Below, one piece after another: positions 1 through 64,000 of a DNA stretch of 64,000 nucleotides. Source of the DNA: Heptranchias perlo (Eukaryota); NCBI RefSeq assembly GCF_035084215.1, contig NW_027138407.1, positions 1,302,001 to 1,366,000 on the forward strand, given 5' to 3'. The stretch's first letter is position 1. Every line of letters starts with the position of its first letter. The position numbers were made by a program, and so were the translations under genes. The notes beneath the pieces were generated by a model, which made no database searches, was not told where the DNA came from, and saw nothing but the letters and a program-made list of their open reading frames with translations.

Positions 1-150
1 TTGTGGTGTCCAGAATTGGACACAATGCTCTAGCTGCAGCCTAACAAGTGTTTTATAAAGGTTTAGCATTACTTCCTTGCTTTTGTACTCTATGCGTCTA
101 TTTATAAAGACAACGATCGCGTATATTTTTTAAACAGCTTTATGAACTTG
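1..150 (-). mobile_element. CR1-clade LINE ORF2 fragment
   Basis: Similar to the CR1 RT C-terminal region at 4169-4732; boundaries approximate. Confidence 0.6.
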
Positions 151-296
151 CCGGTGCACTGCTGCTTCAGATATACTGAACGGCAAATGGACAAATGATG
201 ATTGGTTTAAAATATCACTCTGCAGTAACTCAGAAACAAGAGTGCACTGAGTGTTGGACTCAAATCAAATTTCTCGGGGAGAAATTCTGATCTATT

Positions 297-510
297 CCGC
301 TAGATGGCAGTAAAACCCCAATTCTGAGAAATAAGCCAATCACAGCCCTGGGAAAAGCCCCTCGGTTTCCAAATAAGTGTTGATCTGCAGAGGGCCCGGG
401 GACTCGACTTTCCGCATCTCTCGACACATCGAAAAGCGAGGGGAATTTCACGGTCCGCGGTCTGCAGTGTATTACTGCGGGCTGAGAGACAGGAGCCAGA
501 GGAAGGCTCG
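297..510 (+). pseudogene. Collapsed V remnant: CTCF-like site, family-A-type promoter, FR3 fragment and decayed RSS
   Basis: 336-385 is the reverse complement of the family-A promoter; then RLSASLDTSKSEGNFTVRGLQ, frameshift, VYYCGLRD, and ACAAAAACA at ~502. Confidence 0.65.
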
Positions 511-1199
511 GACAAAAACACGACCGGAATGTCACAAAATCGACGGGATAGCGGGCAGTGTTGGGAGAAACAGGGACTGTCAGTACTTACCACACGATAG
601 TGTCGGTGCAAAAACAGGCAAATGAACAATAATGCAGGACAGTAATATCACTATTTATTATTAATAACAATAACCATGCTGTTAATTTCATGATAGGATG
701 CCCGATGAGACGGTGCTTCCAATCCCCGTTCATTAAATGAGGACCTTAATTTTCAATCTTAATGAAACAAATATAAAACCAGTTCTCATTTTGTGTCTCA
801 GGACTGTCGCCCGAGGCGGCAGGAAATGAACTGAATGGAGGGGAAGCATTTACTAACGATTTAAAGAGCCAGAGAGGAGTCAAAAACCTTCAGACCAATG
901 ACGTCTCCGCTGAATCGTGACCCCGTGAGACTCCTGGTCCCAAACAGGTTGCGGAAACTCAGAGGAGAGTCCAGAGAACACGAGAGAGCAACAATCAATA
1001 GTCTGAAGATGGAGATTGGCAGAGAGACAGTTCCCAGCAAGTGACAGAAAAACCACGGCGGAAACTGCACGGACTGATCTCATTGACAACTGAGTGACTT
1101 TGGGGCAAGTTCTCAGGTTGGTGGAAAACCGCGAGCAGCACAAACTGAGGGTTATATCCGGCATCAGCAGGCAGAACCTCTGATCTACAAAGCGGGGAG

Positions 1200-1238
1200 A
1201 GTTTCTGTCCGAGGGTTTAATTGAATTCCATCACTGTG
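1200..1238 (-). other. 23-RSS
   Basis: CACAGTG (1238-1232), 23 bp, ACAGAAACT (1208-1200). Confidence 0.95.
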
Positions 1239-1693
1239 AGTCTCAGGGCACAGTAATAAACTGCAGTGTCGCTCAGCTGCAATCCCGAAATGGTTAAAGT
1301 GGTGAATTCGGTCGAGGTCTGGAGCTCTGCTGAGAAACGAGCTGTAGCAAAATCTGATTTATACTCAACACCATCATGATCCTTCCTCAGTATATACTCG
1401 GGTTCTGTGCCTGGGTATTGCCGGTACCAGTAGAAATAGTAGACGCTCTGTGTAGTATCATAGGTACAGTATAAAGTCACCGCTCCTCCTTCCGTCTTAA
1501 CTGCTGAGGGCAGCGGCTGAGTGACAGAATCTCCATGACTCAGATCTGAAAAAGATGTTCAACAGGAAAAGATCAGACCGACGGGTGTTTAAAATTAAAT
1601 TAAAACTCAGTTGGAAATGAGAGAAAAGATGTTTGGTCCATAATTACCTGTCAGAAATGCTCCCCACACAACCCAGATGCTGAGTAGCCGCAT
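1239..1693 (-). CDS. TRAV: TCR alpha/delta V segment, singleton family, intact
   Basis: Leader 1693-1648 MRLLSIWVVWGAFLT with GTAATT donor; V exon 1545-1239 DSVTQP..TLYC..WYRQYPG..DTAVYYCALR. Confidence 0.9.
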
Positions 1694-2153
1694 TGTCGCT
1701 GTCGGCTCTGTAAAAGAGGGTTTCGATATTTGAAGACAACCCTTCGAATCCCCGCACTAAATAATCTGCTGTCGTGTCTCAGGATGCTCTCACCTCACTT
1801 CCTTGTGTCCCCAGTGGTGCTGTGAGACCGGCAGGAGGCGAGCTCGCTGCCAATCAATGGAAATACTCCGAGTTGGGCTACAGTTAGTGTCGTTACAGGG
1901 GGAATATTTCCGGCTTTTGGAGACCGGGAGTGGGAATGAGATCCTTGTTTGGTTATTGTAACTGGGAAGCACAGTGATTGTTAATGGTGACAGAAAACAT
2001 TCCAGCATTAAACAGACATCCTGATGGACAATAGGCATTGGGGGAACTCTGCTCTTGGGGCGTATTTTATAGATCGTAATCATGAATGCGTCCAACGTAT
2101 CGGGGTAAATATAACGCATGAAACACACACTGACCATTTAAACATAGACTCAC

Positions 2154-2400
2154 CGGGCAGCACGACTATTATTATCAGTAAGAACATAGGGAACACATTG
2201 TGTGTGGTTTAGAGTTCGACAGAAAATAGCGGGATGTTTTCAAGATGTTGACCTTTCTCGTCTGATATTAAAGAGTAAACTCAGATCAGGGGCAGGCTCC
2301 ATATTCTGGGAAACTGAGGGGCGTTTCCCAGGGACAGGATTGGCTGGTATCTCAGGACTGACGGCAGTTGTTCACCAATCACAGTTAGCTGTGGACCAAA
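2154..2400 (-). pseudogene. Family-A leader and promoter remnant without V exon
   Basis: Leader 2198-2154 is 45 nt (46 in intact copies, so frameshifted); promoter motifs present; no V exon follows. Confidence 0.75.
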
Positions 2401-2876
2401 TGCTGATGGCTCTCTCCAAACCGCGCTTCCTCAGGGTCCCTCAGTCTTTGTCTTGCTTTATTTCTGTCTCTCTGTCTGTCCCTATCATTCTCTGCATCTC
2501 TCTGCCTATTTTACTCTACCTGTGTCTCTATCTCATTCTCTCTCAATGAATCATGTTCTCTGCCTCTGCCACGCTTTCTCTGTCTTTTTCGCTCTTTCTA
2601 CCTCTCTCATTACCCCCGTCTCCATTTCCATTAACAGTTGCAGTCTTGAGGCAGGAGGGACATGACAAGTCGGTACAATATTGGAAAATGTTACATTTTC
2701 GAACACTGACAGCATTGAATTTAGGTGGAGAAAACCGCTCGATCGGGCTGTACTTTACCGTTCAATTTCTGTACAGATTCTCTGGTATACAATCCTGGTG
2801 ACGTCCTGCAGCCAATCCTTGATGCCGACCTGTGCCCTTCATTTGTACGAGACCGGAAAGACCTTTATTCTCTCTG

Positions 2877-3346
2877 GGTCTCAGGCCACAGTAATACACA
2901 GCGCTATCTTTGATCTTCAAGCCTTTCATGGATAAGTGAAAAGTGCCCTATATCCGCTTGAGATTCCTGGTGGCGTGTTCAAAGCCCGGAGCCCTCTCGT
3001 TATTGCCGTAACTATCGGCTCTGAACAGATACTGAGGTGCTCGGCGGTGATGCTGGCGGTACCAGAACAGGTTATAGCTCAAAGCTGAACCCGATACAGA
3101 GTAACTGCAGGTTATTGCAGAATCTGCATCGTCTTCTGATACGACTCCTTATTCAGACTGGGACACCGTGACTCCGTTACTCGTCTCTGAAAACAAGCAG
3201 CGGACACACAGTTGGTTAGATGGATTAACAGAAAGAAAATAATCACCCGGAGATGGAGATGGGAAATTGTATGAGGATTGAAGAATATTGTAGGAAGTTT
3301 CCAATATCAGCGACCTGTGATCAGGACAATAACCAGAGTCAGGCAA
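2877..3346 (-). pseudogene. TRAV: Family-B V pseudogene B1
   Basis: V exon 3186-2877 with TAA in FR1 and TAG in FR3; heptamer CAGAGAG; 5' end of leader replaced by a CR1 fragment. Confidence 0.85.
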
Positions 3347-3603
3347 GAAGGTGGCAGATGGAGTATTATGTGGGGAAATGTGAGATTATTCACTTTGGTA
3401 GGAAAAATAGAAAAACAGGATATTTTTTAAATGGTGAGAAACTATTGATCGTTGGTGTTCAGAGAGACTTGGTGTCCTCGTACAAGAAACACATAAAAGT
3501 TAGCATGCAGGTACAGCAGACAATTAGGAAAGCAAATGGCATGTTGACCTTTATTGCAAGGGGTTTGGAGTACAAGAATAAGGAAATCTTACTACAGTTG
3601 TAC
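3346..3603 (+). mobile_element. CR1 LINE ORF2 fragment
   Basis: WQMEY..KCEIIHFGRKN..RDL..KANGMLTFIARGLEYK. Confidence 0.85.
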
Positions 3604-3724
3604 GGAGAGCGCTCTTCTGTGGACAGCACAAACTTGTCATATCACACTGGAACAAACACACGAACATATATGTACACACAGACAGATATACACACACAGC
3701 CGTATGCCGTCATGGAATCAACAT

Positions 3725-3990
3725 AGACCAGGCACCAGTGCTTTTTTTCAGTAAACCATCAGGGGATCAGCACAGACCAGGGATCAGGGCCTTTACACAG
3801 TAAACCTTCAGGGAATCAGCACAGACCAGGGATCAGGGCCTTTACACAGTAAACCTTCAGGGAATCAGCACAGACCAGGGATCAGGGCCTTTACCCAGTA
3901 AACCATCATTGAATCAGCACAGACCAGGGATCAAGGCCTTTACCCAGTAAACCATCAGGGAATCAGCACAGGCCACGGGTCAGGGATCAG
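3725..3990. repeat. 49-bp minisatellite, left part
   Basis: CAGTAAACC recurs at 3749, 3798, 3847, 3896, 3945. Confidence 0.9.
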
Positions 3991-3994
3991 ATTT

Positions 3995-4745
3995 ACCTAG
4001 CATTATACAATCACAGTGCCTTACAGCACAGATAGAGGGCATACGGCCCATCATACCTCTGCCAGTTCTTTGAAAGGACTATCCAATTAGTCCCTCTTCC
4101 CCTTTCTTTCTGCATAGACCTCTATTATTTTACCTTCAAGTATTTATATAATTCCCTTTTGAAAGTTATTATTGAATCTGCCCCATTGCTTCTTCAGACA
4201 GTGCATTCCAGATCCTAACAACTCTGTGTAAACAATGTTTTTTCATGTCACCTCTAGTTCTTTTTCCAATTAGTTTAAATCTGTGTCCTCTGGCTACCGA
4301 CTCTTCTGCCACTTGAAACAGTTTCTCCTTATTTACTCTATCAAAACCGTTCATGATTTTGAACACCTCTATCAACTCTCCTCGTAACCTTCTCTCCTCG
4401 AAAGAGAACAACCCAAGCTTCTCGAGTCTCTCCACATAGCTGAAGTCCCTCATCCCTGGTACCATGCTAGTAAATCTCTTCTGCACCATGTCGAAGGCCT
4501 TAACATCCTTCCTAAAGTGTAGTGCCCACAATTGAACATAATATTCCAGCTGAGGCCTTACCAGTGTTTTAAAATGGTTCAGCATAACTTCCTTGCTTTT
4601 ATACTCTATTCCTCTATGAATAAAGCCCAGGATCCCATATGTCTTTTTTACAGCCTTCTCAACTTGTCCTGCCACCTTCAAAGACTTGTGTACGTACACC
4701 ACCAGGTCTTTCTGCTCCCTCACCCTCTTCAATATTGTGCCATTT
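3995..4745 (-). mobile_element. CR1 LINE 3' portion
   Basis: ORF 4169-4732 with LVRPQLEY, LEKLGLFS, RRLRGELIEVFK, VRIWNAL. Confidence 0.9.
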
Positions 4746-5022
4746 AGTAAATCATTAGTGAATCAGCACAGACCAGGGATCACGGCCTTTACCCCGTAAA
4801 CCATCAGGTGAATCAGTAGAGGCCAGGGATCAGGACTTTTGCCAGTAACCATCAGAGAATCAGCAGAGACCAGAGATCAGGGCCTTTGTCCCGGAAATCA
4901 TCAGGTGAATCAGCACAGACCAGAAATCAGGGCGTGAGCCTGATAAACCGTCAATCAATTAGCATTGGCCAGGGATCGCTGGCTTTCGCCAGTAAACCAT
5001 CAAGTGAATCAGCACAGACCAG
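4746..5022. repeat. 49-bp minisatellite, right part, more degenerate
   Basis: Same GAATCAGCACAGACCAGGGATC unit resumes after the LINE. Confidence 0.85.
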
Positions 5023-5218
5023 AGAGGAGCGTCACACATCTGCACAGGTACATTGCTCAGATCTTTAATCATTTAGAGCAGGCAGGCACTGAGCTGAACC
5101 ACCATGGGGGCCTCACACATCTGCACAGGTGCATTGTTCGCATCTTCCTTTCCTTCACTCTCTTCCATTGTCCTATTTCATAAGTTTCTTTGCTTTATTT
5201 ATTTTAACCTTCTGTTTC

Positions 5219-5322
5219 ATTTCCTCTTTACCTGTCTGTTTTAAACGCTCTATCCGACGATGTTTCCCCATTTCCTCTTTACCTGTCTGTTTTAAACGCT
5301 CCATCCGACGATGTTTCCCCAT
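5219..5322. repeat. 51-bp tandem duplication
   Basis: Copies start at 5219 and 5270. Confidence 0.9.
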
Positions 5323-6361
5323 CTGTTCTGCTTTTCCTCTGCTCTTTTCTCCCCATCTCCCCCATTCCCTTTACAACCCGCAGATTCCCACCCATTCCCA
5401 TGCTCCCTTGTGACACTGTGCAGTCTGCAGCCTGTGTTCACATGACCCTGAGTTTCATGCAGCGTTAAAACTCTCTCTCTCTTTGTGTCCGTGTGAGTCA
5501 CTGTACCTCAGGCTGTTTTACTCAGCCCTCTCCATTTATTGATTCCTCCATATATAATACATGGTGCAGATCCCTTTACCTCACCGCACGGCATCAGCGG
5601 GTCATTCTAATGGGTGGAATAATCAGCGCAACTGTTGTTGAACTCTTCCCTTTCTGTGTCTTTATATTTACAAATACACATCTATATCAATCTCCCTCTG
5701 TCGGTGTCTCTCTGTATCACTCACTGTACTCAGTCTCACCTTTATCTTTCTCCATCTGTTGGATCGCTCTCTCAAGGAGTATAGACAGGGACTGGGCTGA
5801 TCCACAGTGGGGGGCTTCGCTCACCCGCTCATGTACATTGTTCACATCTTTAACCATCGAGTAAGGAAGGGGATTTGGCTGTTCCATCATGATGGTTGGG
5901 GGGGGGGGGAGTTCGCTCACCTGCACAGTTCTCCTTTAAAATTTCTGGAACATTTCTGATCCGATTTTAAAATATTCCTTGAAGGAAATTGTCTTTATTT
6001 ATTGGCCAACATAAACACTTGCTGCTCATTAACCTTACTGCATACATTAATGTTAATAGATTTGAATTTCCTTTCCTTCCTTAATTCAAAGTCCCACCGA
6101 CTCCCGCCGTGTATTCAAACTAAGAGGAACCGGTTAAGTCGTGATTGGTCCTTTAAGAGGCAACGTATTGGCTCCTCTTTCGAGGTCCCGTGCTGAGCCC
6201 CGGGGTAACGGCTCTTGGGCAGGTGTCACGGCCCTGGGTCAGGGGTAACAGGCTGCACAAACTGGGTTCTTCAGCGCTGGAGACGGCCCGGGACCCCTGA
6301 CTCTGAATCGATGGGAGAGAAAAACAATCACGGAGCTCTGACGTCACTGGGCAAACGCCGC

Positions 6362-6667
6362 GGCCACATTTGTGTGACGTACGATATCGCCCATGTGTGT
6401 GACGTACGGTCAACCATGTTTGTGTGACGTGCATTCGGCCTTGTTTGTATTACGTACGGTCGGCGATGTTTGTGTGACGTATTGCCGGCCATGTTTGTGT
6501 GACGTAAGGTTGGCCGTGTTTGTGTGTCGTACTGTCGGCCATCTTTGTGTGCCGTACGGTTGGCCAAGTTTGTGTGAAGTGCAGTCGGCCATGTTTGTGT
6601 GACGATTTGTCGGCCATGTTTTTGTGACGTACGGTCGGCCACGTTTTGTTTGACGGACAGGGCCATG
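6362..6667. repeat. 25-bp CpG-rich minisatellite, about 12 units
   Basis: Unit approximately TGTGTGACGTACGGTCGGCCATGTT; in phase at 6371, 6421, 6471. Confidence 0.9.
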
Positions 6668-7499
6668 TCGACGCTTCTGGTCTGAAACTAAAGAATAAAT
6701 TCAATATGTCCTGACAGTGGAGACAGTGCGCAGCAAATGTCTGTCAACAACACCGGCCTCTGCATCATTCAGGTTTCGATAAGTTCACTGATCAAAAACA
6801 TCTACAGCAGGCCCCAGATTTGTTAGTTTTAAAACATGATTCATAATTCCACACACAATAACTTGCATTTCCGAGTGACCTTCACCCAGAAGAGATTCTC
6901 AGAGCAAACCACAGGACGGGCAAGAGATCAGAAGGACCGAAATTATTGTGAAAAATTCGGAGAACGTATTCAATGCGAAGGTGTGAAGTTATTTAGGGAC
7001 AAACTGGCAATGAATAATTTAATCGCAGCTGCAAAAGAAAACACAAACAACGTCTAATGTTGGGGCAGGGGGAACAACTGCACCTGAGTTTCCTGTGGGC
7101 GGCTGCGCACCAGCGCCACTCACGCGGGGTTGAACATTGCTGCAATGAGCGAACGGAAACGGCCCACACTTCAAAGGCGTTTCAAATGCACAATTGCAGC
7201 TTGTGTGTACCGAGCGACCTACTTTCCATTGTTACAGTTTCGGAAAAGAGCTGGGACAGATTTCAGCGTCGTTGGCACACCTGTGTGTGCAGACTGGACG
7301 TCATTCACTGTTACAAGTCAAACAGAATTGTTTCTCTTTTGAATCTATATATGGTCATAAAGGAATGGATAGAGTAGTGATTCCATTAATCTCTGGGATC
7401 TAGGTTCAATTCCAGCCAACACTCAGTTGTCCCAGGTCTCCCCCTCTCTGATAGAAAACTGGACGGTGCCATGGATCATACACTGTGCTTCCAACTCAG

Positions 7500-7722
7500 C
7501 TGCCAGCCTTGGCTCAGTGGGTCTCACTTTCACCTCTGAGTCAGAATGTCGTGGGTCCAAGTCCCATTCCAGAGACTTGAGCTCATAATCCAGACCGACA
7601 CTCCCAGTGCCAGTTCTCAAAGAGTGCAGCACTTTCGAAGGTGACATCTTTCGGATGAGACGATAAACTGAAGCACTGTCTGCCTTCTCGGCTGGAGGTG
7701 AAAGATCCCACAGACACTATTT
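7500..7722 (+). mobile_element. tRNA-derived SINE, DeuSINE/SacSINE1-like
   Basis: TGGCTCAGTGG A-box-like head; core CTTTCGGATGAGACG..AAAGATCCCA; related copy at 52488. Confidence 0.65.
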
Positions 7723-8877
7723 CTCAAATTCCTTGCCTTCACTCCCATCCCAACGTTCACCTCTCCCCAAATACCAACAGTCATTTCTTCCTTATGACGA
7801 GCAAATGGATAAATGTTCCAAAGAAATTAAAATCAGTTTATTCCTGCAATCCACACGTCGGCTCCTGTATCAAAGTTGCCTTCCCCGCTGGCACAGGCAC
7901 GGTGGGCCGAATGGCTTCCTCTGTGTTGTATGGTTCTATGACTCTATAAATATCAATTGAATTAATCTGGAGCTGGTTTCTCAAAACTGCCCGGTTTCTG
8001 CTTCTTGCAACTGAGCGAGAAATTCAACCTATCAGATTGATTCGCTCTGCAGGGCATTTCCCCGAGTGTCACGGAATCAGTTTCTTCAGGGATGTCCCCT
8101 GGGTTCATGTCATTGCGCGTTAGCTCACGGGAGCAGCACTCGGCACCGTGACATGATCCGACAGCCTTAATATCCGTTCAAACACAATGGTGCCGCAGAC
8201 AGCTTTGAAGACACACGTAAACTTATCAAGTCCCTCGTGGCCATAAGGCTGTAACTATTAATGGAGCACATTGACTGGAGTGGGAACACATTGTTAACTG
8301 CGATTGAGACAAATTCGAATAATTTCAAACTTTCACCTTAATGACAGATAGGGGGAGAGAGACAGAGAATCAGGGAGTCAGAGGGACAGATTTGATTTTC
8401 TAAACACAGGCCTGGGATGGGAGACGATAAAACAGCAAAATGATCTCAACATCTGTTCTGGGTTTTCTTTTTCTGCCCATTTGGGTCTCTCCAAACAATC
8501 ATTTCCTGCAGTTGGTGATAAGAGAACGTCCTCCTGTAGACAGTACAAGCCTCAGATAGATCATTGGAAGTACATACACATACAAACATAGAGAGATTAA
8601 CACAAACATACCGACACACACACATATGCACATATATACACGCCAACATAAACCCAGATACACATAATGGTTGATATCTGTTGAGATTATCGATGTGCAT
8701 TCAGCTCTAATTTGTTAAAGATAACTGATCTTTAACAAGTGATCAGAAAACGTCCTCCTGTGTATATTATAATCATCACATACAGCATTCGACATGCAGA
8801 CGCAACCACAGACAGACGGACACGAACGGCTTGACTGCACCTCTCACATGAAGAAAATGCAAAGACCACCCATTACA

Positions 8878-9220
8878 TGACACATGAAGGGTGTTGATAG
8901 AGTAAATAAGGAAAAACTGTTTCCAGTAGCAGAAGTGTCGGTAACCAAAGGATACAGATTTAAGGTGATCGGCAAAATTGCCAGAGGCGACATGAAGATT
9001 TTTTTCTTGTAATGCTGCCTTTCAGGGTGGTGGAAGCAGATTCAATAGGAACTTTCAAAAAGGAATTAGATAAATCCTGGAAGGGAAAATATATAAAGGG
9101 CAGTGGTGAAAGAGCAGGGAAATGGAACTAATTGGACAGCTCTTTCAGAGAGATAGCAGTGGCACGATGGGCTGAATGGCCTCCTCATGACCTGTACCTA
9201 CTATGATAGTATGACACTAC
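8878..9220 (+). mobile_element. CR1 3' end, part of the duplicated cassette
   Basis: GHRFKVI-type region and GGCACGATGGGCTGAATGGCCTCCT tail. Paralogous copies at ~12068, 16945, 19798, 22420, 29075, 33537, 36068, 38766 and 47419, each ~300-350 bp. Confidence 0.8.
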
Positions 9221-9358
9221 ATATATCACTGCGTCGATCTATCTATCTATCTGTCTATCTGTCTTCTTATCAACTCACGAGCACGCCAATTCAGTGAGAG
9301 GAGGTGAGAGACCTTTGCTGGTTTTTGTACGGTCTGACTGCGCCCCTGTAACAGTGTG

Positions 9359-9790
9359 GGCTCCATGGCACAGAGATACTCGGCAGAGTCAGAGACAAGG
9401 GCCCCGGTGATATTTAAAGAAACCGTTTTCTTGCCTTTGTCCAAATTAGCAGAGAACCGGTCTGGGAAACCTGGAGATTTATCGACATTCCCCGTGCTAT
9501 ATATCTTCAATAAATATCTCGGAGCTTCCCCGGGATCCTGGATGTACCAGAAGAGATTTGAACCAGCTGCCGAATAATTGCAGTTCAGTATTACGGTCTG
9601 TCCTTCCTGAACCGTTAATTCAGGAGGACCCTGGAACACTGAGTCTTTGCCATTCGTTCCTGCAACAAAATACAGAATGTGTGAAAAGTTTGGGAGTAAA
9701 TAGAATCCATGAAATACACGCCGACAATTTAAACATAGACTCACCGGGCAGCAGGATCATGATTATCAGTAAGGAACATGAGGAGCACAT
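9359..9790 (-). CDS. TRAV: Family-A V segment A1
   Basis: Leader 9790-9745 MCSSCSLLIIMILLP; V exon 9659-9359; RSS CACACTG (9358-9352), 23 bp, ACAAAAACC. Confidence 0.9.
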
Positions 9791-9898
9791 GGTGTGCGGT
9801 TTACAGTTCGACAGAAAAAAGCGGAATGTTTTCAATATGTTGACCCTTCTCGTCTGATATTGAAGAGTAAACTCAGCTCAGGGCCAGGCTCCACAAAT

Positions 9899-9975
9899 TG
9901 GGAAACTGAGGGGCGTTTCCCAGGGTTGTGATTGGCAGATCGCTCGGGGCTAACGTCAATTCTGCACCAATCACA
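9899..9975 (-). promoter_or_regulatory. Family-A V promoter core, representative copy
   Basis: Palindrome TGGGAAAC-N8-GTTTCCCA (9899-9922), then GATTGG, a CRE-like site and CCAATC; recurs upstream of every A leader. Confidence 0.65.
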
Positions 9976-11054
9976 GTGCATCAATTAACCGATGGCTCTC
10001 TTCAAATGCTTTGTTTCCCTGTCTGTGTGTCATTCTCTGCTTCACTCTCTTTCTCTCTGTCTCTCTGTCAGTTTTTCGTTCTCTGTCTCGCTTTGTCTCT
10101 CTTTATTGTCTGTTTAACTCAGTGTTTCTATCTCTGTCCCTTCCTTCTCCCTCTCTCTTGTCCCTCGCTTTGATTCTGCCTCTCTATCCGTCTCTTTCTC
10201 TCTATCTTTCTCTCTCGCTCTCTCTCTCACATTAAGGTGTAAAGTGAAACAATTCTAAATTAGTCTGAATCCCTGATTTCACTCAGTTCCCTGCACAATC
10301 CATGTGCTCCATTAATATTTCCATGAGGGACAACTGTAACAAATTCAGGCATTTCCGCCCCTTGTTAGCACAGACCTACAGATCTCTGGGCTACATAACA
10401 CGATCAATCTGTACAATCGAAAGTCCTGAATGTGGTGCCTTTCCTTCAGGTCACATCTCTCAAAAGCTGTCTCACCTCAAAGGGTGGCCGCGGGGGGCTT
10501 ACACCTAAAATCACTGGGATTAAAATAGTGATTGACTGAAATCAGCACTTTACTTTTACAAGTTCAACCCCAGTCGTACCGCCGCCAGCTTTCAAGAGGT
10601 ATGTGTACTCACCATGTCCCTAATGGCCTTAAGGATATAACTATTAATGGGGCACGTTAACTGAGGGGGGGAACCCAGTGATACCACTGATTGAGACAAA
10701 TTTGGATATGCTTAAAGTTATCACCTTAATAACAGAGAGAGAGAGAGACGGAGAGATAGAAAAGGAGAAAGACCGAGACAGAGGGAGAGAGAAAAAGAAA
10801 CAGAGACAGAAAGGTAGATTTGATTGTTTGAATTCGACACTCGATTACAACTGTAGAGAAATGTTACTTTTCCCAACACTGACAGCACTGACTTCAATTG
10901 GAGAAAACAGCTCAGCTCAGTCTGTATTTCCCCATTCACTTTCTTTACAAACTCTACAGAATTCAATCCCTGGCATTTTCTACACGGCAGTCCTTTCGAT
11001 AATCGAGCTCTGCCCTGTTTTTGTCTGAGGACCGAAGGACCCTTATTCACTCTG

Positions 11055-11538
11055 GGTTTCGGGGCTCAGTAATACACTGGGCTGTCTGTGATCGTCAAGC
11101 CCTTCATGGATCAGTAAAAAGTGCTTTGTGTCCGGTTGAGATTTCCGCTGAAGTGTTCAAATCCTGGATCCGTCTCGTTATACAAATAACTATCGGCTCT
11201 GAACAGATACTGAGGGGCTCGGTGAGTATACTGGCGGTACCAGAACAGGCGGTAGATTCTAGCTGAACGCGATCAGAGTATGTACAGTTCATTGCTGTAT
11301 CTGCATCCACTTCTGATCCGACACCTTATTCAGACTGGGACACCGAGTCTCCGTTACTCATCTCTGTAATTAAAAAGCGGATAAGCACCGAGTTAGAAGG
11401 AATTAACAGGAACAGAATAATCATCCGGGAATGGAGAGAGCAAAATGTATCAGCATTGGGGAATATTGTAGGAAGGGTCCAATATTATCGATCTGTGAAC
11501 AAAACAATAACCACAGTCAGGCAGCGTGTCACCTCCAT
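11055..11538 (-). pseudogene. TRAV: Family-B V pseudogene B2
   Basis: V exon 11363-11055; FR1 TAA; second Cys changed to TGA; leader donor lost; heptamer CAGAGTG. Confidence 0.88.
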
Positions 11539-12643
11539 GATTCCAGTCTGAACTCCAGAAACAAGAGACTGCCTTTCCTGGGCCTGGGATGGGAGACGCG
11601 AAAACAGCAGGATGATCTCATCAGATTTCTGGGATTTCTTTTTCTGTCCATTTGTTTCTCACAAAAGAATCATTTCTTCAACTGGCTATCCGAGAGCGCC
11701 CTCCTGTGGACAGCACACGCATGCAAATGCAAACACAACAGATGCACTCATTGCAACACACACATGGAGACACAGGGAGATTAATACACACAAATACACA
11801 CACACACACATGCATATGCATATGCATCCACGCCAACATAAACCCAGGTACACATAATAGTTAATATCTGTGGAGATTATTGATGTGCATTGAGCTGTAA
11901 ATTGTTAATGTTGACGGATCGAGAACAAGTGATCAGAGAACGCCCTCCTGTCTGTATTATAATCCTCACATACAGCATTCGACACACAGATATAACCACG
12001 GACAGACGGATAGTAACCGCGTGACTGTGCCTCTCACACGAAGAAAATGCAAATGCCAGACATTATCAGACTCACGAAGGGTTTTGATACAGCAAATAAG
12101 GAGAAACTGTTGCCAGAGGCAGAACTGTCGATAACCAGAGGACACAGATTGAAGGCGATCAGCATAATTGACAGAGGCGACATTTTTTTACTCAGCCTGT
12201 TGGAATGACGTGGAATGCATTGCCTGTAAGGGTGGTGGGAGCAATTTCAATAGTAACTTTCAAAAAGGAATTCGATGGATACTGGAAGGGGAAACATTAA
12301 AAAGATTATCGGGAAAGAGCAGGGTCATGGGACGAATTGGATAGCTCTTTCAAAGAGACGGCACAGGCTCGAGGGGTCGAATGGCCTCCCCATGAGCTGT
12401 ACGTGTTATGATACGAGGACACTATATCTGTCGGTGTGTCTACCTATCTATCTATCTATCTATCTATCTATCGATCCATCTGTTGATCTATGTCTGTCTG
12501 TCTCTCTCCGTGTATCTTTCTATCCATCTTTGCATCTATCTATCTATCTTCTTATCAGTTCTCTACCACGACAATTCAGTAAGAAGAGGTAAGAGACCTG
12601 TGGTAGTTTTTGTACGGTCTGACTGCGCCCCTGTCACACTGTG

Positions 12644-13081
12644 GGTATCATCGCACAGAGATACACGGCAGAGTCAGAGACAAGAGCCCCGGTGATACTT
12701 AAAGGAACCGTTTTCTTGGCTCTGTCCAAATTGGCAGAGAAACGGTCTGTCAAATCTGAAGACTTATCTCCCTGCTCCGCGCTATATCTCTTCAGTAAAT
12801 ATTTCGGAGCTTCCCCGGGATCCTGTATGTACCAGAAGAGAGTTGGGGCATTTCCTGTTGTCAAGTAACTGCAGTTCAGTATTACAGTCTGTCCTTCCTG
12901 AACTGTTAATTCAGGCGGAGCCTGAAACACCGAATCTTCGCCACTCGTTCCTGAAACAAAGTACAAAATGTGTCAAAAGTTTGGGAGTAAATATAATCCA
13001 TGAAACATAAACTGACTATTCAAACAAAGACTCACCGTGCAGCACGATCATTATTATCAGTAAGGAATATGGGAAGCACAT
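12644..13081 (-). CDS. TRAV: Family-A V segment A2
   Basis: Leader 13081-13036; V exon 12950-12644; RSS CACAGTG (12643-12637), 23 bp, ACAAAAACT. Confidence 0.92.
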
Positions 13082-14320
13082 GGTGTGTGCTTTAGATTTC
13101 GACAGAAAATAGCAGAATGTTTTCAATGTGTTGACACTTCTCGTCTGATATTAAAGAGTAAACTCAGCTCAGGGGCAGGCTCCACATGCTGGGAAACTGA
13201 GGGGCGTTTCCCAGGGCTGTGACTGACATCAACTGTGCACCAATCACTGTGCACTAATTAACCGATGGCTCTCTTCAAATGCTTTACTTCCATGTCTGTG
13301 TGTCATTCTCTGCCTCACTCTCTTTCTCTCTGTCTCTCTGTCGGTTTTTCTGTCTCCATGTTGCTTTGTCTCTCTTAGTGTCTGCTTAACTCAGCATCTC
13401 TACCTCCATCCCTCCTTTGTGCCTCTCTCTTGTCCCTCGCCTTGGTTCTCTCTCTCTGTCCGTCTCTTTCTCTCTATCTTTCTCTTTCGCACTCTATCTC
13501 ACCTTAAGTTGTAAAGTGAAACAATTCTAAATTAATCTGAATCCCTGATTTCACTCAGTTCCCTGCACAATCCATGTGCTCCATTAACATTTCCAGTCTA
13601 AAGGCCATAAGAGACAAATGTAACAAATTCAGGCATTTATGCCCCATGTTAGGACAGACCAGCAGGTTTCTGGGCGATATAACACCATCAATCTGTGCAA
13701 TCGAAAGTCCTGAATCTGGTGCCTTTCCATCAGGTCACATCTTTTCAAAGCTGTCTCACCTCAAAGGGCGGCCGCGGGGACGTCACAATTAAAAGCCCTG
13801 GGGTTAGGGTAATAGTGATTGACTGAAATCAGCAATTTACTTTTACAAGTTCAACCCCAGTAGCACCAGCGACAGCTTTGCAGAGGTATGTGTACTCATC
13901 ATGTCCCTAATGGGCTTAAGGCTGTAACCATTAATTGGGCACATGGACTATGGAGGGAACCCTGTGATACCAGGTAGGGAGGCAAATTTGGATATTTTTA
14001 AACTTTTAATCTTAATGGCAGAGAAAGAGAGATAAAAAACGACAGAGACAGAGGGCGAGAGAAAGAGAAACAGGGAGGCAGGTTTGGTTATCTGAATTCG
14101 ACCCTCGATTCCAACGGTAGAGTAATGTTACATTTCCCAACATTGATAGCACTGAACTTAACTGGAGAAAACTGCTCAGCTCAATCTGTATTTTCCCATT
14201 CATTTTGTTTACAAACTCTCGAGAATTCAATCCCTGGTATTTTCTGGAGTTGCAGTCCTTTTGACCATTGACCTCTGCCCTGTTTTTGTCTGAGGACCGA
14301 CGGAACCCTTATTCACTCTG

Positions 14321-14630
14321 GGTCTCAGGGCACAGTAATATACTGCGCTGTCTGTGATCGTCAACCCTTTCATGGATCAGGAAAGAGTGCCTTGTGACTG
14401 GTTGAGATTCACGCTGAAGTGTTCGAAGCTCGCAGCTGCCTCGTTATATCAATAAGTATCGTCTCTGAACAGATACTGAGGGGCTCGGTGGGGACCCTGG
14501 CGGTACCATAACAGGTAATAGATTGTCGCTGAACCCGATACAGAGTAATTACAGGTTATTGCTGAATCTTCATCCTCTTCTCATCCGACTCCTTATTCAG
14601 ACTGAGACACCGAGTCTCCGTTACTCATCC
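14321..14630 (-). pseudogene. TRAV: Family-B V pseudogene B3, leader deleted
   Basis: FR1 TAA; heptamer CAGAGTG; 24-bp spacer; intron jumps into A-upstream sequence at ~14744. Confidence 0.85.
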
Positions 14631-15285
14631 CTCTAAATAAATAAAGGATACGGAGCGGGTTAGTCCGATTATCAAGAAGAGAATTATCACCCGGAGATGT
14701 AGAGGGTAAAATGTCTCACGATTGGGGAATATTGTATGAAGGTTAGTTGAGGACTAATTAACTGATGGCTCTCTCCAAACGCTTTACTTTCCTGTCTGTG
14801 TCTCTGTCTGCCATATTTTCTTTCTCTGTGTCTCTCTCTCAGTCTTTCTGTCTCCCTCTCGCTTTTTCTCTCTTTCGGTCTGCATACCTCTGTGTCGCTA
14901 TCCCCATACCGCACTCAGTCTCTGTCTTTAGCCGCCTGTCTCCTTCTCTCTGTCTGTGACACTCTATTTCTCTGTCTTTCTCTGTTTGTCACTCTCCTTA
15001 TCTCCGTCATTTCTGTGCCTCAATCTCTTCCTCTCTTTATCTCCCTCGCTACCTTTCGCACGCTGGTTTTCTCTCTCTTTCTCTCTCTCTCTTTCATTCA
15101 GGTGACAAGTGAAAAATATCTGAATCAGTCTCGATCCCCGGTACCACGGAGTGCTCTCCACAATCAATGAGCTCCATTAATAGCCACAGTCTTATGGCCA
15201 CGAGGGACATGACAAGTTGACATATCTCTTCAAAGCTGCGGGCGGTACCACTGGATTTGAACTTGTAGCGCAATGTTAGCAATCT

Positions 15286-15450
15286 GTTGACCCTTCTCGT
15301 CTGATATTAAAAAGTAAACTCAGATCAAGGGCAGGATTCACTGATTGGGAAACTGAGGGCCGTTTCCCAGTGACCGGATTGGTTGGTCTCTCAGAACTGA
15401 TGCCAACTGTATACCAATCACAGTTAGTTCTGGACGAATTAACTCATAGC
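15286..15450 (-). promoter_or_regulatory. Orphan family-A promoter
   Basis: A promoter motifs present but no leader or V exon. Confidence 0.65.
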
Positions 15451-16363
15451 TCTCGCCCAACGCTTTCCTTCCCTGTCTGTGTCTGTCTGCCTGTCTCATT
15501 TTCGTTCTCTGTGTTTCTCCTACAATCTTCCTGTCTCCCTCTCGCTTTTCTCTCTTTCCGTCTGCTTATCCCTGTGTCTATAACCCTATACCCCGTCCCT
15601 GTCTCTGATTCTGTCTCCGTCTCTGTCGGTCTGTCTCTCATTTTCTGTCTGTGACACTCTGTTTCTCTCTCATTCTCTATTTCTGTCTGTTACTCTCTTT
15701 TTCTCTGTCAGTTTCTGTGCTCTCTCTGACTCAATCTCTTCCCCCTTTTCTCCCTCTCTCTCTTTTTCCCTCTCTCTCTCTCTATTTCTCTCTCTCATTA
15801 AGATGACAAGTGAAAAATATCTGCAACAGTCTCGATCCCCGGTATCACGAATTTCTCTCCACAATGAATCAGTTCTATTAATAGTCACAGTATTAAAGTC
15901 AAGATGGACACGACAAGTAGACATATCTCTTCAAAGCTGGCGGTAGTAGGACTGGATTTGAACTTGTACCAGTAAAGTGCTGATTTCAGCCAGTCACTAT
16001 TTCTAACCCTTCGGATCCCACGAGCTTTGAAGAGTGAAGCCCCTGAGGCCGCCCTTTGAGATGAGACAGTTTCTGAATGATGTGACCCATCGGATCTGCA
16101 CCATATACAGACATTTTATTTTTACAGATAGATCCTGTTATCCATCCCAGAGATTTGCAAGTCGATGCTAACAAGTTGCTGGACATGTTTGCATTTGACC
16201 CTGGATTAAATGGTTGAGAAATATCACATTTCCCAACAATGACAGCACTGACCTTAACTGGAGAAAACCACTTGAATCAGCCTGGGAATAATCATGCGGA
16301 GGTGGAGTTGCGAAAATGTATCAGGATTGGGGAATATTGTTAGAAGGTTCCAATATCACCGAC

Positions 16364-16409
16364 CTGTGATCAGGACAATAACCAGAGTCAGGCAAAGTTC
16401 CACCTGCAT
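16364..16409 (-). pseudogene. Orphan family-B leader O1
   Basis: MQVELCLTLVIVLIT with GTCGGT donor; V exon deleted at junction ~16284. Confidence 0.75.
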
Positions 16410-17324
16410 GATTCCAGTCTGAACTCCAGAAACAAGAAACTGCCTTTAAAGGCCTGAGATTGGAGACGCTAAAACAGCAAAGGGATCACATCAGATGTTC
16501 TGGGATTTCCTTTACTGCCCATTTGCGTCTCTCGAAACAATCATTCCCTGTAGATGGCGTTCAGAGTGCGCCCTCCTGTGGACAGTACAAGCCTCACACG
16601 GTTCATTTTAAAAACAATTACAACAGATATACTCATAAACACACACACACAGACAGAAAGAATAACACACACAGATACAGACACACACACATATGCATAT
16701 GCATATACGCTAACATAAATCCGGATACACATAATGGTTGATATCTGTGGAGATTATTTATGTGCTTTCGGCTGTAATTTCGTAAAGATGTCTGATCTTT
16801 AACAAGTGTGCAGAATACGCCCTCCTGTGTATATTATAACCTCGCATACAGAATTCGACACACAGAACAAATCGCGGACAGACAGTCACTAACTGCTTGA
16901 CTGTGCCTCTCACATGAAGAAAATGCAAAGACCAGCCATAACATGACTCATGGACGGATTTGATGGTTAAATAAGGAGAAATTGTTTCCAATGGTAGAAG
17001 GGTCGGTAACCAGAGGGCACAGATTTAAGGTGATCTGCAAAATTGCCAGAGGCAACATGAGAAAACATACGCAGCGAGTTGTTATGCTCTGGATTGCGCT
17101 GCCTGAAATAGTGGTGGAAGCAGATTCCGAAGCAACTTTCAAAAGAGATTTAGATAAATACTTGAAGGGAAAATATTTAAAGTGCTATGGACAAAGAGGA
17201 GGGTAATGGTACTAATTGGATAGCTCTTTCAAAGAGTCGGCACAGGCACAATGGGCCAAATGGCCTCCACATGTGCTATACCTACTATGATATTATGCCT
17301 GTCGTGCATCAATCGATGGATCGA

Positions 17325-17568
17325 ACTATCTACCTATTTTTCTTTTCATATATTTATCTATCTATCATCTATCTATCCATCTATTTCGCTATCTTTCTAT
17401 ATATCTATCTATCAGTTATCTATCTATCTATCCACCTATCTATCCATCTATCTATCTATTTATCTGCCTATCTATCTATATATCTATCATTCTATCTACC
17501 CAACTACCTATCTATCCATATCTATCCATCTCCTATCTATAGATCTATCTTTCTTTCTATCTACCTTT
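17325..17568. repeat. (TATC)n microsatellite
   Basis: Largest of the TATC tracts lying just 3' of family-A RSSs. Confidence 0.9.
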
Positions 17569-17657
17569 CAGTTCACCTAGTGCGCCAATTCAGTGAGAGG
17601 AGGATAGAGTCTTTTGCTGGTTTTTGTACGGACTGACTGCGCCCCTGCAACAATGTG

Positions 17658-18095
17658 AGGCTCATCGCACAGAGATACACGGCAGAGTCAGGGACAAGAG
17701 CTCCGGTGATATTTAAAGGAACGGTTTTCTTGGCTTTGTCCAAATTAGCAGAGAACCGGTCTGCGAAATCTGAAGACTTATCTCCCTCCCCCGAGCTGTA
17801 TCTCCTCAGCAAGTATCTCGGAGCTTCCCCGGGATACTGGATGTACCAGAAGAGAGTGGGGGTCCTGTTTATTGTCGAGTAACTACAGTTCAGTATTACA
17901 GTCTCTTCTTCCTGAACCGTTAATTCAGGCGGATCCTGGGACACTGAGTCTTCGCCACACGTTCCTGTAACAAAATACAGAATGTGTCAAAAGTCTGGGA
18001 TTAAATATTACCCATGAAACACACACGGATCATTTAAACATAGACTCACCGGGCATCACGACCAGTATTATCAGTAAGGAACCTTGGAAGAACAT
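17658..18095 (-). CDS. TRAV: Family-A V segment A3
   Basis: Leader 18095-18050 MFFQGSLLIILVVMP; V exon 17964-17658; RSS CACATTG, 23 bp, ACAAAAACC. Confidence 0.88.
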
Positions 18096-19241
18096 GATGT
18101 GTGGTTTAGATTTCGACAGAAAAATAGCGGAATGTTTTCAACATGGTGACACTTCTGGCCTGATGTTGAAGAGTAAACTCAGATCAGAGCCATGATTCAC
18201 TTATTGGGAGACTGAGGGGCGTTTCCGAAGAACCAGATTGGCTGGTCTTTCTGAACTGATGCCAGCTGTGCACCAATTGCAGTTAATTGTGGACTAATCA
18301 ATTGATGGCTCGCTCCAAACGTTTTCCTTCGCTGTCTGTGTCTGTCCGTCTGTCTCATTTAAGTTCTTTGCATCTCTCTGTCAACTTTCTGTCTCCCTCT
18401 CGCTTTTTCTCCCTTTCTGTATGCTTACCTCTGTGTCTCTATCCTTATACCCCATTCTAACTCTGTTTCCATCTCGACCCGCCTGTCCCTCTCTCTCCGT
18501 GAAACTCTATTTCTCTATCTTTCCATATTTGTGTCTCGGTCTGCTTCTCTCTTAATCAACGTCAGTTTCTATGCGTCTCTCTGCATCAATCTCTTCCTCT
18601 CTTTCTCGATCTCTCTCTCTCTGTCCCACTCTCTTTCTCTGTCTCTCCCTGTGGCTGTCTCTCTTTCTCTCTCTCACATTAAGGTGACAAGTGAAAAATA
18701 TCTGAATCAGTCTCGATCTCCGGTATCACGGAATTCTCTCCACTGTCAATCAACTCCATTAATAGTCGTAGTCTTAACGTCACGAGGGACATGACAATTA
18801 GAGAAATCCCTTGAAAGATGACGGCGGTACCACTGGATTTGAACTTGTACCAGTAAAGTGCTGATTTCAGTCAGTCATTATTTCAAACCCTTCGGGTCCC
18901 AGGAGCTTTGAAGAGAGACGCCCCTGTGGCCGCTTTGAGATGAGACAGCTTCTGAACGATGTGACCCGACGGATCTGCAACAGATCCAGGACTTTTACTT
19001 GTACAGTTTGATCCTGTTATTCATCCCAGAGATCTGCAAGTTGTTGCTAACACGGAGCTGGAATCGTCTGAATTTGACCCTGGTTTAAGTAGTTGATAAA
19101 TGTCACATTTCCGAACAGTGACAGCACTGACCTCAACTAGAGAAAACCCTTTAATCAGCCTAGGAATAATCATCCAGAGATAGAGATGCGAAAATGTATC
19201 AGGATTGGGGAATATTGTTGGAAGGTTCCAATATCACCGAA

Positions 19242-19287
19242 CTGTGATCAGGACAATAACCAGAGTCAGGCACAGTTCCACCTCCAT
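19242..19287 (-). pseudogene. Orphan family-B leader O2
   Basis: Donor mutated to TTCGGT; V exon deleted. Confidence 0.7.
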
Positions 19288-20260
19288 GATTCCAGTCTGA
19301 ACTCCATAAAAAAGCGACTAACTTTACAGGGCCTGCGATGAGAAAGAGCAAAGGGATATCATCAGATGGTCTGGGATTTCTTTTTCTGCCTATTTGTGTC
19401 TCTCGAAACAATAATTTCCTGCAGATGACGATCAGGGAGCGCCATCCTGCGGACAGCACAAGCCTCACACAGTTCATTGCAAATACAAACACAACAGATA
19501 CACTCACAGAGACACAGCGAGATTAACACACACAAACACAGACACACGCACATATGCAAACAGGCCAACATAATCACAGATGCACATAATGGTTGATACC
19601 TGTGGAAATTATTGACGTGCATTCAGCTGTAAATTGTTAAAAATGACTGATGTTTAACAAGTGATCAGAGAACGCTGTCCTGTGTATATTATAATCATCA
19701 CATACAGCATTCGTCACACAGACACAACCACGGACAGACAGACACTAACGGCTTGACTGTGCCTCACACATGAAGAAAATGCAAAGACCAGCCATTACGT
19801 GACTCATGGTCGGTTTTGATACTGCAAATACAGAGAAATTGTTTCCAATGGTAGAAGGGTCGGTAACCAGAGGACACAGCTTTATGGTGATCCGCAAAAT
19901 TGCCAGAGGCAACATGAGGAAACATTTTTTGCAGCGATTTGTCATGACCTGGAATGCACTGCCATGATATACATGAAGGGGAAATATTTAAAGGGCTTTG
20001 GGGAAAGAGCAGGGTAACGGGATCGATTTGATCGCCTTTTTAAAGAGCCGCCACAGGCACGATGGGCCGAATGGCATCATCCTGTGCTTTACTTACTCTG
20101 ATACCAAGATACTATGATACTGTGTCCGTCGGTGCTCATTATATCTATCTCGCTATCTTTCTGTCTACCTATCAGTTCACCAGCGCACCAATTCAGTGAG
20201 AGGAGATGAGAGACCTTTGCTCGTTTTTGTACGGTCTGACTGCGCCCCTGTAACAGTGTG

Positions 20261-20697
20261 TGCTGCATGGCACAGAGATACACGGCAGAGTCAGGGACAA
20301 GAGCCCCGGCGATACTTAAAGGAACCGTTTTCTTGGCTTTGTCCAAATTAGCAGAGAACCGTTCTGGGAAATCTGAAGACTTGTCTCGCTGTCCCGAGCT
20401 ATATATCTTCAATAAATATCTCGGAGCTTCCCCGGGATATTGGATGTACCAGAAGAAATTTGGTTCAGTGTATGTTGCCAAGTAACTACAGTTCAGTATT
20501 ACGGTCTGTCCTTCCTGAACTCTTAATTCAGGCGGACCCTGGAACACTGAATCTTTGCCACTCGTCCCTGTAACAAATTAAAAATGTGTCAAAAGTCTGA
20601 GAGTAAATGCAATCCATGAAACACACACTGACCATTTAAACATAGACTCACCGGGCAGCACCATCATTATTATCAGTAAGGAACATGGGGAGCACAT
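20261..20697 (-). CDS. TRAV: Family-A V segment A4
   Basis: Leader 20697-20652; V exon 20567-20261; RSS CACACTG, 23 bp, ACAAAAACG. Confidence 0.9.
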
Positions 20698-21846
20698 GGT
20701 GTGTGGTTTAGAGTTCGACAGAAAGTAGCGGAATATTTGCAATACGTTGACAATTCAAGTCTGATATTAAAGAGTAAACTCAGATCAGGGGCAGAATTCA
20801 CTTATTGGAAAACTAAGGGGCGTTTCCCAGGGACCGGATTGGCTGGTCTCTCAGAACTGATGCCAGCTAAGCATCAATCACAGTTAGTTGTGGACTAATT
20901 AACTGATGGCTCTCTCATCACGCTTTCCTTCTCTGTCCGTGTCTGCCTGTCTCATTTTCGTTCCTTGTGTCTCTCTGTCAATCGTTTTGTCTCCCTCTCG
21001 CTTTTTCTCTCTTTCTGTCTACTTACCTCTATGTCTCTAACCCTTTACCCCGACATCTGTCCCTGTCTCTGTCCGTCTGTCTCTCTCTTCATGTCTGTGA
21101 CACTCTATTTCTCTGTCCTTCTCTATTTCTGTCTGTTACTCTATTTTTCTCTGTCAGTTCTATGCCTCTCTCTGCCTCAATCTCTTCCTTTCTTTCTCGC
21201 TTTCTCTCTCTGTCCCACTCTCTTTCCCTGTCTCTCTCTGGACCTCCCTCTTTCTTTCTCTCCCTCTCTCTCACGCTCTCATTAAGGTGACATGTGAATA
21301 ATATCTGAATCAGTCTCGATCCCCGGTACCACAGAGTTCCCTCCACAATCAATGAGCTCCATTAATAGTCACAGTCTTAAGGTGACGAGGGACATGACAA
21401 GTAGACATATCTCTTGATAGCTGCCGGTGGTAGAACTGGTTTTGAACCCGTACCAGTAAAGTGCTGATTTCAGTCAGTCACTATTTCTCACCCTTTGCAT
21501 CCCAGGAGCTCTGAAGAGTGAGGCCCTGAGGCCGCACTTTGAGTTGAGACAGCTTCTGAACGAAGTGACCCGACGGACCTGCACCAGATCCAGGACATTT
21601 ACTTGGACAGATTGATCCTGTTATTCATCCCAGAGATCTACAAGTCGGTGCTAACAGGGGGCTGGAGATGTCTGAATTTGACCCTGGATTAAGTGGGTGA
21701 GAAATGTCACATTTCCCAACACTGACAGCACTGAGCGTAACTGGAGAAAACCGTTTGAATCAGCCTGGGAATAATCATCCGGAGATGGAGATGGGAAAAT
21801 ATATCAGGATTGGGGAAAATTGTTGGAAGTTTCCAATATCACCGAC

Positions 21847-21892
21847 CTGTGAACAGGACAATAAACAGAGTCGGGCAGAGTTTCACCTCCAT
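21847..21892 (-). pseudogene. Orphan family-B leader O3
   Basis: MEVKLCPTLFIVLFT with GTCGGT donor; V exon deleted. Confidence 0.75.
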
Positions 21893-23006
21893 GATTCCAG
21901 TCTGAACTCCAGAAACAAGAGCTTGCCTTTGCCGGGCCTGGGATGGGAGACGCTGAAAGAGCAAAAGGATCTCATCAGATGTTCTGGGATTTCTTTATCT
22001 GCCCATTTGTGTCTCTCGAAACAATCATTCCATGGAGATGGCGTTCAGAGTGCGCCCTCCTGTGGACAGCCTAAGCCTCACACAGTTCATTGCTGAAACA
22101 ATCACAACAGATTTACTCATAAACACACACAACGGGACAGAGAGAATAACACACACAAGTACAGACACACACACATATGCAAATGCATACACGCCAACAT
22201 AAACCCAGATTCACCTAATGATTGATATCTGTGGAGATTATTGATGTGCATTCAGCTCTAAATTGCAAACAATGACTGATCTTTAACAAGTGATCAGCCC
22301 TCCTGTATACAATATAATACTCGCATACAGCGTTAGATACACAGATACAACCACGGACAGACAGACATTAAACGCTTGACTGTGCCTCTCATATGAAGAA
22401 AATGCAAAGACCAGCCATGACATGACCCATGAACGGTTTTGATAGTGTAAATAAGTAAATTGTTTCCAATGGTAGATGGGTCGGTAACCGGAGGACACAG
22501 ATTTAAGGTGATCTGCAAAATTGCCAGAGGCGACATGACGAAACATTTTTTTCCCAGCGAGTTGTTATGATTTGGAATACACTGCCTGAAAGGGTGGTAG
22601 AAGCGGATTCAATGGTAAATTTCAAAAGTGAATTCGATAAATACTTGAATGGAAAACGTTTAAAGTGCTATGGGGAAAGCGCATGATAATGGGATTGATT
22701 GGATTGCTCTTTGAAAGAGACGGCACAGGCTCGAGGGCCCGAATGGCCTGCGCCTGTGCTGTACCTGCTGTGATACTATGTCTGTCGTGCATCGATCGAT
22801 GGATCTATCTATCTATTTATCTATCTATCCATCTATCTATCTGCCTATCTACCCATCCATCCACCTCCTATCTATCTATCATCTGTCTATCTATCTATCT
22901 ATCGATCTATCTATCTATCAGTTCACGAGCGCACCAATTCATTGAGCGGAGGTGAGACACTTTTGCTGGTTTTTGTACAGTCTGACTGCGCCCCTGTAAC
23001 AGTGTG

Positions 23007-23444
23007 TGCTCCATGGCACAGAGATACACGGCAGAGTCAGTGATAAAGGCCCCGGTGATACTTAAAGGAACCGTTTTTTTGGCTTTGTCCAAATTAGCAG
23101 AGAACCGGTCTGCAAAATCTGAAGATTTATCTCCCTGCTCTGCGCTATATCTCTTCAGTAAATATCTCGGAGCATCCCCTGGATTCTGGATGTACCAGAA
23201 GAGAGCTGAGGGAGCGTATGCTGCCGAGTAACTGCAGTTCAGTATTGCAGTCTCTCCTTCCTCAACCGTTAATTCAGGCGGATTCTGTAACACTAAATCT
23301 TCACCACTCGTTCCTGTAACAAAATACAGAATGTGTCAAAAGTCTGGGAGTAAACATAATCCATGAAACACACACTGACCATTTGCACATAGACTCACCG
23401 GGCAGCACGATCACTATTATCAGTAAGAAACATGCGGAGCACAT
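23007..23444 (-). CDS. TRAV: Family-A V segment A5
   Basis: Leader 23444-23399; V exon 23313-23007; RSS CACACTG, 23 bp, ACAAAAACC. Confidence 0.9.
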
Positions 23445-24611
23445 GGTGTGTGGTTTAGAGTTCGACAGAAAATAGCGGAATGTTTTCAATATGTTGACCC
23501 TTCTTATCTGATATTAAAGAGTAAACTCAGATCAGGGCCAGGATTCACTTATTGGAAAACTAAGGGGCGTTTCCCAGGGACCGGATTGGCTGGTCTCTCA
23601 GAACTGATGCCATCTGTGCACCAATCACAGCTAGTTGTGGACTAATTAACTGATGGCATTCTCCTGACTCTTTCTTTCCCTGTCTCATTTTCGTTCTCTG
23701 TGTCTCTCTGTCAATCTTCCCGTCTCGGTCTCGCTTTTTCTCCCTTTTTGTCTGCTCACCTCTGTGTCTCTGTCCCCATACCCCACTCTATCTCTGCCTC
23801 AGTCTTTATCCGCCTGCCTCTCTGTCTGTCGGTGACATTCTATTTCTCTGTCTTTCTCCGTCTGTCACTCTCTTTATCGTCGCCTATGCCTCTCTCTGCC
23901 TCAATCTCTTCCTCTCTTTATCTCCTTCCCTACCATTCGCACTCTCTCTCTCTGTCTCCCTCTGCTTCTTTCTCTCTCTCAATCATTCTCTCTCTCATTC
24001 TCTCTCTCATTCAGGTGACAAGTGAAAAAGATCTGAATCAGTCTCGACCCCCGGTATCACGGAGTTCTCTCCATAATCAATTAGCTCCATTAATAGTCAC
24101 AGTCTTAAGGTCACGAGGGACACAGACCTCTTCAATGCCGCGGGCGGCACCATTGGATCTGAACTTGTACCAGTAAAGTGCTGATTTCAGTCAATCACTA
24201 TTCCTAACCCTTCTGATCCCAGGAGCTTTGAAGAGTGAAGTCTCTGAGGCCGCCCTTTGAGATGAGACAGCATCTGAACGATGTGACCCGACGGATCTGC
24301 ACCAGATACAGGACTTTTACTTGTACAGATTGTTCCAATTATCCATCCCAGAGATCTGCAAGTCGGTGCTAACAGGGGGCTGGAAATGTCTGAATTTCAG
24401 ATGGATTAAGTGGGTGAGAAATGTCACATTTCCCAACACTGACAGCACTGACCGTAAGAAGAGAAAACCGCTCGGAACAGGTTGTATTTTCGCATTCATC
24501 TCCTGTACAAATACTCTGGGATTCAATCCGTGTTATTTTCCTCGATCCCACCCTTAACGCCGATCTGTGCCCTGTTTTTGTATGAGTCCCGAGGGACCCT
24601 TATTCACTGTG

Positions 24612-25095
24612 GGTCTCAGTGCACAGTAATACACGGCGCTGTCTGTGATCTTCAAGCGTTTCACGGACAAGTGAAAAGTGCCCTCTTTCTGGTTGAGATG
24701 CGCTCTGAAGTGTTGAAAACCTGAAGCCGTGTCGTTATACCCATAACTGTCGGCTCTGAGCATATACTGAGGGGCTCGGTGGGGATACTGGCGGTACCAG
24801 AACAGGTAATAGCTTGTAGCTGAACCCGATACAGAGTAACTACAGGTTATTGCTGAATCTGCATCCTCTTCTGATTCGACTCCTTGTTCTGACTGGGACA
24901 CCGAGTCTCCGTTACTCATCTCTGCAAATAAACAGTGGAGACAAGGCGGGTTATACGGAGGGACAGACAGTGAATAATCCCCTGGAGAAGGAGATTGGAC
25001 ATTTTATGAGAAGTGGAGAATATTGTAGGAAGTTTCCAATATCACCGACCTGTGATCAGGACAATAACCAGAGTCAGGCAAAGTTTCATCTCCAT
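24612..25095 (-). CDS. TRAV: Family-B V segment B4, open reading frame
   Basis: Leader 25095-25050 MEMKLCLTLVIVLIT (donor GTCGGT); V exon 24921-24612 ending DSAVYYCALRP; RSS CACAGTG (24611-24605), 23 bp, ACAAAAACA. Confidence 0.87.
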
Positions 25096-25329
25096 GGTAT
25101 CAGTCACACCTCCAGAAACAAGATAGTGAGTGATCACTGCCTTTACCGGGCCCGGCATGGGAGAAACTAAAACAGAGTGGGGATTTCATCAGATGTTCTG
25201 GGATGTCTTCTCCCCGCCCATTTGTATTTTTCTGAATAATCACTTCCTGTAAAAAGGATCATGATGTTTAACAAGTGATCAGAGAGCGCCCTCCTGTGAA
25301 CAGCACAAGCCTCACATAGAACATTGGAA

Positions 25330-25675
25330 ATACTCACAGATACAGAGAAACACGAACACAAACGCACATAACACGCACACACAGTTCAACATATACACAA
25401 ACACAGATAAAGATACACACAAACACACATAACACAAACACAAAAGCACAAACAGGCACATACACAAGCACACACCCACCTACAAACACAGACAAACACA
25501 CACACACAAACATAGATAAACAACACATGAACGCAAATTAACACACAGAGATAAACACGCAGATGCACAAACACATACATACACCACACACAAACACAGA
25601 TAAACACAGACACAGGCACAGAGAAACACAAACAGACACAGACAGGTAAACACCTTCAGACACACACACCACACC
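25330..25675. repeat. CA-rich degenerate microsatellite
   Basis: Also at ~41700-42030 and ~50160-50410, always upstream of an open B copy. Confidence 0.85.
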
Positions 25676-26253
25676 GTCGAGTCACGAGGATCAGCGACAA
25701 GCTTCACCCACTCGGTGCCTCTCTCAGACCGGAGTCAGAAGTTGTACATTTCAGCCCAAATTTTTCAGGACTCGGAGTCTGGTGAGCCTGGTGGGAGACG
25801 AGGTGCACTCAATGGTGGTGACTGCATTTAAAGGATTTTCAAGTGTATTAAGGGAAAGTGAAATGCCAACGGTAATTTTGGCCCATTAACATCAAACATA
25901 CGTGATACTTTAATTGAAAATCATCAAATGGCTAAAAAAAAATTGTATTGGTCTTCACAGTAGATGAAGAGGATAATGTACCAGAGATACGTGTAAAACC
26001 AGAAGTAAATAAATGGAGGAACTTAGTAAATTTAATATAAATTAAACAATGGTAATGGAGAACAAAATGAGACTGAATATTGACAAATCTCCAAACATCA
26101 TCCATTTAATAATTGACGCCTATTTTCTTATTATAGTTTGGTTTCTGTTCTATTATCCGAACACAATCCAGGTCCCAGATCTGATTCAGTGAGCGGAGGT
26201 GAGAGACCTTTGCTGGTTTTTGTACGGACTGACCGCGCCCCTTTAACAGTGTG

Positions 26254-26847
26254 GGGCTCATCGCACAGAGATACACGGCAGAGTCAGAGACAAGAACCGC
26301 GGTGATATTTAAAGGAACCGTTTTCTTGCTTGTGTCCAAATTAGCAGAAAACCGGTCTGTCAAATCTGGAGCCTTATCTCCCTCCTCCGCTCTATATCTC
26401 TTCAATAAATATCTCGGAGCTTCCCCGGGATATTGGATGTACCAGAAGAGATATGAACCAGCTGTCGAATAACTGCAGTTCAGTATTACGGTCTGTCCTT
26501 CCTGAACCGTTAATTCAGGCGGATCCTGGTACACTGAATCTTCGCCATTCGTTCCTGTAACAAAATACCGAATGTGTCAAAAGTTTGCGAGTAAATATAA
26601 TCCATCAAATACACATTGATCATATAAACATAGACTCACTGGGCATTACGATCATTATTATCAGTAAGGAAGACGGGGAGCACACGGTGTGTGGTTTAAA
26701 GTTTAACAGAAAATAGCAGAATGTTTTCAGTATGTTGACAATTCCATCCATGAATCCACTGATCCATGAAACACACACTGACCATTTAATCATAGACTCA
26801 CCGGGCAACAGGATCATTATTATGAGTAAGGAACATAAGGAGCACAT
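26254..26847 (-). CDS. TRAV: Family-A V segment A6, two tandem leader exons
   Basis: V exon 26554-26254; proximal leader 26685-26640 starts GTG; distal leader 26847-26802 intact; RSS CACACTG, 23 bp, ACAAAAACC. Confidence 0.85.
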
Positions 26848-28111
26848 GGTGTCTGGTTTAGAGTTCGAAAGAAAATAGCGGAATGTTTTCAATATGTTGA
26901 CACTTCTCGTCTGATATTAAAGAGTAAACTCAGATCAGGGGCAGGCTCCACGTGCTGGGAAACTGAGGGGAGTTTCCAGGGCTGTGATTGGCAGATCGGT
27001 CGGAGCTGACGTCATCTGTGCGCTCATCACTGTGCACCAATTAACCAATGGCTCTCTTCAAATGCTTTACTTTTCTGTCTGTGTGTCATTCTCTGCCTCA
27101 CTCTCTTTCTCTCTGTCTCTCTGTAAGTCTTTCAGTCTCGCTCTCGCTTTGTCTCTCTTTCCTGTTTGTCTAACTCAGTGTCTCGATCTCTGTCCTTCCC
27201 TTCTCCGTCTATCTTGTCTCTCGCTTTGGTTCTCTCTCTCTATCCGTCGCTTTCTCTCGATCTTTCTCTCTCGCTCTCTCTCTCTCAATTTAAGGTACGA
27301 AGTGAAACAATTCTAAATTAGTCCGAATTCCTCATTTCATTCAGTTCCCTGCATAATCATTGTGCTGCATTAATATTTCCAGCCTTAAGGCCATGAGGGA
27401 CAGATGCAACACATTCAGGCATTTCTGTCCGTTGTTAGCACAAACCTGCAGATCTCTGCCCACATAACACGATCAATCTGTACAATCGAAAGTCCGGAGC
27501 CTGGTGCCTTTCCATCAGGTCACATCTTTCAAAATCTGTCTCATCTCAAAGGTCGGCCGCGGGGGCGTCACACTTAAAAGCCCTGGGGTTAAAATAGTGA
27601 TTGACTGAAAATCAGCACTTTAGTTTTACAAGTTCAACCCTAGTAGTACCGCAGAGAGCTTTGAAGAGTTATGTGTACTCATCATGTCCATTATGGCCTT
27701 AAGGCTAAACGATTATTGGGGCACATTGACTGTGGAGGGAACCCTGTGATACAAGGGATTGAGACAAATTTGGATATTTTTAAAATTTTCAACTCATTGG
27801 CAGACGGAGAGAGAAACTGAGAGATTAAAAAGGAGAGATTTACAGGGAGAGAGAAAGAGAAACAGAGTCAAATTTGATTGTCTGATTTGGATCCTGGATT
27901 ACAACGGTAGAGAAATATTACATGTCTCAACACTGACAGCACTGACTTTAATTGGAGAAAACTGCTCAGCTCAGTCTGTATTTTTCCATTCATTTTCTTT
28001 ACAAATTCTCTCGAGAATTCAATCCTTGGTATTTTCTACAGTTGCGGTCCTTTCGACCATTGACTTCTGCCCTGTTTTTGTCTGAGGACCGAGTGACCCC
28101 TATTCACTCTG

Positions 28112-28543
28112 GGTCTCGGGACACAGTAATGCACAGCGCTGTCTGTGATCTTCAAGCCTTTCATGGATCAGTAAATAGTGCCTTTTGTCCGGTTGAGATT
28201 CCCGCTGAAGTGTTCAAAGCCCGGAGCTGTCTCATTATACCAATAACTGTCGTCTCTTAACAGATGCTGAGGGGCTCGGTGAGGTTACTGGCGGTAACAG
28301 AACAGTTAATAGATTCTAGCTGAACCGGATACAGAGTATTTACAGTTGATTGCTGAATCTGCAACCTCTTCTGATCCAACTCCTTATTCAGAGTGGGACA
28401 CTGAGTCGCCTTTACACGTCTCTGTAAATAAATAGCGGATACGCAGCGTGTTTGTCGGATTAACAGGAAGATAGTAATCAGCCGGAGATGGTGAGCCCAA
28501 AATGTATCAGGATTGGGTGAGTTCGGCAGAGTTTCACCTCCAT
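28112..28543 (-). pseudogene. TRAV: Family-B V pseudogene B5
   Basis: V exon 28421-28112; FR1 TAA; heptamer CAGAGTG; leader 3' half and donor deleted. Confidence 0.85.
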
Positions 28544-29649
28544 GATTCCAGTCTAAACTCCAAAAACATAAGACTGCCTTCGCCTGGCCTCAGATGTGAG
28601 ACGCTAAAACAGCAAAATGATCTCTTCAGATGTTCTGGGATTTATTTTCCTGCCCATTTGTGTCTCTCCAAACAATCATTTCCTGCAGATGACGATCAGA
28701 GGGCGCCCTCCTGTGGACAGCAGAAGCCACACACGGTTCATTGGAAATATAAATACAGCAGATATGCTCACATAAATACAAACATGGAGACACAGAGAGA
28801 TTGACAAACACAAATACAGACGTACATGCATATGCGTACAATCCAACGTAAACCCAGATACATATCATGGCTGATATCTGTGGAGGTTATTGGTGTGCAT
28901 TCAGCTGTAACTTTTTCAAGGTGACTGATCAGAGAAGTGATCAGAGAGCGCCCTCCTGTGTATATTATAATCCTCACATGCAGCATTCGACACACAGACA
29001 CAACCACAGACAGACGGACACTAACGGCTTGACTGTGCCTCTCACATGATGAAAATGCAAAGGCGAGCCATTACATGACTCATGAAGGGTTTTCATAGAA
29101 TAAATAAGGAGAAACTGTTTCCAGTGGCAGAAATATCGGGAACCAGACGACACAGGTTTAAGGTGATCAACATAATTGCCAGAGGCGACAGTTTTTTAAA
29201 CTGCCAGTTGTAATAATGTTGAATACACTGACTGTAAGAGTGGTGGAATTACTTTCAATAGTAACTTTCAAAATGACATTCGATAAATACTGGAAGGGAA
29301 AACATTTAAAGGGCTATTGGGAAAGAGCAGAGTAATGGGACGAATTGGATAGCTCTTTCAAAGAGACGGCACAGGCTCGAGGGGCCAAATGGCCTGCTCA
29401 TGAGCTGTACATACCATGATACTCGGATACTATATCTGTCGGTGCGTCTGACCATCTTTCTATCTATCTATCTGTCGATCTATTTGTCTATCTATCCAAC
29501 TATCTATCTGTCGATCTATATCTCTCTCCCTCTCTAAGTATCTATCTATCTGTCTTCTTATCAGTTCTCGAGCACACCAATTCAGTGAGAGGAGGTGAGA
29601 GACCTTTGCTGGTTTTTGTACTGTCTGACTGCGCCCCTGTAACAGTGTG

Positions 29650-30081
29650 GGTTCCATGGCACAGAGATACACGGCAGAGTCAGAGACAAGAGTGCTGGTG
29701 ATATTTAAAGGAACCGTTTTCTTGGCTTTGTCCAAATTAGCAGAGAACCGGTCTGTCAAATCTGGAGCATTAGCTCCTTGCTCCGCGCTATATCTCTTCA
29801 GTAAATATCTCGGAGCTTCCCCGGGATACTGGATGTACCAGAAAAGAGTTAAACCAGCTGTCGAATAACTACAGTTCAGTAGTACGGACTGTCCTTCCTG
29901 AACCGTTAATTCAGGCGGACTCTGGGACACTGAATCTTCGCCACTCGTTCCTGTAAAAAAATACACAATGCGTCAAAAGTTTGGGACGAAATATAATCCA
30001 TGAAACACATGCTGACCATTTAAACATAGACTCACCGGGCAGCACGATCATTATTATCAAAAAGGAACATAGGAAGCACAT
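29650..30081 (-). CDS. TRAV: Family-A V segment A7
   Basis: Leader 30081-30036; V exon 29950-29650; RSS CACACTG, 23 bp, ACAAAAACC. Confidence 0.9.
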
Positions 30082-30247
30082 GGCGCCTGGTTTATAGTTC
30101 GACAGAAAACAACGGAATGTTTTCAATATGCTGACACTTCTGGTCTGATATTAAAGAGAAAACTCAGATCAGGGGCAGAATTATTGGAAAACTGAGGGGC
30201 GTTTCCTAGGGCTGTGATTGGCAGATCTCTCAGGGCTGACGTCAACT

Positions 30248-31439
30248 TTACATTTATTCGTTCACGGGATGTGGGCGTCGCTGGCAAGGCTGGCATTTAT
30301 TGCCCATCCCTAATTGCCCTTGAGAAGGTGTTGGTGAGACGCCTTCTTGAACCGCTGCAGTCCGTGTGGTGAAGGTTCTCTCACAGTGCTGTTAGGAAGG
30401 GAGTTCCAGGATTTTGACCCAGCAACGATGAAGGAACGGCCGATATATTTCCAAGTCGGGATGGTGTGTGATTTGGAGGGGAACGTGCAGGTGGTGTTGT
30501 TCCCATGTGCCTTGTGCCCTTTTCCGTCTCGGTGGTAGAGGTCGAGGGTTTGGGAGGTGATGTCGAAGAAGGCTTGGCGAGTTGCTGCAGTGCATCCTTT
30601 GGATGGTGCACTTTGCAGCCAAAGTGCGCCGGTGGTGAAAGGAGCCAATGATTAGAGTGGTGGATGGGTTGCCAATCAAGCGGGCTGCTTTGTCCTGTAT
30701 GGTGTCAAGATTCTTGAGTGTTGTTGAAGCTGCATTGATCCAGGCAAGTGGAGAGTATTCCATCACACTGCTGGCTTGTGCCTTGTAGATGGTGGAAATG
30801 CTTTGGGGTGTCAGGAGGTGAGTCACTCGCCGCAGAATACCCACCCTCTCACCTGTTCTTGTTTCCACAGTATTTATGTGGCTGGTTCAGTTAAGTTTCT
30901 GGTCAATGGTGAGCCCCAGGATGTTGATGGTTGGGAATTCGGCGATGGTAATGCCTTTGAATGTCAAGGGGAGGTAGTTAGACTCTCTCATGTTGGAGAT
31001 GATGGTTGCCTGGCACTTGACTGGCGCGAATGTTACTTGCCACTTATCAGCCCAAGCCTGGATGTTGTCCACGTCTTGCTGCATGCGGGCACGGACTGCT
31101 TCATTATCTGGGGGGTTGCGAATGGAAGTGAACACTGTGCAATCATCAGCGAACTTCCCCATTTCTGACGTTAGGATGGAGGGAAGATCATTGATGAACC
31201 AGCTGAAGATGGTTGGGCCGAGGACACTGCCCTGCGGAACTCCTGCAGCAATGTCTGGGACTGAGATGATTGGCCTCCAACAAGCATTACCATCTTCCTT
31301 TGTGCCAGGTATGACACCGGCTATTGGAGAGTTTGTCCCCTGATTCGCATTGACTTCAATCTTAATAGGGCTCCTTGGTATCTCACTCGGTAAAATGCTG
31401 CCTTGATATCAACAGCAGTCGCTCTGACCTCACCTCTAA
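30248..31439 (-). mobile_element. 5'-truncated CR1-clade LINE inserted in the A7 promoter
   Basis: RT motif FADDCT, WADKWQVTF, IYKAQ..MEYSPLAW; AACT on both flanks (possible TSD). Confidence 0.9.
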
Positions 31440-32526
31440 AACTGCATCAATCACTGTGCACCAATTAACCGACGGTTCTCTTCAAATGCTTTGCTTCCCT
31501 GTCTGTGTGTCATTCTCTGCCTTACTCTCTTTCTCTCCGTGACGCTGTCAGTCTTTCTCCCTCTCTCTCGTTTTGTCACATTTTATGTCCGTTTAACTCA
31601 ATGTTTCTATCTCTGCCCCATCCTTTCTCCTTCTCTCTTGTCCCTTGCTTTGGTTCTCTCGCTCTTTCCATCTCGTTGTCTCTATCTTTCCTTCTCGCTC
31701 TCACTCACATTAAGATGTAAAGTGAAACAATTCTAAGTTGGTCTGAATCCCTGATTTCACTCAGTTCGCTGCATAATCCATGTGCTCCATTAATAGTTCC
31801 AGAATTATGGCCATGAGGGACAGATGGAACAAATTCAGGCATTTCTGCTCCCTGTTAGCACAGACCTGCAGATCTCTAGCCTACATAACACGATTAATCT
31901 GTACAATCGAAAGTCCTGAATCTGGTGCCTCTCCATCAGGTCACATCTTTCAAAAGCTGTCTCATCTCAAATGGCGGCCGCGGGGGCGTCACAAATAAAA
32001 GTCCTGAGGTTAAAAATAGTGATTGGCTGAAATCTGCAGTTTACTTTTACAAATTCAACATCAGTCGTACCGCCGACAGCTTTGAAGTGGAATGTGTACT
32101 CATCATGTCCCTCATGGCTTTAAGGCTGTAAGTATTAACGGGGCCCATTGACTGGAGGGAACCCTGTGATACCAGGGATTAAGGCAAAATTGGCTATTTT
32201 TAAACTTTTCACCTCAATGGCAGATAGAGAGAGAAAGAGTGATAAGAAAAAGGAAAGATACAGAGACAGAGGGAGAAAGAAAGCGAAACAGAGAGGCACA
32301 CTTGATTGTCTGAATTCGACCCTCGATTACAACGGTAGAGAAATGTTAAATTTCCCAGCACTGACATTAACTGGAGAAAAATGCTCAGCTCAGTCTCTAT
32401 TTTCCCATTCATTTTCTTTACAAACTCTCGAGAATTCAATTCTTCGTATTTTCTGGAGTTGCAGTCCTTTCGACCATTGACCTCTGCCCTGTTTGTCGGA
32501 TGACCGAGGGACCATTATTTACTCTG

Positions 32527-33009
32527 GGTCTCAGGACACAGTATTACACTGCGTTGTCTGTGATCTTCAAGCTTTTCACGGATCAGTAAAAAGTGCCTTG
32601 TGTCCAGTTGAGATTCCCGCTGAAGTGACCAAAGCCCGGATCCGTCTCGTTATTCTCATAACTGTAGTCTCTGAACAGATACTGAGGGGCTCGGTGAGGA
32701 TACTGGCGGTACCAGAACAGGTAATAGATTGTAGCTGAACCCGATACAGAGGAACTGCAGGTCATTGCTGAATCTGCATCCTCTTCTGATCCGATTCTTT
32801 ATTCAGATTGGGACACCGAGTCTCCGTTGCTCATCTCTGCAAATAAATAGCGGATACACAGCGGGTTAGTCGGATTAACAGGAAGAGAATAATCACCCAG
32901 AGATAATAGGGCAAAATGTATCAGGATTGGGAAATATTGTCGGAAGGTTCCAATATCACCAACCTGTGAACAAAACAATAACCAGAGTCGGGCAGAGTTT
33001 CACCTCCAT
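32527..33009 (-). pseudogene. TRAV: Family-B V pseudogene B6
   Basis: V exon 32836-32527; FR1 TAA plus FR3 TGA; heptamer CAGAGTA; leader 33009-32964. Confidence 0.87.
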
Positions 33010-33944
33010 AATTCCAGCCTGAACTCCAGTAACAAGAGGCTGCCTTTACAGGGCCTGGGATGGGAGACGCTAAAACAGCAAAACGATCTCATCAGATGTT
33101 CTGGGATTTCTTTTTCTGCCCATTTGTGTCGCTCTGAAGAATCGTTTCCTGCAGATTGCGATCAGAGCGCGCCCTCTTGTGGATAGCATAAGCCTCACAC
33201 AGTTCATTGGAAATACAAATGCAGCAGATTTACTCATAAACATGCACAGAGTCACAGAGAGATTAACACACAGAAATACAGACACACACATATGCATACA
33301 TGCTAACATTCACACTGGTACACATAATAGTTCATATCTCTGGAGATTATTGTTGTGCATTCAGCTGTGAGTTGTTAAATATAACTGCTCTTCAACAAGT
33401 GATCAGACAACGCCCTCCTGTGTATTATATAATCATCACATACAGCATTCGACACACAGACACACCCTCAGACAGACATTCACTAACGGATTCGTTGTGC
33501 CTCTCACGTTAAGAAAAGGGAAAGACCAGCCATTACATGACTCACGATGGGTTTTGATAGTGTGCATAAGGAAAAAGTGATCCAGCGGAAGCAGGTTCAG
33601 TCTACAGAGCATACAGATTGAAGGTGATCTGCAAAATTGCCAGAGGCAACATGAGGAAACATTTTTTTAACGCAGCAAGTTGCTATGATCTGGAACGCAG
33701 TGGTACTAATTGGATCGCTCTTTTAAAGAGTCGGCACAGGCACGATGGGCTGAATGATCTCCTCATGTGCTTTACTTACTCTGATACTATCACACTATGA
33801 TACCATGTCTGTCGGTGCCTCTATATATCAATCTATATTTCTTTATATCTACATAACAGTCCACTAGCGCACCAATTCAGTGAGAGGAGATTAGAGACCA
33901 TTGTTGGTTTTTGTGCAGTCTGACTCAGCCCCTGTAACAGTGTG

Positions 33945-34382
33945 GGCTCCATGGCACAGAGATACACGGCAGAGTCAGAGAGAAGAGCCCCGGTGATATT
34001 TAAAGGAACCATGTTGTTGGCTTTGTCCGAATGAGCAGAGAACCGATCTGTGAATTCTGAAGACGTATCTCCCTGCCCCGAGCTGTATCTCCTCAGTAAA
34101 TATCTCGGAGCGTCCCCGGGATACTGGATGTACCAGAAGAGAGTTGGGGCAGGGTCTGCTGTCGAGTAACTGCAGTTCAGTATTACGGACTGTCCTTCCT
34201 GAACCGTTAGTGCAGGCGGATCCTGGGACACTAGATCTTTGCCACTCGTTCCTGTAAAAAAAAACAGAATGTGTCAAAAGTCTGGGAGTCAATATAATCC
34301 ATGAAACACACACTGAACATTTAAACATAGACTCACCGGGCAGCACGATCATTATTATCAGTAAGGAACAAAAGGAGCACAT
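33945..34382 (-). CDS. TRAV: Family-A V segment A8
   Basis: Leader 34382-34337; V exon 34251-33945; RSS CACACTG, 23 bp, ACAAAAACC. Confidence 0.9.
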
Positions 34383-34932
34383 GGTGTGTGGTTTCGAGTT
34401 CGACAGAAAATAGCGGAATGTTTTCAATATGTTGACCCTTCTCGTCTGATATTAAAGAGAAAACTCAGATCAGGGGCAGGATTCACTTATTGGTGAACTA
34501 AGGGGCGTTTCCCAGGGACCGGATTGGCTACTCTCTCAGAACTGACGACAGCTGTGCACCAATCAGAGTTACTCGTAGACTAATTAACTGATGGCTCTCT
34601 CCCAACACTTTCCTCCCCTGTCTGTGTCTGTCTTTCTCATTTTTGTTCTCTGTGTCTTTCCGTCAGTCTTTTTGTCTCCCTCTCGCTTTTTCTCTCTTTC
34701 TGTCTGCTTACCTCTATGTCTGGAACCCTATACCCGTCCCCATCTCTCTACCTCTCTCTCTTTCTGTCTGTGACACTCTATTTCTCTGTCTTTCTATATT
34801 TCTGTCCGTTACTCTCTTTTTCTCTGTAAGTTTCTATGCCTCCCTCTGCCTCAATCTCTTCCTCTCTTTCTCTATCTGTCTCTCTTTCTGTCCCACTTTA
34901 TTTCTCAATTTCTCTCTCGGGCTCTCTCTCTT

Positions 34933-34964
<32 letters not shown>

Positions 34965-35517
34965 ATTCAGATGACAAGTGACAAATATCAGAATCAGTCT
35001 CGATCCCCAGTACCACGGAGTTCTCTCCACAATCAATGATCTCCATTAATAGTCACAGTCACAAGGTGACGAGGGACATGACAAGTAGACATATCTCGTC
35101 AAAGCTGCCGGCCGCACCACTGGATTTGAACCTGTACCAGTAAATTGCTGATTTCAGTCAGTCATTATTTCTAACCCTCCGGATCCCAGGAGATTTGAAG
35201 AGTGAAGCCCCCGAGGCCGCCCTTTGAGATGAGACAGTTTCTGAACGATGTGACCCGACGGATCTCCACCAGATCCAGGACTTCAACTTGTACAAATTGA
35301 TCCTGTTATTCTTCGCACAGATCTGTAAGTCGGTGCTAACAAGGGGCAAGAAATGTCTGAATTTGACCCTGGATTAAGTGGTTGAGAAATGTCACATTTC
35401 CGAACACTGACAGCATTGATCTTAACAAGAGAAAACCGCATGAATCAGGCAGGGAATAATCATCCCGAGATGGAGATGGGGAAATGTATCAGGATTGGGG
35501 AACATTGTTGGAAGGTT

Positions 35518-35545
35518 CCAGAGTCAGGCAGAGTTTCACGTCCAT
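35518..35545 (-). pseudogene. Orphan partial family-B leader O4
   Basis: ATG at 35545; donor half deleted; V exon absent. Confidence 0.6.
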
Positions 35546-36579
35546 GATTCCAGTCTAAGCTCCAGAAATAAAAGGCTGCCTTTACAGGTCCTGGGATGGC
35601 TGACGCGATAACAACAAAGGGAGCTCATCAGATGTTCTGCTATTTCTTTTTCTGCCCATTTGTGTCTCTCTGAACAAACATTTCCTGCAGATGCCGATAA
35701 GAGGTCTCCCTCTTGCGGACAGTACAAGACTAAAACAGTTCATTGGAAAAACAAACACAACAGATTTACTCATAAACACGCACAGAGAGGCAGAGATTAA
35801 AACACACAAATACAGACATATGCATATGAATATATGCCAACATAAACCCAGATACACATAATGTTGATATCTGTGGAGAATATTGATGTGCATTCAGCTG
35901 CAATTTCTTAAAGGTGACTGATCTTTAACGAGTGATCAGAGAACGCCCTCCTGTGGATATTATAACCCTCACATAAACATTCGACACACGGACACAACCA
36001 CGGACAGACGGACAATAACGGCTTGAATGTGCGTCTCACATGAAGAAAATGGAAAGACCTGCCTTTACTTGACTCATGGACGGATTTGATAGAGTAATTG
36101 ATTCTAGATGAAGTGGGTTCCGTAACCAGAGGACACAGATTTAAGGTGGTCTGCAAAATTGGCTAAGGCGACATGACGAAATTTTTTTAACGCTGCATTT
36201 GTTATGATCTGGAATGCACTGCCTAAAATGTTGGTGGAAGCCGATTCAATAGTAACTTTCAAAAGGGAATTCGATAAATACCTAAAGGGAAATATTTAAT
36301 GGGTTTTGGGGAAAGAGCAGCATAATGGGATGAAGTGGAGAGTGCTTTTAAAGAGCCAGCACAGGCACAATGGGCCGAATGGCCTCCTCATGCGCTGAGC
36401 CTACCCTGATACTATGATACTGTGATATTATGTCTGGCGGCGCCGGTGCCTCTATCTATCTGGCTGTATTTCTTTCTTTCTATCAATCCATCAGTTTACT
36501 CGTGCACCAATTCAGTGAGAGCAGATGAAAGACCTTTGCTGGTTTTTGTACGGACTGACTGCGCCCCTGTAACAGTGTG

Positions 36580-37017
36580 TGCTCCATGGCACAGAGATAC
36601 ACAGCAGAGTCAGAGACAAGAGCCCCGGTAATATTTAAAGGAACCGTTTTCTTGGCTTTGTCCAAATTAGCAGAGAACCGGTCTGCGAAATCTGAAGACT
36701 TATCTCCCTGATCAGCACGATATCTCCTCAGTAAATATCTCGGAGCTTCCCCGGGACACTGGATGTACCAGAATAGAGTTGGGGTACCAGCTGTTGTCGA
36801 GTAACTACAGTTCAGTATTACAGTCTGTCCTTCCTGAACCGTTAATTCAGGCGGTTCCTGGAAGACGGAGTCTTTGCTACTCGTTCCTGTAACAAAATAC
36901 AGAATGTGTCAAAAGTCTGGGAGTAAATATAACCCATGAAACACACACTGACCATTTAAACATAGACTCACCGGGCAGCACGATCATTATTATCAGTAAG
37001 GAACACAGGGAGCACAT
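36580..37017 (-). CDS. TRAV: Family-A V segment A9
   Basis: Leader 37017-36972; V exon 36886-36580 is open by manual translation (ORF track shows only its 3' part); RSS CACACTG, 23 bp, ACAAAAACC. Confidence 0.88.
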
Positions 37018-38183
37018 GGTGTGTATTTTAGAATTCGAGAGAAAATAGCGGAATGTTTTCAATATGTTGACCCTCCGAGGATGATATTGAAGAATAAACT
37101 CAGATCAGGGGCAGGATTCACTTATTGGGAAGCCGAGGGGCGTTTCCCAGCGACCGGATTGGCTGCTCTCTCAGCACTGACGCCAGCTGTGCACCAATCA
37201 CAGTTAGTTGTGGGACAATTAACTGATAGCTCTCTCCGAACGCATTCCTTCCATGTCTGTGTCTGTCTGCCTGTCCCATTTTCTTTCTCTGTGTCTCTCA
37301 TTGAATCTTTCTGTCTCCCTCTCGCATTTTCTCCCTTTCTGTCTGCTTACCTCTGTGTCTCTAACTCGATACACCGTCCCTGTCTTTCATTCTGTCTCCG
37401 TCTCTGCCCGTCTGTTTCTCTGTCTGTGACACTCTATTCTTTGTCTTTCCCTATTTCTGTTTGTTACTCCCTTTTTCTCTGTGTTTCTAAGCCTTTTTCT
37501 GCCTCAACTTCTCCCTTTCTCTCTCGCTATGTCTCTCTGTCACACTCTCATTCTCTGTCTCCCTCCAGCTGTCCATTTTCTCTCTCTTCTCTCTCTCTCT
37601 CTCTCTCTCACGCCCTCATTAAGGTGACAAGTGAAAAATATCTGAATCAGCCTCGATCACCGGGGCCACGGAGTTCTCTCCACAATCAATGAGCTCCATT
37701 AATAGTCACAGTCTTTCGGTCACGAGTGACATGACGGATAGACATACTTCTTCAAAGCTTCCGACGGTACCTCTGGACTTGAACTTGTACCAGTAAAGTG
37801 CTGATTTCAGTCAGTCACTATTTCTAACCCTTCGTTTCCCAGGACCTTTGAAGAGTGAAGCCCGTGAGGCTGCCCTTTGAGATGAGACAGCTTCTGAACG
37901 ATGTGATTCGATGGATCTGCATCAGATCCACGACTTTTACTTGTAAAGATGGATCCTGTTATTCATCCCAGAGATCTGCAAGTCGGTGCTAACAGGGGGC
38001 TGAAAATATCTGAATTTGATCCTGGATTAAATCGTTGAGAAATGTCAAATTTCCTAACACTGACAGCACTGAGCTCAACTAGAGAAAACTGCTTGAATTA
38101 GGCAGGCAATAATCATCCGGTGATGAGATGGGAAAATGTATCAGGATTGGGGAATAATGTTGGAAGGTTCCATTATCACCGAT

Positions 38184-38229
38184 TTATGATCAGGACAATA
38201 ACAAGAGTCGGTCAGAGTTTCACATCCAC
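38184..38229 (-). pseudogene. Orphan family-B leader O5
   Basis: ATG and donor lost; V exon absent. Confidence 0.6.
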
Positions 38230-39345
38230 AATTCCAGTCCAAACTCCAGAAACACGAGACTGCCTTTGCCGGGCCTGCAATAGGAGCCGCTAAAAGAGCA
38301 AAGGGATCTCATCGGATATTATGGGATTTCCTTTTCTTCCCATTTGTGTCTCTCGACACAATCGTTTCCTGCATAAGGCATTGAGAGAGCGCCCTGCTGT
38401 GGACAGCACAAGCCTCACAAAGTTCATTGGAAATACAAACAAAACAGATTTCCTCGTAAAAACACACAGAGAGGCGGAGAGATTAACACAGACAAATACA
38501 GACAGACACAAACATATGCATATGCATACAAGCCAACATAAACCCAGATACACATAATGGTTGATGTCTGTGGAGATTATTGCTGTGCGTTCGGCTCTAA
38601 TTCCTTAAAGATGACTGATCTTTAACAAGTGATCAGAGAACGCCCTCCTGTGTATATTATAATCCTCACAGACAACATTCGACACACAGATACAACCACG
38701 CACAGACGGAGATTAACGGCTTGACTGTGCCTCTCACATGAAGTAAATACAAAGACCAACCATTATATGACTCATGAACGGTTTTGATAGTGTAAATAAG
38801 GAGGATTTGTTTCCAATGGCAGAAGGATCGGTAACCAGAGGACACAGATTTAAGGTGATCTGCAAAATTGCCAGAGGCGCCATGAGGAAACATAATTTTC
38901 GCAGCGAGTTGTCATGATCTGGAATGCACTACCTGAAGGGGTGGTAGAAGCAGATTCAATGCTATCTTTCAAAAGAGAATTCGATAAATACTTGAATTGA
39001 AAACATTTACAGTGCCATGGTGAAAGAGCAGAGTAATGCGATTCATTGGATTGCTCTTTGAAAGAGACGGCACAGGCTCGAGGAGCCGAATGGCCTCCGC
39101 CTGTGCTGTACCAACTGTGATACTATGTCTGTCGTCCATCGATCGATGGACCTATCTATCTATTTATCTATCTATTTATCTATCTATCTGCCCACCTACC
39201 TATCTATCCACCTCCCATCTATCTATCTATCGATATATCATCTATCCATCGATCCATCAGTTCAATAGCGCACCAATTCAGTGAGACGAGGTGAGAGACC
39301 TTTGCTGGTTTTTGTACGGTATGACTGCTCCCCTGCAACAGTGTG

Positions 39346-39783
39346 TGCTCCATGGCACAGAGATATATGGCAGAGTCAGAGATAAGAGCCCCGGTGATAT
39401 TTAAAGGAACCGTTTTCTTGGCTTTGTCCCAATTGGCAGAGAACCGGTCTGCGAAATCTGAAGATTTATCTCCCTGCTCCGCGTTATATCTCTTCAGTAA
39501 ATATCTCGGAGCATCCCCGGGATACTGGATGTACCAGAAGAGAGTTCGGACATTGTCTGTTGTCGAGTAACTGCAGTTCAGTATTGCAGTCTCTCCTTCC
39601 TGAACCATTAATTCAGGCGGACTCTGGAACACTGAGTCTTTGCCACTCGTTCCTGTAACAAAATACAGAATGTGTCAAAAGTCTGGGAGTAAACATAATC
39701 CATGAAACACACACTGACCATTTGCACATAGACTCACCGGGCAGCACGATCACTATTATCACTAAGAAACATGCGGAGCACAT
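39346..39783 (-). CDS. TRAV: Family-A V segment A10
   Basis: Leader 39783-39738; V exon 39652-39346; RSS CACACTG, 23 bp, ACAAAAACC. Confidence 0.9.
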
Positions 39784-40980
39784 GGTGTGTGGTTTAGAGT
39801 TCGACAGAAAATAGCGGAATGTTTTCAATATGTTGACCCTTCTTGTCTGATATTAAAGAGTAAACTCAGATCAGGGGCAGGATTCACTTATTGGAAAACT
39901 AAGGGGCGTTTCCCAGGGACCGGATTGGCTGGTCTCTCATAATTGATACCATCTGTGCACCAATCACAGCTAGTTGTGGACTAATTAACTGATGGCTTTC
40001 TCCTTTCACTTTCCTTCCCTGTCTGTTTCTGTCTGCCTGTCTCATTTTATTTCTCTGTGCCTCTCTGTCAATCTTCCTGTCTCCCCCTGACTTTTTCTCC
40101 CTTTCTTTCTGCTTACCTCTGTGTCTCTATCCCCATACACCACTCTGTCTCTGTCTCTGTCTTTATCCGCCTGTCTCTCTGTCTGTCGGTGACATTCAAT
40201 TTATCTGTCTTTCTCCCTCTGTCATTCTCTTCATCTCCGCCTATGCCTCTCTCTGCCTCAATCTCTTCCTCGCTTTATCTCCCTCGCTACCATTCGCACT
40301 CTCTCTCTGTGTCTCTCTCTGCATCTTTCTCTCGCTTAATCTTTCTCTCTCTCATTCTCTCTTTCATTAAGGTGACAAGTGAAAAATATCTGAATCAGTC
40401 TCGATCCCCGTTATCACTGAATTCTCTCCATTACCAATGAGCTCCATTAATAGTCACAGTCTTAAGGTCACGAGGGACACGACAAGTTGACAGACCTTTT
40501 CAAAGCTGCCGGCGGTACCACTTAGATTTCAACTTGTACCAGTAAAGCGCTGATTTCAGTCAGCCACTATTCCTAACCCTTCTGATCCCAGGAGCTTTGA
40601 AGACTGAAGCCCCTGAGGCCGCCCTTTGAGAAGAGACAGCTTCTGAACGATGTGACCCGACGGACCTGCACCAGATACAGGAATTTTACTTGTACATATT
40701 GTTCCTGTCATCCATCCCAGAGATCTGCAAGTCGGTGCTAACAGGGGACTGGAAATGTCTGAATTTGACCCTGGATTAAGTATTTGAGAAATGTCACATT
40801 TCCCATTCCTGACAGCACTGACCTTAACTGGAGAAAACCGCTCGGAACAGGTTGTATTTTCGCATTCATCTCCTGTACAAATCCTCTGGGATTCAATCCG
40901 TGTTATTTTGCTCGAACCCACCATTGACGCCGACCTGTGCCCTGTTTTTGAATGAGTCCCGAGGGCCCTTATTCACTGTG

Positions 40981-41464
40981 GGCCTCATTGCACAGTAATA
41001 CACGGCGCTGTCTGTGATCTTCAAGCGTTTCATGGATAAGTGAAAAGTGCCCTGTGTCCGGTTGAGATTCGCTCTGAAGTGTTGAAAACCTGAAGCCGTG
41101 TCGTTATACCCATAACTATCGGCTCTGAGCATATACTGAGGGACTCGATGGGGACACTGGCGGTACCAGAACAGGTCATAGCTTGTAGCTGAATCCGATA
41201 CAGAGTAACTGCAGGTTATTGCTGAATCTGCATCCTCTTCTGATCCGACTCCTTGTTCTGACTGGGTCACCGAGTCTCCGTTACTCATCTCTGAAAATAA
41301 ACAGTGGAGACAAGGCGGGTTATCCGGAGGGACAGACAGTGAATAATCCCCTGGAGAAGGAGATAGGACATTTTATGAGAACTGGAGAATATTGTAGGAA
41401 GATTCCAATATCACCGACCTGTGATCAGGACAATAACCAGAGTCAGGCAAAGTTTCATCTCCAT
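40981..41464 (-). CDS. TRAV: Family-B V segment B7, open reading frame
   Basis: Leader 41464-41419; V exon 41290-40981; RSS CACAGTG, 22 bp, TCAAAAACA. Confidence 0.82.
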
Positions 41465-42344
41465 GGAACCAGTCTGAACTCCAGAAACAAGATAGTGAGT
41501 GATCACTGCCTTTACCGGGACTGGCATGGGAGAAACTAATACAGAGTGGGGATTTCATCAGATATTCTGGGATGTCTTCTCCCCGCCCATTTGTATTTTT
41601 CTGACTAGTCACTTCCTGTAAAAAGGATCATGATCTTTAACAAGTGATCAGAGAGCGCCCTCCTGTGAATAGCACAAGCCTCACATAGAACATTGGAAAT
41701 ACTCACAGATACAGAGAAACACGAACACAAACGCACATAACACGAACACACAGATCAACATATACACAAACACAGATAAATATACACACAAACACACATA
41801 ACGCAAACACAAATGCACAAACAGGCACATTTACAAGCAAACACACACCTACAAACAAACACGCAAACATAGATAAACAACACATGAATGCAAATTAACA
41901 CACACAGAGATAAACACGCAGATGCACAAACACATACATACACCACACACAAACACAGATAAACACACACACAGGCACAGAGAAACACAAACAGACACAG
42001 ACAGGTAAACACCTTCAGACACACACACCACACCGTCTAGTCACTAGGATCAGCGTCAAGCTTCACCCACTCGGTGCCTCCCTCAGACCGGAGTCAGAAG
42101 TTACACATTTGAGCCCAAATTTTTCAGGACTCGGAGACTGCAGTGAGCCTGGTGGGAGACGAGGAGCACTCAAAACAGCAGATGCGCCCCCTGTGGACAT
42201 TGACCGAAGTGCATCGAAACCATTTTCCACTGAGCAAAAAGCGATGTGAGCTACGTGTACAGTATATCAATGGGACTCCAGCTTATACTTCTGAATGAAT
42301 GAGAAATGGCTGCAGCAACATGCAGTAATAATACTGCAATAAAC

Positions 42345-42920
42345 AACAATTACAACAACTTGCATTTATAATGCGCCTTTAATGTAGTAAAATGTCCCAA
42401 GTCCCTTCACATGCGCGTTCTCGAACACAAGTTCACACAGCAACACAAGGAGACATTCGGACAGGTGTCCAAAAGTTTCGCCAAAGAGGTAGGTTTAAGG
42501 GAGCGTCTTAAAGCAGGAGAGAGAGGTCGAAAGTTGTAAAGGTTTAGGGAGGCAATTCCAGACTTTTGGGCCTGGACGGGCGAAAGCACGGCCGCCAATG
42601 GTAGAGCGATTACAATCAGGGATGCGCAAGAGGCAAGAATTGGAGGAGCGCAGAGATTTCAGGAGGTTACAGAGATAGGGAGGGGGCGAGGTGGAGGGAT
42701 TTGAAAACAACGATGAGAATTATAAAATCGAGGCATTCCCGGACCGGGAGCCAAGGTTGGTCAACAACAGGGTGGATGGGAGAATGGGACTTAGTGCGAG
42801 TTACGATACTGGCAGCATAGTTTTTGATGTGCTCAAGATTATGGAGGGTGGAATTTGGGAAGCCGAACAGGAGAAAATTGAAATAGTCGAGTCTTGAGGG
42901 AACAAAGGCATGGACGAGGG
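42345..42920 (-). mobile_element. L2-like LINE 3' fragment
   Basis: LRSSNS..IGGRAF..VWNCLP motif; paralog at 50730-51330. Confidence 0.7.
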
Positions 42921-43059
42921 GAGCGACAGAAAATCATGTAATTTAAGCAATTTACTCTGCCAAATTTTCGTCCTCTCGCACGGTGGGTGAGTTACTGGCC
43001 TTGGAAAAATTCCAGACGAGTTACGAGAATGATTCCTAGCTCAGTTACTCTGGTAAGCT

Positions 43060-43400
43060 CAAGAACCTTGCTCTATTTATCTGGAGCAGTGTAGATTTAG
43101 AGGCGACCTCATCGAGGTCTATAAAAGGGTTGAATCGCGTCGTGACTGATCGATTATTCCAGTTGAACAGATTGGGGAGGGCCAGAGGACATGAGTTTAA
43201 TGTAGGTAAGAGTAAGTACCGACAGGGATGTGAGGTGGTTCTCCTTTTCCCAGAGAGCAGTGAAACCTTGGAATGCTTTGCCTCCTGGTGTGGTGGGTGC
43301 TGACTCTCCGTATGTCTTCAAGAGGGAGCTGGAGTAGTTTTTGACTGGGCAAGAGATGGCATCTTACAGAAGGTAAGTGGCTTTATCGATAATACCTGGT
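43060..43400 (+). mobile_element. CR1 LINE 3' fragment
   Basis: RGDLIEVYK..RGHEF..WNALP; longer paralog at 51460. Confidence 0.75.
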
Positions 43401-43527
43401 GTATTATCTATCTATGTATCTATCTATCTGTCTTCTAATCAGTTCTCGAGCACGTCAATTCCGTGAGAGGAGGTGAGAGACCTTTGCTGGTTTTTGTACT
43501 GTCTGACTGCGCCCCTGCAACAGTGTG

Positions 43528-43959
43528 GGCTCCATGGCACAGAGATAAACGGCAGAGTCAGAGACAAGAGTGCTGGTGATATTTAAAGGAACCGTTTTCT
43601 TGGCTTTGTCCAAATTAGCAGAGAACCGGTCTGTCAAATCTGGAGCATTAGCTCCTTGCTCCGCGCTATATCTCTTCAGTAAATATCTCGGAGCTTCCAC
43701 GGGATACTGGATGTACCAGAAAAGAGTTAAACCAGCTGTCGAATAACTACAGTTCAGTATTACGGACTGTCCTTCCTCAACCGTTAATTCAGGCGGACTC
43801 TGGGACACTGAACCTTCGCCATTCGTTCCTGCAACAAAATACACAATGCGTCAAAAGTTTGGGAGGAAATATAATCCATGAAACACATACTGACCATTGA
43901 AACATGGACTCACCGGGCAGCACGATCATTATTATCAAAAAGGAACATAGGAAGCACAT
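43528..43959 (-). CDS. TRAV: Family-A V segment A11, close paralog of A7
   Basis: Leader 43959-43914; V exon 43828-43528; RSS CACACTG, 23 bp, ACAAAAACC. Confidence 0.9.
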
Positions 43960-44125
43960 GGCGCCTGGTTTATAGTTCGACACAAAATAACGGAATGTTT
44001 TCAATATGCTGACACTTCTGGTCTGATATTAAAGAGAAAACTCAGATCAGGGGCAGGATTATTGGAAATCTGAGGGGCGTTTCCTCGGGCTGTGATTGAC
44101 AGATCGCTCAGGGCTGACGGCAACT

Positions 44126-45316
44126 TTACTTTTATTCGTTCACGGGATGTGGGCGTCGCTGGCAAGGCTGGCATTTATTGCCCATCCCGAATTGCCCTTG
44201 AGAAGGTTTTGGTGAGACGCCTTCTTGAACCGCTGCAATCCGTGTGGTGAAGGTTCTCTCACAGTGCTGTTAGGAAGGGAGTTCCAGGATTTTGACCCAG
44301 CAACGATGAAGGAACCGCGATATATTTCCAAGTCGGGATGGTGTGTGATTTGGAGGGGAACGTGCAGGTGGTGTTGTTCCCATGTGCCTTGTGCCCTTTT
44401 CCGTCTCGGTGGTAGAGGTCGCGGGTTTGGGAGGTGATGTCGAAGAAGCCTTGGCGAGTTGCTGCAGTGCACCCTTTGGATGGTGCACATTGCAGCCAAA
44501 GTGCGCCGGTGGTGAAGGGAGCCATTGTTTAGAGTGGTGGATGGGTTGCCAATCAAGCGGGTTGCTTTGTCCTGTATGGTGTCAAGCTTCATGAGTGTTG
44601 TTGAAGCTGCACTCATCCAGGCAAGTGGAGAGTATTCCATCACACTCCTGACTTGTGCCTTGTAGATGGTGGAAAGGCTTTGGGGAGTCAGAAGGTGAGT
44701 CACTCGCCGCAGAATACCCATCGTCTCACCTGCTCTTGTCGCCACAGTATTTATATGGCTGGTTCAGTTAAGTTTCTGGTCAATGGTGAGCCCCAGGATG
44801 TTGATGGTTGGGGATTCGGCGACGTTAATGCCGTTGAATGTCAAGGGGAGGTGGTTAGACTCTCTCATGTTGGAGATAATCTTTGCCTGGCACTTGACTG
44901 ACGCAAAAGTTATTTGCCACTTATCAGCCCAAGCCTGGATATTGTCCACGTCTTGCTGCATGCGGGCACGGACTGCTTCATTATCCGATGGGTTGCGAAT
45001 GGAACTGAACATTATGCAATCATCAGCCAACATCCCCATTTCTGACGTTAGGATGGAGGGAAGGTCATTGATGAAGCAGCTGAAGATTGTTGGGCCGAGG
45101 GCACTGCCCTGCGGAACTCCTGCAGCAATGCCTGGGACTGAGATGATTGGCCTCCGACAACCATTACCATCTTCCTTTGTGCTAGGTATGACACCGGCAA
45201 CTGGAGAGTTTGCCCCCTGATTCGCATTGACTTCAATCTTAATAGGGCTCCTTGGTATCTCACTGGGTAAAATGCTGCCTTGATATCAACAGCAGTCGCT
45301 CTGACCTCACCTCTAA
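44126..45316 (-). mobile_element. CR1-clade LINE in the A11 promoter, duplicate of 30248-31439
   Basis: Same insertion site and same 5' truncation point. Confidence 0.9.
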
Positions 45317-46409
45317 AACTGCGTCAATCACTGTGCACCAATTAGCCGACGGTTCTCTTCAAATGCTTTACTTCCCTGTCTGTGTGTCATTCTCTGCCTT
45401 ACTCTCTTTCTCTCCGTAACTCTGTCAGTATTTCTCTCTCTCTCTCGTTTTGTCACATTTTCTGTCCGTTTCACTCAGTGTTTCTATCTCTGCCCCTCCT
45501 TTCTCCTTCTCTCTTGTCCCTTGCTTTGGTTCTCTCGCTCTTTCCATCTCGTTGTCTCTATCTTTCCTTCTCGCTCTCACTCACATTAAGGTGTAAAGTG
45601 AAACAATTCTAAATTGGTCTGAATCCCTCATTTCACTCAGTTCGGTGCATAATCCATGTGCTCCATTAATAGTTCCAGAATTATGGCCATGAGGGACAGA
45701 TGCAACAAATTCAGGCATTTCTGCTCCCTGTTAGCACAGACCTGCAGATCTCTGGCCTACATAACACGATTCATCTGTACAATCGAAAGTCCTGAATCTG
45801 GTGCCTTTCCATCAGGTCACATCTTTCAAAAGCTGTCTCATCTCAAATGGCGGCCGGGGGGCGTCACAAATAAAAGTCCTGAGGTTAAAAATAGTGATTG
45901 ACTGAAATCTGCAGTTTACTTTTACAAGTTCAACATCAGTAGTACCGCCGACAGCTTTGAAGTGGAATGTGTACTCATCATGTCCCTCATGGCTTTAAGG
46001 CTGTAAGTATTAACGGGGCTCATTGACTGGAGGGAGCCCTGTGATTCCAGTGATTAAGGCAAAATTGGCTATTTTAAAACTTTTCACCTCAATGGCAGAT
46101 AGAGAGAGAAAGAGTGATAAAAAAAGGAAAGATACAGAGACAGAGGGAGAAAGAAAGCGAAACAGAGAGGCAAACTTGATTGTCTGAATTCGACCCTCGA
46201 TTACAACGGTAGAGAAATGTTAAATTTCCCAACACTGACAGCACTGACATTAACTGGAGAAAAATGCTCAGCTCAGTCTCTATTTTCCCATTCATTTTCT
46301 TTACAAACTCTCGAGAATTCAATTCTTGGTATTTTCTGGAGTTGCAGTCCTTTCGACCATTGACCTCTGCCCTATTTGTCGGATGACCGAGGGACCATTA
46401 TTTACTCTG

Positions 46410-46892
46410 GGTCTCAGGACACAGTAATACACTGCGTTGTCTGTGATCTTAGAGCCTTTCATGGATCAGTAAAAAGTTCCTTGTGTCCAGTTGAGATTCC
46501 CGCTGAAATGATCAAAGCCCGGAGCCGCCTCGTTATTCCCATAACTATCGCCTCTGAACAGATACTGAGGGGCTCGATGAGGATACTGGCGGTACCAGAA
46601 CAGGTAATAGATTGTAGCTGAACCCGATACAGAGGAACTACAGGTCATTGCTGAATCTGCATCCTCTTCTGATCCGATTCTTTATTCAGATTGGGACACC
46701 GAAACTCCGTTGCTCATCTCTACAAATAAATAGCGGATACACAGCGGGTTAGTCGGATTAACAGGAAGAGAATAATCACCCAGAGATAATAGGGCAAAAT
46801 GTATCAGGATTGGGAAATATTGTCGGAAGGTTCCAATATCACCAACCTGTGAACAAAACAATAACCAGAGTCAGGCAGAGTTTCACCTCCAT
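46410..46892 (-). pseudogene. TRAV: Family-B V pseudogene B8
   Basis: V exon 46719-46410; FR1 TAA plus FR3 TGA; heptamer CAGAGTA. Confidence 0.87.
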
Positions 46893-47798
46893 AATTCCAG
46901 CCTGAACGCCAGAAACAAGAGTCTGCCTTTACAGGGCCTGGGATGGCAGACGCTAAAACAGCAAAACGATCTCATCAGATGTTCTGGGATTACTTTTTCT
47001 GCCCATCTGTGTCACTCTGAATAATCGTTTCCTGCAGATTGTGATCAGAGCGCGCCCTCCCGTGGACAGCACAATCCTCACACAGTTCATTGGAAATACA
47101 AATACAGCAGATGTACTCGTAAACATACACAGAGACACAGAGAGATTAACAAACACAAATACAGAGACACACATATGCATACAAGCTAACATGTACACAT
47201 GTACACATAATAGTTCATATCTGTGGAGATAATTAATGTACCTTCAGCTGAAAGTCGTTCAATATAACTGATCATTAACAAGCGATCAGACCACGCCCTC
47301 CTTTGTATATTATAATCATCATATACAGCATTCGACACACAGACACAATCTCAGGCAGACAGACACGAACAGCTTGGTTCTGCCCCTCACGTCGAGAAAA
47401 GGCAAAGACCAGCCATTGCATGACTCACGAAGAGTTTTGATAGTGTATATAAGGAGAAACTGATCCAGCGGCAGAAGGTTGAGTCACCAGATGACACAGA
47501 TTTAAGGTGATTTGCAAAATTGCCAGAGGCCAGCCATTTGTTATGATCTGGAAGGCAGTGACTAATTGGATAGCACTTATAAAGAGTCGGCACAGGCACG
47601 ATGAGCCGAATGGCCTCCTCATGTGCTGTGCCTATTGTGATACCAAGATACTATGATACTATGTCTGTCGGTGCTCTATATATCTATCTATCTTTATTTC
47701 TATCTACATATCAGTCCACTAGCGCACCAATTCAGTCAGAGCAGGTGAGAGACGTTGTTGGTTTTTGTACAGTATAACTGCGCCACTGTAACAGTGTG

Positions 47799-48236
47799 GG
47801 CTCCATGGCACAGATGTACACAGCAGAGTCAGAGATAAGAGCCCCGGTAATATTTAAATGAACCGTTTTTTTGGCTTTGTCCAAATTAGCAGAGAACCGG
47901 TCTGCGAAATCAGAAGACTTATCTCCCTCCTCCGCACGATATCTCCTCAGCAAATATCTCGGAGCATCCCCGGGACACTGGATGTACCAGAAGAGAGTTG
48001 GAGCACTGACTGTGGTCGAGTAACTACAGTTCAGTATTACGGTCTGTCCTTGCTGAACCGTTAATTCAGGCGGATCCTGGAACACGGAGTCTTTGCCACT
48101 CGTTCCTGTAACAAAATACAGAATGTGTCAAAAGTCTGGGAGTAAATATAATCCATGAAACACACACTGACCATTTGAACATAGACTCACCGGGCAGCAC
48201 GATCATTATTATCAGTAAGGAACATGGGGAGCACAT
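47799..48236 (-). CDS. TRAV: Family-A V segment A12
   Basis: Leader 48236-48191; V exon 48105-47799; RSS CACACTG, 23 bp, ACAAAAACC. Confidence 0.9.
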
Positions 48237-49431
48237 GGTGTGTGGTTTAGAATTCGACAGAAAATAGCGGAATGTTTTAAATACGTTGACCCTTCTACTC
48301 TGATATGAAAGAGTTAACTCAGATCAGGGGCACGATACACTTATTGGAAAACTAAGGGGCGTTTACCAGGGACCGGATTTGCTGGTCTCTCAGAACTGAT
48401 GCCATCTGTGCACCAATCACAGCTAGTTGTGGAAGAAATAACTGATGGGTCTCTCCGAACGCTTTCCTTCCCAGTCTGTGTCTGTCTGCCTGTCTCATTT
48501 TCGTTCTCTTTGTCTCTCTGTCAATCTTCCTGTCTCCCACTCTCTTTTTCTCCCTTTCTGTCTGCTTACCTCTGTGTCTCTATCCCCATACACCACTCTG
48601 TCTCTGTCTCTGTCTTTTTCCGCCTGTCTCTCTGTCTGTGGGTGATATTCTATTTCTCTGGCTTTCTCCGTCTGTCATTCTCTTTATCTCCGCCCATGCC
48701 TCTCTCTGCCTCAATCTCTTCCTCGATTTCTTTCCCTCGCTACCATTCGCACTCTCTCTCTCTGTCTCTCTCTGCATTTTTTCTCTCTCAATCTTTATCC
48801 ATGTCAATATCTCTCTCATTAAGGTGACAAGTGAAAAATATCTGAATCAGTCTCGATCCCCGGAGTCACGGAAATCTCTCCATAATCAATGAGCTCCATT
48901 AATAGTCACAGTCTTAAGGTCACGAGGGACACTACAAGTTGACAGACCTCTTCAAAGCTGCTGGTGTTACCACTGGATTTGAACTTGTACCAGTAAAGTG
49001 CTGATTTCAGTCAATCACTATTTCTAAACCTTCTGATTCCAGGAGCTTTGAAGAATGAAGCCTCTGAGGCCGCCCTTTGAGAAGAGACAGCTTCTGAACG
49101 ATGTGACCCGACGGACCTGCACCAGATACAGGACTTTTACTTGTACAGATTAATCCTGTTATCCATCCCAGAGATCTGCAAGTCGGTGCTAACAGCGGGC
49201 TGGAAATGTCTGAATTTGACCCTGAATTAAGTAGTTGAGAAATGTCACATTTCCCAACACTGACAGCATTGACCTTAACTGGATGAAACCGCTCGGAACA
49301 GGGTGTATTTTCGCATTCATCTCCTGTAAAATACTCTGGGATTCAATCCCTGGTATTTCGCCGGATCCCACCCTTGACTACGACCTGCGCACTGTTTTTG
49401 TAAGAGGCCCGAGGGACCCTTATTCACTGTG

Positions 49432-49915
49432 GGTCTCAGGGCACAGTAATACACGGCGCTGTCTGTGATCTTCAAGCGTTTCACGGATAAGTGAAAAGTG
49501 CCGTCTTTCCGGTTGAGATTCGCTCTGAAGTGTTGAAAGCCTGAAGCCGTGTCGTTATACCCATAACTATCGGCTCTGAGCACATACTGAGGGACTCGGT
49601 GGGGAGACTGGCGGTACCAGAATAGGCAATAGTTTGTAGCTGAACCCGATACAGAGTAACTGCAGGTTATTGCTGAATCTGCATCCTCTTCTGATTCAAC
49701 TCCTTGTTCTGACTGGGACACCGAGTCTCCGTTACACATCTCTATAAATAAACAGTGGAGACAAGGCGGGTTATACGGAGGGACAGACAGTGAATAATCC
49801 CCTGGAGAAGGAGATTGGACATTTTATGAGAACTGAAGAATATTGTAGGAAGTTTCCAATATCACCGACCTGTGATCAGGACAATAACCAGAGTCAGGCA
49901 AAGTTTCATGTCCAT
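49432..49915 (-). CDS. TRAV: Family-B V segment B9, open reading frame
   Basis: Leader 49915-49870; V exon 49741-49432; RSS CACAGTG, 23 bp, ACAAAAACA. Confidence 0.86.
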
Positions 49916-50729
49916 GGTATCAGGCTGAACTCCAGAAACAAGATACTGAGATATCACTGCCTTTACCGGGCCCGGCATGGGAGATACTAAAACAGAGTGG
50001 GGATTTCATCAGATGTTCTGGGATTTCTTCTCCCCGCCCATTTGTATTTTTCTGAATAGTCACTTCCTGTAAAAAGGATCATGATGTTTCACAAGTGATC
50101 AGAGAGCGCCCTCCTGTGAAGAGCACAAGCCTCACATAGAACATTGGAAATACTCACAGATACAGAGAGACACGAACACAAACACACATAATACGCACAC
50201 ACAGATCAACAAACACACACCTACACACACAGACAACACACACACGAATGTAGATAAACAGCACATGAACACAGATTAACACACACACAGATAAACACGC
50301 AGATGCACAAACACATTCATACACCACACACAAACACAGATAAACACACACACAGGCACAGAGAAACACAAACAGACACAAATAGTTCAACACCTTCAGA
50401 CCCACACACACCACACCATCTGGTCACGAGGTTAAGTGACAAACTTCACACGCTCGGTGCCTCTCTCAGCGCGGAGTCAGAGGTTTTGCATTTGAGTCCC
50501 ATTTTCCTGACTCGGAGACCGCAGTCAGCTTGGTGGGAGACGAGGTGAACTCAATCCAGCGGATGCGCCCCCTGTGGACATTAACCAAAGTGCATCAATA
50601 CCATTCTTCACTGAGCAATGAGCGAAGCGAGCAACTTGCACAGGATTTCACTCGGACTCCAGCTTACATTTCTGAATGAATGGGAAATGACTGCCGCAAC
50701 ATGCAGTACTAATGCTGCAATCAGCAACA

Positions 50730-51330
50730 ATATCAACAACTTGCATTTATATAGCGCCTTTAATGTAGTAAAACCTCCCAAGGCCCTTCACTTGAGCGTT
50801 CTCGAAAAGAAATTGACACTGAGCAACATAAGGAGTCATAAGGAAACCAAAAGTTTCTCCAAAGCGGTAGGTTTTAGGTAGTATCTTAAAGGAGGAGAGA
50901 GAGGTAGAGAGTTGGAGATGTTTAGGGAGGGAATTCCAGAGATTTGAGCCGAGACGGGTGAAGGCACGACCGCCAATGGTGGAGCGATCAAAATCAGGGA
51001 TGAGCAAGAGGCAAGAATTGGAGGAGCGCAGAGATTTCAGAAGGTTGTAGGTGTGGAGGAAGTTACAGAGATATGGAGGGGGCGGGCCCATAGAGGGATT
51101 TGAAAACAACGATGAGAATTATAAAATCGAGGCATTCCCGGACCGGGAGCCAATGTACGTCAGTGACTACAGGTTGATGGAAGAATGGGACTTGGTGCAA
51201 GTTAGGATACTGGCAGCATAGTTTTAGATGAGCTCAAGCTTATGGAGGGTGGAATTTGGGGGGCCAACCAGGAGAATATTGGAATAGTCAAATCCTGAGA
51301 TAACAACGGCATGAACGAGGGTATCGGCAG
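50730..51330 (-). mobile_element. L2-like LINE 3' fragment
   Basis: ORF 50747-51109 with IGGRAF..LWNSLP. Confidence 0.7.
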
Positions 51331-51459
51331 CAAATCCACCAATTTAAGCAATTTGCTCTGCCAAGTTAGCGTCCTCTCGCACGGTGGGTGATGTAGTGGC
51401 CTTGGAAAAATTCCAGATGATAGCTACGAGAATGATTCCGAGCTCAGTTACTCTGGTAA

Positions 51460-52050
51460 GCTCAAGGGCCTTGCTCTATTAATCTGGAGCAGCATAGATT
51501 TGGAGGTGACCTGATAGAGGTCTATAAAATAATTAAAGGGCTGGATCGCGACCCAACTGATAGATTATTCCAGTTTGGCAGATTGGGGAGGGCCAGGGGA
51601 CATGAGTTTAATATAGGTAAGAGTAGGTATTGACTGGGATATTAGGCGGTTCTCCTTTTCCCAGAGAGTAGTGAGGCTCTGGAATGCCCTGCCGGCTAGT
51701 GTGGTGGGTGCTGACTCTCCACATGTCTTCCAGAGGGAGCTGGGCTGGTTTTTGACTGGGACAGAGATGGCATCTTGCAGAAGGTAAGTGTCTTTATCGA
51801 TAATACTTGGTCCATGTGATCTGCTGGACTGGTTTCGATAGCTGAGGAGTTCGGAGAGGGATATTCCAGGGTATTTTTTCCCTAATTAGCCCAAGCTTTT
51901 TTCGCCAGATCTTTACCTCTGACATGAGATTACATGGCTGCGGGGGATGGGGTGGGCGGATAAGGGAGTGTTCAGTCCCGATGCTCCAGGCAGTGAAGGT
52001 GGAGCAGGCGTGATGGACCAGCCTTTTCCTACCATGGATTCCGTCTGTTC
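51460..52050 (+). mobile_element. CR1 LINE 3' end
   Basis: GDLIEVYKIIKG..RGHEF..FSQRVVRLWNALP plus 3' UTR. Confidence 0.8.
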
Positions 52051-52487
52051 GTATGTACCCTTCGAGAACTATGATCTGGGAACTGGGTGGCACAGGGCGT
52101 GATAGTCCATCCTGTCACTTACGCACCTGTGTTTAAATCGATCCCAGACAGGTGGATGAAATAAACTTATTTCTGCCGACTGTAAGGGTGGTGCTTGAAT
52201 GAGACGAGGCCATTTCACTCCAATTCCTCGTGTGACCAAAGAATCGTCCCTTATTTGGCATGAGCAAATGCCATGCGACCGAAACTCTAGGGTTAGGTCC
52301 AACCAGAGTTGGCAACTCTTAACCTAACAGATACAGTAGCCCAGTGGCTATGGTATTGGAATCGCAATCCGTGAAATTGAATTCAATAAATCTGGTGAGT
52401 TGGGGGCCACTGCCATTAAAAAAATAAGCAGGAGGAGCTGCCGAGTTGTTGTAAAAACGCAACTCGTTCAGTAACAGACCTCAGATG

Positions 52488-52778
52488 TCAGCCGTGGCTC
52501 AACGGTAGCACTTTTGCATCTGAGAAAGAATGTTGTGGGTACGAGTCCCCATTCCAGAGATTTGAGCTACACAATCTAGGGCCAACGCTCCCAGTTCCAG
52601 TACAGAGGGAGGACTGCACGACCGGAGTCGCTGTCGTTCAGACATGAGGTTAAACTGAGACCCTACGTTCCCTCTCAGCTGGACATAAAGATGTCATGTT
52701 ATGGTTTTGAAGAAGAGCAGGGGAGTTCTCCCCGTGTCCTGGAGCCAATATTTATCCTTCAACCAACATCACTAAAAT
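52488..52778 (+). mobile_element. tRNA-derived SINE, DeuSINE/SacSINE1-like
   Basis: A/B-box-like head; GAAGAGCAGGGGAGTTCTCCCCGTGTCCTGG core. Confidence 0.7.
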
Positions 52779-53229
52779 GGGAATACAAGTCTAGTCTATG
52801 CAACATGTCTTCATAATTTAAACCTTTTAAACCCGGTGTCATTAGCAGTCTAGATATTTTCCTGTGGGGTTCCGTGCCTGCAATATCTCCTTGGGAATTA
52901 ATCTATTCCTTGGGGAATGAACTTCGACCAATCCGGGTCTAAACTCACCCATGTTAAACCCAGGCCTTTCCCGATTGACACGTTGTGGCGAGGTGATAGC
53001 AACACATTATACACTGAGAAACGCAGATCTGTGCGTGTTTGTAGTGGGAATGGAAGGAAATTAGGTGCAGAGATAGTGAGAGGGAGAGAGAGAGAGAGAG
53101 AGAATGAGGTGAATAGAGGGTGGGAAAGAGATTGGAAATCAAAAGAGTTTTTAATATTCTGTGTAAGACTCTAATCACATCCCTCCTGGAGTACGCTGAA
53201 TTGCGATATGTTTCTCCTTATCCTGGGTG

Positions 53230-54355
53230 AGCTGGTGTTACCGTTGAAACGAAAGAGAGGCTGCCCGAGTACTGGGCAATTGGGACCAGTTCTGGGGCAT
53301 GGGGGTCGTGTTCAAACCGGACGGATTGCATCTGAACCTGGCTAGGAATATAGAAAGATATGGGAGGCAGAGGGCAGTGACTAACGGATGCTTTTTCTGA
53401 CTGGACAGAAGTATGCAGTGGGGTCCCCCAGGGTTCGTTATTAGGACCATTGCTTTTCCTATTATATATAAATGACCTGGACTTGCGTATGATACAAAAC
53501 TTAGCAAAGTGCTAAATTGTGAGGGTGAAAGTAGTGGACTTCAGGAAGACATGGACAGACTGCTGAAATGGGGATACCCGTGGCAGATGCAATTTAATGC
53601 AGATAAGTGTGAACTGATGCATTTTGTGGGAACAGCATGGAGAGGCAGCATAATCTTAATGATACAATTTTGAGGGGGTGGAAGAGCAGAGGGACCTGGG
53701 GTTCTGATTCAGAAATCTTTGAAGGTGATAGAGGAAGTTGATAAGCCGGTTAAGAAAGCGTTTGAGATACGTGGCACTGTGAATAGGGGCATTGAATATA
53801 AAAACAAGGAAGTCATGCTAAACCTTTACAAATCACTGGTTAGGCCTCAGATGGAGTATTGTGCACAATTCTGAGCACCACACTTTAGAAAGGATGTCAA
53901 TGCCTTGGAGGAGGTAACGAGGAGGTTCAACAGGATGATACCAGGAATGAGAGACTTCAGTTATGTGGAGATGTCGGAGAAGCTGGGATTGTTCTTCTTA
54001 GAGCAGAGAAGATTAAGGGGAGACCTAACAAATGTAATTCAAAATGATATGGGGTTTTGATGGAGCAAATAGGGAGAAATTGTTTTCTTTGGCAAGTGGG
54101 TCGGCAACCAGAGATCATAGATTTAAAATAATTTCCAGAAGAAGTACAGGAGAAATGAGGATATATTTTTTCACACAGAAGGTTGAGATCCAGAACGCAC
54201 TACCTGAAAGGGTCTTGGGAGCAGATTCCATAGGAACTGTCAAAAGACAATTGGACACTTACTTGAAGAGGACTAATTTGAAGCATTATGGGGAAAAATC
54301 TTGGGTTTGGGACTAAATTGGGAAGCTCTTTCAAAGAGCCGGCGTAGGCACGATG
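53230..54355 (+). mobile_element. Decayed CR1 LINE: ORF1 esterase-like piece plus ORF2 3' half
   Basis: FKPDGLHLN; then LYKSLVRPQMEYCAQF, EKLGLFFLEQRRLRGDL. Confidence 0.85.
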
Positions 54356-54367
54356 TATGATGTATGA

Positions 54368-54485
54368 CGGACTGCAGCGGTTCAAGAAGGCGGCTCACCA
54401 CCACCTTCTCGAGGGCAATTAGGGATGGGCAATAAATGCCGGCCTTGTCAGGGACGCCCACATCCCGTGAACGAATAAAAAAAAA
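54368..54485 (+). mobile_element. 3' tail of the same LINE family as 30248
   Basis: CACCACCTTCTC..GGGCAATTAGGGATGGGCAATAAATGCC..GAATAAAAAAAA. Confidence 0.8.
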
Positions 54486-54867
54486 TTCTATGATTGTATG
54501 ACTGAAAGAACAGCCGCCAATAGTGGGGTGATTGAAATCAGGGATGCGCAAGAGGCAAAAGTAGGAAGAGCACAGATATCTCGGATGTTTGTAGGGCTGG
54601 AAGAGGTTACATAGATAGGACTCTGCTCTGAGACCAACCACCAGTGCTGAAGGATCCTTTAAGCTTCGAGTCCGACCTCTATATTACATTTGATTACAGC
54701 ATTGGAATTGATGTTTCATTTCTTGATCGATGTGCTATGTCCAGTCCATGTCTTGAAGTAACATTTCTTTCACCAAGCTGATCCACACATGGCTCCCTTG
54801 AGTGTGGTAGAGGCATTCTTGGTCTGCAAGTCGAAAACTGCACCGCATTTTGTGCTTTGATCATTTG

Positions 54868-54881
54868 CTGCCCCCTGGTGG
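54868..54881 (-). promoter_or_regulatory. CTCF-like motif
   Basis: Minus strand reads CCACCAGGGGGCAG. Confidence 0.6.
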
Positions 54882-55254
54882 GCACAATTTGCAATTACAC
54901 TGTTTGTCAATCGGAGCATGAAAATGTCCAATTTTACGATTGGTGCATCAAGAAGGAAAAAGCATTTATACGCCATCTGGTCACGTCGTCTGAATGTCTC
55001 AAAGCGATTCAACTACATGGGAACATAGAAACAGAAGTAGACAGGCAACCTATTCCACCATTCAATTCGATCATGGCTGATCTGTATCTTAACTCCACCT
55101 ACCCACCTTGGTTGAGTATCCCTTGATACCCTTGCCCAACAAAAGTCTATCGATCTTAGTTCTGACATTTTCAATTGATCTAGCCTCAACATATATTCAT
55201 AGGTGTCACTTAACGAAAATAAATGCCCCAAACACAAACAAAAGATGCCGCTAT

Positions 55255-56400
55255 TGCAACCAGTATGGCTGCCAGCTATGCCTGCCTTTTTGTGGGACAC
55301 GTGGAACATTCCTTGTTCCAGTCCTACTCAGTTCCCCTCACTTGCCTCTTTTTGCGGTATATTGATGACGGTCTCGGTGCCGCTTCCTGCTCTCGCCCTG
55401 AACTGGAAAATGTCATCAACTTTGCTTCCAATTTCCACCCTTCCTTCCCTTTCACATAGTCCATCTCCGACTCTTCCTTTCCCTTCCTCGTCTTTTCGGT
55501 GTCCATTTCTAGGGATAGAATATCAACCAATATTTAATATAAACCCACCGACTCCATCAGTTACCTTGATTGCACTTCCTTCCAACCTGTTTCATGTCTA
55601 TTCCCTTCTCCCAGTTCATCCGTCTCTGTCGCATCTGTTCTGACGATGACACCTTCCACACCAGTGCTTCCGATAAGTCTTCCTTTTTCTTCAGCCGAGG
55701 ATTCCCCTCCACTGTAATTGCCAAGGCCCTGGACCGTGGCGGTGCTATTGCCCGCACTCCTGCCCTCACCCCTTTCCCTCTCTCCCAGTAACACGATAGG
55801 GCCCCCCTTGACCTCAACTTCCACCCCATCAGCCTCCACATTCAACGGATCATCCTCTGCCATTTCCACCACTTCCATCGCGATGCCACAATCAAACACA
55901 CATTGCGCCCCCTCCCCTTTTCTTCCATGGCACCCTAGTACACTTTATCACACCCAACACCCACTTTCCTTCCCACGGCACCTTACTGTGCGAGCGCAGG
56001 AGATGCAACACCTGCCCTTTCAGCTCCTCCCTTCCAACCGTCCAGGGCCACAAACACTCCTTTCAGGTGAAACAGTGATTTACTTGTACTTCTTTAAATT
56101 TATAATACAGTATTCGCTGCTCACGATGCGGTCTCCTACAAACTGGGGAGACCAAACGCAGATTGGGCAATTGCTTTGTTGAACACCTCCGCTCAGTCCG
56201 CCAGCGTGACCCTGACCTTTGCCATTTTAAATCTCCGTCCAAATCCCACTCTGACCTCTCTGTCCTCGGCCTCCTAGACTGTTCCAATGAAGCTCAACGG
56301 AAGCTTGAGGAGCAGCACCTCATCTTTGGATTAGGCACATTACAGCCTTGTGGATTCAACATTGATTTCAATTACTTCAGATGATAACCGCTGCTCCATT
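55255..56400 (+). mobile_element. Penelope-like retroelement (RT plus GIY-YIG endonuclease), decayed
   Basis: YACLFVG..RYIDD; IPFSQFIRLCRICS; CSRCGLLQTGETKRRL..EHLRSV; LGTLQPCGFN. Confidence 0.85.
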
Positions 56401-56774
56401 TTTTTCCGGACAGCAGGTGCTGGTAATGGTTCTGCTGTTGCCATTTACAGCTCCTCTAGACCCATCCTTTGCTTCTTCACTTGTCCCATTGCCACCCTCT
56501 TTTCCTTGCACCATCATCCCCTTTGTCATTGAATTACTCCTGCACTCCACCCTATCAGGGATCTTCCCTTTTGTTCTTTCCTCCCCTTCCCTTCGTCCCT
56601 GCCTTTGTGTGGCTCTGGACTTGCTTACAGACTGTTAAATCTTTAACTTCCTCCAGTTCTGACGAAATGTCAACGACCTGTAAGGCTAACTCTGTTTCTT
56701 TCTGAATAATTCCTAGATTTTCTGTTGTTATATCAGATTTCCAACATCCGCGGTATTTTGCTTTGTGACTGTGT

Positions 56775-57210
56775 ACAGTGAAACAGGCAGACACCAACAG
56801 AAGGGGATAGATAAAGGTGCGACTGAGTATGGTGATACAGGGTTGCACTAAAAGAAGGATATCGATAATGGTCTGACCGAGTACAAAGAGTTTCAGCGAG
56901 AAACCAACAGAGCGAGATAGATAAAGATGAGACTGAGTGCAGTGAGTGATGCAGGGAGACACCAACAGAGGGAAATAGATAAAGGTGCCTCTGAACACAG
57001 TGAGTGATGCAGAGAGACACCATTAGAGCGAGGGAGATAAAGGTGACACTGAGTTCAGTGTTCGAGAGAGACACCACCAGAGGGAGATTGATAAACGTGA
57101 GTCTGAGTACAGTGATACAGAAAGACACCAACAGACGGAAATATATAAAGGTGAGACTGAGAATCTTGAGTGATGTAAAGAGAAACCAATCGAGGGAGAT
57201 AGATAAAACA
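56775..57210. repeat. ~55-60-bp purine-rich minisatellite
   Basis: Unit approximately AGTGATACAGAGAGACACCAACAGAGGGAGATAGATAAAGGTGAGACTGAGTAC. Confidence 0.8.
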
Positions 57211-57547
57211 GTGATAAACAATGAGTTGGAGCGGTCCGGTGTGAGCTCCAACAGAGACGGTGCTGGTGTCAGTGATAAATAAAATGTGGGAACTACCCGG
57301 TATGAGCTCAGAGAAAGTGTGAGCTGGTTTCATTGAAACAGTGACATACACTGAGTGGGAGCGGCCGGCGTGGGTTTACTCCGGGACAGAGCTTGTTTCG
57401 TTAGTTCGACAGGAAGAAGCCTTCTGAGTTTGACATCAAGCGAAAGTTTGGCTCCTTGTTAATTTTCCTGAATATAATATCCGTGTCCTGGGAGTAACTC
57501 GACCTCTCTGTACAATTCTTTCAGTCTACTTTTCATCTGTTCCGATA

Positions 57548-57881
57548 ATGCTCCGGATTTACAGAGTTTCCCTCCTGATTTATACTCTGATCTGCACGGA
57601 TGTCAACGGTGAAGATGAGGTGATACAGCTCCCTCGGGCAGCGGTTGTTAGTGAAGAGGGAATCGTATCCATGAACTGCTCCGCTACCGTTGCATTTACC
57701 TTACTGCACTGGTACAGACAGCACCCCAATCAAACATTCCAACATCTGGTAATGGCAACAAGTGGGGCGGTTAAAAACGAGAGGATCTCTGCTTCAATCG
57801 GGGGTGGCAATAAATTCAGTACCCTGACTGTGAGGGATGCCAGCGTGACAGATACCGCGACCTATTTCTGCGCCGTGAGGC
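57548..57881 (+). CDS. TRAV: Single-exon (intronless leader+V) TCR V segment
   Basis: MLRIYRVSLLIYTLICTDVNG contiguous with EDEVIQ..MNC..WYRQ..DTATYFCAVR. Confidence 0.85.
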
Positions 57882-57920
57882 CACAGTGGAACAAACGTAC
57901 AGACAGTCCGTACAGAAACC
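57882..57920 (+). other. 23-RSS
   Basis: CACAGTG, 23 bp, ACAGAAACC. Confidence 0.95.
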
Positions 57921-58597
57921 TGCACTGAGGGGAGCGCCGCTCTGCTGTGTTTTGAGCAACGGGATTGGAAGGGGTCCGTGTTTCATATTCGGAGGGTGGA
58001 GGGAATAAGAACAGAACATTTGGAAATAGAGAAGAGAGAGATTTAAATAAAGGCAGAAATAAAGAGAGTTGGAAACGCAGACAGAGGAAAACAAAGAGAA
58101 ACTACTAAAGAAAGAACGAGAGCGAGAAAGTGAAAGAAAGCATTGGAATAATAATCGGACTGCAGACGACAGCAAATTCCGAATGGAGAAAAAGAGCAAT
58201 AAAATAATGCCAGAAATAAAGAGAGTTGGAAACCGGTAGAGGTAAAGAATGAGAAAGCAGTCTGGACAGAATGTGTGTGAGAAAGAGATACATATAAAGC
58301 ATTGTAATCATAAGAGGAGTGTAGAGGGAACGAGAATAGCAATACAGGAAAGAAGGGAAAGAAGAAAGGAAGGGAAGGAAGTCAGCAACACAATGGGAAA
58401 GGCTAAGAGAAAGCCATGAAGAAAGAGGTCCTTAAAAAAACTAAGATACTCTTTCCTTTAAAATCACTATTCTCCGTATTTACACAGTTTAATTGTCTCC
58501 AACACTTCTCCCAATAACCTGCCGCTGGAAATTGCCCCATCGATAAACTCACCTATATTTTCCCCTTCATCCAGACAGTGTAACGTTTTCAGAGTCA

Positions 58598-58610
58598 CCG
58601 CCAGAGGGCA
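58598..58610 (+). promoter_or_regulatory. CTCF-like motif
   Basis: CCGCCAGAGGGCA. Confidence 0.6.
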
Positions 58611-60022
58611 ACACGGTCACATGTTTCTCGCTGCCCCCTGCAAACTCGGACCGAGGTTGTTGCTCCGACAAAACCACTTCCGGTTTGTGTAAATATCTCA
58701 TAACCATCTGCATTTTTGTTTGGAGATTTCAGCGAAGTTTTTATTCCTTCTCCCGCTTTTGTTGGCTACGGTTCATCGCCAAGATTTGTCTCCCAGGGCT
58801 ATCTATTATTTCATTTTAAATGGACCAAATGAGTGTGACACTTCTGATTGTTTTGTAAAGCGGCGTTTGGAAAATGTATCTTAAATATTAATGATACAGA
58901 GTGAAGAACAGACTAAAGGAATGATGTGATATGTCTTTAACCCGCGTGAGGATTTTCTCCGGTGTCAATAGCCATTTTCCTGACTCATGTGATTAATTTC
59001 AGTGCAGTTTAATGACGCCCGTTGTTAGCTTCACTGAGGCTGAATCTCAGGGTTTCGAGACACATTTGGATCCGGTGATCTCGTCGCTCCTCGCTTCAGA
59101 AAATGGTGGTAAGAAGTTTTCTGAAAGTGACAAAAACAGAGTGTGAATGTAGATGAAGATGCTCAGTTTATTTCACTCACTCTCACTGATCATGCTGAGG
59201 TTCTTGGTGGGAGTGGGGTGGGTTCATCAACCTTCTGCTGGGGACACACAAGTGGGAGATTTGATCTGGCCTGCGTGTTAGCGACATCGCAAACAGTGCG
59301 GAAAATCTCCTTTTCAAATTTTTTTAGCCAAACAGCAAACTCATTCTTTTGGAATGATTTGATAATTTTACTGGTAATAATGACCAGAGGAAATCTACCA
59401 CATGGAGTGGAAACAAACATTCATCAAAGTGACCGATTAAGGCCTGTTGAATATGATCCGAATCGAACTAATGTCGACATTTTCCTTCAAAGAAAATATT
59501 TGCAGGGCTATGGGGAAATTGCAAGGGGAGTGTTACTAACGGGATATCACTTTCAAAGAGCCGCCACAGGCAGGATCGGCTGAATGTCCTGCTTCTGTGC
59601 TCTACGATTATATGAACCGGACAATGCGCTCATTCGGAGGCTGACTGCATCTTGAACATCAGTCTCTCCGATCAAACCCGTTATCAACTGTAAATTATTG
59701 AGACAAACCTTGTGGTATCATTGCCTGCGGCAGCTCTGCCCACGGCGTCTGTTTGCGACTCTCGCCTTGCCTGCCCTGTGTCATTGGAAAGATTGCTGCA
59801 ACTGTTCCCTGTTTGGCATTGTTAGATTAGCAGTGCAGTTGTGCGGGGATCTGTATTTCTGCTCCAAAAGAGGATTTCCCGACTACAAAGTTACAAACTC
59901 GAGGAGCATCATGCAGAACGGAATTGCACGGCTCCTGAACATTATATCACTTCTCAGCAAGTATTTCCTTCCCAGATAAAATCCATTCGCCCGCTGACGA
60001 TTGTAACCCCGATGTTATTTTT

Positions 60023-60164
60023 NNNNNNNNNNNNNNNNNNNNNNNNNNNNNNNNNNNNNNNNNNNNNNNNNNNNNNNNNNNNNNNNNNNNNNNNNNNNNN
60101 NNNNNNNNNNNNNNNNNNNNNNNNNNNNNNNNNNNNNNNNNNNNNNNNNNNNNNNNNNNNNNNN
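60023..60164. other. Assembly gap, followed by a (GAT)n tract
   Basis: Run of N. Confidence 1.
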
Positions 60165-60283
60165 TGGCGATGATGCTGATGATGGGATGATGATGATGAT
60201 AATGATGATGGTGATGTTGATGATGGTGGGTGATGATAATGATAATAATTATGATGGTGAATATTAATATTATTTTTTATCAG

Positions 60284-60515
60284 AATGGAGCCTCCAAGAC
60301 GCAGTTTAACCGTCGGTTCCTGAAGTGACGATTGAAGAGGAAAGTAATGTCACACTAACCTGCTGCTTGAGAACAAGCCGTCCTAATTCTTATGTGTACT
60401 GGTACAGTCAGAACCCCAGGCAACCTCCACAGTATGTGCTTTATATTCATGCAGAAATGCTTATCCGGAACCATGATTTCACGAACCGATTCTCTCCCAC
60501 GTTTAATGCCGTCCA
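60284..60515 (+). pseudogene. 3'-truncated V pseudogene
   Basis: Acceptor TTTATCAG; DAV*PSVPEVTIEEESNVTLTC..YVYWYSQNP..NRFS; no second Cys or RSS. Confidence 0.8.
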
Positions 60516-60694
60516 TGTCCTCCTTTCTCGGCTGTGGGTATTTCAAAAGGTCAGTGAGCCGCTCTTTTAATGGGAGCCTCCGGCACCGATAAAAGAACAT
60601 TAAATCTTTCCCTACGTTTACCTCACCTTACAGATTGACCATGTTAAAGGGTCAACATTGGGTTTAATCCCCGTCTCGTTCTCTGCTCCCCCTT

Positions 60695-60934
60695 TGACGT
60701 CATGAAATGGAGAATAAAGGAGCTGTGAGCTGTGAGCTGATTGGTTCTCACCTGCAGACTCGGTCAGGGATGAACCAATCGGCAGAGAGCCCGGATATTC
60801 CTCACCATCTTTTCAACTCTTGACTAAAATAATTCCAGGTTCAAACCGTTCTGTTCAAATCCGCCATCAACTCTCTGCAAACATGTTGGGCGTGACTTTT
60901 TATTTATTCGTCGCAGCTGCAACTCTCTTAACTG
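60695..60934 (+). other. Promoter plus free-standing leader exon
   Basis: TGACGTCA at 60695, ATTGG and CCAAT boxes; leader 60883-60934 MLGVTFYLFVAAATLLT with GTAAGT donor. Confidence 0.75.
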
Positions 60935-61351
60935 GTAAGTTTGCAAGTTTACTGTATTTCACATCTGTATCAGACATTATGTTTAACCGGTCGGTTCCTG
61001 TAACATACCAATATCAATAGATTGATCCGAAATGAAGAAAACAACCCGAATCCAACTTGACTCAACGCTGAAGACTCTTTCGTGAAATGCACAAATTTCC
61101 ACGCTGACTGAAAGCAGAAGAGTACAGGTGAGAATATAGGCGAATGGTAAACAGATCCGCCCCGGCCCGTCCAGCCTCGCCGGTCAATTATTGTGCTTGA
61201 CAGACACACGAGTCTTAAACACATAGACCATTTGGAGTGCTCCCTTCACATCACAAGTGGTGATCGTGAGGAACTGATCACGTTTGGAAGTGCTCAAGGT
61301 TCATTAAAGGAAGTTTTATTCAGTCGATCCAAGCACCTTCCCGTTGCAGCC

Positions 61352-61798
61352 ATGAGGTGTGGGGGAATATTTTTCTATTTAACTGCACTGATTTACTTCT
61401 CAGGAAGGTGTTGAATGTGACGTGCTGATTCCGGAGAACAGATACAGTGAAGTAAAATTGTTTAATTTAATATCGCTCTGGGCTCTTGCAGGACATTGTC
61501 GAGGAGACTCCGTTTTCCAGACACCAGCTGCAAACGCAGTAAGTGAAGGAGACCATGTTCAGCTGTTCTGTAATTTTACAGCTACAAGCAACAGCAACCC
61601 TGACCTATTCTGGTACCGCCAGTATCCCAGTGGATCCATAGACTTCCTGCTACAGAGAGACAAATACAGCAAGAACCAAGAGAAAATTCCAGGGGAACGT
61701 TTTTCAGCCAAGCTCGATCATTCGGATAAAACCGTTCCGCTGAGAGTGTCTGATACACAACTGACAGACTCCGCGGTGTATTACTGCGCTCTGAGACG
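61352..61798 (+). CDS. TRAV: TCR alpha/delta V segment: open V exon, defective proximal leader donor
   Basis: Leader 61352-61403 followed by GAAGGT; V exon 61492-61798 DSVFQTP..DSAVYYCALR; RSS CACAGAG (61799), 23 bp, ACAAAAACT. Confidence 0.8.
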
Positions 61799-61924
61799 CA
61801 CAGAGACACGGAGCTGGGCTGAACCTGTACAAAAACTGTCAGAGCGTTGCTCGACATATCGGCGCTTTAGGGGAACATTGTGATCAGGGGCGAGCCTGAG
61901 CTGATCCTTGTGTTTTTGATCATT

Positions 61925-62330
61925 ATTTTAATCCATTCTTGGGTTATGGGTTTCGCTGAAAAGGCCGGCATGTATTGCCCGTCCCTAGTTGTCCATTGAG
62001 AAGGTGGTGATGAATATTCGGCTTGAACTGCTGCAGTCCGTGTGGTGAAAATGCTCCCACAGTGCTGTTAGGTAATTAGTTCCAGGATTGTGAGCCAGCG
62101 GCGATGAAGGAATGGCTGATCTATGAGCAATTCGGGATGCTTTGTTTCTTGGTGGTGTTGTTCCCATGTACCTGCTGCCCTTGTCCTTCTAGGTAGTGGA
62201 GTTCGCGGGTTTGGTAGGTGCTGTCGAATAAACCTTGTTGAGTGGCTGCAGTGCATTTTGCAGACAGCACACTCTGCAGCCAAGGTGCGCCGATAATGGA
62301 GGGATTGGATATTTAACGTGGTGGAGGGTT
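61925..62330 (-). mobile_element. CR1-clade LINE 3' end, family of 30248
   Basis: LNIQSLHYRRTLAA..RQHLPNPR..GTWEQHH and matching tail. Confidence 0.8.
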
Positions 62331-62670
62331 GCTCATTGTACTTTAATTCTAATACATAATTAGTTTTATGAATAATAAGTATATAATATATATAAATGCA
62401 GATAGATGAGTGAAAGCCCTTTATAGAGGTAACCAGGCTGATGGCTGACCGACTGATGGACAGTGGCCTCTCTGGACATCGGTCACTTGTTCTCCCTGAG
62501 CTGGTGCACCAGATTTTATCAGAGTTATCCCAGTTCAGCGAAACAGGGAAAGGACTCATCGAAAACCGGGAAATGCAGGAGGGCAAAACATACTGATGGC
62601 CAGAATCCTGTCTACAAAGGTGACGGAAATCCGTCACCAGCCTTGCAGTCCACAGGAACAGGAAGGAGAA

Positions 62671-62824
62671 GGTTTTGAAATCCGTTTCTCTGCTGAGCTC
62701 CAGCACTCCGACACCTTCAGCAGTTTAACCATCTCCGGGTTGCAGTTGACTGACGCTGCCGTGTATTATGGTGTTCTCGGTGAGTCTCAGTGATGAGAAG
62801 CATTTTCATCCCCTCCCATAAGCT
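62671..62824 (+). pseudogene. V FR3 remnant related to the 1239-1693 gene
   Basis: RFSAELQHSDTFSSLTISGLQLTDAAVYYG (Cys lost); decayed heptamer CTCAGTG at 62786. Confidence 0.8.
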
Positions 62825-63404
62825 GCCGTTGGGGTGCAGCTGAGAGATCCTGTCTGTTGGGGACGGTATCGAATCGCGGGTCGATGCAGCCACAATGTGC
62901 AGCGCGCTGTCAGGCGCTCAAACACAACGAGAGGACGCCGAATTAAACTGGGATCAAAATGTCAACTGTTTCCAGGAGCGGCCGAGAAAATAAATTGCAG
63001 GAACCAATCGATCGGAAAGATCGATCACAGAACGAATGGAACAGTTAAGTTGTCCGATCATTCGTTTTTCCCTTAAATTCATTCAATTCGAAAACAGAAA
63101 TACCGATCGTAGTATCAGGAGCACTCCCAATATAAAAGTAATTTTATTCCAGCCTGTAATGGTTTGTAAATACAGCGGGTAGTAGGGAGCAATACATACT
63201 GATTATTGATGCCTCGCTGTCTTCCCGCCCACCTCTCCTTGTAGAAAAAAGCACAACGAACAACACTTATATTCGAGCTTTAAATAATAAAATAATGATA
63301 ATAAAACATGGAACTTCGGTGAGAGTAGAGCGGTTGCCTCAAATTGGCTTCGTGTGGAGGTGAAAAGAATATATTGTTTGTAAATGCTTCATTGTTTCCG
63401 ATTT

Positions 63405-63740
63405 CCCTCCCAGACGCTCAATAAACATCCACTCTTCCTTCCCCGCTGTTGTAACTCGTGACCAAAACAAGGGGCCATAAATATAAAGTAGTTACTATTA
63501 GGGATTTCAGGAGAAACTTCTTCACCCAGACATGGGGAACTCACTACCACAGGGAGTAGTTGAATCTAATAGCACAGGTGCATTTAAGGGGAAACCAGAT
63601 AAGTACATGAGGGAGAAAGGAACAAAACGTAATGCTGATAGGATTAAATTAAGAGGATTGGGAGGAGGCTGTTGTGGAGCATAAACACCGGCATGGACCA
63701 GCTGGGCCAAATGTCCTGTTTTTGGGCTGTATATTCTATG
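63405..63740 (+). mobile_element. CR1 LINE 3' end
   Basis: TRGHKYK..FRRNFFTQ..NSLPQGVVE plus tail. Confidence 0.75.
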
Positions 63741-64000
63741 AAAATCCATTCAGCGCAATGCGCTAAGCATCCACAAGGCGGTGCAAGTGTTTAATGCACG
63801 ACCGGAAAGAGAAGTTCAAATTGGAAAGTGCAAACAGCAAATGCTGGGCATTCGCAACTTGTCGATCGATCTCCGTGACCACAATCAAAAAAGTTCACGC
63901 TTCAGATATAGATTCGGCATCGGAATTGAATTTCCAAATAAAGAGCGGACTCAACACAATTACTTATCGAGACAATGACCACCGTCGTCTATGGATACCT

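What the first reader, a model, noticed from the sequence alone, without database searches (positions are those of the whole stretch)
11696..58610. CTCF-like motifs track V orientation and diverge at the strand switch
Seen: minus-strand CCACAGGAGGGCGC ~160 bp upstream of B leaders (11696, 16568, 22052, 28703, variants elsewhere), CCACAGGGGGCGC (42184, 50565) and CCACCAGGGGGCAG (54868). Plus-strand motifs lie beside plus-strand Vs (297, 58598), though a weaker minus-strand partial match sits at ~58630. Established: mammalian Tcra and Igh V regions carry oriented CTCF sites involved in looping and RAG scanning. Inference: comparable architecture in a shark-like locus. The site survives where the B exon is deleted, so dead B loci may persist as CTCF carriers for A genes.
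Basis: partly seen in the sequence, partly recalled or inferred. Interest (0 to 1): 0.7.

Follow-up and report, generated by a model that had tools for sequence, protein, structure and literature searches.

The report
CTCF sites ride shark TCR V-genes
In a shark-type T-cell-receptor gene array, motifs matching the genome-folding protein CTCF were copied and flipped along with the variable genes, and one survives, unusually well conserved, in dozens of dead gene relics, so these motifs likely help working genes recombine in either direction, though binding is untested.

Summary
The window lies in a shark-type TCR alpha/delta V region; D-J-C are on the minus strand about 0.5 Mb away. All quoted motifs are at the stated places. 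Across the V region 112 strong CTCF matches (21 independent origins) contrast with 6 outside and about 5 for shuffled matrices; 88 of 106 share the nearest V's strand, including 22 of 26 beside inverted Vs. They do not point toward J (43 vs 33 outside one tandem array), unlike mouse Igh/Tcra. The 'divergent pair at the switch' belongs to a triplicated cassette and recurs where no switch exists. The B motif has 8 substitutions against 22-30 expected in 39 exon-less copies outside the window, but no deficit among the window's 10 copies; it misses the ZF6 base and a weaker twin is equally conserved, so CTCF as its binder is uncertain. One RNA-type contig shows an inverted V joined to Jalpha. The scan noted V-linked CTCF motifs in other shark genomes; my searches found no paper.

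The parts
294..312 (+). CTCF-type motif, 14.4 bits, 1 mismatch to published consensus; paralog inverted at contig 1465943
8524..8542 (-). decayed copy of the B-promoter motif (0.4 bits) in a truncated B promoter
9361..48109 (-). 12 intact family-A V exons with 23-RSS (9361, 12646, 17660, 20263, 23009, 26256, 29652, 33947, 36582, 39348, 43530, 47801); 9 of 12 have a same-strand site >=12 bits within 1.3 kb downstream
11694..11712 (-). B-promoter motif (16.9 bits), B exon 11057-11358 broken
16566..16584 (-). B-promoter motif (15.1), leader kept, exon deleted
19437..19455 (-). B-promoter motif variant (12.8), exon deleted
22050..22068 (-). B-promoter motif (15.1), exon deleted
24614..25302 (-). 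intact B V gene with single weaker motif at 25284-25302 (12.1 bits)
28701..28719 (-). B-promoter motif (16.8), B exon 28114-28419 broken
28946..28964 (-). distal tandem twin of the B motif about 240 bp further upstream (11.2 bits; also at 33408, 35941, 38638)
33167..33185 (-). B-promoter motif with the consensus A at the ZF6 position (17.5), B exon broken
35703..35721 (-). B-promoter motif variant (12.1), exon deleted
38387..38405 (-). damaged B-promoter motif (6.9), exon deleted
40983..42200 (-). intact B gene; promoter motif 41653 (10.5) and weak upstream motif 42182-42200 (5.0, background level)
47050..47068 (-). B-promoter motif variant (13.9), B exon 46412-46726 broken
49434..50581 (-). 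intact B gene; promoter motif 50104 (10.6) and weak upstream motif 50563-50581 (5.0)
52901..64000 (+). plus-strand V cassette, part of a segmental duplicate (about 81-91% identity) also at contig 1.13-1.17 Mb (same strand) and 1.43-1.46 Mb (inverted)
54866..54884 (-). strongest CTCF motif of the window (22.9 bits, 0 mismatches); family of 4, opposite to the V it travels with
57581..57880 (+). intact V exon with 23-RSS, inverted relative to Jalpha
58595..58613 (+). CTCF-type motif (17.2 bits) 715 bp behind V 57581; core unchanged in 3 of 3 paralogs (0 vs 3.1 expected changes)
58629..58647 (-). partial match, 5.0 bits, background level
61476..61796 (+). intact V exon with 23-RSS, inverted relative to Jalpha
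63768..63786 (+). weakened copy (10.4 bits) of the site that precedes the first Jalpha (contig 767865, 19.5 bits)

Best explanation
The window is part of a shark-type TCR alpha/delta V region in which CTCF-type motifs are built into V-gene cassettes and were duplicated and inverted with them, and these motifs likely bind CTCF and act as local loop-extrusion stops rather than as an array aimed at J. Shown: enrichment, V-co-orientation, lack of polarity toward J outside the A array, a substitution deficit in the B motif of exon-less relics, two strong V-facing sites between Cdelta and the first Jalpha, and one inversional V-Jalpha join. Inferred: cohesin loops from the V-facing Cdelta-Jalpha sites pause at the V-linked sites and bring Vs of either orientation near the J recombination centre for diffusional capture, as described for mouse Igk (Cer/Sis). 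In the A/B array one B gene lost its exon, and the remaining promoter, with its motif about 0.8-1.1 kb behind each A gene, was amplified with A and probably kept because the motif serves the A gene. The divergent pair at 54868/58598 is a passenger of a duplicated cassette.
For: 112 sites >=15 bits in 786 kb of V region (21 origins) vs 6 in 477 kb of flanking contig, 3 in 200 kb of random genome, and 4.6 sites / 3.2 origins (max 17 / 8) for 25 column-shuffled matrices. Independent published consensus, <=1 mismatch: 72 vs 9, shuffled mean 5.1; 48 of 63 co-oriented. Site families occur on both strands at fixed offsets from their V family. Eleven other site families pooled: 51 core changes vs 85.6 expected. 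B motif in 39 array copies: 8 vs 22-30 expected, and the two best-conserved 14-mers of 597 windows are the motif and its twin; deficit persists after thinning to 31 copies (21 vs 38.9); motif CpG 3 changes vs 9-16 at four of five flank CpGs. 40 of 42 exact 17-mers genome-wide lie in this locus, so not a dispersed repeat. 31 of 35 array A genes have a same-strand site within 1.3 kb downstream. 7 of 8 sites in the J/C stretch face V, incl. 767865 and 773303. 35 of 125 intact Vs are inverted and one contig joins inverted V 865997 to Jalpha 740686. Skate TADs follow a CTCF orientation code (PMC10115646 passages).
Against: No binding data exist in the runs listed. The B motif breaks the ZF6 triplet NNA (PMC8629902 passages) and has 2 mismatches to the published consensus; its distal twin (0 of 49 copies >=12 bits) is as conserved; substitutions in the array are not milder for CTCF than random (P=0.79; all 50 copies P=0.19), and conservation does not follow the matrix's information content. 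The window's 10 copies show no deficit in number (12 vs 13-16), only milder changes (P=0.02, one of several tests). Per-origin co-orientation is only marginal. The pooled test of other families is biased because they were picked by score, and 3 of 11 show no deficit. The inversional join is one contig of one sample whose RNA label is a guess. Six Vs on another contig have no linked sites.
Confidence: 0.58

Rival explanations
1. The canonical sites are CTCF sites, but the B motif (most of the reader's series) is bound by another factor; dead B promoters are kept as promoter/enhancer-like accessibility elements behind A genes.
For: ZF6 mismatch; low-scoring twin equally conserved and invariant core CACAGGAGGGCG shared by all variants; other promoter blocks are nearly as conserved, e.g. 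an ETS-like block with 7 changes (ETS label recalled); substitution direction not CTCF-specific in the array.
Against: The conserved footprint is about 17 bp and ends where the CTCF core ends; the variable base at position 4 is the unspecified N of the ZF7 triplet NCA; two separate changes restore the consensus A and window changes are CTCF-mild.
Confidence: 0.22
2. Neutral passengers: the motifs are old promoter remnants that track V orientation only because DNA was duplicated in blocks, and the relic copies have no present role.
For: Most exon-less copies share one deletion junction; 9 of 13 window sites are one element; no deficit in the window's copies and 2 of 10 destroyed; orientation tracking is expected from block inversion alone.
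Against: Strong deficit in 39 array copies, robust to thinning; 21 independent origins against about 3 by chance. Gene conversion would not single out two 14-mers.
Confidence: 0.12
3. A mouse Igh/Tcrb-type polarised array: V sites face J and steer linear RAG scanning.
For: In the window 10 of 13 sites and in the A array 32 of 36 strong sites face J; J/C-side sites face V; seven family-5 Vs have a site 20-29 bp behind the nonamer, like RSS-associated VH sites (PMC6746451).
Against: Outside the array 43 face J and 33 away; all four intact RSS-adjacent family-5 Vs are inverted with sites facing away, yet one is joined to Jalpha; linear scanning uses only deletional RSSs (PMC11153149 abstract).
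Confidence: 0.08

Closest known systems
Mouse Tcra/Tcrd V-region CTCF sites, TEA site and EACBE (PMC5859386 section 20; PMC7515734 passages)
   Same: Orthologous locus type; many V-region sites; a V-facing site just before the first Jalpha (767865) and sites about 12 kb behind Calpha (622248, 623357).
   Different: Mouse sites face J in 129 of 144 cases; here orientation follows each V and is near even toward/away from J outside one array; Vs lie on both strands; mouse sites are ChIP-proven.
Mouse Igk with Cer/Sis (PMC11153149 abstract; PMC12820099 abstract and discussion part 1)
   Same: Vs in both orientations, V-region sites in both orientations, two V-facing sites between V and J, inversional joining.
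   Different: In Igk site orientation does not correlate with V orientation; here it does. No J-facing Sis-like site >=12 bits between Cdelta and Jalpha. D-J-Cdelta lies between the V region and these sites.
Igh upstream and RSS-associated VH CTCF sites (PMC6746451 abstract, results part 1, discussion)
   Same: Family-specific sites at fixed offsets, co-oriented with V, more conserved than flanks; shark family 5 has sites about 24 bp behind the nonamer.
   Different: The window's sites are 0.8-1.1 kb behind A genes and derive from a neighbour's promoter; in mouse non-functional members typically lack the site, here it is kept in relics lacking the exon.

Membership tests
TCR alpha/delta locus of cartilaginous fish | V exons with 23-RSS, Ddelta, Jdelta, Cdelta, long Jalpha array, Calpha in one translocon; NAR-TCR and IgH-like segments within | tested here: met
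   223 V hits, D 804591, J 793-804 kb, C 792 kb, J 644-767 kb, C 635 kb, IgH-like C1 exons at 1.06-1.11 Mb; alpha/delta labels rest on this order and on recall
CTCF-binding element | Match to the ZF3-7 core, canonical sites (54868, 297, 58598, other families) | tested here: met
   22.9, 14.4, 17.2 bits; 0, 1, 2 mismatches to the published consensus
CTCF-binding element | Match to the ZF3-7 core, B motif CCACAGGAGGGCGC | tested here: inconclusive
   15-17 bits (p about 1e-6) but ZF6 base broken, 2 mismatches; twin <=11 bits
CTCF-binding element | Match to the core, 42184/50565/58630 | tested here: not met
   5.0 bits, 3 mismatches, no significant conservation (2 vs 3.7)
CTCF-binding element | Core conserved above flanks | tested here: met
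   B array 8 vs 22-30; other families 51 vs 85.6; not met for the window's 10 B copies alone
CTCF-binding element | Conservation pattern specific to the CTCF matrix | tested here: inconclusive
   no correlation with information content; substitution direction P=0.19 overall, 0.79 array, 0.02 window
CTCF-binding element | CTCF and cohesin occupancy, loop anchoring | not testable with these tools
   no ChIP, ATAC or Hi-C run among the 7 listed
Polarised V-region CBE array (Igh, Tcrb, mostly Tcra) | V-region sites nearly all face D-J-C | tested here: not met
   43 toward vs 33 away outside the A array
Polarised V-region CBE array (Igh, Tcrb, mostly Tcra) | J/C-side sites face V | tested here: met
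   7 of 8 sites >=12 bits in contig 652-815 kb
RSS-associated VH-type CBE | Core about 17-19 bp (or 48 bp) behind the nonamer | tested here: not met
   no window V has one; outside the window 7 family-5 Vs have a core 20-29 bp behind
Igk-type diffusional system (Cer/Sis) | Inverted Vs are used | tested here: inconclusive
   35 of 125 intact Vs inverted; one contig shows an inversional join
Igk-type diffusional system (Cer/Sis) | CBE platform blocks scanning and captures V-region impediments | not testable with these tools
   candidate V-facing sites 773303 and 767865 only by sequence
Transposon-borne CTCF motif | Dispersed copies across the genome | tested here: not met
   40 of 42 exact 17-mers and 40 of 40 scored DNA matches lie in this locus; 62 candidates, 40 scored

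The most novel reading that the evidence does not exclude
Sharks keep some 45 dead V-gene promoters as selected CTCF docking modules behind working V genes, and assemble TCR alpha by orientation-free, Igk-like capture onto V-facing sites between Cdelta and Jalpha, a site that was also copied behind all six embedded NAR-TCR delta miniclusters; CTCF-guided diffusional joining would then be the ancestral mode of V-J assembly.
Probability: 0.28. Interest if true: 0.72.

Novelty: new variant of a known kind. Interest (0 to 1): 0.5.

Why it matters
CTCF control of V(D)J recombination is worked out only in mammals. A shark TCR alpha/delta locus with V-linked sites in both orientations, used inverted Vs and a TEA/Cer-like pair would date that control to the first jawed vertebrates and suggest which mode (scanning or diffusion) came first. 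Selection on a motif inside exon-less V relics gives a concrete reason why V pseudogenes persist, and names exact sites for ChIP and binding tests.

Tried and rejected
Divergence tied to the strand switch: rejected, the pair recurs in a paralog without a switch. Dispersed repeat origin of the B motif: rejected. The plus-strand companion motif 22 bp from the B motif: not conserved (52 vs 44.5 expected). 42184 family: no signal. 57071 site: one unit of a local tandem repeat. Upstream (ZF9-11) module, recalled spacing: 2 of 21 families, no enrichment shown. Information-content correlation and substitution-direction tests: inconclusive (the 'distal' row for the window subset repeats the proximal site and was ignored). 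Five of 23 families could not be tested for conservation (fewer than 3 flank-defined copies), one overlapping family was dropped from the pool. Leader ATG count used a faulty pattern and was not used. Sequencing runs: no RNA holder on record, no chromatin data; laying four runs on 46300-50700 showed V exon cover and a leader-exon splice in X5 but no V-J end in the shown rows. Other receptor loci sampled (200 kb): no V-linked sites at six Vs of contig C1079; C383 repeats part of this locus. Three wanted papers (Ott 2021 review, Shih 2012, Deiss 2019) were not held; no supplements were read, and they may describe V orientation in shark loci.
Full report
Locus. The window is G000:C240:1302001-1366000. 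It holds 27 V exons or relics: 12 intact family-A genes, 3 intact and 6 broken family-B genes on the minus strand, and a plus-strand group at 57581-62778. I fetched contig 452-1715 kb. It holds 223 V hits at 817-1600 kb (147 minus, 76 plus), a D at 804591, J at 793-804 kb, a C at 792 kb, a long J array at 644-767 kb and a C at 635 kb, all minus, plus IgH-like C exons and NAR-TCR-like cassettes. This is the order of a cartilaginous-fish TCR alpha/delta locus (labels from order and recall; PMC12227049 passages). Minus therefore means toward J; 35 of 125 intact Vs are inverted.

The observation. All quoted motifs are where stated. I scored them with a CTCF matrix recalled from memory and, independently, with the consensus printed in PMC6746451. 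The window has 13 sites >=12 bits against 2.3 expected, but 9 are one element and only 5 origins exist. 54868 is a perfect match; 297 and 58598 have 1 and 2 mismatches; the B motif has 2, one at the ZF6 base (triplet scheme from PMC8629902 passages). 42184, 50565 and 58630 are at background.

Locus-wide test. The V region has 112 sites >=15 bits in 786 kb from 21 origins; flanks have 6 in 477 kb, random genome 3 in 200 kb, 25 shuffled matrices 4.6 sites from 3.2 origins. The published consensus gives 72 vs 9 (shuffled mean 5.1, max 16). Of 106 sites within 3 kb of a V, 88 share its strand: 22 of 26 near plus Vs, 66 of 80 near minus Vs, 56 of 70 outside the A array. Per origin the count is 15 vs 6 (p=0.08), 22 vs 14 at 12 bits, 9 vs 1 at 18 bits, and one of these families is of post-Cdelta rather than V origin. 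Families sit at fixed offsets: about 420 bp before the exon, 20-29 bp behind the nonamer, 700-1100 bp behind the exon, and appear on both strands with their V. Outside the array 43 face J and 33 face away, whereas 129 of 144 mouse Tcra/d sites face J (PMC5859386 section 20). So tracking is real and is what block duplication and inversion of V-plus-site cassettes produce.

The strand switch. Window 52.9-64 kb is part of a long duplicate found also at 1.13-1.17 Mb (same strand) and 1.43-1.46 Mb (inverted). Both 54868 and 58598 are in all three copies. At 1.13 Mb the upstream neighbours are plus-strand IgH-like segments, so there is no switch. The 54868 family always points away from the V it accompanies, and a fourth copy lies at 1087222; the two copies at 1087 and 1131 kb lie about 25 kb behind IgH-like C exons and face them. 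The divergence is a cassette property.

The B relics. Broken B loci carry the motif twice, about 240 bp apart; intact B genes carry one weaker copy. In a tandem array at 1.49-1.59 Mb, 35 A genes alternate with B promoters lacking any exon; 31 of 35 have a same-strand site within 1.3 kb downstream. Most exon-less copies share one deletion junction, so survival alone proves nothing. I collected 59 copies by flank only, set aside 7 intact genes and 2 divergent loci, and counted parsimony changes on flank trees for 50. Core changes: 21 vs 41-47 expected in all 50, 8 vs 22-30 in the 39 array copies (P<=0.0006), 21 vs 38.9 after thinning to 31, but 12 vs 13-16 in the window's 10. Of 597 sliding 14-mers in the array alignment the two lowest are the motif and its twin. 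This supports selection on the motif in relics. It does not prove CTCF: the twin never reaches 12 bits, other promoter blocks are nearly as conserved, and neither information content nor substitution direction gives a clear CTCF signature. Eleven other families pooled show 51 vs 85.6 changes, with a bias from picking by score.

J side and usage. Seven of 8 sites in 652-815 kb face V, the strongest at 773303 and at 767865, 650 bp before the first Jalpha; two more flank a point about 12 kb behind Calpha, positions that recall the mouse TEA site and EACBE. A copy of the 773303 site lies 9-16 kb behind each of six further Cdelta-like exons, facing back (one copy at 11 bits). A contig of run X5 (RNA by guess, one sample) covers plus-strand V 865997 with 2 differences and continues into minus-strand Jalpha 740686; the only close paralog is also plus, the nearest minus relatives are about 77-81% identical. 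That is an inversional join by a V whose RSS-adjacent site faces away from J. Linear scanning uses only deletional RSSs, while Igk uses both via Cer/Sis and diffusion (PMC11153149 abstract; PMC12820099). Skate TADs obey a CTCF orientation code (PMC10115646 passages).

Mechanism and novelty. Most likely (0.58) the motifs are CTCF sites that act locally as extrusion stops and are captured by V-facing sites at the J end, allowing both orientations; binding, looping and effect on usage are inferred. Searches for CTCF at shark or fish receptor loci listed no such paper; PMC12227049, PMC13433984 have no CTCF mention, and PMC5931798 (passages) lacked an assembled locus; subscription papers and supplements were not seen. 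The scan's own notes report V-linked CTCF motifs in several other shark and skate genomes (unchecked, not counted as support). What is particular here is the selected motif in exon-less relics, the refutation of the switch idea, the repeated post-Cdelta site and the inversional join. Verdict: a new variant of a known kind, interest 0.5.

Noticed in passing
G000:C240 1160-1166k, 1203-1210k, 1288-1295k, 1386-1393k, 1431-1437k, 1470-1477k: Six NAR-TCR-delta-like miniclusters with their own J and Cdelta-like exon, three on each strand, each followed 9-16 kb downstream by a copy of the post-Cdelta CTCF-type site facing back.
   Followed up: partly
L067:4004-4302 and L094:8600-8680: RNA-type contig joining an inverted V to a Jalpha, i.e. 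an inversional rearrangement.
   Followed up: yes
G000:C240 852368, 865997, 887854, 910556, 932309, 975799, 1040666: V family with a CTCF-type core 20-29 bp behind the RSS nonamer; all four intact members are inverted; the window's member (60289) has lost both RSS and site.
   Followed up: partly
G000:C240 1051-1106k: Two IgH-like V plus C1-exon clusters embedded in the V region, each followed about 25 kb later by a 54868-family site facing it, a possible 3' boundary.
   Followed up: no
G000:C240 1570883, 1577753, 1582416, 1587089: Four inverted extra copies of the B motif about 480 bp from a normal copy, forming divergent pairs upstream of A genes.
   Followed up: no
window 56790-57220 and 5689-5765: Local tandem repeat with CTCF-like units (up to 12.9 bits here, 17.2 at contig 828398), recurring upstream of several Vs.
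   Followed up: no
window 9361-48109: Nearly all A genes use the heptamer CACACTG with a perfect nonamer, while all broken B genes share a CAG- heptamer that cannot be cut by the usual rule (recalled) and a stop in framework 1, pointing to one inactivation before amplification.
   Followed up: no
G000:C240 681-723k: A 42 kb gap in the Jalpha array containing three V-facing motifs (693743, 701458, 702607).
   Followed up: no
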